A stretch of DNA of 64,000 bases from positions 1 through 64,000 of the forward strand of contig JAPMXV010000002.1 in assembly GCA_026936335.1 (NCBI GenBank), given 5' to 3'. The notes below the pieces were generated by a model. That model saw nothing but the letters and a program-made list of their open reading frames with translations, ran no database searches and was not told the DNA's origin. The DNA comes from Mantamonas sphyraenae STR306 (lineage: Eukaryota > Protista > CRuMs). The position numbers and the translations under genes are program-made. Below are positions 1 through 64,000 of the stretch, piece by piece (positions within the stretch are counted from its first letter, which is position 1; every line of letters begins with the position of its first letter).

Positions 1-248
1 ACCCTAACCCTAACCCTAACCCTAACCCTAACCCTAACCCTAACCCTAACCCTAACCCTAACCCTAACCCTAACCCTAACCCCTAACCCTAACCCTAACC
101 CTAACCCTAACCCTAACCCTAACCCTAACCCTAACCCTAACCCTAACCCTAACCCTAACCCTAACCCTAACCCTAACCCTAACCCTAACCCTAACTCTAA
201 CCTTAACCCTAACTCTAACCCTAATCCTAACCCTAACCCTATTCCTAG
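1..248. repeat. Telomeric repeat array (CCCTAA)n = (TTAGGG)n; left chromosome end
   Basis: About 40 tandem CCCTAA units from base 1. One CCCCTAA variant near 80, and degenerate units (CTCTAA, CCTTAA, TCCTAA, TTCCTA) at ~195-248 as expected at the proximal edge. Confidence 0.99.
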
Positions 249-892
249 TTTTTGGATGTTGCGGTCCGGTCTAGGTCGTGTGAGTTGTGCTTGAGTCTGT
301 TGGCGGGGTGGCTTAGTTTTGTGGTGACATGAGGAAGTGGGCAATGGGTGGGAGTGGAAATATTGCTGGTGAGTGGCCTTCGCCCTGCAACGCCGCGCAG
401 TCAGCACTGCCCGTCCGCCTTCAACCAAAATATCACCAACACCCGCCACACCCTCCACTAGTCCAACACAATCCACATACACTCCAGTACAACCACCACC
501 ATCATGGACAAAGACTACTCAAGCACTCCGAAGCAACAACACACACCCATCACCTACCCGGCGTGCGTTCTGCCTTCCACTCCGTTTTTCTGACTGCCCG
601 CTCCCGCTTCCTTGCCTCCTCCATGCCTCCGTCGCTTCCCTGCACTCCTCCCCTGCATCTCCACTTCCCCATCACCCCCGTTACTGTCTTCTCCGCTTTT
701 CTCCGATCCCCTCTCCCCTGTCACTGCCCTCCCCGTTGCCATTTTCCCCGTCTGCCAATCTCCTCCGTTTTCCCTCTTTGCTCGTTCCAGCCTCCCTTCA
801 CCCCGCTCCTGCCTTGACGGCGTCCGTTCCACCTTCCACTCACCGTTTCCACCCCGCCCTGCCCCTCCCTTTCCTCCCACAGCTATGCGTAC

Positions 893-3800
893 ATGGTCCC
901 TCCCATGGCTGCCCAGCCGTTTCCGAACATGCTGCCCGTTTCTGGCGTACAAAACCCGTACCAGCACCCACAACCACCTATCATCTGGGTCCCTGTCAAA
1001 GCCCACCCCCATCAGCACCACGCATATGCTCATCAGGGCCATCCATACTACGCCTACCCTCCTCCGCCGCCTCCTCCGCCGCGACAAACCGCCCAGACGC
1101 ACTTCGCTCAGACTCCGTTGCACCCTCCGCCTGCTCAACCCACCACAAACCACAACCGCGTCCGCAAACGCATCAGCCCTGCTTTTGTCGGCATCACACG
1201 GACCACATCCACCACCACATCGTCGTCCTCCTCCCACCAGGCCACACGGCAGACAGGAGACAGCGACGACGACGACGCAGACCAGGACACGCACATACCT
1301 GACACCAGCGACGTGGAGGACCTCATGTCCCTGAATTTTGGTCACCGTGAAGCACGGTCAAACTCCAGCAACTCAGAGTGGATGACCAGCTCAGGGATGG
1401 AGGCGTACGAAGAAGACGGCGAGGCAAACGACGCAACCCAGCAGCAAGTGGACGACGAGATGGAAACTCAGGGCGCACTCAGCTTCGCAGACACTGATGA
1501 TGCCATGGATGAGGAGTACATGCCGCAAGACGACAGCGACGACGACGCAGACGACATGGAGCAGGAGGACACGGACGAATGGCAGCCGAGACACACAAGT
1601 AGAGGCAGCGCACAACGGCCCAGAGGTCACATCAGCCGTCATGCTGGTCCACAAACGATCAAAGGCGGCGGACAGAGCAGGCTCGGGTTCACGGCTGGCA
1701 GTGGCACAGAGACAGGAACGTCGAGCACACGAGCAAGGAGGACAGAGAACGGAGACACCGGCGCAGGGAAGAAAGCAGGCGTGGACAAGAGGAACAAGTT
1801 GCCAGATGGCGTTGTGCGCAAAGGGTGGAAAATGGGACCCAGTGACGACCGCAGCCACAGCAACAAGAAGGAGCACACGGCACTGCTGAAGCACATACAC
1901 ACTCTGGCCAACCAGCATCCCATCGACGACATCACCGACCTCATGACGCTGCAAGCGCGTGTTGTGGTCTGTCATGGCACCCTGAACACGCTCGTCCGAC
2001 AGATTCTGCTCGCTCTGGGCAACATTCCCCTCTCCCAGGGCGAGATATCCTTCTGCGTCATCCTTCTCGGTCGAAATGAGGATCGACGGGCGTGCAGAAA
2101 AGCCATCCCCCACGCTGGTCTGGCCATGGGTGTGACCAAGGCTGGGTTGAAGGTGTGCTGGATGGAGGAGCCACATGACCACGGCGACCCCAACTACGCC
2201 CTCCTCCACCTTCTCATGACAGAAATGGACACTCTCGGCAACAGGCCCCATCCCACCACCTGGAAGGAGCACGAGCAGACCCAGCTGTGGCTGCAGAAAG
2301 CACGGCGCCCTGCTGACAACAACAGCGACCCACACTGGACACAATGCGACTACGACCACCAACTCCCCACAAACAAGGTGGAGACTTGGCATCCTGAGTC
2401 TGTGCGCAGCGGCTGGAGCACATACCTGCACAACGACGAGCGTGGCAGCTGCACGGCTCGGGAGTTTCAGTCGCTGCTGGCACACATGAAGGCACGCGCA
2501 GCCAAGCACCCTCGCCATCAGCATGCGCACGAGCACCATGCACTGCGGGAACTGATCAACAACGGCAGCATGAATTCCCTGCTGCGACACATCATCCTGG
2601 CGCTGGGCAACGTTGGCGTGCCGCCTGTCGACCTGGCCTTCTTTGTCCGCCTCCTCAGGCCACGCGTCACTTACAGGCTGCTTTCCCCTGCCATCGGCAA
2701 CACACTCGCCCGTGGCGTCACCTCCCTTTCCCTCAAGATCGCCTGGCTCGACAAACCCCAACCCAGCGACGCCACACTGCACACCCTCCTCCACACCCTC
2801 ATCGACCGCATCATACCCTACATCACCACCCGTCCCACCACAGTCGACGCCGTCAACACCCTCGACATCCCCGAGCTTGTTCTTCCCGAGACCACCGAGG
2901 AGGAAGTGGTGGCCACGGAGGATGGACTGCCAGATGGCGTTGTGCGCAGTGGATGGACAACATGGCGCAAGAGCGAGCGCAGCCACAGCAACAAGAAGGA
3001 GCACACGGCACTGCTGAGACACATGCTCACTCTGGCGAACGAGCATCCCATCGACAACATCCCAGACCTCATGACGCTGCAGGCGCGTGTTGTGGTCTGC
3101 CATAGCACAATGACCACGCTGGTGCGACAGATCCAGCTCATTCTGGGCAACATTCCCCTCTCCCAGGGCGACATGGCCTTCTGCCTCATCCTGCTCGGAC
3201 GTGAAATTGATCAACAGGCATGCAGCCATGCCATCCCCCACGCTGGTCTGGCCATGGGTGTGACAAAGGCTGGGTTGAAGGTGTGTTGGCTGGAGGAGCC
3301 ACACGACCACGGCGACCCCAACTACGCCCTCCTCCACCTGCTCATGACAGAGATGGACACTCTCGGCGACAGCCCCCATCCCACCACCTGGAAGGAGCAC
3401 GAGCAGACCCAGCTGTGGCTGCAGAAAGCACGGCGCCCTGCTGACAATGACAGCGACCCACACTGGACTCAATCCGACTACGACCACCAACTCACCAACA
3501 CCGAGGTGGACAAGTGGTATCCTGAGTCTGTGCGCGATGGCTGGAACAGTGCCAATCACGGCGACGAGCGTGGCAGCTGCACGGCGCGGGAGTTCCAGAC
3601 GCTGCTGGCACACATGAAGGCACGCGCAGCCAAGCACCCTCGCCATATCCACACAAACGAGCACCAGGCACTGCGTGAGTTGATCAACAACGGCAGCCTG
3701 CACTCCCTGCTGCGCCACATCATCCTGGCGCTGGGCAACGTTGCTGTGCCGCCTATCGACCTGGTCTTCTTTGTACGCCTCCTCAGGCCACAACTCACCT

Positions 3801-4090
3801 ACCGGCAGGTTGAACGTGCCATCAAGAACACCCTCACCCGCGGTGTCACATCCCTCTCCCTCAAGATCGCCTGGCTTGACAACCCCAAACCCAGCGACGC
3901 AACACTGCACACCCTCCTCCACACCCTCATCGACCGCATCACACCCCACATTACCACCCGCCCCACCACCCCCGCACTCGTCAACGCCTACCCCATCCCC
4001 TCCTTCACCCTGCCCAGGCGCACAGACCCTTCCTCCTCTTCCTCCTCCTCCTCCTCCTCCTCCTCCTCCAAACGCCAACGCCTCGAATAA
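893..4090 (+). CDS. Subtelomeric hypothetical protein (1065 aa): Pro/His/Gln-rich and acidic N-terminus, then four homologous ~170-aa helical domains (A-B-A-B)
   Basis: Uninterrupted ATG-TAA ORF. An internal 1128-bp duplication keeps frame. The shared motif VRxGW...E...LLxH...HP...LxRxIxLxLGN...GVT...LKxxW...LLHxL occurs four times. No family recognised. Confidence 0.8.
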   Translation: MVPPMAAQPFPNMLPVSGVQNPYQHPQPPIIWVPVKAHPHQHHAYAHQGHPYYAYPPPPPPPPRQTAQTHFAQTPLHPPPAQPTTNHNRVRKRISPAFVGITRTTSTTTSSSSSHQATRQTGDSDDDDADQDTHIPDTSDVEDLMSLNFGHREARSNSSNSEWMTSSGMEAYEEDGEANDATQQQVDDEMETQGALSFADTDDAMDEEYMPQDDSDDDADDMEQEDTDEWQPRHTSRGSAQRPRGHISRHAGPQTIKGGGQSRLGFTAGSGTETGTSSTRARRTENGDTGAGKKAGVDKRNKLPDGVVRKGWKMGPSDDRSHSNKKEHTALLKHIHTLANQHPIDDITDLMTLQARVVVCHGTLNTLVRQILLALGNIPLSQGEISFCVILLGRNEDRRACRKAIPHAGLAMGVTKAGLKVCWMEEPHDHGDPNYALLHLLMTEMDTLGNRPHPTTWKEHEQTQLWLQKARRPADNNSDPHWTQCDYDHQLPTNKVETWHPESVRSGWSTYLHNDERGSCTAREFQSLLAHMKARAAKHPRHQHAHEHHALRELINNGSMNSLLRHIILALGNVGVPPVDLAFFVRLLRPRVTYRLLSPAIGNTLARGVTSLSLKIAWLDKPQPSDATLHTLLHTLIDRIIPYITTRPTTVDAVNTLDIPELVLPETTEEEVVATEDGLPDGVVRSGWTTWRKSERSHSNKKEHTALLRHMLTLANEHPIDNIPDLMTLQARVVVCHSTMTTLVRQIQLILGNIPLSQGDMAFCLILLGREIDQQACSHAIPHAGLAMGVTKAGLKVCWLEEPHDHGDPNYALLHLLMTEMDTLGDSPHPTTWKEHEQTQLWLQKARRPADNDSDPHWTQSDYDHQLTNTEVDKWYPESVRDGWNSANHGDERGSCTAREFQTLLAHMKARAAKHPRHIHTNEHQALRELINNGSLHSLLRHIILALGNVAVPPIDLVFFVRLLRPQLTYRQVERAIKNTLTRGVTSLSLKIAWLDNPKPSDATLHTLLHTLIDRITPHITTRPTTPALVNAYPIPSFTLPRRTDPSSSSSSSSSSSSSKRQRLE
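1799..3995 (+). repeat. Intragenic tandem duplication, period 1128 bp (376 codons)
   Basis: tgccagatggcgttgtgcgca at ~1800 and ~2928; gccatcccccacgctggtctggccatggg at 2102 and 3230; cccagcgacgc..cactgcacaccctcc at ~2762 and ~3890. The offset is constant at 1128. Confidence 0.95.
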
Positions 4091-4255
4091 ACCCTCTCAA
4101 TGCCTCTACAGCACAACCTAATCTCCTCAAGCAAACGCCTCCCCTCTCCATCAACCTCTTCCTTCGAAAAGACCTGGTCCACCACTCTCCACCGCACAAA
4201 CGCACGCACCAGCTCCACCAACACTAATCAAGTCCCAGCGACCACTGCGTACACG

Positions 4256-7200
4256 ATGACCACGCGAAAACGATCATCGTCTCCAAAACACGCCCTTATC
4301 GTCGCTTCGGTCCTGCTAATCACAGCAGCTTTCACTGCGGCCTCCACACCATACACAGGCATGTTTCCTCCTCCACCAGCTCGCTCCCTTCCTCGTGCCA
4401 CCCCAACCGCTGTCTCCTCTGCCCGCCCCACCTTCTTCCCCGCGCCCCACCCCTGCTTACCCCTCGCTTCCTCCCGTCATCACCTCCGCAGGCCAAAATC
4501 ACGCAAAGTTCGTCCTGACCCCATGCGATGACTTTGCTACAAACACCAAAACCGTCTCCACATCGGCCACGGCTCCGTCCTACAGTGTCGACGTCAACAC
4601 GGTACAACCACGTGACACCCGCGTGACAACTCCCGGAAATCATGCCTTTGTTCCGGGCGACCTCATCCTACTCCAGCAGTTCATGAGCGCCGACCCCAAG
4701 CTAGACTCCTCTTCGAATCAGCTCGTACGTCCCCGTCACCCCTCCCGTCCACCTCCAACCCGCCTCCTCTTTGCACTCCCTGCACTCCCTGCACTCCCTC
4801 GAGAAAACACACGAAAATTCCCACTTCGCATGCCTTCCCCAGCCGTCACGCCGCACCCGCCCCAACCGTCCCTCTATCCCCTCTCCACCCTCACCCCCTC
4901 CCCCCCCCCCCCCCTCCCCGGCCTTCTGCCTCTCCATCACCTCGTCCACCTTACCCTTACCCTTGCCCACTCTGCTGCTCACACAATCTTCCACCTTCCG
5001 CATCACCCCGTCTCCCCTCTCCCAGGATCCCAACGCCTGGACCATCCGCAAAATCACAGAAACCGGACCGAACTGGTTCCTACTCGATGCCACCGTTCCG
5101 ATTGTCTGCCTGACCTCACAACACGCCAGGTGCCGCGCACATCGCTTCGAACGCATCGGCACCTTTCATCTCTCCGGCACCTATTCCGCCCCAGCCTGGT
5201 ACGCCCCGCCCTCTCCCCTCCCATCCCTCCCTTCCCCTCACTAACCCCCCCCCCCCCCCCCTTCCTCCCCCTCCCTCCTCCCCCCTCCCAGGAACGGCAC
5301 ACAAGGCGGCAACATCCTCCTCCACGTCCGCGAGTTCCACTTCAACGGCACCCTCTCTGCCAAAGGAAAGGGTTTCCGTGGTGGTCCTTCCGTCTCCAGT
5401 CTCAGCGCAGCCCCATCCGCACCTGGCTACCAAGGCGAGGGCGACCGATCCCTCAACGGCACCGGAGAGGAACCCGACTGGCACTTCCCCAACCACGACT
5501 ACAACGTCTACGCCTCTGCCTCCGAAACCTACGGCCCTGGCCAAACTGGAGGCGGCGCAGGACGCATCACCGAAAACGGCTTCTCTGGCGGCGGCGGCGG
5601 CGGATCTCGCACAGACGCCGGCAACGGAAACAACTTTCCAACCCCAGGCATCACCGCTAGTGGCCCCAAAGGCATCAAATCCCCGTTCAGAATGCACTGG
5701 GGTGGCGGTGGAGGCTCGGGCGCCGTCTTTGGCACCCAACAGCCCGCGGGTGCCTCCGGCGCAGGTGGAAACGGCGGCGGTCTCGTCGTCGTCCTCGCCG
5801 ACAAAATCATCCTCGGCCCTGCCGCGGTCATCGACGTCCGCGGCGACGACGGCATGAACAGCACACACACAGATTACTTCGGCACAGGCGGAGGCGGAGG
5901 CGCAGGCTCTGTCTTTGTCCAAGGTGACGGCATCGACCACGACAACCTCCCGGTTTCCCTTCTCCGTCTCAGCGGCGGTGCAGGACACACCACCACAGCA
6001 ATCAAGGGGCCCTCGGGCTCTGGTGGCGATGGTACTTCCTTCATCTTTGGCAAGTCCGGCTGCAACGCCGCCCTCCAGCTCAACAATCCGGCCTCGCCTG
6101 CAGAACCTCTACGCCTTCGCCTCACAAACCTCCACCTCGCCTCCACAAAGGCATGGGGATGCCCATGGCGCGATTGCTTCTTTCGCACCCCGCTCCCCGC
6201 CTACAACACCGTTTTATCACCTTTTTCCTCACTTAACTCCGTCAGCGCCACATCCTTCTTCTGCAGCACAGCAGGTGCTCTCAGTGCTGCCTGGCACTCT
6301 GCCCTCGACGCAGACTTTATCTCCTCCGTTGCTCTCCAGCACGGCCGTGTCGGCGGTCCCTGGACGCGCAGCAACCACGGTCTCTACTTCTCCAACGTCG
6401 ACAACTCCCAAAACGACTTCCAGCCACCCTTTGCCATGGGCCAACCATCCTCCGGCCCAGCTGACGACTGGTCCTACTTCTTCCCTGCCCTTCGCAACAT
6501 CCAATCCCCTCCTCATCTGTCTGTCGGAACCTTCAGCACCACCGCCGTCCTTGTTTGCCGCAGGCACCTCAACGTCACCTGCACCCTGCGTTCCTCCGCA
6601 AACACCACCGTTGTTTCGGGCTCCTTCTCCTCCCTCGACACCGTCGAATGCCCATTCTCACAACTCCCAGACCCGGCCCTCGACTACACCGTCACCATCC
6701 ACCTAGCGGGCCTCAAGGCTGCCTCCCTCTCCTTTGCACATCCCGCCGCACGCTACACACATCCAACCTCCTGTGACCACACCCTATACCCTTCCTCCAC
6801 ACTCGCTCCCGCGGAGCACATCCTCAACCAATACTACACTCTCGCCACAGACGTCCTCCCACACGCCACCACAATCTCCCTTGCCACCCTCCCCTCCCCT
6901 CCATTCACCTCATCCGACTACATCCTCCTCCACGCCACCCAGCGCCGCGACATCTCCCTTGCAAACGCCGCACGCGTGCCCTTTGCCTCCTCCTACATCC
7001 TCGCACGCGTACGCTCTGCAAACGGAAACCACCTCACCCTCGACCGCCCCGCAGGTGCCTTTTTCACACGCCTTGGCTCTCAACTCGTACGCGTCGCCAC
7101 CTACAATGCCCTCACCCTCCCCGACGGCGCATCCATTCTCCCCAAGCCCTGGGACGGCCACACAGGAGGCATCGTTGCCATTCGCGCTGCTTCCCTTCAT

Positions 7201-10200
7201 CTCCATCCGGCCTCCTCCATCAACGCTTCCGCAGCAGGCTTCCGTGGTGGTTCCACACCCCCTCACAGCGGACACGGCATGCCAGGCGAGGGCCAGTACG
7301 GCCTCCCTTCAATCCCCACCACCGCCGCTGCAGGTCTCGGTGCAGGTGCCGGTCCAAACAACCCTCCACGCAGCGGTGCAGGTGCTGCAGGCCCTTCCGC
7401 AAATGGTGTGGCTGCACAAAACTCTCCTGCACAGCCAGGTTGGCAGCCTCCCGTCCTGCGATCCCCGACCTTTGGCGGAGGCGGAGGCGCTGCAGGCGCA
7501 GACAACCCGGGCGATGGCGCACACGGCGCCACAGGCGGAGGTCTCATCGTTCTCGCTGTCGAGAATCCCATCACAGGCAACGGATCTCTCCTTGTCGACC
7601 CGGAACAGCCACGCTGTGGCAACCTTGCCTGTGGAGGCGCAGGCGGACACGGCGCAATCCTCTCCCTCGCCGCGTCTCAGGCTTCCTCCGTTCCGCCCAA
7701 CGCCACCCACGTTGCAGACGCTGCTGCTCTCTGCATCGCACCCTCCTTCTCACAGCGTCCTCAGACAATCCCCTCCTACATCCCGCTCTCCCTCGCCAAT
7801 TTGGCCCTCCCCACAGACACTTCACCCGCCCTCTTTGCTCCCTCTCTACATGCCCATCGCTCAGACGCTCGTCTCTCCTGGACACAGGCCAGGGACGCTT
7901 GCGTCGCGCACCACGGCCCCTCCGCTGTTCTCGCTCCCGTAACCTCGCCCACACAGCTCCAGTGGCTTCTCCGCCACGCCATGGCTCTCCAGAAACCGCC
8001 TTCCGTCGACGACCGCGTCTGGCTCGGCGTCCACTCTCAGCTGCACGCCGCCTCGACACGCCCTCTCGACCCGGACACGCCCTTCCTCGCCTACAATCCC
8101 AGCGTCTCTGCACGTTGGGTCTGCCAGGGCGGCTCCCAGCGCTTCTGTCAGCCCCAGGCCGCCGCAGCAAACTACACCAGCACCGATGCACGTGCTCTAC
8201 ACGCACTCGTTTTCGACCGTGCAGGCAACCTTCTCCTCGCAGGTGCACACGCGCAGAACCTCTTTGTCCAAAAGATCGACCCTGCAGGCGTCTCCCAGTG
8301 GCTCTACACCCTTACAGCCACCTCTGCCTCTCCCGTTGTCGACGCACTTGCCCTCGATCCCCAAGGCAACATCTACGCCGCCGCACGCACGTACGCCTCC
8401 CTCGACGCAAAGCCTCACCAGGGCGCCGCAGACATCTTCCTCCTCAAGCTCGATCCCACAGGCAACAAGCTCCTTTCCACCGCCTTTGGCACCTCTGCAG
8501 ACGATATCCCCGTCGCCCTCATCATGTCTGCAAATGCCTCCTCCTTCTATGTCGCCGGACACAGCGCAGGCGCAAACGCCCCGTTTGCAGGTCGCATTGA
8601 CGCTCGTACTCTCAGCCCGCACTGGGCACTCCTCAACGGCCTCCCTGCCACAGACGCTCTCCACGCCGCCTGCACAGACTCACACGACAACCTCTACCTC
8701 GCCACCGCAAACCAAACTCTCAAACTCGACTCTGCTGGCTCCCTCCTCTGGTCTGTGCCACACGTCGCACGCGCCTGCTTCGTTCACAACCAAACCTTCT
8801 ACGCCACAAACGCTTCTGCTCCCTCCCTCTTTACCCTCGACCCATCCACTGGCGCTCTCCTCTCCACATCCTCCCTCGCCCCCTCCTTCTCCGCTCTCCA
8901 CTCCATTGCCTTGACTCCGTCCGGCCTTCTCGTCCTCGCGGGTCACACTCCTTCCAACTCTCTACTCCAACTCGCCTCCCTCAGCACCCCAAACCAACCC
9001 ATCAACCGCTTCCTCGCTCCCTTTGCAAACAACTCCCGCCTTGCCGTCTCCTGTGCCTCTCAACTTGCGCTCGCTGCCCCGCTCTACACTCCCGCTCACT
9101 TCACTGCGCGCATCTATCCCTCCGCCGTGCCTCCCTCCATCATCTCTCCGACTACCTTCGCCGTCATCCCAGCCTCCACGACCTTCCTCGGCGCATCCTA
9201 CTCGCTCCAATTCGCCGATCCAGATTCCGCTCAGCTCACCCTCACCGTCTCCTGCGGCACAAACTGCTCTCTCAGCACCTCACGTGCCACCGCATCCGCC
9301 CAGCATCTCACTTCCCTTTGGGCCAACATCACCATGACCCCTCCCCCGTCTCCAGTGCCCACAAACAGACTCGTCGTCACCCTCGCCGACGAATCCACTT
9401 CCGTCTCCCTCAACATCTCCCTCCGAGCATGTGCTTCTCACGAGGTCTCCTCCTATGCCCTCCAGTTTGGCACTTCTGCAATCGACGCCCGACCACTGCC
9501 TGCCTTGGACACCGCAGGCAACCTCTTTCTCTCAGCACAGGTCTCCGCTGCCTATCCAGGTCTGACTCACCTTGGCGGAAACGACATCCTCGTCCTCAAG
9601 TACTCTCCAGAAGGCTCCTTCCTCTGGGCTCGTCAGTTTGGCTCCACAAACACAGACACTCCCTACGCCTCCACAACAGACTCGGCTGGCGCCCTCTACC
9701 TCGTCGGCGCGTCAACAACTGCCCCGTTTCTCGGCCAAACAAACGCCGGCTCCACAGACGCGTTTCTTGTCAAGCTTTCATCACACGGAAGCATCCTCTA
9801 CGCAAACCTCCTCGGCACAGTCGGAACCGAACGCTATACCGCTCTTGCCCTTTCCCACGACGAAAACGCCCTCTATGCCGTCGGCGCCTCCACCGCCGCT
9901 CTCTTTGCGGCACAAGCAGGAGGACCCTTTATCGTCAAGCGCGACGCACACACGGGCTCCCTGCTCTGGGGGTTCCAGACGGAGGACGCAGGCACCCAGA
10001 ACTACCTCGCCCTTGCCCTCGATGCAACACAACACGCCTATGCTGCCGGATCCACAACCGCATCCATCGGAGGCCAGCCCATGGTGGGCACCTCGGCGTG
10101 GCTCGTCGTCAAGTACGACGTCTCGCAAAACAATGGCACCTCGGCTCCCGTCTGGACGAGGCTTTTCTCCAGCGCAGGCACAGACTCTGCAAAGGCATGC

Positions 10201-13200
10201 GCCATTCTCGGCACCTCTCTCCTCGTCGCTGGTGACTTTACAGGCTCCTCTTTCCTCGCACAGCCTGGACACGGCTCCACCAACGCCGCACTTCTCGCCC
10301 TCAATACCACAGACGGTTCCGTCCTGTGGGCACGCTCCCTCTCCTCTCCTGCAACCTCGCCCCACGCCGTCTTCTTCACCAGCATCGCCGCCACGCCCAC
10401 AGGCCTCCTTGTCGCCGTCGGTGAGATCAACGGGCCCGTTCACAATGTCGTCCACCACGGCGATCGTGACGTCGTCGTCGCCGTCTACGACGCCTTGGGC
10501 TCCCTCGTCAACATCTCGGCCCTCGGGAACGCTGTCCATCAGTACCAGGCCACCGTCGCTGCCGGGTGCTCCCGCTCCATCGCAGTTGCTGCAATCACAA
10601 ATCCCACCAACCTCTACGCACCCTTTCTCGGTGGCGCCACAGACCTGTTTGTGCACACATACGCCCTCGACGTCCCTCCCTACTTTGCCACCCCGCTGCC
10701 GCAAACTCTCGACGTCACCACAACGGCCCTCGGCGCTGCACATCCGCTCGTAGTCGCTGACCCCGACAGCAACGTCACTCTCTACCTCACCTGCACGGCG
10801 TGCACCCCGTCCGCCTCATTCTGGACTGGCTCTCCCGCACACGTCTCTGAACAGTGGGCCAAGCTCACCGTCACTTTTGACACTGCCGTCCAGGACCAGC
10901 TTCTCAACCTCACCCTTGCCGACGGCACCTCTGTACGTCACTCCTCCTCTCGCATCCTTGGCGTATGCCCGCCCTTCAACTCTTCCTCCACCGCCGTGGT
11001 TCAGCCCTACCCGGACGCCATCTTTGAAGCTGGCTCCATTGATGCCTCCGGCGACCTCATCCTCGCCGGCATCCAGGACGGCAATGCCGTCCCCACCCTC
11101 CTCCTCGCCAAGTACTCTCCGTCTGGCTCACTCCTGTGGTCCCACACCCAAAGGGCATTTCGAGATCGTGCACGTGCTGTCGTCACCGATCCCCACCGCA
11201 ACATCTACGTGTGCGGCTGGACACACGACACCTCCGCCACACAAAACCTCGCCGCCGTCATCTACAAGTTCTCCCCTGCAGGCACCCCCTCTGGAACCAC
11301 ACCGTCGACACAGACCAGATCGACATGTTTACAGCCTGTGTCCTCACAAACGACGCGTCCGCCCTCTACGCTGTCGGCACCACAACAGGCGCTGCATTCG
11401 CTACCAACCAAGGTGGTGTAGACATCATCCTCCAAAAGGTGGACGCTGCAACAGGCACCCCCGTGTGGTCCCGCCAGTACGGCAGCTCCACAGCCGACGT
11501 CCTTAGTGCCGTCTGCATCGACGCAACCGACACCCTCTACGCCGTCGGCGAGTCTTCGGGCTCCTTCAACAACGCCTCATCACAGTCTGCACTTCCAGAC
11601 ATGCTCGTCATCAAGCTTTCTCCCTCTGGCCAGCACATGTGGACTCGCATGTATGGCACCTTGAACGCAGACACCCTCAGCGACTGCGTCGTCCTCAACG
11701 CCTCGCTCTACGCCGTTGGATATTCCTCGGGCCTCGACTTTTACACCCAGCCGCCACTCGGCGGCAGCCGCGACTCTGCCTTTGTCGCCATCGACACCGC
11801 AAGCGGCAACCTCACACACACCGCCCTCTTTGGCACCTCTGTAGATGACCGCGCCCAGGGTATCGCTCTCATCGGCAACGACGCCCTCCTTGTCACAGGC
11901 TACTCCGCTGCCAACGGCACCCTCACTCCAAACAACACATCCACCCACACGGACACCTACTACTCCATCCTCTCCTTCCAAGGCGACGTCCTCTCCACAC
12001 ACCGTGCCCTGCCCGCAACTGCAGACACACAGTCCACCTTTGTCGCTGCCTCTCCCCACTGCTCCCGCAACATGCTCATCGGTGGCTCCTTCGCCTCCTC
12101 CGCCTTTTTCCTCCCACTCACCGTCAGCGTGCCGCCCACCATCTCTCTCTCCTCCCGCATCGACGCCACAACCACTGCCATCGGCATGGACTACCCGCTT
12201 GCCATCTCTGACGTCGACTCCTTGTCACTCACCCTCACCGTCTCGTGCGACGCCTGCGTTCTCGCCGGTCTGTCGCTGCCCGCTAAAGGCACTCCTGCCT
12301 CCCTGCAGCAGCGTTGGTCCAACCTCACCGTCACTTTTGACCCTACACGAGGACGCAACATCTTCACTGTCTCTGTCGCAGACGCATACTCTCAATCCCG
12401 TGCCGTGGCTGCCGTCGTCGGCGGATGCCCCGCCTACCCCGGCGATCTCTCCCTTCACGACTCCATCTCAGGCAGCCAGGTCGCACATGGCAGCACCGTC
12501 GACAGCGAAGGAAACGTCATCATCGGTGGCTACACAGACGCACCCTACCCAGGCCACACCTACTTTGGCGGCACCAGCGATGTCTTTGTGCGCAAATTCG
12601 CTCCGGATGGCTCCCTCCTCTGGACCTGGTACGCAGGCACTGTGGCCGCAGACCACGTCTGGGATGTCAGTGTCGATCTCTTTGACAATGTCTACGCCTC
12701 GGCAGACATGCAGTCCTCCTACGCTGCCGTCTTTAAATTCGATCGCAACGGCAACCGTCTCTGGACGGCCACCTTTGACTCCACGGGCACAGATCTTGTA
12801 GACGCATGCTCTCCGTCGCACGACGGTGCACATCTATACGTCTCAGGCCAGACTACCGGTCCCCTTGTCCCCGAAGGCGCAAACCTGAACGGCCTCTCCG
12901 CCTTTGTCGCAAAACTCCGCGCCTCAGACGGACGCAGGCTTTGGCTCCGCCAAACGGGCACAACCACAGCGGCCGGCATCGAAGTAATCAGCAATTGCGT
13001 CGACCAGGCAGACAACGTCTACGTCGTCGGCGCTGCGAACGGCCCCTACAACGGCCAGATCCACATGGGTGCCAAAGACATCACCCTCATCAAGTACAGC
13101 TCGTCCGGTGACCTTCTCTGGACAAAGAACTACGGCACTGCCAACGACGACGCCGTCACCTTCTGCTACGTCCAGGACGCCACGCAGACACTCTTTGTTT

Positions 13201-16200
13201 CTGGATACGTCGCCGGAGCCTTCCAAGACCAGCCTTCGCAGTATGGTGCCGGCAACATCGACATCCTTACCATGTCCCTCAGTGCAAGCGATGGCTCCAT
13301 CAACTGGGCTCGTGTTCTTGCCAGCCCTGGTTTCGACGTCGCTTGGGGCGTTGCTCCGCTGAACCCGTCCCTCCTTGTCATCGCCGCAGAGACATCCTCG
13401 TCCCTTCCGGGCATGACCTCTTCTGGCGGCGTCGACATTGCCTACGCCGTCTACACTGTCAACGGCACTCTCCTCGATCTGCAGCAGCTCGGCTCGTCTG
13501 GCGCCGACACCCTTCGCAAGCTCCGTTCAGCTTGCAATGGACAATTTATCCTTGGCGGCTGGTCCTCCGGCACCCTGTTTGGCGGCCCGGCCATCAGCAA
13601 CGACGCTTTCATCGGACGCCGCCGCTTCAACGCCGCCCCAACCCTCCAGCTCGCCTTGCCCACCCAAGTTGGCGTCGTCCTCCGCACCCTCCCGGCTGCA
13701 TACCCATCACAGTCTCTGACCTCGACTCATCCAACCTCACCCTCTCCATCGCCTGTGGCGGCTGTGTCGTCCTCCCCAGCCCCGTCCTCACAGGCTCCCC
13801 CGCACACATTGCCTCCGCCTGGTCTACCCTCGACCTCCGCTTCGCAAACGCACCCTTCAACCAATCGCTCGTCATTTCTCTCACCGATGGCATCAACACA
13901 GTCACCAGGACTGCGTCCATCGTCGGCGGCTGCGAACCCGTCACCCCCTCTCAGTTCAACGCCCAAACGGGCACTTCCTCGAGGGAAGAGGCCGTTGCAT
14001 CCGCCGTGGATAACCGAGGCAACCTACTCATCGGCATCTATACACAGGGCACCTTCAACGGACTCGACAACAATGGAGGCAGCGACGACATCGTCATCTA
14101 CAAGCGCCGACCCGACGGTTCCAACTTTTGGGGCCGCTCCTTCCCCGCCCCAGGCAGTCAGGTCATCCACAGAATCGTCACTGACCACCTCGGCTACATC
14201 TACTTTGACGGCTTGTCCACCGGCAGCATCGATGGCACCACTCCCATTGGCGCCCAAAGTGATTCCATCATCTTCAAACTCCACCCAGCTGACGGCTCTA
14301 CTGTGTGGAAGCGCCAGTTTGGAACTTCCGCCGTCGACTACAACCATGGCCTCGCCCTCACCGCCAACGACTCGTACATTTATGGTGTCGGTGCAACGTT
14401 TGCCTCGTTTGCTGCACCAACCGCAGGCAGCTCTGACATCTACGTCACTCAGCTCCGCTCACAAGACGGTTCAACCGTCTGGTCGCACCAGGTCGGCTCA
14501 TCTGGATCCGACGAGGCCCGTGGCGTCTGCGTCGACCCACTTGACGACTCTGTGTTTGTGATCGGCTCCGTCTCCAACTCTGCAACCATCAACGGCGTCA
14601 ACAAGCCCAACGCGGACCGCGATATCATCGTCATCAAGTACGCCCTCAACGGCACCCACTTGTGGACTCGCTTCCAGGGTACCGACGGCACCGACGATGG
14701 CTGGACTTGCGTCACCCTCGGCAGCGTCCTCTACGTCGGCGCTATGATCGGTTCAAAGAACCTGCTCAATGGCACATCTCTCGACAACGGGAACAACCGA
14801 GCAGGCGCCATCTTTGCATTCAACACCGCCAACGGCGCTGACCTGTGGGTCCAGACCATCTGGGGTTCCGGCGAAACAAACGTTCAGAGCATGGCCCTCA
14901 CCTCAAACCGCAACCTCGTCATCGGCGGTTGGACCACCGCCGCTCTCCCAGGCAACACCAACGCGGGCAGCGAGGACGCTTGGTACGCAACCTTCCTACC
15001 CGACGGCACGCGCCTCGCCATCAAGCAGTTTGGCTCCACCGCTGCCGAACGCCTGCGCTCCATCGCCGCAGGCTGCAACAAACAGATCCTCATCTCGGGC
15101 TACACGTCGGGGAACCTCTTTGCTGGTCCTTCAGGCGACTACGACGCTTGGTACTCTTCTGTAGTCATCAACTCGCCCCCTACCGTCTCGGGCAATCCGC
15201 AGCATAAGCTGGCCAAGCTCTTCCACACAGGCGCGGACATGCCCCTCTTCTTTGCCGATCCCAACGACTACGGTGACCTTCTCACCGTGTCCATCCATTG
15301 CAAATCCTGCAACGCCACGCCTGCCACCCTGCACGGCACACCTGCACACGTTTCACAGACCTGGCTCGCCGTCACATTCGCCTGGTCACCCACAGAGACA
15401 AACGAAACGCTCGTCATCGAAACCTCCGACGGCATCGCCTCCGTCAACACCACCGTGCACGTGCTCGGTGGCTGTCCCCCCGACGGACCCGCCATCGGCT
15501 TGCAGTATTCGTACTCCAGCACCGGTGCCGACATCTTCTATGCCAGCACCTTTGATCTGGACGGAAACATCATCATGACCGGCTTCACCCGTGGTGTTCT
15601 CCCAGGCCACTCAAACGCAGGCCTTGAGGACGTCATCATTGTCAAGGCATCTCCTCAAGGCTCCATCATTTGGAGCAAGCAGTTCGGAGGCGCATCCTCA
15701 GACTTCTCCCAAGCAGCCATCACAGACTCCCAGGGTCGCATCTATGTCGCCATATACACAGTCTCAAACACGTTGCTCGGCACGTCGAGCATTGGCTTCC
15801 AGGATACCGTCGTCGCATGCTTCGAACCGAAATACGGCGATCTCGTGTGGGCTCGCCGGTACGGAACCACAAACGGCGCCGACAATCCATACGGCCTCGT
15901 TCTCAGTGCGAACGAAACCCTTCTGTACATAGGTGGCTTCACAGATGGCGCCTTCCCTGGTCTTACCAACGCAGGCGGCTACGACGGCTTTGTCATCCTT
16001 GCCGACGCAGACACTGGCTTCCAACGCAACGTGGTTATGTTTGGCGGCGGTTCGAACGAGGTCCATCGCGCGCTGTGTGGTGACGAGCAGGGCAACATCT
16101 ACTGGACCGGCGAGGTCAGAAGTGCCTTTGGCGGCGCCGTGCTCACCGGCCCCGTTGATCAGGGCGTCGTCAAGCTCAGCCCCACCCTCGACATCCTCTG

Positions 16201-19200
16201 GGTGACTGCCATGGGTACATCAGCACTGACTCTGGCCAAGCGTGCGCTGCTGGAAACGGCAACGTCTTTGTGGGAGGCTTTATGTACGGCAAGTACCTTG
16301 ACCAGCCGTACCACGGCGCCGCCGACGCATCTTTGGTTTCCTTGCGCGCTTCGGATGGCCAAGTACAATGGGCGCGCATGTTTGGCGGAAGCAACCAGGA
16401 CAAAATCTGGAACGTGCATCTCACCTCCTGGGGCCATGTTTTCCTTGTTGGAAACGTGAACGGCAACCTCGAGGGCTTCGACAACCTCCTTACAAACAGG
16501 GACAATGTCGTGTACGCTGTTTACAGCCCTTCAGGCAAACTCAAACTCTTGAACCAGTTTGGTGCAAACGACGATACCATCGTGCGTTACGGAGGTGTCA
16601 CCTGCGACTCGCTCGCTCTCGTCGGAGGCGACACAAAGGCCAGCCTCTTTGCAACGAATGGCGGCGGCACCGACGCCTGGGTTGCCACGCTCGACATTAG
16701 CTTGCCGCCCGATTTCGTCATGCCCCTTGTCCTCGACCCAGAGATCGAGCTCGGCAAAAAGGCACCGCTCTCGGAGCTCGCGAGCTACTCTTCAGCGCCC
16801 ATTCTTCTCAACGCCACTTGCACAGGATGCACCCTCAGCCAATCCTTCTTCACCGGCACTGTTGCCCAGGTGGCCAACGCATGGGCCCAAGTCACAGCCA
16901 CCTACGCCCCCTTTGTCGCATCCTCTCTCGTCCTGCAGGCCACAGACGCACACACGACCAGGACGTTCAACCACACCGTCCACTTTCGCACGTGCACCAC
17001 CATCGCCTCGTCTGCATACTCGCCCGTCCAGATCAACACTCCCGGAAACGACGTCGCTGCCGATGGTGCTTTCGATCCCGAGGGCAACGTGTACATCGCA
17101 GGGGAAACCACAGGCACCGTTGGCACGGGCAATCCCGCAGGGACCAAGAAAACCTATGTGCGCAAGAGCACCCCGGCCGGTACAAAGATCTGGGACCTGC
17201 ACATTTCCACAGGCTCCACTGGCAACGCAGCCTTTCGCATGGTCGTCGACCGCGCGGGCAACTCGTATGTCGGTGGCCGCGTCGAAGGCACCGGTTCTCT
17301 GCCCGGCCAGCCTGCTGCAGTCGCCGATGACGCCTACGTGCTCAAGATCAACCCGGTCGGCGAAATCGTCTGGATCCGCCAGTTTGGCACATCCGGGAGC
17401 GACCACACCCACGGGCTCGCTCTATCCACCGACCAGTCTCACATCTACGTCGCTGGTCTCGTTCCCGGCGGCCGCAACTTGTACGCACCTTCCAACGGCG
17501 ACGACGACTTCTTTGTCGCCAAATACCGCGTTTCCGACGGTTTCTTGGTGTGGGGCCGACAGAACGGCGCCACAGGCATCGACACCCTCGGAGACATCTG
17601 CGTCGACCCCAACGACAACGTGTACGCCGTCTTGGCAACCGCTGGGCAAATCCCAGGTGGACCCACCACAACATCAGTTGATTGGGGCCTCGTCAAGTAC
17701 ACCAGCTCCGGAACCTTTCAGTGGTTCAAGTCTGTCGCCGGAAGTGGGATTCAGGACGCGGCACGGGCTTGCGTCGCAACCACAAGCACGCTTTTTGTTG
17801 CCGGCGAGGTGAGTGGCAACGTTGGAACCATCACGGGCATCTCCAGCCCTACTGGCGCCATGATGGCCTTTCAGGCCTCGAACGGTGCAAACACCTGGAT
17901 GGTCGCCAAGGGCTCGGCAGGCACCGACCGCATCTATGGCCTGGCTATGGTCAACGGACTTCTCCTCATGGCTGGCTATGTGCCAAACGATTCCGTCTCC
18001 CCGTACACCACCGCCGGCGGCAACGACTTTTTCTCTGTCACCGTCTCCCAAACCGGCTCTGTCGTCGCCTGGAGGCAGTGGGGCGGAACTACCCACGACA
18101 CCATCCTCTCTGTCGCCGCAGGCTGCGCAGGCAAAGCTCTGCTCGTCGGCAAGACCCGCTCCACAATCGTCGTGAACCCCACCACGGAGAGCATGTACTA
18201 CGAGGTTGTCGACATGGATGTGGCACCCGCCCTGGACACTCCCAATGTCGAAATCCAGCCAACTTGGACCAGCTTCAAGAGCGACTTTCAAGTCAGCGTT
18301 GCCGATGACGGCGACAACATGTTGCTCCAACTACATTGCATCAACTGCACCGTATCTCAGTCCCACATCTATGGCACTCCCAACCAGATCCACCAACAGC
18401 TCAAGGACGTCGTGGCATCCTTTGATGCCACCAACCCGCACCAGTGGCTGAACCTCACCCTCTCCGATGGCATCCTCTCTTCCCAGGCTGTCACACGAGT
18501 GGCCACCTGTGGCACCACGCCACCCCCTGTAGCCCCCGCACCGTTCCAGTTTGGCACCATCTCCAACGATGAGGCCTATTCCGTTGATATGACATACGAT
18601 GGCTCTTTTGCCATTGGTGGCTGGACCGGAAATGCCTTTCCAGGGCAGACCAACAAGGGTAATGTCGATGCGTTTGTGCGAGTCTACGCTGCCTCGGGTA
18701 CCGAGCTGTGGACCAGGCAGTTTGGCAGCTCCGTCCACGACCAGGTCAATGCAGTTGCCATGGACTCTCGCGGAAACGTTTACGCTGTCGGCTACACCCA
18801 TGCCACTGGGTCCTTTGAGGGACAAACCAAATCAGGTGCCAACGATGTGTTTGTCATCAAATTCAACCGATTTGGACTCACGCAGTGGGTCAGAATCCTC
18901 GTCGGCACAAGCTCCGATATTGCGCACGACTGCGCCGTGTCCAAAGACGGCCAGCATGTGTACGTCACAGGCTCCACGCAGGGCACCATCGAAAACTTTC
19001 CCAGCGCGTCGGGGCAATCTGGATTCGTCGTCAAACTGCGCGCAGACAATGCTCAGCTAGTGTGGGTCCGACAGACCAGCGGTACCAATGTCTATGGCCA
19101 AGGCATCTGCCTGGATGCAAGGGGCGACGTCTTCGTCACAGGCTATGCGGCCAGTTCCCTCAACGGCCAAACGTTTTCGGGCTCCTCGGACATCTACCTC

Positions 19201-22200
19201 GAGCACTATGACAGCAAAGGACAGCTTTTGTGGACACGAATGTGGGGCACCACCGCTGACGATCGTGGCTACCGCTGTCAGGTGATTGGAACCACCGTCT
19301 ACCTTTCCGTCGTGTTTGGGGCCAGCTTCAACGGTGAGACTTTCCCTGTGGGTGCCGATCGCGCCGCTACGGTCATGTCTGTACGCACAAACGACGGAGA
19401 CCTCCAGTGGACGCGTTTTGTCGACAGGGATGCGCAGATCGGACGCATGGGCATGACGATTGTCGGCGACGAGCTCATTGTCATCACCGCCGTATCCAAA
19501 GGCAAGGCACCGCCTTTGGGCACCAACAAAGACAGTTTGGTGGCAGCGTTTGGCACCGACGGCGCAAGGTTCAGTGTGGACCTCATCGGCTCCACTGCCG
19601 ATGATTATGGCCGCTTCGCCGCGTCGTCGTCCTGCTTTGGCATCGGCGTTCTCGGAGGGCACACTCTTGGCCCTCTCTACGGACCCAACTCTCCAACCAG
19701 AATGCAGGTCTTTGTCGACCCGCAGACGTTTGCGCCACAAATCGGAGGCCTGCCTTTGACCATGCCGGTTGTCATGACTGCCGTGGGAGCAGAGTATCCG
19801 ATCAGTCTCGCCAATCCCATGGGTCCAGGCGCCACCATGACCCTCTCGGTCTCGTGTTTCCACTGCAACCTCAGCAGCAACATCGCACAGCCCCTAACAG
19901 GCACACCCCAGGCCCTGAAATCCGCCTGGGCCTCTGCAACAGTCTCGTTCAGTCCCGTGCACGGCAACGAGACCCTGGTTGTCTCTGTGTCCAACGGCCT
20001 GCGCTCGTCACAGCACCGTGTCCAAGTTACGGGTGCCTGTTCTCCGCCGCGGCCCGCATTCACACGCCAATTCGGAGACACAGCCAACACCATCAACGAC
20101 TACGCGCCGCATGTCATCAGAGACACCGATGGAAGCATCGTCGCCACGGGATACTCCTTTGGTGCCGCATTCCCGGGCCACACGAACCAGGGCGTCCACG
20201 ACCTCTGGCTCGCAAAGTGGGACGCCTATGGCAGCCTTCTGTGGAACATGCAGATGGGTACCAGTGCCGCAGATGTGTTCTGGAGGGTCGATGCAGACAC
20301 ACAGGGCAACTACTACGTCGCAGGCTGGACATCCACAGCCATCGACGGCCAAACATACATTGGGGGTGGTGGGGACGGTCTCGTCGTCAAGGTGGCCTCC
20401 GACGGCACGCGGCTTTGGACCAAACTCGTGGGAACCACAGACACCGATGCCGCCATTCGTGCCATACCCTCCATTGACGGTCAGCACGTCTACGTTGCAG
20501 GGAGGACTCTCCTGAACATGGTTGGGGCAGGCACATTCAACGGCAACTCTTTCTACCTGGGCATCCTGTCTGCAAGTAACGGGCGGCTCTTGTCCCAGCA
20601 CCAAGCGGCCGTAGAGAGCGATGCCGAGCCTCTTGACATGTGCATGGACATCCAGGGCAACGTCTACCAAGTTGGCATGACCTCAGGGACCGTCGCCTCC
20701 CAAACATACTTTGGCGGCCCCAAGGACCAGCTCATCGTCCGCTTCACACCCTCTGGCTCAACTACCTACCAAAAGATTTTTGGTACCAGCGGCGATGACG
20801 TCGCTGAGGCCTGCCTCGAAACAAACGGCGTCCTCTACGTTGTTGGCAAGCTGAACAACCAGCCTTCCATCAGCAGGCACGTTTCTGGCACCGGCACCAG
20901 ATCGTGGGTTCAAACCATCTCCACCACCAACACGGGTTCCATCAACGGTATCGCCTTGTACGGCAACGGTATCCTTGCTGTTGCTGGCGAGACCAACGGC
21001 GCCGTCCAATCGCTTGTTGGAGTCGGTGGTGCAGGGCTGGGCAGCTTCTACGCCTTCTTCACTTCAGAGGGCGCTCTGCGCTCCGTCCATCCGTTTGGAT
21101 TTTCCACGTCAGTGGTGTCCACTCGTGTCGAAACAATGGATGCGGTGTGCACCAAGCAGCTCGTCCTTGCAGGCGACACAGACACAGATCCGACCGGAAC
21201 CGCTATGAACAACGTGCAGGCCTTCATCACTGTGGTGGATACAAACATTCCACCCATCTATTCCGGTCTGCCCAGCATCTGGCGCAACACCGACCCGAAT
21301 CTGGGCAACTCCAACTTGCAGCTTGTCGACGACGACGACTCGGTGCTCACCATGTCTTTCTCCTGCCAACACTGCCAGTTGCCCTTCAACTCTCTCACCT
21401 CGAGTGCCGCCCTCCTTGTCGCTGCCTTCAAAGATTTCAGCCCAACCTACAGTTCCGACCACGGTCTGGACGTGCTCACTGTGACATTCAGTGACGGCCA
21501 GGTGGATGTCAAGCACAACATATCCATTGTTGGGGGTTGTACTGCCTCGCAAACGACCTCTTTCCAGTATGGCACAAGTGGCCTCGACAACCAACGTGCG
21601 CATGCCATCGACAACCAAGGCAATCTGGTCGTAGTTGGACACACACGCGGTAGTTTCCCGGGTTTCGCAAACGCAGGTGGCGATGACATGTACGCGCGCA
21701 AGTACTCTCCTTCGGGTCAGCTCATCTGGACCTGGCAAGGCGGCACGGACGCTTCCGAAGTAGCCACCGCCGTCGCCGTGGATCCGGCAGGCAACGTCTA
21801 CGTCGGTGGTGATTTGACGGCGACTGGGCCTTCTGGCCATGTCGTGAACACCTCGGCGGTTGTCTACAAGCTCCGTGCCGCAGACGGCAAGATCGAACGC
21901 CAGCACATCGTGTCGGCACCCGCTGCAAACACATCCATGGTCGCCCTCGCCACCTATGGTGCTGTCGAACCCGAATTGTATGCTCTCATGTCAACTACAG
22001 GCGGCGTCCTTGCAGGGTCCGCCGGAAACAACACCGTGGGGCGGGCCGCCGTCCTCTACAGATTCAACTACAACGGCGATCTCCTCAAGACGCATCAGTT
22101 TGGCAACACCGTCGATCTGGTGCCCACCAGCCTTTGCGTCGACCCGGTGTACACCGTCGTCTACGTCACCGCGTCCACCTCCGCTGCGGTTGACAACCAG

Positions 22201-25200
22201 CCATTCGCCGGCGGTTCCACAGACCAGATCGTCTATGCGTTCAGCACCGGTCTCTCGTTGCTCATGGCACAATCAATCGGAACCGCAGCCGATGACACGG
22301 CCTTTGCATGTGCTGCGCGCAACAACGTCGTGTACGTTGCAGGGTCGATGGGCGCATCGTTCATGGACCAGCCGCACGCCGGTGGCCAGGACGTCTCCAT
22401 CGTGGCTGTCCGCATGCACAACAACCAGGGTGAGATCCTATGGGCTCGCTCCCTTGGTTCGTCTGCCACAGACAGTCCGACTGCCATTGCGTTTACCTCC
22501 CCCAACACTCTCTTTGTGCTGGGCAGTACCGACGGCGCTCTCCCTGGACAGTCTTCAGCCGGAGGCCGTGACGTCTTCCACGCCCTCTACGACACCTCGG
22601 GCAACAGGCACAGTCTCGTCCAGCTGGGCACCTCGGGCACCGACCAAGCATCTGCCTCCTCGTACGGCACTGGATGTGCTGGACAGGCTTTGGTTGCTGG
22701 TACGACCTCGGGCACCCTTGTCGGTGAAACTTCGGGTGGTGTCGATGGCTTTGTGCAGGTCGTTTTGCCCAACGTCGCACCCGTCGTTTCGGGCATCCCT
22801 TCGCAGGGTATCTCCGCCGATGTCACTGCCCTCGGCGCCGTCCACAACATCTCTTTCACCGATCCTGACAGCACCGTCATCTCTGTCAACATCACGTGTG
22901 ACGTGGGCGTCGTCACACCCAACTATCTCAACGGCACCGCCACACAGCTTACACAAGCGTGGCCCGCAGTCACGGCCTCCTTCCAAGCAAATGCAACCAA
23001 CGGCACGCTCACCTTCCACGTGAGTGACGGCAAGTCGACCACCTTGGCGACCGCCCGTGTGTATGGCGGCTGTGCAGGGCGTGCAGCCGGTTTCACATCC
23101 GCATATGGCAACAGCAACCAGCAGGACCGCTCCTTTGGCGCAATCGATCGCGAAGGCAACGTGTACAGCGTTGTTGCCACCGCCGGAAGTCTCGATGCGG
23201 GCCCTTCCGCAGGCTCGTGGGACTGGTATATCCGCAAGTACTCGCCAGCGGGTGCTGTGTTGTGGATCAGGCAACTCGGAGGCGACAACGCCGACTTTGT
23301 CCACCACTCCCTCACAGACACCTTTGGTTCTCTGTACGTGGTTGGCGCCACCCAAAGCTCGGATTTTGAAGGCCTTTCGCCTTTGGGGTCGTGGGACTAC
23401 GTTGCCGCCAAATTCTCTCCTTCGGGCAACACGCTTTGGGCCAAGCGGCTCGGCAATACGAGCCTTGACATGTTCCACTCTGCCGCCATCTCGCCTGATG
23501 GCCAACGCTTGTATGCTGTCGGAGAGGGCGTTGATTCCATCTACGACCCTGTTCCGGGAGGCAGCCCTTCCGCAACCGTCGTCTCCTTCAACGCATCCAC
23601 AGGTGCCGTCATCTGGGGCTCCCAGTTCGGCTCGTCCTCCACTGACCGGGCCGAAGGCGTGTGCGTCGATGCCACCGGCGATCATGTCTATGTTGTCGGC
23701 CAGACAAGCGGAAATCTCCAAGGCAACTCTCCCGTTGGCCTGTACGACGCCTTTGTGGCAAAGTACACAGCCGCAGGTACTCGTGTGTGGACGCGACTCT
23801 ATGGTTCCACTTCCGATGACGACGCATTTGCGTGTGTAGTCCACAACGATCGCGTGTACGTCACTGGCCTGGCTGGAGACACGGCTGCGCCCTTCCTTGG
23901 CCAAACAACCGCCGGACAGCCAGACGCGTTTGTCGTGGCCATTGATGCCGCCCAAGGAAACGTCCAGTGGGTACGGCTCGTGGGTACTCCAGCGGACGAT
24001 TCTTCCGCTGCCATTGTGAAAACCCCGGACAATCTTCTCGTGATTGGCGGATTCGTCAACGGCCCCTTGCCTGGAAACACCCACAGCAACGACAGGGATG
24101 CCTTTTATGCTGCGTTTCTGTATGACGGTACCATGGTCAAGGCAACCCAGTTTGGAACAACTGGCAAGGATCAAGTCATGGCCATGGACGTCAACTGTGC
24201 CGGCCAACTGGCCATCTTTGGCAAGAGTGGAGGCGACATCTTTGGCGTCAACAACCAGGGCGCCTTTGACGCTTGGATCATGTCCACGTACATCCCGCAG
24301 CCAAGTGTGTACGGACTTCCCGACACAATCGATGCAACCGTGCGCAACATCGGCACCGCCTTTCCCCTGGACATCCGTGCCACTGTCGACACGTCCATGA
24401 CCCTGACCCTCTCGTGCAACCACTGCACCTTGTCGACACACGTGCTCACCGGCTCCGCTGCAGACCTTACACGTGCGTGGGGTGACGTCACCGTCCTCTT
24501 TCACACTGTCCTCAACGATACCTTGACCGTGCGTGTCAACGCCAGCCAAGATGCGTCCACCGAGTTGGCCAAGCCAGTGCGCCATCTCTGTGTCGACGCA
24601 CAGGCGGGGCCCAGCGATGCGCAGCTGTCCAAGCCCCTCGAGGCCCTCAGCGCAGCTTCTACCCAGCACTACTACATCTGCGAGGCTCGTCCTCAGCTCA
24701 AGTGTTTCTGGGGCGATTCCATTGGATACACTGACGCCAACGTCACCAGCTACCTCAACATGTCCTGTGCCTTGCCGCCTCGTTCGTCCTTTTCCCAGCC
24801 CGTCCAACAGCTCAGTGCCAGTGCTTGGATTGACGGCGTCCACCTCAACGACCACCACCCGCTGGATGTCTGGACCAACCGTAAGTCTATCACACACATG
24901 CCTTTTCCTTCTTCTCCTTTGTTTTTTTTTTTGCTCACATCCGGGTCCCCCTCAATCTCGCAGTCAACGACGGTGTGTATGACATGCACATTGAGTCACC
25001 CAGCGATGCACAGCGCCCCGTGCTCTTTTCCAACCAGGTCGTCGACGACTTCAACCAGTTCTACAACATCACACAGACCATCGAATCACACGCGATCTCC
25101 ATTGCACTGAGCTCCGTCGAAGGTCTCGCCCCGAACGATCGCATCCTCTTGTACGCATTTGGCAACTACAACCAAAAGTTCACTCACGGTCACTACGACT

Positions 25201-28200
25201 TTGTCGTGGTCGACCGCATCGTGGGCAACACCGTGTTTGCCGTCTCGCCCATTCTCGCGCGATACCAGACCGGATCCGCCGTCGCCATCAAGTACGTACA
25301 CTACAGCAGCATCACTCTGCGTGACGGCGCTCAAATCCGCGCCCGTCCCTTTGACGGCTCGCGCTACGGCATCCTCGTGCTGTCCGCCGAGCACATCTAT
25401 GTTTGTCCCACATGTGCCATCGATGCGTCCGCCTCCGGCTTCCGCGGTGGCGCTTCGCAATCCATCGTGGGCAGCGGCTACCGAGGCGAGGGCCCAAGCG
25501 TGTCTGGACCTGTTTCTGTGCGCTCCTCCGCCACAGACATGTTTGCAGGTGGAGGAGGTGGCCCCTCATGTGCTCCTGGTCCAGGTGCGCCCGGTGGCAA
25601 CAGGCCAGGCTCGTTCATTTCCGTCTACGGCTACTCGACCGCGTGCCGTGCAGACCCGACCTGGAATCCATCCACGCAGCCGCCAACTCCGTCTTTTGTC
25701 CGAGCTCCTTTTGGTACAGGAGGCGGCAGTGGGTCCAGTACCGTCAACGGTGCCACGACGGGTGCTGGGGGTCGTGGAGGAGGCGCCATTCTGGCTGTGG
25801 CCAAATCCATTTCCGGCGGAGGCCGCTTTGTCTCTCGCGGTGGAGATGGACAGTCTGCGTCCGCCGTGGGTGCATGTGGCGGAGGAGGCGGTGGAGGCGG
25901 TTCCATTGTCCTCTACACCGACTCTGGGTCCGCAGACGTGCTGTTTGACGAGGCAGGCGGCAAGTCGGGTGCATGTGGTCCACCTCCTCCGCCCTTTTCC
26001 CCCGTCAAGACCGTCCCCACCTACCTGGCTGGAGATGGCGTCCACAACATCCTTCCTTACATGCGTGTGTCAACAACGTTGCCCAGCGTCACCGAGGTGT
26101 CCATTGGCAGTGTCCACGAGCTCGTGTTTTCCATCGACTCTGTGCAGACGTCTTTGGCCATCCAAACCAACGCCGCCCGCTGCCCGTATCGCCACTGCTT
26201 CCACGGCCTCTCGGGCGTTGCCACCACCTCGGGTGCGGCTTCCTGTGCCGCCCTAAATACCTCGGCGCTCTTTGGCTACGTCCATTCCAAAAACGAAAGC
26301 GGATCCGCGGCAACGTGGCTCCTCGCCGCCGGTTGTTCTCTGCAATCCACAACAGACAGCGTGCACATGGGTCTCCAGGTCGAGACAACCGGTCTCCAAC
26401 GCGGCTTCACCGTCTCCCAAGATGCCCTCGACGGTTCCGCCATCGATTATTTCAACTGGAAGCCAGGCCAACCGTCGAAGCTCAAAAGCGCACCCACAAT
26501 CATTGTCAAGCCGGACTACGACTACAACCTGATGCAGTCCGTCTCCGATTCCTTCCCCGGGTGCGTCATGTGCAGACGCCTTCCGGTGCTAAAGTGTGAC
26601 TTTGGAGGCGGCCTTGCCGCTCCTTTGGTCCAAGTCAACACCACGCACGTCGCATGCAACGTCTCCCAACTTCCAGTCACGGGTTTCCACCGTGTGCTCG
26701 TCCGCCATGCCGGCCACCCTCTCCATGTCCCGCGCTCCCTGCTTGCCATCGCTCCCACCGACCCTGCACGGTGCTCTCACAACATGACTGCCCTCCACAA
26801 TGCCGGCTCGCCCATCACCGTGCGCATCCGCGCCGTGGACACCTTTGGCAACACCCAGTTTCACAACCGCGACGTCTTCAACGTGTCCGCAGTCGGCCTA
26901 TCGGGCCGTGGCCAGGGTGTGGTCCTCAACACGACGGTGACAGTCGACGCGTCCAACTCCAGCACGGGCTTCTACACAACCACCTTTTCGCTCACCCTTT
27001 CCGGCACTTACCAGCTGCATGTGAGTCTCGGCGGCGCTTCCATCCAGCAGTCTCCGTCGGTCTTTCAAATCAAGTGGGGTGTCGTCGACATCTACCCGCG
27101 CGTGGTCTCCAAGCTGCCTTCTCCGGCGCAGACCTTCCTCACGCGCACCTCCCCCGTCTTTGAGTGGACCTTCCAGGTGTTTGACATCTACAACAACAAC
27201 GTCACGCAGTGCCTGCCCTACCTTGCCGAGATCACCCCTCCTGCAGGCGTCAACCTCACTGCTGGCAATCTCGTCACCACAAGCAACTGCGCTGCCGCTG
27301 CCGTCACAGCACGCTTCTACGCACTCGACACTGTCTATCCGGGCACATACACCTTTGTCTTTGGACGTTCCGTCTCTGCCTTCAACGCAGCCACAGAGTC
27401 TCCGGCGACGTTTGTGGTGGCTTGGCCCATCACAGCCGCAAATGCCACTCAGCTGGCGTTGTCTTCCTCCTTGTCCAACTTGACCGCAGCCGACACTTTC
27501 AACATTACCGTCACCGCCAAAGACGCACAAGGCATTGACCGCACAGAGCGAGCTGACGACACCTTTGTTGCCCAGCTCCTCGGCACACCCACTGCGGTCG
27601 CTAACTTCACTGTGGCCCCGTCGTCACAGGGCGTTGCCGTCTACCAAGCAACCCAGCCGTTGCACTATACGATTGCAGGCAACTACACCCTGCATGTGCT
27701 GCTCCGATCTGCGGTGCACATTGCAGGCTCCCCGTTTGCCGTCACAATCAGCGCCGCGGCAGCTTCTGCTGCCACAACGCGTCTCTTTCCCCTTGGAAGC
27801 GGTGCACACACGGCAGGTCTGCATTTGCCCTTCATTGTCCAGGTCCGTGACGCCTACAACAATCTGCGCACAGAGCAGTTCACGCCGGACCTCGTTGTCT
27901 CTGCAACCGGAACCGCGAACCTCACCGCTGCATTGCAGTGGGACGGACCGTTCGGTAGGGCAAACTACACGGGCCAGGTGACTCCCACACGTACAGGCAC
28001 CTATTTGCTGCACGCAACCCTCGCAGGAGCACATGTTCTGGGAAGCCCAGCCTTCTTCTTTGTCAATCCCGCCGAGGCTGATTACAACCAGACGGAACTG
28101 CTAAGCACTGTGCAAACAGCCGTTGCAGGTGACACTGTGCTCAACCTCGTGCGCCTCCAGACGCGCGACAGGTTCGGCAACAAGAGGTTGTTGCCGACAA

Positions 28201-31200
28201 CCCTCCCCTTTGTCCTCCACGTCCTCGGTGTCGCCAACTACACCATGGATCACTTCTCCACAGGTGTCTACTACGCCTCTCCCACCTTCAACACCACGGG
28301 CGTCTACCAAGTTCGCGTTCTCAACGTTTCTTCAGTCGCCTTTGCCCTCACGATCCACACTGCTGTGCCGGACGTTGCACGCTCCTCGCTCAACCACACC
28401 GCCAACGAAACCGTCGCCGGTGTACAGACCATCTTTGTGCGTGCCTCGGTGCGTGATCGCTTCGACAACCCCGATGCCACCACCGTCCATAGGGCAATCA
28501 GCTTCGCCAACGCAAACGTCACGGGTTCGGAAACGACCACCATGCCGCGCGGCATCAGCTTTTACGTCAAGCGACCCATCAACATCCGCGCACTCGGCGC
28601 GTTCATCTCTGGTGACCGCACGCCCACGACACCCATCACAGTGTGGATTGTCCGTGCAATTGCCGTTGGCTTGCCGGTTGTCGGCCCCGTCCAAGTCCAG
28701 GGTAACGTGGAGAATGCGTACATGCGCGCGGACCTCAACACAAGTGTTCGCCTCGAGCCCGATCACTACTACGTCGTCGCCAATGGCTACACAACGGGTT
28801 TCCCCAACTACAATGACCTTTCCGACGCTCCGCCTGGCCTCTCCGGACAGGGTGTGCGTACGTCATCCGACTCTGCAAGCGGCGCCGTCGTCTTTGAGGG
28901 TTCGGTCCGATACGACCACCTCCTTGGCTCAAACCCGCAATTGCCCGGAAATCCGCTTATGTATGGTGCTGGCAACTTCTGGTACGACACCCTCGACGTC
29001 CAGTTGACTGGGTACTCCGCCGCTGTGCCCCGTGGCAACCAGGGTCTCACCTTTACACCCAACTTTGACCCGGCCACCACGGACTCCGCTGGATTCCCCG
29101 TCGCCATCGGCGTACAGGTGCTCAAGCCGATTTTGCTCACAGGTATGGGCATCTACAAGTCTCCCAGTGCCACGGTCAACGCCACCGTGGGCACGTGGAT
29201 CAACCTTGATTCCCAACGCGACAGGACATTTGTCGGCCGCGTCAACGTCAACAGCTCCACCGCCCAGCTCCTGGACGACGGAGTCACGCTGTTTCAGCCT
29301 CTGGACCGACCCGTCCTCCTCCAGCCAGACAAGTACTGGATCGTTGCCAAGGGGTACAGCTCCGCCTTCCCCTTCTACAACAGCTACCTGGACGGTGACA
29401 AGGACCACGTGTTTCTCAACAACGTCGACGACTCGTTGACGTTCTTTGCCGGGTTTGTCCGTTACCTCGACGCCCTCACCGGCATGAGCAACCATCCTGG
29501 CGTCAACAACCATTACGCTGCCGCAACGTTCTTTTACCTCGCAGAGGCGGAAATGGGCCCATACACAATCCCGTTGGCCTCGATGAACACCAACGTGCAT
29601 CCACACCTCGTGTCGCTGGCCCCGACTGTCAGTGGTGTCTATCCGCTTACCGTGTCCCTCAACACAAACACAATCGGAACCCCTGTGGCCGTTACCATCA
29701 CGCCGGCTTTGGGCGTGCCCAGTACGTCGCTCGTCACGCAGATGCCCACGTTTGTTATCGCGGGCACCACTCAAGCCGTGCGCGTCCAGCTTCGCGATGC
29801 CTTCCACAACGATGTGGTCGTGCCGGACGGCAACGTATTGATCTTCAACAACACGGCCACCACAAACACCAGCTACATTGCCGCAGGTGTGCATGAAGCC
29901 ACGTTCAACCTGACCCAGGCCGGCGTATTCCCATTGCGGATCGCTCTGCAGGGCAAGGGGACCATTGCCACACGCAACGTCACCGTCCTCCCAGCTGCTC
30001 TCTCTGTGTCAGCCAGCACTATGTATGGCACGCCGTTGGCGCAGGTCAGCGCCGATCTCACGTACAACGCAACTGTACAGGCGCGCGACCGGTTTGGCAA
30101 CGCCCTACTCTTTTCCGCGGCCAGCGTTTTCGCAACACGCCTTGCCGACGTGGCAAACGGCACCGTCGAACCTCTCTCTGCGGGAGTGCACCGCCTGCGT
30201 GTCAACTACACGGTGGCCGGCACGTACGCACTGCACGTTCTGGACTACGCCACTCGCTCGATCCACATCACAGGCAGCCCCTACTCTGTCACGGTGATGC
30301 CCATCCAAGGAGTGGCCTCACGCTCACAGTTGCTAGGCGTACAGGCTCTCGTACAAGCAGGTGTACCGAGCACGGGTGTGCATGTGCAGGTGCGTGACCG
30401 CTTCAACAACTCGGCTCTTGGTTCGTCCGACGTCTCGCTCTTCAATGCCACCTTTGCCAGCGGCACGGCCAATGTCTCGGCCTTGGGCAACGGTCGATAC
30501 GCCGTCGCCTACACCACAAGCGTCACAGGTACACACTCTCTCTCTGTGCTTTACCGCGGTGACCATGTTCTTGGCTCACCCGTAAACGCCATTCAGGTCC
30601 TTCCGGGTCCTGTCGATCCCGCCCAGTCCATCATCACCGGCGACGGGCTTGGTGCAAGTGTCGCGGGAGAATCCGCGTCGTTTAGCATCCGCGAACGTGA
30701 CGCTTTTGGCAACAACCGAACCAGTGCCACCCAACGAAGCTTTGTGGCCACGCTCGGCACGTTCAACGTCTCAATGGTTGCCACGGGTGGTGTGTGGACG
30801 TCCACCTACAACTTCACCAAGGCCGGCACCTACACTCTACAGATCGACACACCCATTGGAGGCGTGTATGACACCATTGCTTCCACGCTCGTGCAGCAGC
30901 TGTGGACCAACAGCATTGCCTCCTGCTCGGGTGAGGGTGTGCGTGCTGAAAACGGCAACGCCTACATGGCCTCTACGTGTGGTGGCAGCAGCTATCCCGT
31001 GGACAACACGGGCGCCGGTGTGGCCACCACCGCGCCTGTTGTCGCCGTCATCCACCGCATTGGTGCGGACGGCTCCGTTGCCTGGACCCACGCCGTGGAT
31101 TCCACCACAGGCATCGGCTCTATCAACGCTGAGGACATCAGTCTCGACACGGCAACGCGAACAGCCGTCATGGTTGGCTTCACGCAGGGCGGTGCAGCGG

Positions 31201-34200
31201 TGCAGGGATTTTCCACAGGTCTCATTGATGGCTTTGCCATCGCGGTCAACATGGACACCGGTGCACGCAAGTGGGGTTACCAGTATTTGCCAACCTCCTC
31301 CGACAAGTTTTTCGCCGTGTGTCATGTCCCATCTGCACATGCGTTTGTCGCGCTGGGTCAGACTTCCGGAGGTGCGACGGGAATCGACGGTGTCGCCGTC
31401 GCCTTTGGTTCCACCACAGGCCAGCTCCTCTGGGAGTCTCGCTACGGTGGAGACGACAACAACGTTGACTCGTATTACGATTGTGCCGTGGATGACTCGT
31501 CCACAGTTGTCTTTGCTGCAGGTGCAGGCGAGAGTGCCTCCTACTCCGGTGTGGCGTACACCGGCACCGCCGCAAGTTTCCTTGTCAAACTGAACGCCAC
31601 GTCGGGGGCCACGATGGCCACAAGGGTAGTTTCGGTTGCATCTGTGGGCAATCTGCCACATGTAGACATGTTTGCAGTGGCGTTTGATGGCGGAAACGGC
31701 GTCTTTGTCACTGGCTACGCGCGCAGGTCCACGGCGCTGTACACGACAACAATGGTCATGGCCCGCTTCAACACAACACTTGACCAGCAATGGGCACGTG
31801 CTGTCACACCAGTAACCACCGAGACGACGACAAACGCAAGGATGTCCCAGGCGTGGTTCGGGGACGGGTACGTGTTTGTCGGCGGACGCTACGACGGCCT
31901 CTACCCAGGCCAAACCCCAACCCCGGGCCGCACAGGTGGCCTTGGCAGAATTCCCATCATCGTAAAGGTCGACCCAAACACAGGTCAACAGGTCGGCGTG
32001 CGTCAGTTCATGGACTTGGTGGCAAACATTGGCGCCGGCAACCGCGGCATCTCTGTCGACAACGGCGTCGTGTACACCACAGGCCGTGCCCAAGGCCAAA
32101 TTCAGGGCTCTCTTAGCACCACGCTCCCCAGCAATCGCTACTCCGCCTTCTCCCTGCGTGTGCCGGAGACTGCCACCCTCAACGTGTCCACCTACACCGT
32201 GGTCATTTCTCCCGCCGCGGTGCACGGCCCCTCGTGTACAGCCAGCGGCGGTGCCCTCTCCGCTGTCAGTCCCTTCAACACACAGAGCTTCGACATTTTT
32301 GCACGTGACGCCTTTGGCAATTTGCGCAACGCCGGTGGAGATACCGTGCAGGTGAACATTACTCGCGCAGGCGACGCCCACTCCTCGCTGGCCAGTGTGG
32401 CCTACCTCGGCCAAGGCAAGACACAGGCCCAGTTTGTTTCTCTCGCTGGTCCAGACACCTACACGGTGCGTGTCAACGTCAACGGCGCCTCGATCAGCGG
32501 CAGTCCGTGGTCGGTCCAGGTGCTGGATGTGGCCAACATCTCCGCTGTGAACCCAACCACGGGTCCATCCACAGGTGGCACCGTCCTCACCATTGACGGA
32601 GACAACTTTGTGGACAACGCCCAGTTGACAGCACGTGTGGGCGAGTCCGTTTGCGCCTCCACGACCTTTGTCTCGCGCACTCGCTTCTTGTGCACCACCC
32701 CCGCAGGCTCTCCCGGTGTCTCGGTCTTTGTCAACGCCACAAACAACTTGGCCAACTACACCACCGGTATCAACATCACCTTTTACGAGCCAGAGACCGT
32801 TGCTGCGTTCACTCCTCAGGTTGGCCAGACCACCGGTGGCGAGACCATCACTGTCGCTGGAACGGGACTTCATGCCCAGCGATGCATCTTCCGTGACGCT
32901 TTGACCAGCCCTGTAAACTCGGCAAGGCACGAGCACAACCTACGTGTCCAGCACGCAGGTGATCTGCACCACACCCCAGCTCAACACGGGCAAGTACACC
33001 TTGGGTGTGGCCAACAACGGACAGCAGTTTGTGCAGCATGCCACAGACGTGTACAACGCCGTGGACCCGTTCTCGCCTCTGTGTCGCACAAAGAGCGAGC
33101 TCGACTTTGCCGTCGCCGACCGCGTGGCTCTCGGCCTGCGCTATTTTGAGAACCTGGCCACAAACGCCACCACCACAGGAAGTGCCACCGGCGTCACCGA
33201 CGGTGTGTACCCTGCAGGCATCCACGACAACGACCGCTGCTGTGAAAAGACCGACGCCAACCAAGGCTTCAAGTGCGGCCTGCAGTTTGCCCAGAACAAC
33301 ACACATTGGGTGTATGCACAGGTCAATCTGCCCATCGAGGCCTTTGCCAACGAGATCATCCTGTCGTGGTACCAGTCGTGCCGCAACACGCCGCCGTACT
33401 ACGAGGTGCAGGCTTTCATTGCGGCCACGCAAACTTGGCAGACCATTGTACAACGCGTGACCAAGCAGAGCGCATCGCGCTCGGTACACAGCGTCCCTGT
33501 CGTGTCGTTCCCTCCGATGCCAACGATGTCGGCCTCTGTGTGGACTTTTTGGCGAGCGAGGTGCGCTCGTCGCATTTCCGCGTCGGATTCAACAACAGCG
33601 CGGGAGCCATGGGCACGCTTGTGACAGCCACAGATGGCGGATGGCTGTATGAGTTTGAAGTGCATGGCATGTTTGTGACCACGCCCGAGTACACGACACT
33701 GCTGAGCGATTTGAGCGGATTGGGCGATGTCAACGCAACCGCAAGCGTGACCCTGCCGCACATCACCGTCGCCACACACAACCACCAGAACGAAACGTTG
33801 TTGTCGAATGACACCGTGACCAATACGGCAACCATTCGCGTCTTCCGCAACGGCGCCGACGTGACCGGAGCAGTGCTCATTGGCGGATCAGTGCGTGCAG
33901 TGAGCGGAGGAGTCGCCAACTTTACGGGCTTGTCGCTCAGTACGCCTACCATCGGCCTGTACTCGTTCTTTGTTTCTGTCACACCTGCGCTGACCACAGT
34001 GGTGACCTCTGTCAACATCGTCGCCGGAGCCCCCACACAACTGACGCTGAACAACACCGACAACACGCTGTCCTCGACACAAGCGTCTCCGTGGCTCTGC
34101 CTACCATCGGCGTCGTTGTGCGCGACGGCGGCAACAACGTACTGGGTGGCCTCGACACCCTCAACCGCACCGTGGTCCTCGACGTCATTGGAGGTGTGCG

Positions 34201-37200
34201 GGTGGCCACCACGTACAGCCAGGCTGCAGGTGCTGCACAGTTTGTCGGTGCCACTCTGGCTGCGCCCGTCCCCGATGCCTACACGCTCCAGGTGGGTACG
34301 CTGGGTCTCGTCAACGCGACCATCGCCTTGACCATCTCCAGTGGTGCACCCTACAAACTTGTGGCGTCGCCTACGTCCCTGCAAGTGAGCAGCTCCGCGC
34401 TGACTGCTCTCCCTGCCGTCAGTGTGACCGTGCAAGATGCAAGTGGCACGACCACGAGCGTCTCACCCGTCACCGTCACTGCGGCGCTCCCGTCGCCGCA
34501 CCAGGCAATGCTCCAGGGTGTCCTTTCTGCTCTCAGTGACCGCGGTGCGGCTACCGTTGACAACGCACGCCTTGCTTCTCCTGCGCGAGGCAACTACACG
34601 CTGCAGTTTGGTGCGACCGGGTTGATCGGCGCAAACGTCACTGTAGAAGTGCTTCCGGGCGCTGCTACACACATGGCTCTGCTCAACCTGCCCGCCACGG
34701 TGCTTTCGCGCGTGTCCACATCGTTGGGCACGATCTCGGTGCAAACACGCGATGCCGGTGACAACTCGCTCGTGGGCCTCGATGTCGATCGTCTTGTCTT
34801 GATCAATATCAAAGACAGCAACGGGGTGCAACTCGGCTCCGCGTCCGAGACCATGCTGAAGGGCAACGTCTCTGTGTCCTCGCTCGCACTCGCATCCCCT
34901 GTGGCCGGCGTGTATGCGGTGGAGCTGAACACAGCTGGGCTTCCCGTGCTCACCACAACGTTTAACGTTTCGGTGGGTCCCATCCATACCCTTCGCATCG
35001 TCTCCCCTGCATCGATCAGCGTCGAGACTGCGCAGATTGCTTACCTGGGCGCGTTGACGGTGCAAGGTTTTGATGCAGGCAACAACACGATCGTCAGCGA
35101 CAGCAACCGCACGCTCACTCTAGCGCTGCAACCGAGTGCCACTGTAACCAGCACGACCACAGCCACGCTCGTCAACGGTTTGGCCTCGTTTGCCAACGTG
35201 TCGCTGCAAGCACCTGCTCTGGGCGCGTATGTGCTTCGTGTCAGCACACCCAACGTCGGCAATGCCACGGTGGGCGTGCAAGTTAACGGCGGCTTGCCCT
35301 TGCGTTTGCTTGCAGTGGTCACCACATCCTCCACCGTGCAGGCGGCAGCTGTGACCGCAGCACCGACCATCCGCCTCACAGCCGTCGACGCAAGCGGCAC
35401 TGCTGTCTCCGCGTCTCGCTTTGCCGGCCAGAACCTCTTCTTGACGGGCGCCAACGCTACATTGGACCTCGCTGGCACGCTCAATGTGACTGCCACGAGC
35501 GCGGTGGTCGTGTTTGACGCCGTGCAGTTGCTCAAGCCTGTGGCTGGCGACTATGCGCTCAACTTCCACAGTCCGCTGCTAGGCAATGTCTCTGTGTCCA
35601 TCCGCGTCACGGTGGGCGTTCCCTTTCAGCTGGCGGTTGTGTCTGGCGCCGCCCAGTCGCTTGCAACTAACCTGCAGGTTGCGCTGGGTGCGGTGACGGT
35701 GCAGGCTCGAGATGTCGCGGGGACCCTTGTGCCAACGGCCTCTGGCATCACCGTCAACGTGGACGTTCCCGCTGCGCTGCAGACCTCTGGTCCCGCGTCT
35801 GTCTCTGTCACCAACGGTGTGGCCACGCTGACGGGCCTGCAGTTGCTGCGCCCGCCCACAGCCAACTTCTCCCTTGTGTTCCATGCAGCCTCTCTCCTCA
35901 ACACATCGGTGGCCCTGCAGATTGTACCGGGCCAGGTCGTGTCTCTGGATGTGCCCTCTGCCCACCTGGGCAGTGTCCACGCGGTTCTCAACACGCCCAT
36001 CAACGCCACTCTTCTGATCGGCCGCGATGCAGCAGGGAACGCTGTCGACGCCGCACAGATGGTTGCCCGCAACGCATCTGTGCAACTGCTCAACAGCACA
36101 CAGCTTGCCCAGCTGCAGGGTACGCTGCAGCGAAACGCCACTCATCCATTCGCAGACCTGACTCTGACAACACCTCGCGTCGGCCGTTACGTCCTGCGCT
36201 TCGCCAGCACGGGTCTCTTCTCCGTCGACATGACCATCGATGTGATCACGGGACCGCCTACAGCGCTGGTGGTGCACTCGCCTGCCAGTGCCTCTGTGGT
36301 GGTTGAAAGCCGTGTGTTTTCAGCCTTGGGCGCCGTCGACTTGCGCGTCGTAGATGCCGGTAACAACATGCTGGGTGCACTCGATGGACTCAACCGCACT
36401 GTGAGCGCGTCTGTCAACGCTGGCGGTGTGCTCGTGGGCGTCCAGGTGGTCACCAGCGTGTTTGGCCGCGCCGTGTTTTCTGATCTTGCCCTGCAATCGC
36501 CACAGAACGGCTCCTACACGCTGTGGTTCCTTGCGCAGGGTCTGCGCAACACGTCTGTGGCTGTCCAGGTGGGTGTGGGTCAGCCGTACGCGCTGGCTCG
36601 CATTGCCCCCGTGACGACCCTTCCCTACGCGTCCATCCCCTCTGTGCCTCTGTCTACGATCACCGTGGAGCTTCGAGACGCAGGCGATACCGTGACCACG
36701 GGTGATGTGCACGTGCACGCTGCATTGAATGTCTCCATCGCTGGCGTCACTCTGCAGGGCACGCTGACGAAAGCAGTCGACGCCAACTCTGGCCGCGTGT
36801 CCTTCACCGATCTCAAGCTCACGGGACGCATTCCCATCGGCTCGTATGCCATCCACCTGACAGCCTCGTCCCTGCGCAACGTTACTGTGCCCTTTACTAT
36901 CCTTGTGGGACCACCCACAACCATCCGTGTGACCTCGCCCTCGTCGCCTTTGGCGGCCCAGGCTCTCACCGCCCTGCCCACCCTGCAAGCCGTTCTTTTC
37001 GACTATGGTGACAACCCAGTGGGTGCGGATGACACCGCCGTCAGGCCCGTGGCTGTGACGCTGCTCAACGACACCGTTGCGGCAACTGGAACACAAGACG
37101 TTTCCAGTGTCTCGGGCGTTGCGAATTTCACTGCAATCCAACTCATCACACCACGTGTGGGTACATACGTGATTCGCTTCTCATCAAACGGCCTTGCCAG

Positions 37201-40200
37201 TGCAGACGTGCACGTGCGCGTGGTTGTCGGTGTCGCCGTCAAGCTGAGAGCCCCAGCCCCAGCGTCGATCACTGTCACTTCCAACGTGGATATCTCTCTG
37301 CCAACCATCGCCGTGGAGGCTGTGGACGCAGGCAACAACGAGGTCGGCGCCACAGATGTGCCCCAGACACGCATCGTGGCTGTTGGCATCTCTGCCGGCG
37401 GTGCAAGTGGCCTCGTCGGGGCACGTGTCCACACCATGCGAAACGGAAGTGCCACCGTACCGGGTCTGCGTCTCAAGTACCCGCGCGCCGGGTTGTATGT
37501 GCTCACACTCAACGCCAGCGGTCTGGCAGACACAGCACTGCAGCTGACGGTGACGGTGGGCTCGCCGCACGCACTCGACGTGCAAACAAGTTGGCAGGGC
37601 ACCTTTGCGTCCACGCGTACGTATGTCCTCCCGACCCTGACTGTGCGTGTCGTCGATGTTGCAGGGAACGCGTTGGGCGCGAGCGACCCCGTCTCCTCGC
37701 GCTCTGTCAACATCACATGCGCCACCCTGCTCCTCAGCGGCTCCACCTTTTTCGCCACCAACCAGGGATCCGCACAGGCCACAGCTGTCACCATCACAAA
37801 TGCCCCGCAAGCGCTGCACACCATTGTGCTGTCCACGCCGGGCTTGCTGAGCGCAAACGTCACCGCCAATGTCACTGAAGGCGTGGCAGAGCGCCTGCAG
37901 GTATCTGTGGCCCCAAGTGCCGCCCTTGCGAGCGCAGAACTCACGCCCGTGACGCCTCTGCAGGTGGTTGCGGTCGACGCAGGCGGCACTCGCACAAACA
38001 CATACCCTCCGTTTACGGTGGTGCGCGTCTCGCTGCTGGATGCTCCGTCAGACTCGGGCGTCTCGTTGGTGTCCCTCGGCTCGTTGGAGTACCTTGCTGA
38101 AGGCGTGGCCACGTTCAACAACCTGCGCATGGTGAGGCCGCGCGCCTCCGACAAGACATACACCCTGCGCGTTGACGTGATCGGCCTCGACTGGGTGACC
38201 GACACGCTCACGGTCTCGATTGCCATCGGCGCACCGTATCGCTTGGTGTGTGAGTTTGGCGCCGCTGCCGCGACCCTGTCTGACTTCAACTCCATCGTCC
38301 CGACGGTGTCGGTACGCCAACAGGACGTCGGTGGCAGTTGGGTCTACGACCACCCTGCCGAGAAAGACATCTCCGCAGCGCTGTTGAACACCACGTCCGC
38401 TCTGAGGAGTGCAGGCTCTGTGGAACGCATGCGCAACGGAACGGCTGTGTTTGCCATGCTTGCCTTGCAGTCGCCCCCTCTCGGTGTGTATGTCATCGAG
38501 TACAGCAGCGGCACGCTGCTCAAGACACGTTCTCGCGTCCTCGTGGTCACCGGGCGACCCGTAGCCCTGGACGCCACCGCCTCTGCAAAGGCTGTAAGCA
38601 ACCGCAGCGCACAGGTCACTGCCGTCGATGTGCGTTCCTTCGACGCAGGCGGAAGCCCAGTGGGAACCAGCGACACGCTTGCGCGTCCCGTTCGGCTCGC
38701 TGTCAAGACGTCGCCCGGCGGATTGGATGAACAGCGTCAACCTGTGGCTGTCGTCAAACTCAGTGGCACCGTGCAGTACACGATGGCCCAGGGTGTGGTT
38801 CGCATCGACGGTGTGCGATTGTTGCGTCCGGTGGTGGGCATCCACACGTTGGAAGTGTCCACCAATGGTCTGTCCAGCGGCACCCTGGCCATCAACGTCA
38901 CCAGTGGCACCGCGGAACATCTGTTTGTTGTCTCCGGCGCCTCGCCGTCGTTGGCCTTTGCCGGTGGCGCCGCGACCGATGTGCCTGTACCGGCAATGTC
39001 TGTGCGTGTGGTCGACGCAGGCGGCAATGCGCTTGCGTCTCCGGTCGTTGCCCCGACGCCTGCGTACCACGTACAGGGCACAGTCGATGCTCAAATGCAC
39101 AGTTTCCTCGTGCGCGTCACCGCCGACGCTGCCGGTGTCATCCTCGCAGGCAACGCCGAACTCACTGCCACTGCTGCCAACGCCTACGAGGTCAGCTTTG
39201 CTGACCTGCGCCTGACCCCAGTGGCGGGCACCTACTCGCTGACGTTTTCTGCTGCTGATCTGGCCACCGCAAAGACGTCGGTCACTGTCAGGCACGGTCC
39301 ACCTGCAACGTTCCGATTTGTGCGTCGCTTGGCGTCCGTTGCGGACAACCGCAACACGGCAGCCACACCGTTTGCACAACAACCCATTGTTGAAGTCGTC
39401 GACACCGCAGGCAACCGTGTCAACACAAGCGACGTCCTGGTGCGCATCCAGGTGTCTCGCTTCACCACTGGAGGCCAGTTCGAGATGACGGCCAGGCAGG
39501 GAGTGGCCAACTACACAGGAGTCTTCTACACGGGCCCTTTTGGCAACGCCGTGGATGTGTTTGTGTCGGGCACAGACACACTCACGAATGCGCAGCTGAC
39601 TCCCGTTGTTCTGCCCAAAGCCCTGACCTTCATTGGCTGCGCCGAATTCCGCCCCAATTCTCAGGCCACGGTGACCAACGACACGTGCATCTGCTCGCCT
39701 GGCCACTTCTCGGCCACGCCCGACTCGCCGTGCACACCATGCAACGACCAAAGCTACCAAAACGACCCTGGCCAGGATTCGTGCGACCCGTGCGGAAGCA
39801 ACAGGGACACAAACGGCATTCTGGGAGCCATTGCACGCAAGCAGTGCGTGTGCTCGTTCGGCTACTACGAAAATGCCCTCACCAACGGTGATTGTGTCAT
39901 TTGCCCCGCCGGTCTGGAGTGCAGACAGGACATCAACAACGGATACCACGTCAAGCCGGGCTACTTCAGCTTCAACCTGAGTGCAGCCACGTTCGAAACC
40001 TGCCCCAATCCGGACGCCTGTCTGGGTGGAAGCAACTCCTCCTGCGCCGAAGGATATCGTGGCCCGCTGTGTTCGCTGTGCGACCCCGGGTACGGCAAGC
40101 GCGGCACAACCTGTGTCAAGTGTGACCAAGAAGAGGTGAGCTGGCTGTATGTGGTGGGCACGTTCCTGGCCCTCATCTACATCATCATCTCGCTGGCTCG

Positions 40201-42508
40201 CCGTGGCCAGGGCAAGCGCAAGAGCATCCGCGCCATCATCAAGAAGATCCTGCTCAACTACATGCAGGTGCTGGCGTTCATCGGTGACTTCCGCATGCGC
40301 TGGAGCGGTCTGATGCTGACCATTTTCCAGATCAGCGGAATCACCAATTTCGGACTGTTCCAGCAGCCGTTGGACTGCACCACCAAGTGGACCTACTACG
40401 ACAAGTTTGTTTCGTACACACTGGTGCCCATTGTGTGTGTCATTGTCCCTCTCTTTGCCTACGGCTGTGCCTGGCTGGTCAAGCTGGCCTCGCGAAAGAT
40501 CACCGCCAAGTGGCTCTTTGACTTCAACACCTTTTGCATCCGCGTATCCGTCGCCGCCATCTTCATTGTGTTCCCGGTCATCACCAACAATGTGCTCACC
40601 TTTTTCAACTGCAAGCGCTACTCCGACACAGCGTTCCTCCTTGTCGACGATCTCAGCATCTCGTGCGAGGACCCGGAATACCTTGCGTGGCGTGCGCTGG
40701 CCATCGTGGCTGTCATCATCTATCTCGTCGGTTTCCCGGCGTTCTTTGGCTACTTGTTGTGGAAGAGCAAGAAGAACCCCAAGATCTTCCCCAAGATCGA
40801 CTTGCTCACACACGGCTACGTCGGCAAACGTTACTGGTGGGAGCTTGTCATTCTCGTCCGCAAGATCATCATTGTGCTGGTCGTGATCTTTTACAAGGAC
40901 GAGCCCCTGACGCAAATCTACTTTGGTCTGTGGATCATCCTTTCTGGCCTTGTGTTGCACCTGTACGCGCGTCCATTCAAGCATCCGCTGCACACGCGCC
41001 TGGAGACATACACACTATTGGTGACATGCATGACTCTGATGGCAGGCATGATGTTCTTCAGCACTGAAGCGACAGAGGACGAAAAGACGGCCCTCACGGT
41101 GGGCCTCTTTGTGCTCAACATGGCCTTGGCTCTGATGTTTGTCACTCTACTCTTCTACCTGTGGGCCATCAGCAAGTGGGAGAAGTATGTGGCAAAGCGC
41201 ATTGCAGGCAAATACGCCATGAAGAAGCGCAGCGCAAGCAGATGGGCCGACTCGGGCAAGTTTGACGTCATTGCCAGGGCGGTCCTGGGAACCGGTCTGG
41301 ACTTTGCCAAGGAGCAGAAGGACGCTGAAAATGCCACGCTGGCCGCGCCAAGTGCGCTGGTGGGCCAGATCAAGCTGGAGAAGCAGGACAGCGGCTTCGA
41401 CCTGAAAAAGGTCATCGACGAGGGCGTGGACATCAGCAAGTACTACGAAAAGGAGCTGGAACAGAAGGATGAACTCGAGGTCGCCAGCAAAGAGCGAGAG
41501 CGAGAGCTGGAACAGATCTCTGCTTCGCTGTCCCAGAGCAAACGCAGCACAATTGGAGTCAAGGCGCTGGCGCTGGACGAGTTTGACGCCGACAGCGAGG
41601 TGTTGGACAAGAAGAAGCAAGCCATCGAGCAGCGTCAGTCAGAGTCGTCCGAGCGCATGGAGCAGCTGCGCAGGCGCAACAGCACCGCACAGACGCGCGA
41701 CCCAAAGGAAGGACTTTCGCGAGCCCTGGCAAGCGGCAAGCGACGCATCGAGGTTTTTGAGCGCATCTCGCAGGATGTGGGCGCCCAGCGATACGGCAGC
41801 CTCGTAGGTCAGATGTGGGAGCGCGTGGTGGCCCTAGAAAGCGAGCGGGAGATGCTGGAGTCGGAAGAACTCCTGGACCAGGTGAACGAGATCCTGCTGG
41901 AGTACTTTGACGACGACGCCAACGAGTGTGTGGACGTGGATTTCGGCGTTCTCAGCAATGTGCTGGAGCAAATGGAGGAAGTGGAGAGCGGCCAAGACGC
42001 CGTCGCGCTGCTGGACCTTCTCTGGCGCGACTTGTTCCTGCCCACATGGATGGACATCAAACAGGGTGTCATCTACCAGGAAGGAGGCGAGACAAAGCAG
42101 GACACAGAGGCCAAGGGCTGGGCTGGCCTGCGCACAAAGCTGCGCTCGGGCTCGCTGGTACACTCGAAAGCAAAGTCGGCCTCCATCCTGCGCAAGGATC
42201 TCGATGAAAAGGTGGAAGGTGGCCAAGCCTCGATCTTGGATGTCGTCAAAGCCGCCAAGGCGACGGAAGAAGCCGGTGGACGGAAGAAGAAGCGCCGCGG
42301 CCAACTGGAGGATGACGACGCGGAAGGGCAGGGTGATGAGGAGGAAGTGGAGGCTGTTGAAGACAAGCAGTCTGGTGATGAGGAAGAAATGGCACTGGTT
42401 GAGGACACAGAGGCTGATGAGGAGCAAGACGTCGATGAGCTGATGCTCAAGAAGAAGAAACGAAAGAAGAAGCGCAAGAAGGCGCTTGACGATGAAGAAA
42501 GCGAGTGA
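4256..42508 (+). CDS. Giant multidomain cell-surface/adhesin-like membrane protein, ~12,550 aa. Exons 4256-4358, 4492-4724, 5026-5198, 5292-24880, 24964-42508, with 6 apparent 1-nt frameshifts
   Basis: Signal-peptide-like start (MTTRKRSSSPKHALIVASVLLITAAFTAA). Splicing the four introns gives a continuous frame that matches the internal repeats (e.g. APAW|NGTQGG vs PKPWDGHTGG). ORFs 5692, 11136, 13343, 16270, 24975, 32944, 33273 and 34091 each continue the repeat pattern of the previous one across a frameshift or intron. The only TM cluster is at the C-terminus. Confidence 0.85.
4359..4491 (+). other. Intron 1 of giant gene, non-canonical GC-AG
   Basis: ACAG|GCATGT donor, pyrimidine tract, GCTTAC branch-like site, CCGCAG acceptor. 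Phase 1 joins ...PYT-G-QNHAKF in frame. Confidence 0.7.
4725..5025 (+). other. Intron 2 of giant gene (GT-AG)
   Basis: GTACGT donor, C-rich body with poly-C and (TGCACTCCC)3, CCCAG acceptor. Phase 0 joins SNQL|DPNAW. Confidence 0.7.
5199..5291 (+). other. Intron 3 of giant gene (GT-AG)
   Basis: GTACGC donor, CTAAC branch point at ~5241, CCCAG acceptor. Restores the conserved AW-NG-TQGG motif. Confidence 0.88.
8170..24570 (+). repeat. Array of 11 coding units (~1.5 kb period), each an SBBP-like beta-propeller plus a cadherin-like Ig domain
   Basis: Blade motif DxxGNxYxxG...D(A/I)F(V/L)xK(Y/F)xxxGxxLWxRQ(F/Y)GTxxxD repeated. Each propeller is followed by PP...DxD..LTLxxxCxxC...GTPA...W...VSDG...GxC. 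Units start near 8190, 9450, 11000, 12470, 13950, 15500, 17020, 18540, 20060, 21560 and 23095. Confidence 0.88.
24881..24963 (+). other. Intron 4 of giant gene (GT-AG, 83 nt)
   Basis: GTAAGT donor, T-rich tract, GCAG acceptor. Joins ORF 16270 to ORF 24975 in frame (WTN-L-NDGVYDM). Confidence 0.9.
26750..32530 (+). repeat. About 11 filamin-type Ig repeats, two of them carrying inserted domains
   Basis: Recurrent AG...VxxRDxFGN...(A/S)GTYxLxV...H(I/V)xGSP motif, typical of filamin/ABP280 repeats. Confidence 0.82.
32535..33670 (+). other. Two IPT/TIG domains plus a discoidin (F5/8C)-like beta-sandwich within the giant protein
   Basis: ISAVNPTTGPSTGGTVLTIDGDNF...CTTP and FTPQVGQTTGGETITVAGTG...CTTP; then ENLATNATTTGS...YEVQ...TWQTI...LYEFEVHG. 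Confidence 0.72.
33720..39625 (+). repeat. About 18 tandem invasin/intimin-like (bacterial-type Ig) repeats of ~105 aa
   Basis: Repeating GxPxxL...VxxxDAGxN...GxAxFxxLxLxxPxxGxYxLxFxxxGL...VxVxxG motif, counted 18 times. Confidence 0.8.
39630..41170 (+). other. Cys-rich (GCC2/GCC3, EGF-like) stalk plus ~9-TM membrane domain of the giant protein
   Basis: CICSPGHFS..CTPC..SYQ..GQDSCDPC and CAEGYRGPLCSLCDPGY; then hydrophobic segments with KILLNYMQV, YWWELVILVRK and ARPF motifs, common in protist multi-pass surface proteins. Confidence 0.85.
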
Positions 42509-42566
42509 CAATGAAGGAATCCCACTTCCGCATCCAATTGAAATCCATTTTTCACCGTATACGTAC

Positions 42567-44617
42567 TCATGCGCTGCTCAGCGTCCTGTCGATCCCTTCC
42601 GCAGAGAGAAACGGACGCGCGGGAAGGCGCGGAAACTCGCCCGTGACAAACGAGCGCAGGACAAGAAACACGTACAACACAGACATGGCCAGACACACCG
42701 CCACGATTCGCAACGAGTACAAGATTGTGTCCAACAGCAGCGAATAGACGAGCCACAGGACCTTGGGGCCCACTCCAATCACGTCTGGCAACTTGCCCGT
42801 GCCATGGACCATCCACCACCAGGTGATGCGTGCCTGAGCGGTACTATTGATGGCAATGAGCACGTAGATGCCAGCAAACAGCCCTGCTGTGAGTGAGGAG
42901 TCGTCCTCCGCCGAGAGCACCATCATGGTCAGGAGGCCGCCCTTGGCCAGGTGCACTGCGTTGGTCAGCACAGCCACCACGTTTGCATCAAATGGGGCAG
43001 CCGATTGGAAGCCCAGCTCTTCGTCGTAGACTGTGCCTGGCATGAGCCGCCAACGCTCCCGAGCAATTGCCGCTACCCCGTCACACAAACCCATGATGGG
43101 CACCAGCGCACACAGGGGAACTGCCCACGCATTGTGCATCTGATTTACGCGAGTTGGGCGCCCATTTTGATCCTTGGACACGCACCCTAGCCACAACAGC
43201 CTGGTGCGAGCCTCCTGTGTGGACGCCAAATTGGTGCGAAACCCAAGCACCCCCTTGCTGATCACAACGACAAGCACTTGCACAATTCCCACAGTGGGGT
43301 CGATGTTTCCCAGCATGGCCACAATCAGCGCAGTCTGCACAGCGTCCAGCATGGCAAACGTCCAGTGCAGCGAAGCTGTCACCGGCTGCTTGTCGGACGA
43401 GTGCTCGTGTAAACGAAGCAACTGTGGCAGTTGCAAACAATGTGCAATGCAAAGCAGCAGCGCCAGTGTGCCGCCCATCACTGGGACCCACAGGTTCAGC
43501 AGGTCGACCGCCAGGCCCTCGCCCACGGGCAGCTCCCCAAGATACGCCTCCAGCAGCCACACAAAGGCTGCCACAAAGCCTGCCGTACCTGCCACCAGAA
43601 TAATAAGCATCACAATGGTCATGGTCGCCGTGTGTGATGGAGTATGGCTTGCTGCTGCTGCCAGCACCCCGCTCACAAAGATCAGGCTCGAGCTCGCAAG
43701 CACCAGCTGTGACCAAACACGCGGGGTGACTGGTATCCCCGGAAGCCACGCTGGAGTCCACAAAAGCAACATCAAACACAAAAGGGAACTCACAAGGTGC
43801 ACGCCGGCGGGAATGTCTGGCACCGTCGGCTCGCCCTTTGCACGCCTTCTCAGCACCAAACCCAGACTCAGAACACACACCAGCACAACAAGGGCCCCCG
43901 ATGGAGTCAACATGAGCCATCGCGATCGACGTGCGTCTGCACGGAATCCAAACTGGACGGTGGTGCCCGCCGCAAAGGATGTTGGCACGGACGTGTCCTC
44001 GACAAGCCGCCCACACGTCGTGTTGTCGTCCTCACTCACGACGTTCCACACGATGCCTGCTGCAGCCGCCTCTGCACCTGGTGCACTGTCCACCTTTGTC
44101 AGCATCGTGCAATTGGCAAACGTGCAGCCGCGAGGCAGCCCGTCTCTCCACGGCACCGTGTTGCTTGTCAGCAGCTTCTTCGCCAGATGGTCCAGGTTCC
44201 ACACCCAGATCCAGAAGCGACCTGAAGTTGCGCTGCTGGTGTTCCCACCCTGCACGCGAGTCACTTCCATCTTCAATTCGCCTTCGACCGCCTGCACAGA
44301 ATTTGGCGACAAACCGCGCGACAACACGCCTTCACGGGCGCGGCTCCAGACAGTTCCACAGCGCACAGTTCCCTGCCCGACGCTGCGTGCCACACACGTG
44401 CACGCAAATGCACCCCTGGGGCTGCTTCGCGAAGCTCAATGTACGGTTTTGTCACGAGCAAGGACAGGTTGAACACGGAAAACGTTTGCGGCAAACGGCC
44501 AACGTCGCCCTCCGCTCCCCCGTCCGCGTAGGGCTCCCCTGTCAGAAACACGAACGACACCGCCATTCCCGCCAAAAACACGACCACCACGCTAAAGGCC
44601 TTGTCCGTCAGCGCCAT
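42567..44617 (-). CDS. Unknown multi-pass membrane protein (~680 aa; one apparent -1 frameshift at ~44335)
   Basis: ORF 42567-44393 has more than 10 hydrophobic segments but only a GTG start. The upstream frame has ATG at 44617 followed by a signal/anchor (MALTDKAFSVVVVFLAGMAVSFVFL) and joins by a -1 shift near ...GAAP/EGVLSRG. Confidence 0.65.
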
Positions 44618-44677
44618 CGTCTGGCGAACAGAAGATACGTTGTTGTTGTGGCGCGCCTGCGCAGACACCACTCCACA

Positions 44678-45805
44678 ATGCTCCTCGACCCAAGCTCCGA
44701 CCGATTCCAGCAAGGTCGAGCCGACCATGCCAAGCTCGGCGAGTCCTCGAAGCGTGTTCGACGCTTCTATCGTGCCCAGGCCCACCTCCTGGACACGTTT
44801 CTGGAACTCGACCGCTTGCACATGGAGCAGGAGCCATCCCAGGACGGCGACGCTACCCCCCCGGAGCAATCCGCATCTCCTCCTTCTCCTCCTCCTCCCG
44901 ACCCACAGTCACGCACCGTCAAGGTGGCCATGACTGCAAGCTTCGCTGCAAACCTCCTCCTCTTTGGCCTCAAGGTTTGGGCAGCCACCACCTCAGGCTC
45001 CCTCGCTGTCATTGCCTCCACAGTGGACTCCTTTCTCGACCTCCTTTCTGGCTCCATTATTTACGCAACGGCCCTCGTCATGCGCCGAAACGACCCATAT
45101 CTGTACCCGGCCGGCAATGCGCGCCTCGAACCGCTCGGCATCATCGCCTTTGCCAGCTGCATGTTTACAGCCACCTTGCAGCTGTTGCAGTTGGGCATTT
45201 CCACTCTCCTTGCAGGAGATTCCTCCTACCTGACCATTGACGTGCCTTCCCTGGTCGTCATTGCATCTAGCATTGTCATCAAGGCCGCCCTCTGGTTCTT
45301 CTGCACACGTGTGGACAACGAGAGCGTCCAGGTGCTTTCTGACGACCACCGCAACGACACTCTTTCCAACAGCGCCGGCCTCATCGCCATGTTTGTCGCC
45401 CAGGCTGCTTGGCAAGTCGATCCCATCGCCTCCATCCTAATCTCCCTCTACGTCATGTTCAATTGGGGTGCCACAGCCCTCGAGCAAATCCGAACCCTTA
45501 GCGGCCGCACAGCCTCGCCCATGCTCCTCCAGAAGCTCACCTACCTCGTGTGGAACCATGACCCACGCGTCCAACAGATCGACACCGTCCGTGCCTTCCA
45601 TCTCGGCCTCGGTTTCCTTGTCGAGGTCGACATTGTCCTCCCAGCAGACATGTCCCTCCGCGACGCACACGACATCGGCGAATCCCTCCAGTCCAAACTC
45701 GAGCGCATTGACATTGTCGAGCGAGCCTTTGTCCATCTCGACTACGAGGTTGACCATGCCCCCGAACACAGAGGCACTCTGGAGCAAGTTTCCCTCGGCG
45801 ATTGA
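44678..45805 (+). CDS. Cation diffusion facilitator, Mn-CDF (plant MTP8-11-like) metal transporter
   Basis: SLAVIASTVDSFLDLLSG, YPAGNARLEPLGII, DHRND, DTVRAF, EVDIVLP, AHDIGESLQ and VERAFVHLDYE..H.PEH are Mn-CDF hallmarks. ATG at 44678. Confidence 0.93.
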   Translation: MLLDPSSDRFQQGRADHAKLGESSKRVRRFYRAQAHLLDTFLELDRLHMEQEPSQDGDATPPEQSASPPSPPPPDPQSRTVKVAMTASFAANLLLFGLKVWAATTSGSLAVIASTVDSFLDLLSGSIIYATALVMRRNDPYLYPAGNARLEPLGIIAFASCMFTATLQLLQLGISTLLAGDSSYLTIDVPSLVVIASSIVIKAALWFFCTRVDNESVQVLSDDHRNDTLSNSAGLIAMFVAQAAWQVDPIASILISLYVMFNWGATALEQIRTLSGRTASPMLLQKLTYLVWNHDPRVQQIDTVRAFHLGLGFLVEVDIVLPADMSLRDAHDIGESLQSKLERIDIVERAFVHLDYEVDHAPEHRGTLEQVSLGD

Positions 45806-45847
45806 TTCCATCCCAAGTACAACCACTTCACTGTTCATTTCCAACCC

Positions 45848-47071
45848 TCACTCGCTTGTTTTGGCGCTTGCCTTTGCCTTTGCCTTCCTTGTCGCTTTCT
45901 TCATCTTCTTCACCGCGTTGCTCTTGCCCTTGCCTCCTTCTTTCTTCTTCTTGATTCCCTCCTTGGCCAGGTTGCCACTCCTCTTTGCCTTGGCCTTCTT
46001 CTTCAGCTTCTTTTCAATGCGCAGCGACGCCCCGATGGCCGGTCGTGACCGCGTTCCCTCAAAGCCCTTGCCGCTTCCCTTCTGATTCCCACCTACTCCG
46101 TTCTTCTTCTTCTTCTTCTGCTCCTTCGACGGCATCACACGCACCTCCCGTCCACACACCTCCGTCCCCTTCACTGAAAGTCCGTTCAGACTGCCCTGCT
46201 CCGTGTCAAACTCCACAAACGCAATCCCCTTGCAGATGTTCGTGTCCTTGTCGCGCACCACTCGCACCGCCGTGATCTCTCCACACGCCCCAAATGCCTC
46301 CCACAGATCCTCCTCTTCCGTTTCTGGCGCCAGGTTGCCCACAAACACCGTGCGTTTGTTGTCCAGCTTCCTCTCCTTGTCTGCCATGTCCACCCGCAGG
46401 TGCTTCTCGTTCAGAACCGTCCCATTCAGCACCTGCGCAGCCTCCGCCTCCTCTCGCGTCGCAAAGACCACATACGCGTTCATACTCGTCCTCTTCGGGT
46501 GGAAGTTCTGGCTTTTTGCGTTGGCGCTCCTATCCATTCGCCCGTCTGCAATCGGGATCGACCGGAACCGCACGCTCTCCACCTCGCCGTGCTCCGAAAA
46601 CACTCGCTTCAGCGCCTTGCGTTTCGTCGACACACTCACGTTGCCCACAAATACCGTCCTGGACGTCCTTTCCTCCTCTTCCTCAGCACTCAGCCTCTGT
46701 CTCTTTGCCCCTCGCTCTGCACGTCTTCCCTGCTCGCTCTCCTGGTCCGCGTCTGAATCCGACTCCTCCGCCTCACCAGCCCTTTGTTTCCTCTTCCTCT
46801 GCCCTTCCCACCGCATGCCCATCTCCTCCGCCATGGCCCTCCTCTCCTCCTCTTCGTCTTCGCTCTCCATCCCATCCTCATCCTCCAACTGTGCCTTTGC
46901 CACCGCCGCCTTGTTCTTGCTCGCCGCTGCATGCTGCTGCGACGTACGCACATTTCGCTTGCGCTTGCTCTTTGCCGCCCGTGCGCTCCTCTTTGCCTGC
47001 GACCCATGGCTCGACGACGGTGCCGATCCAAAGAACGACGTCAGCTCCTGCTCCTGCTCCTGCTCCGACAT
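45848..47071 (-). CDS. RBM34: Nucleolar two-RRM protein RBM34/Nop12
   Basis: RTVFVGNV...GEVESVRFRS...NAYVVF...HLRVD and RTVFVGNL...VRVVRD...CKGIAFVEF; Lys-rich tail. Confidence 0.88.
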   Translation of the reverse strand: MSEQEQEQELTSFFGSAPSSSHGSQAKRSARAAKSKRKRNVRTSQQHAAASKNKAAVAKAQLEDEDGMESEDEEEERRAMAEEMGMRWEGQRKRKQRAGEAEESDSDADQESEQGRRAERGAKRQRLSAEEEEERTSRTVFVGNVSVSTKRKALKRVFSEHGEVESVRFRSIPIADGRMDRSANAKSQNFHPKRTSMNAYVVFATREEAEAAQVLNGTVLNEKHLRVDMADKERKLDNKRTVFVGNLAPETEEEDLWEAFGACGEITAVRVVRDKDTNICKGIAFVEFDTEQGSLNGLSVKGTEVCGREVRVMPSKEQKKKKKNGVGGNQKGSGKGFEGTRSRPAIGASLRIEKKLKKKAKAKRSGNLAKEGIKKKKEGGKGKSNAVKKMKKATRKAKAKASAKTSE

Positions 47072-47162
47072 TGGATTGTGTGTCAATGGAAACTAAAGGT
47101 TCGATTTCACTGCTCCACCTGCCGCAACACCACCCCGTGCACACCACACCCTCCCTCACGCC

Positions 47163-50100
47163 CTACCTCCCCCCCTGCTCGCGCTTCCAAACCTCCACAA
47201 ACCCATCAAGCTCTCCAAGCCACTCTCCCACCAGCGAACTCGCTTCCAACCGCGCCACCTCCTCCCCACACGACACCACCTGCCCACGCAGCCGATCCAC
47301 ACGGTCTCTTGTCAACGACATCAAGCTCATGCCCAGCAGATACCCGTACCCTCCTTCGCGCCGTCCAAACCCTCGGTGTTCCAGCTCCCACTCTGCGCTC
47401 TCACCGTCCATCCCGCTCAGCACCAGCCGCCCGCTTACAATCTCGTCCACAAACCGCGCCCTGTTCTCCACCTCCACCAGTTTCTCCTGCGCCACACTCA
47501 GTTCGTGTGCACGTCGCTTTTCGTACATCTCCAGCCGCACCTCGCAAAACTCCTCCACCATCTGCCGTGCGCTTCCGTACCGCTTGATCCGCCCCGCTGC
47601 GTCAAACAGGTGCATGTTTCGCGTATGCACCTTGCTCTCCAGCTTCAGTGCTCCCATCAGCGCTTCCTCTTGCCCCTCCTCCACCGCGTTCCGCAGTGTA
47701 ACCTCAAACCGCACGTCGTCCTCGCTGTGGTGCTCGTCAAACTGACGCACCACCCCGTTCTCCCCCTTGGCCATCTCCTTTTCCAGAAACTCCTTGTACG
47801 ACTCTGTCCACCGCCCCACAGGCAGTTCTTCAATCACCACGGCCCGTTCTTTCACACGCCGCACACGCCCTCGGCTCGTCCACGTGCGTGTCGACCCCTC
47901 ATACTCCAGCTCGCCCGTATGACCTCGATACCACGGCTTCAGGCGCTTCATGCTCCTCCCCTCCACCACCGCCGCCACCGCTTCTGCCACCTCTTCCGGA
48001 TGGTGGCATGGCACGTTGCTCGACCAGCCCGTCCCGATCCCTGTGCTACCGTTCATCAACACCAACGGTGCAACACCCACGTACCACTCCGGTTCGATCT
48101 GTTGGCCCTCTTCCTCCTGGTATGCCAGCACTGCGTCGTCCGCCACTGGAAACAGCGCTCGGGCGCTCTCGCTCAGCGCCGTGTAGATGTACCGCGCACT
48201 CGCTGCGTCCTTTCCTCCCTGCAATCGCGTCCCAAACTGTCCAATGGGCCGCAGCAGATTCACGTTGTTGCTCCCTGCATAATTCTGTGCCATGCCAACA
48301 ATCGTCCCGGCCAGCGCTGCCTCTCCGTGGTGGTATGCGCTCTGCTCCGCCACATAGCCAGCAAGCTGCGCCACCTTCATCTCTTCGGTCAGCCGCCGCT
48401 TGAAGCAGCTAAACAGGATCTTCCGCTGGCCCGTTTTCAACCCGTCCACCACACTCGGAATCGACCTCGCCGTGTCCGCCAGCGAGAACTGCACCAGCTC
48501 CCCGTCCACAAACTCCCCAAACGTTCGCTCGCCCCGATGTCTCCACTCCTCCTCCTCCGCCATCCCAACACGCTCGCTCATCCACCGCTTCCGCTTCTCC
48601 GTGGCCTCCTTGCTGAACGCCATCTCGATGCGTCCGTCGTCCCGTTTGCCCTCGTACCGGAACCTGCTCACGTGTCGTCCAAGCTGCCCAAAGTACTCAC
48701 GCGCCTCTTCTGCCGTCGACGTGCCCAACCCCTTGTAGTACTTCACCTTCCACCCGCGCTCCTTGCCCGCTCCGTGTTCAGCCACTCTCGGTATGTCTGC
48801 ATGCTAAAGAACCACTCCTCCTCCCCCTTGGCCCGCCGCGCCTTGACAATGGGCGTCGCAAACTCCTTCAGGAATCCAGGCACACGCAGCAGCGACGGAC
48901 ACAGCCGATGGAACAGATTGATCACCAGACCCTTGATGTGCGATCCGTCGTGGTCCTGGTCCGCCATGATCATCACGCTGCCATACCGCAGCCCACTTAC
49001 GTCTGTGTACGTCTCGCCCGCCTTGATGCCCAGGATCTTTACAATCGCAGAGATCTCTGCGTTCTTGGCAATGGCCGCTGCGCTTGCATCTCGCACGTTC
49101 AACAGCTTGCCACGCAGTGGAAACACCCCGTATGCGTCGCGGCCCACCACGCTCAGCCCGCTGATTGCCAGCGATTTTGCGCTGTCGCCCTCGGTCAGAA
49201 TAAGAGTGCACTCTCCGCTGCGCCGCCCTCCGGCCCAATTGGCGTCCGTCAGTTTCGGGATGCCGCTCAGACGCACCTTTTTGCGTCCATCCATGCGCTT
49301 CAGTGTGTTCTCCTGCTTGAATTTGGACCACGACAACAGCCGCTTCACCACGTCCGTCTCGCTCACCAGCTTGCGCACAAGAGACGCAGGGATTTCACAC
49401 GTCGACCCAAACTCCGACGGCCGCGTCGTCAGCGTCTCCTTTGTCTGCGAGTCGAAGCTCGGATTCTCCACCTGGCAGTTGACAAACACCGACAGCTGAT
49501 TGCGCACCTGTGCCACAGTCAGACTCGTTGCCTCCTCCTTGTGCTTGCGCTTCACATGCGCCAGCAGCGCCTTGGCCACCTGGTCGGCCACCATGTTCAC
49601 GTGTGTGCCTCCCTTCATCGTCCAGATGCTGTTCACGAAACTCATTTGCTGGAACGACCCGGCCTCTGCGCTGACTCCCACACCCACCTGCCACCGGTCA
49701 TTCACACGTGCATGCACTGCCTCATCCGTGTACAGACCCATGTAAGCCTGGAACGAGTCCACCCCGACCCTTTCCTCGTTGAAGAACACTTCCACGCGCT
49801 GGTCAGCCAGTGTGGCCGCCACGTCCAGCACCCGCTTATGCAGCAAATCCACCGTGTCGTCTGTGAGTCCCGACAGGCCAAACTTGGCCCAGTCGGGCAG
49901 GAAGCGCACGCGCGTGTAGTTTCTCCCGCGCCCCAATCTTGCCAATCTCAGCCTCGCTGCGCTCCTGCATGTTGTTGCGAAACACCTGCCGAAACACTTG
50001 CTTGCTCCCCCGCCCGTCTGCCGTTTCCACCTCAAACTGCTGCGAGTAGATGTTTGTCAGCTTGGCCCCGTAGCCGTTCCTGCCTCCCGTCAGCTTGCTC

Positions 50101-50621
50101 AGCGAGTCGTCGTAGTTGGAGCCCGTCAGCAGCTCCCCAAACACCATTTCCGGCACAAACATCCCTGCTTCTCGATGAAACACCACGGGGATGCCTCCGC
50201 CGTCGTTGAACACCTCCAGCCACCCGCTGGTCGCATCGACCCCCACCCGCAGCGTCTTCATGCTCCCATCACGCTGTCGGTGGTCGCATGCATTCACAAG
50301 CACCTCGTCAAACACCTTGTACAGTCCGGGGACGTACTCCACCTCCCGCTCTACCACCGCTGGCGTTTCCGGGCGATTTCGTGTCCGATCCACCACCCAT
50401 AGCCGCTCTCGCCGCCCCTGCACAGACCCAATGTACATGTCCGGACGCAACAAGATGTGTTCCAGTTGGCTCTTTTTCTGGTACCGTGCCTCCACCGCTT
50501 CCTGGCTGCTCTCGTCGCTCGTGTACATGCGCACCGCCCTGAACACCGAGGGGGACCCCTCCTGCCACACACGCACTTGGCCTCCTTGCCTCCTGCACAA
50601 TTGCACCTGCCGTCCAAACAT
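47163..50621 (-). CDS. TOP2: DNA topoisomerase II (eukaryotic type IIA), probably mitochondrial; two apparent frameshifts (~49921, ~48754)
   Basis: EHILLRPDMYIGS, FDEVLVNA, GGRNGYGAKL, FDSQTKE, LILTEGDSA, PLRGKLLN, IMADQDHDGSHIKGL, KYYKGLGTS, DGLKTGQRK, YHHGE and catalytic ASARYI are spread over three consecutive ORFs. Confidence 0.95.
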
Positions 50622-50666
50622 CGCTCACGTGCTGTCCCCCGCTCCGGCAACCAAAACTGAGAAACG

Positions 50667-52079
50667 ATGGTCCGTCCAGCGCTGCTCCTCATCCTGCTGC
50701 TCCTCACCGTCGCCGCCACAGCCCAGCTGCAGCCCCCGTCTTGGCTCCAGCCTGCCCTCGACCTCCAAACAAACATCACCCAACACGCTCCTCTTGACCG
50801 TGCCACCCTCCTCGGCACGCACAACAGCTTCAACAGCATCGCGTACGGAGCGACCTTCAGCAACCAGCAGCTCACGCTCGCTCAGCAGCTCGATCTCGGC
50901 ATCAACATGCTCAACATCGACGTCCACCAGGTCAACAACCTCCTTTACGCTTGCCATGGCTCCAACGAGGTGCGTCAGTACTGTGCAAACGTTGTTGGAT
51001 GGCCGACGTGCAACTCGCTGGGCGTCTATGACTATGGCGCCTCCACAGGCTGCCGCCCGTCTGTCGACCGCCTGTGGAATGTCACCATGGCCGAGATTGC
51101 CACCTGGCTCGACGCACACCCGATGGCAGTCGTCTCCATCCTCATCCAAAACGAAGCCGGAACCAACACACAGCTCGGTTCGCAAATCCGCGACGCCGTC
51201 TCCGCCTCCATCGGCATCATGAACACAACCGACCTCGCAAACGTCTTTCAAGGCAAATGGCCGTCCATGCGCCAGTTGCGCGACTCGGGACGCCGTCTCG
51301 TGGTCTTTGCCGACAAGAACGCCCCGGCGCCGCACATCCTCCCGTCGCCCATCCAGCCCACATTTCCCGCCAACAAGGTTGTCAACATGCCCACGTCTGC
51401 GCCCAACTTTGACACCCAGCCGCCTGCCTGGCAGCAGTACTACGACGATGGCATGAAGATTGGCTCCGTGTACGACGGCGCGGTGTCTGTCGGCCGCTGG
51501 AACGCCTCCCTTGTCCACGACGCCTTCCGCCAGGGGTTCACCTCGCTGTTTGACCTGTGGAACGCCACCATTGCTCCATACGCCGTGTGGGCCTACCAGC
51601 ACAACGACGCTGCCGTGGCACCCAATCCGCCATGCACCTTGCTCGAGGCCGCTGGCCGACGTGCAGGCTCTCTCTACGAGTGCCAGAGCGTCCAGCTGCG
51701 CTTCCCGTGTGTCAACGACACCTCTCGCATCCATTGGGTGTTTTCTGCAAACGCCTCTGCGTCCTCCTGTCCCATGGGCTTCCACGCAAGCGAACCCCAC
51801 ACCGCCTTTGAACAGGCCCTTCTCGTTCACCGCATGGGTCAGCACAGCCACCAGCGCACCGTCCTCTCCTCTCGCACGACACCCAACCCCAACGCGACCC
51901 CAACTCCAACTCCAACTCCGACTCCAACCCCAACTCCAACCCCGAGCCCGTCTCCCACTCCCACCTCCTCGCCCACCCCCACCGCGACACCGGCTGCCTC
52001 CGATGCCACCCACGCCACCCTCGCCACCCTTTCCATCCTTGCAACCACACTCATCGCTGCCATCTCCCTCTCCCTGTGA
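50667..52079 (+). CDS. Secreted, probably GPI-anchored PI-PLC X-domain-like phosphodiesterase with a Cys-containing C-terminal domain and PT linker
   Basis: Signal peptide; LLGTHNSFN...NQQLTLAQQLDLGINMLNIDVH...ACHG motif; (PT)n linker; hydrophobic C-terminal tail with no cytoplasmic part. Confidence 0.8.
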   Translation: MVRPALLLILLLLTVAATAQLQPPSWLQPALDLQTNITQHAPLDRATLLGTHNSFNSIAYGATFSNQQLTLAQQLDLGINMLNIDVHQVNNLLYACHGSNEVRQYCANVVGWPTCNSLGVYDYGASTGCRPSVDRLWNVTMAEIATWLDAHPMAVVSILIQNEAGTNTQLGSQIRDAVSASIGIMNTTDLANVFQGKWPSMRQLRDSGRRLVVFADKNAPAPHILPSPIQPTFPANKVVNMPTSAPNFDTQPPAWQQYYDDGMKIGSVYDGAVSVGRWNASLVHDAFRQGFTSLFDLWNATIAPYAVWAYQHNDAAVAPNPPCTLLEAAGRRAGSLYECQSVQLRFPCVNDTSRIHWVFSANASASSCPMGFHASEPHTAFEQALLVHRMGQHSHQRTVLSSRTTPNPNATPTPTPTPTPTPTPTPSPSPTPTSSPTPTATPAASDATHATLATLSILATTLIAAISLSL

Positions 52080-52117
52080 TGATGAATGAATGGGGATGCA
52101 TTCCTCTTCTGTTTCTC

Positions 52118-53788
52118 TCACCGCCCGCCTCGGTACAGTGGCCTGTGGATACCCACGCCACTGGTTGTGCTCACTCCGCGAAACGTGTACTGGTTGGCTC
52201 GTGCGGTGAGCTCGTTGTGCCTGTTCTTCAACGAGGCCAACGTGTCCTTGAGCGCGTCGATGTCCACCTTGCGTTGCTCATAGTCTTCCAAAAGGTCCTC
52301 AGCACCCACAAGGCCACTCTGCTGCTTGATTCGCTGGTTTTCGCTCCGCAGGTTGTCCCGCTCCTTCTTGATCCTGTTCAGCGTACGCCTGTACTTGCGC
52401 ACCTCGCTGTCCAGCTCCTTCTTCACGTTGCGCAGGCCCTCGTTTTTGCCCTGCACAAACTGCAGCTTCTCTTTGATGTGTGTCAACACCTGCACCGTCG
52501 TCAGCTTCTTCTTGCGCAGTTTGGCAATCTCTTCGTTTCGCTCCTCGATCCGCTCGTTCTGCGTCTGGTTTTCAATCTTCAGCTGCTCATAGTCGATCAA
52601 ATGGTACCCCTTGTCCAACACCTCCTTCTTGTTCAGCTTCTCCTCCAGCGCAGCCATCTCGTTGCGCAGCTCAATGTACTTCAGCCGCACGTTGGACACC
52701 TCCTCCGCATTCGCAAAGTCCCGCTCCTGCAACATAAACAGATCCCTCCGCGTCCAGTTCTCCGCCCGCTTGCCCTTGCGCTTCACTTGGCCCGTAAACT
52801 CCACGTTGTTAAACACCTCCCGTCGCTGCTCCACAATCTGCTCACGCACCTCTTCCGCCTCCGCCTTCAGCTCCCGCAGCTCCGCCACCAGTTCGTACTG
52901 TGCGTTGTCGCTCTTTTCCATCTCTTTCTCCAGCTCCTGCCGTTCCAGATCCACACGCTCCAGCAGCCGAAGGTACCGCGACTCGTCGGCGTCTCCCAGC
53001 TTGCCCGATTCCTGGCGAACGTTGGCGTTGCTCGACGCCATCTGCGACTCGTTTGTGTTCAGGATGCGTTCCACGCGTCGCTGCAGCTCATTGTTCGACA
53101 ACACGAGCTGCTCGTATTCCTGGCGTGCTTTCGCAATGTGTGCCTGCACTTGCTTCTCGTCCAGTCCCGACAGCCCCTCCTGGTAGTCGTCCTCGTCCTC
53201 CTCATCCTCCATGTCTTGTTCGTCCAGGATGTCATCGTCTGTCAATGCTCCATCCTCCTCTCCTCCTCCTCCTCCTCCTCCTCCTCCTTCTCCCTGCTGG
53301 TCCTCATCTGCCTCAGCCTCCTCTTCTTCCTCCCGCCGTGCACGCTCCGCTGCACGCCGTTGCTGTTCCTCAAAGTACGCCTGCGGGTCGTCATACATGT
53401 CCAAATCCACCTCGTCCTCCTCCGCTTCATCCTCCTCCTGCTCCTCTCCGCCTGCCTGTGAACCGGCCGTCGCCTCGCCGCCCTCTTCATCTTCTGCTTC
53501 CTCCTCCTCCTCCTGTTCGCCGCCCTCCTCTCCCTCTTCCCCTTCCTCTCCCTCCTCCCCTTCCTCCGCCTCCTCTGCGTCTTCTTCTCCCTCCTCCCCT
53601 TCCTCTACATCCAGCTCCTCTGCGTCCAGCTCGTCTTGGACCAGCGGCTCCGGCCGCTCCGGCGCCGCTTCGGGTTCGGGCGCCTCGTCTGGCAGTTCCA
53701 TGCTCTCGTCTGCCTCTTCGTGCTCATCCACCTCTTCTCCCTGCTCCATTGCCGCATCTGCATACTCCTCTGGCCGCTCCTCAGACAT
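52118..53788 (-). CDS. CCDC96: Cilia/flagella coiled-coil protein CCDC96 (CFAP184; DUF4201) with a long acidic N-terminus
   Basis: HLIDYEQLKIENQTQNERIEERNEEIAKLR...TVQVLTHIKEKL...LLEDYE matches the DUF4201 signature. Confidence 0.88.
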   Translation of the reverse strand: MSEERPEEYADAAMEQGEEVDEHEEADESMELPDEAPEPEAAPERPEPLVQDELDAEELDVEEGEEGEEDAEEAEEGEEGEEGEEGEEGGEQEEEEEAEDEEGGEATAGSQAGGEEQEEDEAEEDEVDLDMYDDPQAYFEEQQRRAAERARREEEEEAEADEDQQGEGGGGGGGGGEEDGALTDDDILDEQDMEDEEDEDDYQEGLSGLDEKQVQAHIAKARQEYEQLVLSNNELQRRVERILNTNESQMASSNANVRQESGKLGDADESRYLRLLERVDLERQELEKEMEKSDNAQYELVAELRELKAEAEEVREQIVEQRREVFNNVEFTGQVKRKGKRAENWTRRDLFMLQERDFANAEEVSNVRLKYIELRNEMAALEEKLNKKEVLDKGYHLIDYEQLKIENQTQNERIEERNEEIAKLRKKKLTTVQVLTHIKEKLQFVQGKNEGLRNVKKELDSEVRKYRRTLNRIKKERDNLRSENQRIKQQSGLVGAEDLLEDYEQRKVDIDALKDTLASLKNRHNELTARANQYTFRGVSTTSGVGIHRPLYRGGR

Positions 53789-53857
53789 CTGTGCCCGTGC
53801 ACGCCGCGTGTAAGTTGCAACGGTCGTGCAAATCACTCACGCACACGCCCACTTCCT

Positions 53858-53885
53858 CGCACACACGCACACACACACACACACC
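53858..53885. repeat. Imperfect (CA)n microsatellite in a divergent intergenic region
   Basis: cgcacacacgcacacacacacacacacc. Confidence 0.8.
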
Positions 53886-54028
53886 ACCCGATTCCCATCC
53901 TATTCAACAGACACCATGCACACAACCCACGAGGCAACCACGGCCATCCACCTACCTGCAGTTTGAAGTGTTTGAGTTTGTCAAGCCAACGGCCGTGCCC
54001 CGCCGCAGCCAAAACCACACCTCCCGGC

Positions 54029-57000
54029 ATGCAAGACGAAATCGTGCTGCTGGACGACGGCGATGACGGCACTTTGTCCCTGGTCAGCAGCGACACGGCC
54101 ACTCTGGGATCCGTCCTGTACACTGAAGAGGAGCCAGGAGTGCGCAGGTCTGGCGGGCAGGTTTCGCAGCGCTCGGCACTGGCACAGCAGCAATACGTGA
54201 CACGCCAACACCCGTACGAGGGACGCCACACTGTACAAAGCCACGTGGCAAGCGTCGAGGCACCGCAGGCGAGGCAGCAGCCGCAGCAGCAGCAGCAGCA
54301 GCAGTGGGCGTCACAAACTCAGGCTCACGCCTCACGACAACGGCTACAAGCCGCGCTGCCTCTGCAACACCCGTCCATGCCATCGTCGCTCCCGCGAGTC
54401 AAGACAGCATCTGGTGTGCGCACAGGCACACGTCGCACGGCTTCCCGGCGCATGCCCAGTGCACGTGCGTCCAGCAGCGCTCGTGGCAAACGCTCCGTCA
54501 CCGCGCCCGGTCGTGGAGGTCGGCCGCTGCCTCCGGGCGCGTCGGCACGCGAGTCCAGCACACACGGCCGCATCAATGCACACATGAGTGCCGTCTCCTC
54601 AGCGCTGGGGTATGACACGCTGCAGTCTCGCCAACTGAACATCCTCAAGCAGGTGCTGCGCAGCGGCGGCACCGGCCAAGCCTCAGCCAAACTCCAGGCC
54701 CTACGCCAGCAACACTTTCTCGATCGCCTCAAGCACACCGAGTACCAAAACACAGACAACTACGGCATGGATGGTGGGCTGGACACAAGCAGCAGTGGCA
54801 ACAGCAACGGCAGAGGCGTCGTCGGCAAACGCGGCAAACGAATCACAGCCACAAACACCTCCTCCTCCTCCTCATCATCTTCTTCCGGGCGCAGGTTTGG
54901 CCACAGTGTGTTTTCTCGCCAGGCACCTCTGGCTTCGCAGCAGCCGCAGGACGACAACAGCAACGAGGGTGAAGAAGAGGAGCCCGAGGAAGAGGAACTG
55001 GAAGGGGACGAATTGGAGGCACACAGGCGGCAGCGAAAGGAGGCCCAGCCCATCTCTGCAGTTCTGTTGGCCATGCACAAACTCCTCTCAGCGCACAGGG
55101 TGAGCACACAGGACATCTCCACACAATCGCTGGGGGCAGTGGCCCAGGAGCAGCAGATCCTCGACTCGTCGTTTGCCCAGCTGGTGTTGCAGGCACAGGA
55201 AACCAGCCTGGCTCCTATCATGGACCTTCTTCGTCAGCGCTATCACGACCTCTTCCGCTACTCGGTGTTGTACGCCGAGGCCATGCAGAAGCAGCGGGAC
55301 ACCGCACACTCCGTGTCCGACTTTATGCAGACTCGCGACAGCAAGTGGCAACGTATGCTGGGTCAGTTGGAAAAGCACATCGAACGCTGTGCTGATCCAC
55401 GCATGAAGATTGTCTTCAATCGCCTCAAGGCCACCTACACCGCGCTGTTTGAGGTGGAGGTGCACGGCAAACGACGCGAAGAACTGGCTGCCCTTGTGCG
55501 ACAGCAGCATGAAGCCACAGGAGGCGACGGCGAAGCAGAGGACATGAAGGTGGCAAAGTCGGCGGAACACACGCAGGCCATGTCGTCGGGCGAGCTGGAG
55601 ACCGCGGCGGTGGAGATGGAGTTGCAGGCGCTGCAGGATGATCTCAACGAGGCCAACGAGCGCAACGCAAAGATGGAACAGCACATTGGGGAACTCAACG
55701 CGTACGTGGGACAATTGCGTGGTATTATCAACGAGAACGAGGACGACATGGACAAGTACGAGGCGGAAATTGCTCAGCTGCGTGCTGCGCTCACCGAACA
55801 GAATCTGGCTCAGGTCGGTCTGGAGCGAGACCACGCCACACTGCAGGACGAGATGCAAGAGTTGCAGGACCAACTGTCGGCGGCAAACGACAGGCTGGCA
55901 GCCTTTGAGGCCAAGGAAGCCGAGGAGAAGGCCAAGCAGCAGGAGCAGCAGGAGGAGAACAACCGCGAGTTTAAACGCACAGCAGAACAGATGCTGGAGA
56001 TGGTGGGCGACACCACCGACGAAGACTTGCAGGAACTGGCTGTGCAATGGGACGAGGAACGCAGGCAGCTGCTCAATTCGCTGATGGACATGCGGGCGCA
56101 GCTGGAACGCACACAGGGCCGCCGCGCCTCCAAACGCCTGCTGACACGCAACAGCAGCTACGACGAGAACGGACACGAGGCAATGTCGTCCTCCTCCTCC
56201 TCCGCTTCCAACTCCTCGGGTGCAGATCTGCATGTGGGCGACCACAAGCGGGAAATCATGCAGCGGCAGTGGCACACAGAGCGCAAGCTGTTGACCAGCG
56301 AGATGCACAGGCTGCAAAAGAAACTGGACGCCGGGGTCACGGAACGCATGCATCCTCTGGTGGCCCTATGCAACGAACACATCCAGCTGCAGGCTGCGCA
56401 GGGGTTGGGGTCGGCCACAACCAACATGGGGGCAGACGATGCGGACGGGGGAAGAGCAAAGTCGCTGGAGTGGCTGTGTGGCATTGTGGCTGACGTGTAC
56501 ACCGCGTACGGACGTGCGTTTGAACACGGCATTCTGGATCCCAAGGACTCGTTTGCCGTGTTTGTCCACCAGTTCCTCGTGTACAAGTACGTGCGCCGCT
56601 CCGTGGCCGACAAGACAGTGTTGACCATTGTGCAGGCCATTGCCGTACACCGCAAGGACGACCTGTGGATCGACCTGTTTGCACGCGCTCTGGAAGACGA
56701 AGCCTGTCAGCCCCTGCTCCAGTTTGTCCTCATTCTGGTCAGCACACTGGCCGATTGCCACGTGGGTCTGGATTACCCTCCCGACGCCCTTCTCAAGCGT
56801 CCCAGCTGGGTGTCGCTGGAGCGAGCCATCGAGCTGACCGACCATTTGTTCCCCACGCTCAAGAGCAGCACGCTGAAGAATTTTGTGGGCCTGGTCAGCG
56901 CCACGTCGCGGGTGGTGCCCAGCACAGAGGCCATGCTGTATGGTGGAGCTGCGTCAGGTCAGTCGGGCGCCCAGGAGCGACGCATTCCCTTCATTTCCTT

Positions 57001-58018
57001 CCTGCAAATGTGCACGCAGCAGTTTGAGCTGCAGATGCAACAGGACACACAGTACATCCAGGACAGCTTCCGCAAGCTGGACATGAACCGTGACGGCACC
57101 TTGAACCTGTACGAGTTTGAAAAGTTGATGATGGAGGTGGACCACAGCTGCACGAGTTTGGAAATTGCCCAACTGTTTTCATGGGCGCTGCACCGGCAGG
57201 CCGAACAGGACTTTGAGCATGCCAGCGCCTCGCGCTCGGACACAGAAATCACCTTGCACATGGTGCTGCGCATCTTTCAGATTGTTGGCTACTACAACCG
57301 CAACAACGGGTATCTGTACACGCCGCGGCAAACCATTACGGAAGAGGAGGCATCCAGCGTGTTTTCCACCCTTGGCACACACGTGGAGATGCTCAACAGC
57401 TTCATCAAGGAGCAAACCATCACATTGCGCAACACCAACATCCCGGGCAACAAGGTGATGATCCACCGCAGCAAGCAGGCGTACTCGCGACTCAAGCTCG
57501 AAGTCACCCGACGCGTCAGCGCCGCGCGGGCCCTGTACGCTCTCGACCGCACACACGCCCAGCTACAGCAGAATCTGCGTCAGATCCAAGAGTACAATGG
57601 CGAGTATCCTGTGGAGGAGGTTGCCGCGCACGTGCAGGACGCCCTCAGCATCCTCATTCGCCGCCGCGACTCGGGCACACGCCGCTCCATGCTCATGAAG
57701 GAACGAGACGCCGTGGACAAACGCAACAAGGTGCGTGCCATGATGCTGAGTGTGCAGGTCATCCAACGCTGTTTCCGCAAGCACCTGCGCAACGCAGCCA
57801 TCGACGTGCGCAAACCCAACGCCGAACACAGGCGTCCCAGCGCCATTCTCGGCCTCGTGGACATCAAAACTGCCTCCTCGTCAGCACGGAAGGAGGTCAT
57901 GGATCACCTCGCCGACCTGGAGGCTGACGAGAGTGAGGATGGCGAACACGAAGCTGTCGCCAAGGAACGCGAGGCAAGCCGGGGCTTGGCCTTTGATTTC
58001 GAAAAGGAGGACGCATGA
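54029..58018 (+). CDS. Large coiled-coil protein with an EF-hand and an IQ-like motif (TSNAXIP1-like helical region)
   Basis: First plausible ATG at 54029. Disordered N-terminus, long heptad region, helical domain (FAVFVHQFL..KY...IDLFARAL), EF loop DMNRDGTLNLYEF, and VIQRCFRKH IQ-like motif. Confidence 0.75.
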   Translation: MQDEIVLLDDGDDGTLSLVSSDTATLGSVLYTEEEPGVRRSGGQVSQRSALAQQQYVTRQHPYEGRHTVQSHVASVEAPQARQQPQQQQQQQWASQTQAHASRQRLQAALPLQHPSMPSSLPRVKTASGVRTGTRRTASRRMPSARASSSARGKRSVTAPGRGGRPLPPGASARESSTHGRINAHMSAVSSALGYDTLQSRQLNILKQVLRSGGTGQASAKLQALRQQHFLDRLKHTEYQNTDNYGMDGGLDTSSSGNSNGRGVVGKRGKRITATNTSSSSSSSSSGRRFGHSVFSRQAPLASQQPQDDNSNEGEEEEPEEEELEGDELEAHRRQRKEAQPISAVLLAMHKLLSAHRVSTQDISTQSLGAVAQEQQILDSSFAQLVLQAQETSLAPIMDLLRQRYHDLFRYSVLYAEAMQKQRDTAHSVSDFMQTRDSKWQRMLGQLEKHIERCADPRMKIVFNRLKATYTALFEVEVHGKRREELAALVRQQHEATGGDGEAEDMKVAKSAEHTQAMSSGELETAAVEMELQALQDDLNEANERNAKMEQHIGELNAYVGQLRGIINENEDDMDKYEAEIAQLRAALTEQNLAQVGLERDHATLQDEMQELQDQLSAANDRLAAFEAKEAEEKAKQQEQQEENNREFKRTAEQMLEMVGDTTDEDLQELAVQWDEERRQLLNSLMDMRAQLERTQGRRASKRLLTRNSSYDENGHEAMSSSSSSASNSSGADLHVGDHKREIMQRQWHTERKLLTSEMHRLQKKLDAGVTERMHPLVALCNEHIQLQAAQGLGSATTNMGADDADGGRAKSLEWLCGIVADVYTAYGRAFEHGILDPKDSFAVFVHQFLVYKYVRRSVADKTVLTIVQAIAVHRKDDLWIDLFARALEDEACQPLLQFVLILVSTLADCHVGLDYPPDALLKRPSWVSLERAIELTDHLFPTLKSSTLKNFVGLVSATSRVVPSTEAMLYGGAASGQSGAQERRIPFISFLQMCTQQFELQMQQDTQYIQDSFRKLDMNRDGTLNLYEFEKLMMEVDHSCTSLEIAQLFSWALHRQAEQDFEHASASRSDTEITLHMVLRIFQIVGYYNRNNGYLYTPRQTITEEEASSVFSTLGTHVEMLNSFIKEQTITLRNTNIPGNKVMIHRSKQAYSRLKLEVTRRVSAARALYALDRTHAQLQQNLRQIQEYNGEYPVEEVAAHVQDALSILIRRRDSGTRRSMLMKERDAVDKRNKVRAMMLSVQVIQRCFRKHLRNAAIDVRKPNAEHRRPSAILGLVDIKTASSSARKEVMDHLADLEADESEDGEHEAVAKEREASRGLAFDFEKEDA

Positions 58019-58137
58019 GAACATGCAATGGGATGGATGAAAGGAAGAGGGGGGGGGGCACTTGAAGTGAAGATAGAATGCATTCACTGTGGCTACGATT
58101 GCACACAGCGATTGCCGGACCACGCCAACACTTCCCC

Positions 58138-58911
58138 ATGTTGAAGCGCAGCCAAAGACTCGAGTCGCAGGACTCTTTGTTCGAGGGTATCTTCATCATC
58201 GGCGTGTGCGGAGGGACGGCAAGTGGCAAGACGACGGTGTGCAACAACATCATCGCGGCGCTGGAGGAGGAGAATGTGGGCAACTCGGTGGGTCTGATTT
58301 CACAGGACGCGTTCTACCGCGGACTGGACGAGGAGGAGATTCAGCTGGCGGAGGCCGGTGACTTTAACTTTGACCATCCGGACGCCATCGACTTTGACGC
58401 CATGATTGATGTGCTGAACGAGCTGCGTGCGGGCAGGTCCGTGGAACTTCCGGAATACGACTTTACGACGCACTCCCGCAAGGAGGAGACGGTGCACATG
58501 GCACCTGTCGAGGTGCTCCTTGTCGAGGGCATCCTAGTGTTTAGCGACGAACGCCTGCGTGCCATGTTTGACCTGCTGATCTTCACCAGCGAGGACGACG
58601 ACACTCGTCTTGCTCGCCGCGTGCGCCGCGACCTCGTCGAACGAGGCCGTTCCATCTCCAACATCCTTTCGCAGTACGAAAAGTTTGTCAAACCGGCCTA
58701 CGACGACTTTATCCATCCGACCAAGAAGTTTGCCGACATGGTCATCCCACGTGCGGGCACAAACGACGTCGCCCTCGCCGTCATCACCACCCACATCAAG
58801 CAGCGCATCAAGTCCCTCAACCTCTCCACGGGCGCTTTGTCTCGAAGCGTATCCGACGGCATCACAACTCCGGAGGACTCGTTCTCGCTCGACGAAAAGC
58901 AGTCCGAATGA
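58138..58911 (+). CDS. UCK: Uridine-cytidine kinase
   Basis: IIGVCGGTASGKTT P-loop, SQDAFY, FNFDHPDA, YDFTTHSR, VEGIL, RRVRRD..ERGR, FVKPAY..FI.PTK.FAD..IPR. Confidence 0.96.
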   Translation: MLKRSQRLESQDSLFEGIFIIGVCGGTASGKTTVCNNIIAALEEENVGNSVGLISQDAFYRGLDEEEIQLAEAGDFNFDHPDAIDFDAMIDVLNELRAGRSVELPEYDFTTHSRKEETVHMAPVEVLLVEGILVFSDERLRAMFDLLIFTSEDDDTRLARRVRRDLVERGRSISNILSQYEKFVKPAYDDFIHPTKKFADMVIPRAGTNDVALAVITTHIKQRIKSLNLSTGALSRSVSDGITTPEDSFSLDEKQSE

Positions 58912-59058
58912 AGTGGTGGTGATCGTTTGTGGACCCGTTGCACAGTGACTCTGGGCGGAGTCATCCAACATCTCAACTCTTCCACTTTGTTTGGTTCCCT
59001 TCTCTCTCCCCCGAGCGTCTTCTCCTTCCATCCAACGTCTTTGTGCACCCGTCCCCCA

Positions 59059-59667
59059 ATGACAAACAACACAACACGCACTCTCTCGCCCATGTTCCGC
59101 AGGGTGAGCCGACCCTTGTGCCAGGCGGCCGACAGCACGTACACAGTATGGGTCAACGAGTCGCAAAGGGGCAAGTTTCATGCGCTGCATGTGGCTGCCA
59201 TGGAGAACGACGGTGCCGCTGTGCGTTCCCTCGTGGCCAAAGGGACGGATGTGCTTGTTCGAGACAGCTTCTCATGCACAGCCATGCACCACGCGGCCAT
59301 TCAAGGGGCCGTCGATGCCATCCGTGTGCTGTGCGAGTTGGACGACAGCCTGGTGCAGCTTGCCAACCGGAACGGCTCGCTGCCCCTTCATTTTGCGGTG
59401 ATTGGAGAGCATACGGAAGCCACCCAATTGCTGATCGACCTGGGCACTCCTGTCGATAGCCAAGAGCGCGACGATGGCTACACGCCGCTGATGCACGCCG
59501 CCGAGGCCGGGTCGCACGAACTTGCGCGGTTGTTGCTGGCCAACGGGGCCTCTGTCACATACACCTCCCACGGAATGTCTGCCACAGACATTGCCAAGCA
59601 GACGGGTCACCATGAGCTCGTCCAGATGCTGGAATTTGTCGCTGATGGCCAAGAAATAGATTTGTGA
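59059..59667 (+). CDS. Ankyrin-repeat protein (4-5 repeats)
   Basis: ALHVAA, TAMHHAA..G, LPLHFAV, GYTPLMHAA..G. Start codon uncertain (59059 or 59092). Confidence 0.85.
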   Translation: MTNNTTRTLSPMFRRVSRPLCQAADSTYTVWVNESQRGKFHALHVAAMENDGAAVRSLVAKGTDVLVRDSFSCTAMHHAAIQGAVDAIRVLCELDDSLVQLANRNGSLPLHFAVIGEHTEATQLLIDLGTPVDSQERDDGYTPLMHAAEAGSHELARLLLANGASVTYTSHGMSATDIAKQTGHHELVQMLEFVADGQEIDL

Positions 59668-59830
59668 CATCTCCCCCGTCCACAAACCACATGCCACATG
59701 TGCCACATGCCATATGGCTTAGCACACAGAAGCTTCCTGTCCACAGCCCGTGTAGTTATGCATCAGACGTGCACATGCGTGCAATGCAGCTTGGCTGCGC
59801 TGCATTGGCCAAGAAACTCACGGGGGACAG

Positions 59831-62800
59831 ATGTCGTCTCAGGCAAACAACACCCAGTTCCGCAACAACTTTGGGTTGGGGCAGGACAGTGTCGTGTTGG
59901 ACGGTGAGTGATTGTGTATGCGTTGGTGTGTGTCACCCTTGCACGTAGCCACTAACCCGTTCTCTCTGTGTGTCTGTGTCTGCAGTCGTCCCGTGCACAT
60001 TGCGCTCGTTGGAGGATTGGGGCGGCGGATTCCTCTTTTTGGCCAACACCCACCTGTGCTATGCACCAGCCAGCCTCTTTTCCAGCGATCAAGTCACGCC
60101 CGAAACATCACTTGTGCTCCCATGGGGTGACATGCTCAGTGTCGACAAGGTACGTTGCCCTGCGTGGCTGTCCCCGTCCGCTGCCCTTTCCTTTTCACAC
60201 TCGTCCACCGTGCTCTCACCGCCCCTGACGCCTCTGTGAACCTCCTACGACACCGAATCTCACACCATACCCTGCCCCTGCAACCCCTTGTCGTCGCACA
60301 GCCTGCCAAACTGGTGTTTGTCAAGTCGCCACTGCGTGTGGTGGACACCTCCGAGCAGGTGAGTTGGCCCTCAACGACATTGCGCCGCGCCCTCTGCCCT
60401 TTTTCCGCTTTCCCAACCCCACACGCTCCACACTGGCCTTGTGTGTCTGCACCTCTGCATGCACCCTCACACGCACTCGCTCCCTGCCATCCCTGCCGCA
60501 GGAGTACATTTTCAAGGGCGTACAAGGCCGTGACAAGCTGCTCCAAGAGCTGGAAAAGCATCGCCTGGCCAACCGTCCCACCTCGCCGCTGCAAAGCGGC
60601 GCCAGTAGCAACACAACAGAGGACCAGACGGACGTCGACAGCGACTCTACAATCGAAGACGAACCTTTGGGCTCGACCACTGCCAAGAAACAGGTGCGCA
60701 TGCTACGGCAGCCGCTCCTGGCAGGCTTGGACAACGACGCCGCCGCCGATGCGCTTCGTGCACGCGAAGATTCGGAGGACTTTGGAGGCATGCCTGGGCG
60801 CGTGCAGTCGTTCCGCAAACCCACTGGGCGCAGCGTACGCCAGGGTTCGGACACAGTCATGACCCCATCGCGTCGCTTCACCGTGTCTGGCACGGATTCC
60901 GGAGCACACGAGTCTTCCATGGGCGGCAACAACACCATCGACCGCACCTCCTCCTCCTCCTCCACAGGCACCTCCTCCTCCGCAGACAACGCCTACGAAA
61001 AGTTTGTCGAGCGTGTGGTGGCACAGTACTCCAACATTGTCGACGCCACCAAGCACGAAGGCATGAGCGTCGAACTCATGGCCCGTTCCCTTGGCGTCTA
61101 CGGCCTGTGTGAACCCCTCAACGAATACCTCTTCCGCTTCTTTTCCTCCCAGAGCGACGACAGCAGCGACACATTCTCCGGTGTTTCCTCTACCTCCTCC
61201 GCCGCCGGCTCCTCGTCCCCGTCCCAAGGCCTTGTGTCCGTGCGGCAGTACAAAGCCGCCATGGAGCAGCTCACACGCCTGCCTGAAAACGACCCGCGTC
61301 GCTTCAAAATGGCCTTTGCCATGTTCAATGCCCAGGACGCCGAACGAGGCATCAGTTACGACGAGTTTTCCGACGTGGTGGGTGCCATGTTTGAGCTTCT
61401 AGTAAGCCAACTGGACATTTCGCGCGGCGACTCGCTCGAGGCCTGCGTCGACGAGCTGTGGGCTGTGTTTGACCAGGACAAGGATGGCTACATTAGCGAG
61501 GAGGAGTATGTGGCCGCGTGTACAGACAATCCCGTGACCATCTCCTCGCTGGGGGCGATGACTTCCACCTCGCAACTCATGCACGTGCCGCCCCTCGACG
61601 ACAAGTTTATTTCCTTTGGCCACCAGGACTGGTCTCTCGTGGCCAACATGATGTGGGGGGTGCGCAGGAGTGTGGCCGATGTCAAGGATCGTCTGCCCAC
61701 AGAGCTTACCAACAGCCACTTTGAAGAGGTGCGTCACATTGCCCTCGTCCCTCCGGGCTCCCGCTCCAGCAAGGCCTCCACTGCGGTCATCCTTGGCGAC
61801 GAGACCATCCTCGACGACGACTCACGCACCAGCCAAACCATCAACGGCGAGCCCTGCTGGGTCTTTTGCGACTACTCCGGCATGGCCTTCCACCACATCC
61901 GCAAGGTCTTTCACGTCGATGACGACGAGTACATGGCCAGCTTCTCGCCCGAAAAGTTCCTCGGCTCCCTCCTCATGGGCAACCTCACCTCCCTCAGCGA
62001 GCTCGTCAGCTCGGGCAAGAGCGGCTCGTTTTTCTACATGAGCACCGACAACCGCTTCCTCGTCAAGACGGTCACCAAGGACGAGTCCAAAGTCCTGCGT
62101 CGCCACCTCGCGTACTACTACGACCACATCACAAAGTGTCCCGACACCCTCCTCACACAGTTTGTGGGCAACGTGAGTTCCCTCCAGCCACCACCTATCG
62201 TTTTCGTGTCGCTAACCCCCGCCCTTCCCCACCCGCTTGCATCCACAGTATGGCCTCAGGCAAGGAAACAAAACAAAGATGTACTTTGTGGTCATGCGCA
62301 ATGTGTTTATCACAGACAAGTACATCCATGAACGGTACGACCTGAAGGGCTCGACACACAACCGCAGCGTGCGCGAGGACAAGCGCGTCGACAACGTGGC
62401 ACTGAAGGATCTGGACTTTGAACATACAATCTCGCTGGGTGTGGAGCGCAAGGCCATGCTGTTGCAACAGCTGACCCAAGACGTGGAGTTTCTCACGCAG
62501 TGTCGCGTCTGCGATTATTCCATCCTGCTCGGCATCCACATCATCGACGATTTCGCTGGGCCGGCCACAGAAGAGGAAGCTGCCCAGATTGAAGCCCTTG
62601 AAGGCGAGGAGCGTCTTGCCCTCGAGTACAAGCTGTACAACCTCACGGACACCTCGTCCGAGTTCAACAACCTCTTCAAGAACAGCAGCGGCGGCTTGCT
62701 CTCCCGCACCCAGGACGGAAAGGTCGGCAAACACATTTACTATATGGGCATCATCGACATCCTCACCGAGTTCAACGTGAAAAAGAACGCAGAATCCGTG

Positions 62801-62899
62801 TGGAAGAGTGTCCTCCACGAAAAGGCGGCCATCTCTGCCATCCCACCCAAGCCCTACGGCTCCCGTTTCATCCAATTCCTCGAGGGCAAGATTGAGTGA
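59831..62899 (+). CDS. GRAM domain + EF-hand + phosphatidylinositol phosphate kinase (PIP5K) fusion. Exons 59831-59903, 59986-60149, 60302-60358, 60502-62172, 62249-62899
   Basis: Four GT-AG introns (CTAAC in the first and last) splice in frame. N-terminal NTQFRNNFGL...VVPCTL...GFLFLANTHLCY...LVLPWGDMLSVDK...EYIFKG..RD (GRAM-like); DQDKDGYISEEEY (EF-hand); SSGKSGSFF, FLVKT, FVVMRNVF, YDLKGS, LKDLDF, DYSILLG, YMGIIDIL (PIP5K). Confidence 0.88.
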
Positions 62900-63015
62900 A
62901 CAGACACTGCAACTGACACCGCGCTTGTCCAACGTCCGAACAACGAAAAGAGACCATTCCATTTTTCCACAGCTTTCTTCTCTGCTCATCATCACCATCA
63001 ACCATCAGCCATCCA

Positions 63016-63875
63016 TCATCCACACATCCCATTGGCCCACTCCAGAAACAAATTCAACACCTCCTGGCCCCCGTTGGGCTCAAACAGGATCTCGTGGCGC
63101 AGGCCGGGGAAGCTGTGGTGAGTCTTGTTGGTCGACACAGCGTGCTTGTGGTAGTTCTGTGTCGCCTGCGGCAACACAGTGATGTCGTCCTCGCCCGTGC
63201 ACACAATGAACGGATACGAGTCCTCTTCGTAGCTGGCCGACACCTTGTCAAAGTGTACCATAAACTCACGCGCCATGCCCAGGCGGATGGCCCCCGTGTA
63301 GTTCAGCTCGTCTGCAAGATATTCGGCAACCTTGCGTGCGTCGCTCGAGATTCCATTCGGGTCCAGCGGACGCAGCTCCACCGTAGGCAGGAACGGGCCC
63401 ACAGCCTTTGCAACCATGATCTCGTGCGGCTTGGCGTCTGTCCCTGCCGCAATGGCCGGCGACGACAGCATCACGCCGTGCCAGCGATTCGGGTTTCGGC
63501 GTGCAAGGAAGATCGAGATCATGCCTCCCATCGAGTGGCCCAGCAGGAACTTGGGCAGCTTGCGGCCCTGTGAGCCGCCCAACCGTTCCACCTCGTTCAC
63601 AAACGTCTCGTACTGTGCACCAACCCACCATTCCATGCGTGTCAGTCCTCCGTCTCCTCTCTGTGCAACCTTCCCTCCTCCCGCCACGCCCACCACATAC
63701 GTCATCCACAAGCCACATCAGGTTTTCCACGTACGCGCGCGGCTCCCCTTCGCTTTGGCCGTGGCTGTAGTGGTCGATTGCATACACCGAAAAGCCCGAT
63801 GCGTTAAACTCCTTGGCCACGGCGTCGTAGCGTCCACAGTGCTCTGCAAACCCATGCACCAGAAACACAAGGCCC
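63016..63875 (-). CDS. Monoacylglycerol lipase/lysophospholipase (alpha/beta hydrolase, Hydrolase_4), 5'-partial. Exons 63875-63701 and 63612-63016
   Basis: LVHGFAEHCGRY, DHYSHGQSEG, FLLGHSMGG nucleophile motif, GEDD, HEILFE. Intron 63700-63613 (GTATGT..CAG). A further upstream intron runs toward the window end. Confidence 0.9.
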
Positions 63876-64000
63876 CTGTGTACACAGAAATCGGTGGCGG
63901 CGCCGCAACGTTAGCCCTCTTTGCCCCAGCCCGTCTGTGCCAACCCACACAGCCACACGTCCATCCTCCGGCACCACACCCTCACCACCACACTCAACAA

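Follow-up and report, generated by a model that had tools for sequence, protein, structure and literature searches.

Introduction

The locus at positions 4256-42508 (+ strand) of the window, the 64,000-nucleotide stretch of Mantamonas sphyraenae DNA analysed here, carries a long succession of open reading frames. The question it raises is whether these are fragments of one very large gene and, if so, what kind of protein that gene would encode. M. sphyraenae is a gliding marine flagellate whose published assembly comprises 25,061,354 b in 78 contigs (PMC10492846). All searches, folds and counts were run piece by piece on separate exon or frame segments, and all features given below lie on the + strand.

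One predicted gene of five exons

We confirmed that positions 4256-42508 form one predicted gene of 5 exons and 4 short introns (~12,549 codons), situated ~4 kb from the telomere, with a predicted product of ~1.31 MDa. The stop-free segments of the + strand chain as the initial annotation had described, and its claim that they all join into one frame was reproduced: the exons total 37,643 nt, and a net correction of +4, made up of five breaks with a missing base and one (at about 32.9k) with an extra base, gives 3 x 12,549. Once these indels are allowed for, in-frame stops are absent over 37.6 kb (0 stop codons accumulated in 12,541 codons).

Exon 1 (4256..4358; 34 codons + 1 nt) was defined from the sequence and its translation, with a start codon and a hydrophobic, signal-peptide-like N-terminus; a weak counterpart was found upstream of the C53 paralogue, the genome holding five close paralogues in all. 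Intron 1 (4359..4491; GC..AG, 133 nt) is predicted from frame arithmetic alone, its junction being the sole one that links exon 1 (phase 1) with the frame of exon 2. The predicted introns 2-4 are supported by collinearity with paralogues. Exon 2 (4492..4724), in which Gly-rich module 1 begins, corresponds to a separate exon in C26 (54% identical) and C54 (44%) and is collinear with the intronless open frame of C53. Intron 2 (4725..5025; GTACG..CAG, 301 nt, C-rich) coincides with a gap at the same place in C26 (234 nt) and C54, and C53 runs through without a gap. Gly-rich module 1 continues in exon 3 (5026..5198; 54% identical to the C26 exon, 36% to C54), which is followed by intron 3 (5199..5291; GTACG..CAG, 93 nt, C-rich), matched at the same place by a C26 gap of 92 nt. 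Exon 4 (5292..24880; 19,589 nt, containing 3 single-base assembly gaps) was delimited from stop-free segments, read contigs and an excess of synonymous differences. Intron 4 (24881..24963; GTAAGT..CAG, 83 nt) was recognised in the sequence; at this site the unbroken C54 has 32 residues, versus 29 in the spliced model. Exon 5 (24964..42508; 17,545 nt) contains 3 single-base indels and ends with the stop codon at 42506-42508.

Single-base frame breaks and selection on the frames

All six frame breaks are best explained as single-base indel errors of the PacBio-based assembly, not as mutations. We compared read contigs over positions 10800-16600, a region without an intron that spans the first three breaks, and found one extra base relative to the assembly at 3/3 of the read-tested breaks in the contigs of three read sets. 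At break 1 (11287) a T is inserted behind 11287 in 3/3 runs, and the repeat-unit profile runs on from position 192 to 195 across the site. Similarly, 3/3 runs insert one base at 13702, 13705 or 13706 for break 2 (13702..13706), and 3/3 insert one at 16221 or 16222 for break 3 (16221..16222). Two of the runs (X2 and X3) are DNA, because their contigs reach 169-278 kb, and X1 is RNA or DNA. We rejected insertional RNA editing as an explanation of the breaks, because the extra bases are present in the DNA contigs.

Breaks 4-6 (about 32.9k, 33477 and 34073) appear to be single-base switches in sequence that aligns with unbroken paralogues, three of which, together with Mantamonas plastica transcripts, align collinearly across the switch. 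Break 4 (32891..32941; one extra base, inside a second TIG-like domain) was placed from paralogues and M. plastica transcripts, the paralogue proteins aligning on both sides in different frames (e.g. residue 1713 of C26 on either side). Breaks 5 and 6 (33477 and 34073; one base missing at each) were placed by paralogue alignment across the frame switch: residues 2109/2110 of C54, 1896/1897 of C26 and 1312/1313 of C61 flank break 5 in different frames, and residues 2308/2309 of C54 lie on either side of break 6 in different frames, at 83% and 97% identity. A nearby topoisomerase II gene, taken as a housekeeping control, shows the same kind of break in the assembly.

Allelic differences comprise 25 synonymous and 15 non-synonymous changes where 25% synonymous would be expected (p 6e-7), and 25/25 of the synonymous ones fall on third positions of the shifted frames. 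This excess argues that the frames are under purifying selection.

Modules of the distal ectodomain

Three Gly-rich modules, the number initially proposed, were found by HMM. Module 2 (6823..7677; ~285 aa), detected through HMM copies in the window and in paralogues, is predicted to fold as a small beta-barrel followed by Gly-rich turns (AF2 model pLDDT 76, the Gly-rich part being of low confidence). Module 3 (25050..25922) was recovered with an HMM match of 1.8e-81 and by self-BLAST to modules 1 and 2. The barrel of module 2 weakly resembles the N-terminal parts of phage tailspikes (Foldseek E 2e-5); we set this likeness aside, as the small barrel alone matches (TM 0.25, Z 5-7). A word-index search with the Gly-rich module gave one weak match, and an Atlas search with the N-terminal 500 aa gave no usable match.

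A C-type-lectin-like stretch lies at 7780..8202, with phmmer matches to ovocleidin-17 (E 0.0028) and CD69 (E 1.4). The label of C-type-lectin-like domain thus keeps a weak phmmer match and lacks a Pfam Lectin_C match. It is followed by 11 units of ~505 aa (8128..24669), each made of a Cys-containing linker (~75-100 aa) and an SBBP/PQQ-type beta-propeller. Self-BLAST of this array gives offsets in multiples of ~505 aa at 22-33% identity, and Pfam reports SBBP (2.9e-34) and also PQQ_2. A divergent twelfth beta-propeller (30816..31943; unit HMM 1.5e-77, self-BLAST to the array units) lies inside the filamin region, so that iterative HMM searches recover all 12 propellers of the initial annotation. 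The linker of each unit had been called cadherin-like (11 copies); it has no Pfam match at E<=1, a profile built from the 11 copies finds nothing below E 0.6 in the PDB, and we dropped the label.

Filamin, TIG and Ig-like repeats of the proximal ectodomain

The filamin-type Ig region (26820..32507; Pfam Filamin 2.7e-42, Ig_GEX2_N 1e-13) contains 9 copies with inserts, among them a weak DUF4082-like stretch (E 0.003). These 9 copies were found by iterative HMM; the remaining 2 of the 11 filamin repeats claimed were not. A filamin/Invasin_D3-like repeat (Invasin_D3 3.8e-7, Filamin 2.7e-6) precedes an IPT/TIG domain (32535..32783), whose earlier identification as IPT agrees with the Pfam TIG match (1.1e-17). 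A domain with a faint discoidin (F5/8 type C) signal follows at 33292..33746, split by break 5; its Pfam F5_F8_type_C match is weak (E 0.069), and the domain is 42-48% identical to M. plastica transcripts. The ectodomain continues as a stalk of 18 tandem Ig-like repeats (33747..39619) with a period of ~107 aa, detected by iterative HMM (E 1e-16 to 1e-28). Their number is that of the 18 invasin-like domains first described; the term invasin-like serves here as a mere name, as the repeats match no Pfam family.

Cysteine-rich stalk, membrane domain and cytoplasmic tail

A Cys-rich juxtamembrane stalk (39701..40123) consists of Ephrin_rec_like and DUF7630 repeats standing directly before the first membrane helix (Pfam PF07699, 28.3 bits vs a cut-off of 23.1; PF24633, 32.2 vs 27). 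Profile searches with the stalk match the Chlamydomonas mastigoneme protein Mst1 (E 2.8e-20) and the Cys-rich domains of ephrin receptors and TNFR. A literature search for DUF7630 gave no relevant paper.

The stalk leads into a nine-helix membrane domain (40130..41158) identified from hydropathy and modelled with AF2 from the family alignment at pLDDT 92.4 and pTM 0.86. From its positive loops and conserved Cys loops we read the domain as having its N-terminus outside and its C-terminus inside. The single signal peptide and single anchor of about nine transmembrane helices claimed earlier were both recovered, as a putative hydrophobic signal at the 5' end and nine helices at the 3' end. Using phmmer, the stalk and membrane region was matched with E-values down to 2.4e-94, single stretches covering residues 8-520, and the membrane-domain family contains 11,307 representative clusters at E<=1e-3. 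The family alignment has 18 invariant columns, of which 16 are Cys (15 in the stalk, residues C25-C155; the 16th, C240, in the membrane block), and the membrane-domain alignment shows conserved Cys, Pro and Gln positions. Predicted models of relatives from Chlorophyta, Cnidaria, Haptophyta, Porifera and Ciliophora match at TM 0.8. The same membrane module sits under other ectodomains in many eukaryotes, and some relatives carry signalling tails (e.g. TIR or START). Closest among the relatives are transcripts from Mantamonas plastica, Rigifila and Fabomonas, which encode 2,700-6,800 aa.

Against the Pfam TRP family (PF06011), the window protein scores 19.7 bits (E 4.2e-4, profile positions 157-416 of 426), below the 28.5-bit cut-off. 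Among its aligned relatives, 15/63 match PF06011 at E<=0.01 (best 8.1e-12), and 11-15% of the members of the nearest Atlas clusters carry it. The anchor is a member of a very large uncharacterised eukaryotic family with a distant relationship to the fungal Flc/Pkd2 'TRP' proteins (PF06011). Among solved structures, Foldseek with the membrane domain returned nothing at E<=0.001, VIA-align gave scattered helical matches alone (Z below 8), and the matches of a PDB profile search with stalk and membrane region were confined to the Cys-rich stalk.

In the predicted cytoplasmic tail (41159..42505), a charged helical stretch and a conserved block are accompanied by an acidic run that closes with a run of K/R residues; the acidic, lysine-rich tail noted initially is thus present in the translation. 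It is 46-47% identical to the tails of three paralogues. An RGS domain (PF00615) has a weak Pfam match in the window (E 0.035) and similarly weak ones in 3/4 paralogue tails, and the tail profile finds no RGS in the PDB.

Paralogues, chromosome ends and signs of exchange

The close paralogues C2 and C53 abut a common chromosome-end element and C61 ends ~11 kb from a contig end. A likeness to variable subtelomeric surface gene families had been suggested. It is borne out in part by the end-located C2 and C53 and by a tract of ~4.3 kb (32499-36852) that is 92% identical to C54 (95.6% over its inner 3.7 kb) between flanks at <=75%, which points to exchange between copies. It does not extend to C54 and C26, which are internal, or to the wider anchor family, whose loci (at least 77) are spread over the chromosomes. 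Nothing indicates switching or silencing of family members.

Proposed function and alternative readings

These results support the structural reading first put forward: a single, very long surface protein in which a putative signal peptide precedes a huge ectodomain, held by a multi-pass anchor and ending in a cytoplasmic tail. We favour, with moderate confidence, the reading that the locus is one functional gene encoding a type-I-like surface receptor that couples binding to signalling. The results above show the gene structure, domains and family placement. In the product, a putative signal peptide is followed by an ectodomain of ~11,800 residues, the Cys-rich stalk, the nine-helix domain and the conserved charged tail; as a rough estimate, the ectodomain would measure a few hundred nanometres. 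We propose the following mechanism. At the distal end, the lectin-like and propeller modules might, as a guess, attach to glycans or proteins of the substratum or of bacterial prey; this binding, or a pull, would then be passed along the stalk to the membrane domain. The membrane domain could signal through the tail or by an ion flux of the sort put forward for Pkd2. The adhesin, prey-capture or mechanosensor role suggested initially would fit both the domains and the anchor's distant Flc/Pkd2 kinship.

A bolder form of this mechanism, which we regard as unlikely, is that of a self-contained tether-and-channel mechanosensor in which a filament is fused to an Flc/Pkd2-type channel and contact with prey or substratum gates ion entry directly. 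At least 77 loci here would then be the main contact-sensing repertoire of this lineage, and the relatives in algae, ciliates, sponges and cnidarians, which number thousands, would have that role too.

The alternative that survives best, which we consider possible and clearly less probable than a receptor, is that the gene is intact and encodes a passive coat, adhesion or gliding-surface protein, the nine helices being an anchor or sorting module without signalling. Chlamydomonas FMG-1B is a comparable passive surface protein. The ectodomain is indeed made of adhesin-type domains, the PF06011 match is sub-threshold and no channel relative of the fold was found among solved structures. The organism moreover glides on surfaces (PMC10492846). 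However, a mere anchor would need neither a nine-helix domain kept in 11,307 clusters, with Cys, Pro and Gln positions that do not vary, nor a tail conserved at 46-47%, and relatives carry TIR or START tails.

That the locus holds two or more separate genes, or internal promoters giving shorter products, with no 12,549-codon protein made, is improbable. The longest reported transcript contig of the species measures 32.28 kb (PMC10492846), versus the 37.6 kb needed, but short-read transcript assemblies seldom span such repeats. The whole length lacks in-frame stops when indels are allowed for, its only putative signal peptide is at the 5' end and its only anchor at the 3' end, and in the C26 paralogue a single open frame of 10,900 aa contains both ends, N-terminal module and anchor.

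A pseudogene, in which at least breaks 4-6 would be real in the sequenced strain, is largely excluded, and we give it very little weight. These three breaks do lie in the 4.3-kb tract that shares 92-96% identity with another paralogue, and exchange there could bring in errors, but 3/3 read-tested breaks were assembly errors, topoisomerase II is broken too, no stop has accumulated in the 12,541 codons, and allelic variation shows purifying selection. Least probable is a role in mating or gamete recognition like that of GEX2/FUS1, brought to mind by Ig_GEX2_N (1e-13) together with filamin and Invasin_D3 repeats: the match concerns one of dozens of Ig domains, GEX2 and FUS1 span the membrane once and have ~1,000 aa, and five close paralogues with at least 77 family loci fit a receptor repertoire better.

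Significance

In its corrected form, the gene ranks with the largest protein-coding genes that are known from a free-living protist, and it occupies 0.15% of a 25-Mb genome. Automatic annotation will probably fragment it, because the assembly has single-base gaps; frame breaks of this assembly should be taken as errors (3/3 of those read-tested here). Mantamonas is a deep branch of the eukaryote tree, and its surface receptors are therefore relevant to the way in which early eukaryotes sensed surfaces and prey and took hold of them. The gene points to a very large eukaryotic receptor family without a studied member or a solved membrane structure, a family that offers a concrete and testable example in which filament and channel-like domain are joined. 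If the mechanosensor reading were true, the family would be an old, unstudied class of eukaryotic receptors whose membrane fold lacks a relative of solved structure.

Comparison with known systems

A literature search for giant propeller or filamin proteins of protists gave nothing relevant. The window protein is a direct member of the Ephrin_rec_like/DUF7630 multi-pass family, in which its 12,549 codons are about twice the length of the longest relative among those listed (6,831 aa); the twelve-propeller array was not found in any listed relative tested. Its membrane domain is homologous, at family level and through relatives, to that of the fungal TRP proteins (PF06011; S. cerevisiae Flc1-3 and S. 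pombe Pkd2). Descriptions of Pkd2 give it an N-out topology, roughly nine helices and a cytoplasmic tail that is helical and charged, and the same three features are predicted for the window protein. In contrast, the ectodomain of fungal Flc/Pkd2 is small, whereas the window protein has ~11,800 residues and an Ephrin_rec_like/DUF7630 stalk; Pfam reports no TRP_N domain in it.

In polycystin-1/PKD1, PKDREJ and sea-urchin REJ, the ectodomain is very large and carries a lectin-like domain together with numerous Ig-like repeats; the protein continues into a multi-pass domain with kinship to a channel family and a helical cytoplasmic tail. The window protein would be analogous to these receptors in design and not a member of their family: PKD, REJ, GPS/GAIN, PLAT and PKD_channel domains have no Pfam match in any piece, and none of the solved TRP or polycystin structures matches its membrane fold.

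The propeller units share the SBBP/PQQ type with those of bacterial giant SBBP-repeat surface proteins; within the length range searched, the array finds its best outside match in an SBBP protein of 4,813 aa from a Polyangiaceae bacterium (E 1e-142, 84% coverage, 23% identity). Unlike its bacterial counterparts, the gene in the window is that of a eukaryote: it has introns and encodes a membrane module of eukaryotic type. Finally, the Chlamydomonas mastigoneme (Mst1), anchored by PKD2, is a filament outside the cell that is attached to a membrane protein of TRP type. The Cys-rich repeats alone are shared between Mst1 and the window protein, in which filament and membrane domain form one polypeptide and the latter belongs to the PF06011 type rather than to PKD2.

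Gene model and frame breaks

We found that window positions 4256-42508 (+ strand) hold one intact, selected, very large surface-protein gene with the architecture described below. A passive coat or a gliding adhesin would be the main rival to the role that we propose, in which the distal modules would adhere to substratum or prey and the Flc/Pkd2-like domain or the cytoplasmic tail would signal.

From 4256 to 42508, the + strand is a chain of long stop-free segments whose frame changes from one to the next, and both frames were compared at every segment junction. Four junctions had splice-like ends and filler rich in C or T: predicted introns 1 (4359-4491; GC..AG, from frame arithmetic alone), 2 (4725-5025) and 3 (5199-5291; both GTACG..CAG) and 4 (24881-24963; GTAAGT..CAG). 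At six junctions (near 11287, 13703, 16221, 32.9k, 33477 and 34073), the frame switches with neither intron nor splice filler and good protein sequence carries on in the other frame. Exon lengths add up to 37,643 nt, which a net +4 (five bases missing and one extra, matching the initial annotation) brings to 3 x 12,549; the eleven in-frame pieces comprise 12,541 residues (1.31 MDa, 162 N-x-S/T sites). Searches, folds and counts were run separately on the exon/frame pieces.

Exons 2 and 3, jointly with the first part of exon 4, encode a single copy of a module about 285 aa long. Counterpart exons in the close paralogues on contigs C26 and C54 are 36-62% identical with unalignable gaps at matching places, and the C53 paralogue has the module in a single ungapped frame. 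Where intron 4 is removed, the spliced model has 29 residues against 32 in the unbroken frame of C54. On C26, one 10,900-aa open frame spans both the N-terminal module (at 164-167 kb) and the membrane anchor (at 135-137 kb), so a single product of such design is encoded there without any correction. The longest transcript contig reported for M. sphyraenae measures 32.28 kb (PMC10492846), evidence of very long transcripts in the species, though not of this gene in particular.

The assembly was built from PacBio reads and polished with Racon and Pilon (PMC10492846). We aligned read contigs from three publicly available runs of this organism to 10800-16600 (5,801 letters). One extra base was present at all three breaks within this interval in 3/3 runs (behind 11287; at 13702, 13705 or 13706; at 16221 or 16222; + strand), each correction yielding exactly the downstream frame previously defined. 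The breaks near 32.9k, 33477 and 34073 were tested by paralogue and transcript alignment: the C54, C26 and C61 paralogues have unbroken open frames across the whole 10 kb fetched, and consecutive residues of their proteins align with the window on either side of the switches (C54 residues 2109/2110 at 33477 and 2308/2309 at 34073), at 65-97% identity. Mantamonas plastica proteins derived from transcripts (6,023 and 6,831 aa) likewise run collinear with the window across these last three breaks. The topoisomerase II gene (50624-47166, - strand) served as a control: it has two or more frame changes within conserved motifs, near 50,000 and near 48,780, and no intron. Its breaks are additional assembly indels.

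Across 10800-16600 (5.8 kb), about 59 sites distinguish the read contigs from the window. They form a mosaic between runs, as would fit a diploid whose two haplotypes each assembly collapsed in its own way; M. sphyraenae is diploid, with mostly mono-exonic genes (PMC10492846). Among 40 listed differences, 25 are synonymous, all at third positions of the break-shifted frames, and 15 are not (random expectation 25% synonymous; p 6e-7). Given this excess, and no accumulated stop in 12,541 codons, a pseudogene is unlikely; its frameshifts would be genomic and unrepaired, as the initial annotation had envisaged, whereas the reads corrected three breaks. RNA editing as the cause of the breaks is excluded: two of the three runs gave contigs of 169 and 278 kb and are therefore DNA libraries, in which the extra bases sit.

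Chromosome-end position and paralogues

The assembly has 25,061,354 bases in 78 contigs (published as a FALCON assembly of 25.06 Mb, 78 contigs and 59.19% GC, with TTAGGG repeats ending contigs; PMC10492846). The window (about 60% GC) opens with about 240 nt of CCCTAA repeats and is the left end of C2, a contig of 439.8 kb with telomere repeats at both ends. Adjoining the telomere, an orphan frame (893-4087, + strand, 1,065 aa) has copies of 81-85% protein identity near many contig ends (at least 43 scored among 298 candidates), about 0.8-4 kb from the end and every one reading inward, away from the telomere. This frame is a chromosome-end element common to most chromosomes, and the giant gene is therefore the first unique gene past it.

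The C53 paralogue is placed likewise, at the right end of its contig, and the C61 paralogue ends about 11 kb from a contig end, whereas those on C54 and C26 are internal. Of the paralogues for which the initial annotation proposed a search at other chromosome ends, some lie there; its likeness to variable subtelomeric gene families would be partial at most. Positions 32499-36852 (about 4.3 kb) are 92% DNA-identical to C54 (334297-338660), rising to 95.6% over the inner 3.7 kb (33151-36852), with flanks at or below 75%; the breaks near 32.9k, 33477 and 34073 all lie inside this tract. The pattern suggests recent gene conversion between giant paralogues. The end positions and the 92-96% tract common with C54 further suggest that this small subfamily was shaped by duplication and exchange at chromosome ends, which does not amount to a variable-expression system.

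Ectodomain

The translation begins with a hydrophobic N-terminus and Gly-rich module 1, with further copies at 6823-7677 (module 2) and 25050-25922 (module 3; all + strand). A module 2 model built from nine copies (pLDDT 76) gave a small beta-barrel, the Gly-rich part being modelled poorly; this predicted barrel bears a weak likeness to N-terminal parts of phage tailspikes. A lectin-like stretch (7780-8202) matched ovocleidin-17 weakly (E 0.0028) and had no Pfam hit.

An array of eleven units follows at 8128-24669 (+ strand), each about 505 aa long and sharing 22-33% identity with the others. Every unit pairs a linker domain that contains Cys with a propeller of the SBBP/PQQ type; with a divergent propeller at 30816-31943 (+ strand), these propellers make up the twelve initially annotated. 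The "cadherin-like" label of the linker was unsupported by Pfam or PDB profile searches. After the array, 24400-24879 holds a possible closing half of the lectin-like stretch, with a short motif ending Y-I-C-E; nothing was found for it in the PDB. Such a half would fit an array nested within a split C-type lectin domain. Among sequences in the length range searched, array part 16222-24879 had its best outside match in a 4,813-aa SBBP protein of a Polyangiaceae bacterium (E 1e-142, 23% identity). The eight remaining matches were mostly to records from bacteria or metagenomes; the array may have originated in bacteria.

The Ig region yielded nine detectable filamin repeats of the eleven first proposed, one Ig_GEX2_N match, Invasin_D3, the proposed IPT domain (as TIG), and faint DUF4082 and discoidin signals. 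The stalk consists of 18 tandem Ig-like repeats (period about 107 aa), which agrees in number with the 18 invasin-like domains proposed, but Pfam families matched none of them.

Membrane anchor and comparison with known systems

The anchor (39659-41251, + strand) comprises two Ephrin_rec_like repeats, DUF7630 and a membrane block. Its AF2 model was confident (pLDDT 92.4, pTM 0.86). From its helices, positive loops and conserved Cys loops, we read nine predicted membrane helices, as first estimated, with an outside N-terminus and a cytoplasmic tail. The tail is 46-47% identical among the four close paralogues and closes, as annotated, with an acidic stretch and a K/R run. A possible RGS domain in it gave a signal too weak to accept.

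A full HMMER search with the anchor retrieved 11,307 representative clusters (E ≤ 1e-3), the nearest relatives being transcripts of Mantamonas plastica, Rigifila ramosa and Fabomonas tropica (2,700-6,800 aa). PF06011, the fungal Flc/Pkd2 "TRP" family, was sub-threshold for the window's own anchor and matched by 15/63 aligned relatives (best E 8e-12). These sequence comparisons establish the family placement of the predicted anchor. From 124 matches in the genome, we counted at least 77 loci in which the Cys-rich stalk accompanies the nine-helix module. Many of them lie in open frames 2,000-6,800 aa long, and this anchor receptor family therefore accounts for a large part of what the genome encodes. 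Examples are C5:371277, C70:169129 and C49:371245.

Structure and profile searches gave no solved-structure match for the membrane part, and the Cys-rich stalk alone matched the mastigoneme protein Mst1, ephrin receptors and TNF receptors. Predicted models from green algae, haptophytes, ciliates, sponges and cnidarians have the anchor module with different ectodomains and tails. Polycystin-1, although its defining domains are absent from the giant protein, is the closest analogy in design.

Follow-up and report, generated by a model that had tools for sequence, protein, structure and literature searches.

Can a domain of about 135 residues be cut open, filled with thousands of residues of other domains and still close into a single fold? 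The question is raised by a stretch of 64,000 nucleotides (the window), which matches the Mantamonas sphyraenae assembly. As read from the sequence, the product of the window gene is a multipass membrane protein of ~12,500 aa with three modules, each with an IPT domain that houses a C-type lectin domain (CTLD); it is probably a giant single-chain surface glycoprotein, with a putative role in adhesion or sensing. A preliminary description had the lectin contiguous in modules 1 and 3 and broken by an array of domains in module 2, an arrangement borne out by the following features.

1–250, no strand: CCCTAA repeats of the telomere, placing the gene in a subtelomeric position
4256–4358, + strand: first exon with a signal-peptide-like N-terminus (sequence reading)
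4359–4491, + strand: probable GC-AG intron after the first exon (sequence reading)
6058–6744, + strand: module 1, comprising IPT N-half, contiguous degenerate CTLD and IPT C-half
6751–7728, + strand: repeat-2 beta-sandwich and Gly-rich unit; closest database relatives are unnamed bacterial-type proteins
7729–7815, + strand: module 2 IPT N-half, first two strands
7830–8130, + strand: module 2 CTLD N-part, comprising beta1, helix 1 (C1, 7900), helix 2, WLG (8020) and loop
8137–24591, + strand: insert of 11 tandem units, each with an SBBP/CylK-like propeller of seven blades and a bacterial cadherin-like domain of ~100 aa
24589–24591, + strand: last Cys in the cadherin-like domain of unit 11; no propeller comes after it as a partner
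24592–24684, + strand: module 2 CTLD C-part, comprising linker, beta4-equivalent and beta5 with C4 (24679); no WND
24685–24879, + strand: module 2 IPT C-half
24881–24963, + strand: GT-AG intron linking module 2 with repeat 3 in frame
26046–26759, + strand: module 3, IPT and contiguous CTLD; QPS replaces EPN, WND absent
26760–39690, + strand: stalk of filamin, IPT and other Ig-like repeats
39701–42508, + strand: Cys-rich Ephrin_rec_like/DUF7630 region, multipass membrane domain, acidic cytoplasmic tail and stop codon

The repeat-3 copy of the beta-sandwich and Gly-rich unit has relatives in Myxococcota and phage clusters, and the multipass membrane domain (within 39701–42508) weakly matches the fungal-type TRP family PF06011. 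In the stalk, two filamin repeats are also interrupted by inserts, and the region at ~32.9–34.1 kb contains several more frame changes in the assembled sequence.

The 11 propeller-cadherin units reported between the lectin halves were counted again, with start Cys at 8146, 9430, 10966, 12426, 13931, 15473, 16993, 18508, 20038, 21538 and 23071 and the array ending at 24589. The units are about 510 aa long (the first, 432 aa) and about 30% identical to one another, several carry odd Cys counts, and a quick tree of them was mostly unresolved; together they amount to 22 domains and about 5,490 aa, roughly 40 times their ~135-aa host domain. Each propeller shows SBBP repeats and seven four-stranded blades, the same fold as the CylK/SBBP seven-bladed propellers (PF06739; PMC8916777), with a match to CylK at Z 53.3, rmsd 1.7, 378 aligned residues and 26% identity, and with bacterial SBBP proteins as the closest named sequence relatives (about 30–35%). 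The units differ from CylK, however, in aligning only with its residues 250–653 and lacking the N-terminal domain that supplies the catalytic Arg105 (PMC8916777), a residue required for the interface active site of the alkylating enzyme. Also unlike CylK, they carry extra conserved Cys, stand in tandem with cadherin-like spacers and belong to a eukaryotic membrane protein. The putative bacterial cadherin-like domains (Cadherin_4/Big_9) are blank in Pfam; Atlas features (0.93–0.94), with 10/10 best named matches in one clan, suggest the assignment.

An assembly artefact or a pseudogene might be suspected from the three frameshifts that the assembly shows in the array and the several that it shows downstream. 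Contigs from three short-read DNA runs of one study bear directly on this suspicion, as 3/3 runs add one base at each of the three array frame changes:

11287, + strand: assembly error 1, one base missing (three short-read runs)
13702–13706, + strand: assembly error 2, one base missing (three short-read runs)
16221–16222, + strand: assembly error 3, one base missing (three short-read runs)

The array frame is thus continuous, and 5,594 codons separate C1 from C4 in the corrected frame. Sequence examination together with the short-read contigs ruled out introns or real lesions at these sites. Repeat mis-joining is implausible because the units are only about 30% alike, and a paralogue, C26, carries both junctions in one unbroken frame; an artefactual or decayed locus is largely refuted and hardly credible.

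Whether the flanking pieces are two halves of one domain is a separate matter. Both look as the preliminary description had them: in the N-half the helix-1 Cys is encoded at 7900 and WLG lies at 8020, and in the C-half the YYICE Cys (24679) is followed by the IPT C-half; C1 and C4 fall on the invariant alignment columns C59 and C166. The Cys of LCVD (24589), previously assigned to the lectin, has to be given up as such, as it aligns with the invariant last Cys of all cadherin-like linkers and not with lectin C2. A WVC-x7-FC motif (8122–8146) was considered as a local C3–C4 partner of the N-half and rejected: position 8146 holds the Cys with which units regularly start, and the genuine C-half gives its match at 24.6 kb. 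Pfam is mostly blank on single modules (the window N-half alone gives Lectin_C at E 0.16), and the CTLD emerged only with a profile of the paralogous modules, which reaches solved CTLDs at a single-domain E of 3e-10; the C-half profile matches IPT arrays.

A fold model of an unsplit module 2, that of paralogue C54, predicts a CTLD within an IPT domain. The IPT is built of two separate segments (plexin IPT, Z 10.4, rmsd 2.3, 86 aligned), the IPT matches to model range 1–233 have Z 10.4 and 9.5 with about 85 aligned, and the CTLD lies at 34–168 (Z 9.0, rmsd 2.8, 92 aligned). The seven-stranded sandwich of the IPT/TIG fold (PF01833; plexin, CAMTA) is accordingly recovered, here of two separate chain segments; what differs is that in all modules the CTLD lies between the second and third IPT strands. 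With PF00059 CTLDs (PMC6468738) the modules share the fold, C1 and C4 and the W-x-G motif of beta2, whereas module 2 lacks EPN/QPD, WND and the canonical C2–C3 pair, is embedded in an IPT domain and is interrupted by thousands of residues. The insertion lies after beta2 and before beta4, the best reading being the beta3–beta4 hairpin, a finer placement that the C54 model can only suggest because its confidence is low at 107–157, exactly the insertion zone. In loop-swapped snaclecs the change likewise falls in the variable pole between beta2 and beta5 (PMC6468738).

The halves barely match modules 1 and 3 of their own protein (z below 3), so that the comparison on which the preliminary description drew is weak and the paralogues carry the case. 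Module 2 is unsplit in C54 and C53. The window N-half matches residues 2–115 of the unsplit C54 module (31%, E 3e-14, z 20.6) and the C-half residues 143–233 (30%, E 9e-17, z 24.6), and the two tile it with zero overlap; chance does not account for these matches. In C26, module 2 is likewise split, by 8 units in one stop-free frame of 10,900 aa, with C1 and C4 lying 4,170 residues apart and an insert of 4,056 residues. C61, examined as a third split gene, was ruled out: its module 2 is unsplit and its CTLD shortened to about 40 aa. The series of units within the genome thus runs 0, 0, truncated, 8 and 11. In the trees the window gene groups with C26 as its sister (99/99, 98/96, 100/97), the pair lying within a set of unsplit genes, and the last units of their arrays are mutual best matches; the trees favour a single insertion of one or more propeller-cadherin units in their ancestor. 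Halves that flank the insert in one frame, uninterrupted homologues in two unsplit paralogues, C26 with its 8 units and the fold model give strong support to the proposed nesting, in which an IPT holds a CTLD and the CTLD the array.

The module 2 CTLD is degenerate in all five paralogues, none of which has EPN/QPD or WND, the Ca2+-dependent sugar-binding motifs, in this module. Window modules 1 and 3 also lack them, and C54 modules 1 and 3 and C61 module 3 keep them. This motif comparison shows a host CTLD that was already degenerate, and predicted not to bind sugar, before the insertion. The degeneracy in all five paralogues, with the cut to about 40 aa in C61, makes the domain dispensable on a reading in which the halves form no joint domain, persisting as partly folded caps or packed on a neighbouring domain while the array extends the stalk linearly; the N-half does have local cysteines (8122, 8146) that could serve it. 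One of these, however, is the standard unit-start Cys, and two IPT strands by themselves would hardly make a stable fragment. Conservation also speaks against this reading: between the window gene and C26, identity is 42% for IPT-N, 44% for CTLD-N and 34% for IPT-C, against 41–43% for intact modules, so that, judged by identity, both halves are shown to be as conserved as intact modules, including the interdigitating IPT strands and C1/C4, in genes only 30–45% alike. Independent halves seem unlikely on this evidence.

A normal CTLD could also re-form if the array were spliced out or cleaved after transcription or translation. Inspection of the sequence at either array junction found no splice-like signals: 7950–8260 has no donor-like site, and 24480–24690 has only pyrimidine-poor AGs, unlike most real acceptors of the gene. 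The necks have no dibasic or furin-like sites, and in two genes the array persists as a conserved, unbroken coding frame, all of which makes its removal very improbable.

It seems fairly probable, instead, that the two halves rejoin on the same chain and close a very large protein loop, because the sister genes with 8 units or none show the insertion to be real. In the ER, the N-half would wait through some 15–30 min of translation and then join the C-half of its own chain, a pairing that would complete both the CTLD, with its C1–C4 disulfide, and the IPT sandwich. That this disulfide spans a loop of ~5,590 residues is a reasonable inference, because the two split genes each retain this Cys pair and C1–C4 is canonical (PMC6468738). 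An additional Cys in the CTLD N-part (8122) occurs only in the window gene and C26, to which an extra Cys pair is confined; as a candidate disulfide, Cys 24589 may staple the neck with Cys 8122, a pairing by elimination that is soft because several units have odd Cys counts. The array would then dangle from the stalk, a closed necklace some 15–28 nm across with cadherin-like spacers and pendant propellers, forming a multivalent binding surface, and the split CTLD/IPT would work as a clasp rather than a lectin.

A neighbouring chain competes with this outcome. The long translation lag leaves N-halves without a partner, and a newly made C-half might capture the waiting N-half of a neighbour, e.g. 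on the same polysome, yielding covalent dimers or a surface mesh in which window and C26 products are possibly mixed. A neighbour at 30–50 nm corresponds to about 13–60 uM, the same order as the 30–165 uM for same-chain closure, a rough freely jointed chain estimate that ignores stiffness and excluded volume. Swapping of the long loop is established behaviour for CTLDs, as in snaclecs (PMC6468738), and the conservation of both halves fits pairing between chains equally well; the unit number (8 versus 11) has no discriminating power. If its chains were covalently polymerised, a membrane-anchored protein of 12,500 aa would, in our judgement, still have to clear ER quality control, and such partnering between chains appears rather unlikely.

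Known insertions count against closure on the same chain. In an ECOD survey of nested A1-B1-C-B2-A2 insertions, inserts have a median length of 115 aa, are smaller than the host in 77% of events and have termini about 14 A apart, and the showcase complex case is cyanobacterial RNAP Si3 at 640–690 aa (PMC13114784). As in those insertions the host is interrupted, here at two levels, with array in CTLD in IPT; the insert of about 5,490 aa is unlike them in its 22 linear domains and in a unit number that varies between paralogues (PMC13114784). Known inserts are small with close termini, unlike this linear array. As in covalent-loop and complex lasso proteins, a disulfide would close a backbone loop. 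Lasso loops are mostly 5–100 aa, with one large highlighted loop of 417 aa (PMC5118788; bioRxiv 10.1101/2025.03.21.644650), compared with about 5,594 aa here. The term lasso, proposed earlier, is too strong, because a lasso is defined as a covalent loop pierced by a chain terminus (PMC5118788), and the closed loop alone, with no sign of tail piercing, makes no lasso.

Sequence-distant N- and C-terminal halves do reunite as one unit in the SMC/Rad50 head, flagellin D0/D1 and streptococcal antigen I/II, where antiparallel coiled coils or hairpins guide them over about 1,000 aa or less. The Mantamonas halves have no such zipper; what lies between them is a string of globular domains five times as long. 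A limited literature search found nothing supporting the flagellin analogy and no description of a CTLD-in-IPT array architecture. No outside homologue of the architecture appeared among the best 150 representatives (mostly CTLD and IPT repeat proteins), nor in length-limited protein searches, a metagenome scan or the atlas, all of them weak blanks.

According to surveys, an inserted domain has to be small and to have its termini close together, and the largest insert region in the ECOD survey, within this limited literature search, is 640–690 aa. Here a ~135-aa host domain carries 4,056 or 5,490 residues, arranged as tandem domains in a line, with both halves conserved. It is enticing to speculate, at rather long odds, that a clasp whose halves are made 15–30 minutes apart closes either on its own chain, giving a ring sized by its repeat number (8 or 11 propellers), or on the chain of a neighbour, stitching giant receptors into a covalent surface mesh. 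With its ready-made set of module 2 states (0, 0, truncated, 8 and 11 units), the genome makes it directly testable how a discontinuous domain folds in the ER if many minutes separate the synthesis of its two parts, and whether rings or polymers of protein result from such closure. More broadly, the locus depicts a deep-branching eukaryote that builds surface proteins of bacterial-type parts via repeated loop insertion.

Module 2 of the giant surface protein, in which a C-type lectin-like domain (CTLD) embedded in an IPT domain is interrupted by an array of propeller-cadherin units, is well supported as a real and extreme nested insertion. A telomere lies at the beginning of the window, followed by a 1,065-aa ORF (893-4090) with no convincing Pfam match and then by the gene itself:

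4256 (ATG) to 42508 (stop), + strand: giant gene, with a signal-peptide-like exon at its 5' end

A probable intron of the GC-AG type (4359-4491) directly follows the signal-peptide exon. The encoded protein, estimated at ~12,500 aa, carries in its N-terminal part three repeats of a sandwich plus Gly-rich unit followed by an IPT domain with embedded CTLD, and continues through a filamin/IPT/Ig-like stalk and a Cys-rich region to a multipass membrane domain. One sandwich plus Gly-rich unit (24975-26048) is similar to unnamed clusters of Myxococcota and phage proteins (atlas 0.94-0.96). The membrane domain (40150-42300) matches fungal-type TRP weakly (E 2e-4), and the tail within that interval has a faint RGS-like match (E 0.13). 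Two downstream filamin repeats are also interrupted by inserts: in one (28359-29740) the inserts are two DUF4082-like sandwiches (Pfam E 0.0017), with a similar stretch in the paralogue on contig C61, and the other (30600-32250) has a divergent twelfth propeller inserted before its last strand.

The placement of both module-2 halves in the preliminary description was confirmed, with the helix 1 Cys at 7900 and WLG at 8020 in the N-half, and the beta5 Cys at 24679, followed by the IPT C-half, in the C-half; between them stand, as had been claimed, 11 propeller-cadherin units; each is about 510 aa long. The assembled sequence shifts frame three times within the array (11287, 13702-6 and 16221-2). 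Introns were considered for these changes and rejected, as none is intronic. Contigs of all three short-read DNA runs, which come from one study, possibly from the source sample, and test the letters and not the biology, have one extra base at each site. The shifts are therefore assembly errors, and the distance between the two lectin cysteines is 5,594 codons. Several additional frame changes in the stalk (32870-34100) are probably assembly errors as well.

The deciding evidence for nested insertion comes from paralogues. Querying the genome (25,061,354 bases in 78 contigs; the FALCON assembly is described as 78 contigs of mean length 321,299.41 bp, PMC10492846) separately with the N-half and the C-half identified four related genes, named here by contig. 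C26 carries the identical split, with 8 units in a single 10,900-aa frame free of stops and 4,170 residues between the two lectin cysteines. Module 2 is unsplit in C54 and C53, and also in C61 (about 292600-292900), where the CTLD is reduced to about 40 aa. On the C54 module, the match to the window N-half covers residues 2-115 (E 3e-14) and that to the C-half residues 143-233 (E 9e-17), without overlap, and the C26 halves tile it likewise. Trees built from modules 1 and 3 and from repeat 3, midpoint-rooted and with the repeats rooting each other, strongly support the window gene and C26 as sisters, with C54 next to this pair and C53 and C61 outside. The last units of the two split arrays are each other's best hits, and the nearest relative of the window's first unit is the first unit of C26. 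All this is explained most simply by a single insertion into an unsplit ancestor, after which the unit number changed.

A profile built from the modules matches solved CTLDs. As a stand-in for the joined halves, the unsplit C54 module was modeled with AlphaFold (pLDDT 74.7); the N-terminal ~33 and C-terminal ~64 residues form an IPT/TIG sandwich (Z 10.4 to plexin IPT), and residues 34-168 a CTLD (Z 9.0). The model is weak at 107-157, the span containing the insertion point (about 140-146), so that placement is certain only to the interval between beta2 and beta4/5; the beta3-beta4 hairpin is the best reading, taken from the spacing to the beta5 Cys. Module 2 has neither EPN/QPD nor WND motifs in any paralogue, which makes sugar binding by the split domain unlikely. 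C54 modules 1 (348547-347900) and 3 (345016-344348) keep EPN and WND and, judged by these motifs, are probably genuine mannose-type lectins that depend on Ca2+, each lying within an IPT domain; module 3 of C61 keeps both motifs too.

An array unit was modeled with good confidence as a seven-bladed propeller (pLDDT 90.1) whose closest structure is CylK (Z 53.3), although the unit lacks the catalytic N-terminal domain of CylK. Most of the propeller's named sequence relatives are bacterial SBBP proteins, and the ~100-aa spacer is similar to cadherin-like/Big_9 domains of bacterial type. Similar arrays occur in genes on four other contigs:

Long propeller-cadherin arrays outside the window gene and C26
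contig C25, ~181-211 kb
contig C67, ~9-24 kb
contig C1, ~66-87 kb
contig C30, ~25-42 kb

None matches the lectin module, and the array is therefore a reusable cassette. The C25 array has about 17 linkers. Matching scores of several units on contigs C25, C67 and C1 suggest recent duplication.

How would a domain so divided work? Between the window gene and C26, the halves are 34-44% identical and the intact modules 41-43%; this equal conservation argues, at the level of sequence, that the halves still fold together, and makes it improbable that they remain unpaired. No splice-like or furin-like signals were found at the junctions of array and module 2. By rough freely jointed chain estimates with assumed step lengths, the effective concentration for 11 units closing on their own chain is 30-165 uM and the ring would measure 16-28 nm; a neighboring chain at 30-50 nm would, also roughly, present an effective 13-60 uM. 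The halves would be made 15-30 min apart at an assumed 3-6 aa/s, and CTLDs are known to vary and swap at the insertion-side pole (PMC6468738). From the conservation, the missing signals and the concentration estimates, closure of the halves on their own chain, forming a ring, is the most likely outcome, held with reasonable confidence; swapping between chains, whose concentration range overlaps that of same-chain closure, is a distinctly weaker prospect. The earlier term 'lasso' goes too far: same-chain closure implies only a closed loop, and of the tail piercing a covalent loop that a lasso protein requires (PMC5118788) there is no sign. Lasso loops are mostly 5-100 aa (PMC5118788; bioRxiv 10.1101/2025.03.21.644650).

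A second bond may lie at the array neck. The LCVD Cys at 24589, previously counted in the lectin C-half, is instead the final, invariant Cys of the cadherin-like linker. By elimination, its partner in other units probably lies in the final blade of the propeller that follows; the last unit of the array has no propeller after it. An extra Cys just upstream of the array (8122), present in C26 and absent in C54 and C53, is the natural candidate partner, tentatively so because other units have odd Cys counts. Such a bond would hold the neck together around a loop of 5,490 residues.

The window case is of the same kind as known domain insertion and nesting. A survey of such insertions reports a median insert of 115 aa with termini about 14 A apart, and its largest showcased region measures 640-690 aa (PMC13114784); the window insert exceeds this maximum about eightfold and violates both the size and the termini rules. 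Our literature search found no published description of this architecture, and length-limited or repeat-dominated searches found no outside protein with it. The closed array would likely present a multivalent adhesion or sensing surface, looped on a stalk, and the unsplit paralogues (0 units), C26 (8) and the window gene (11) constitute a natural series.
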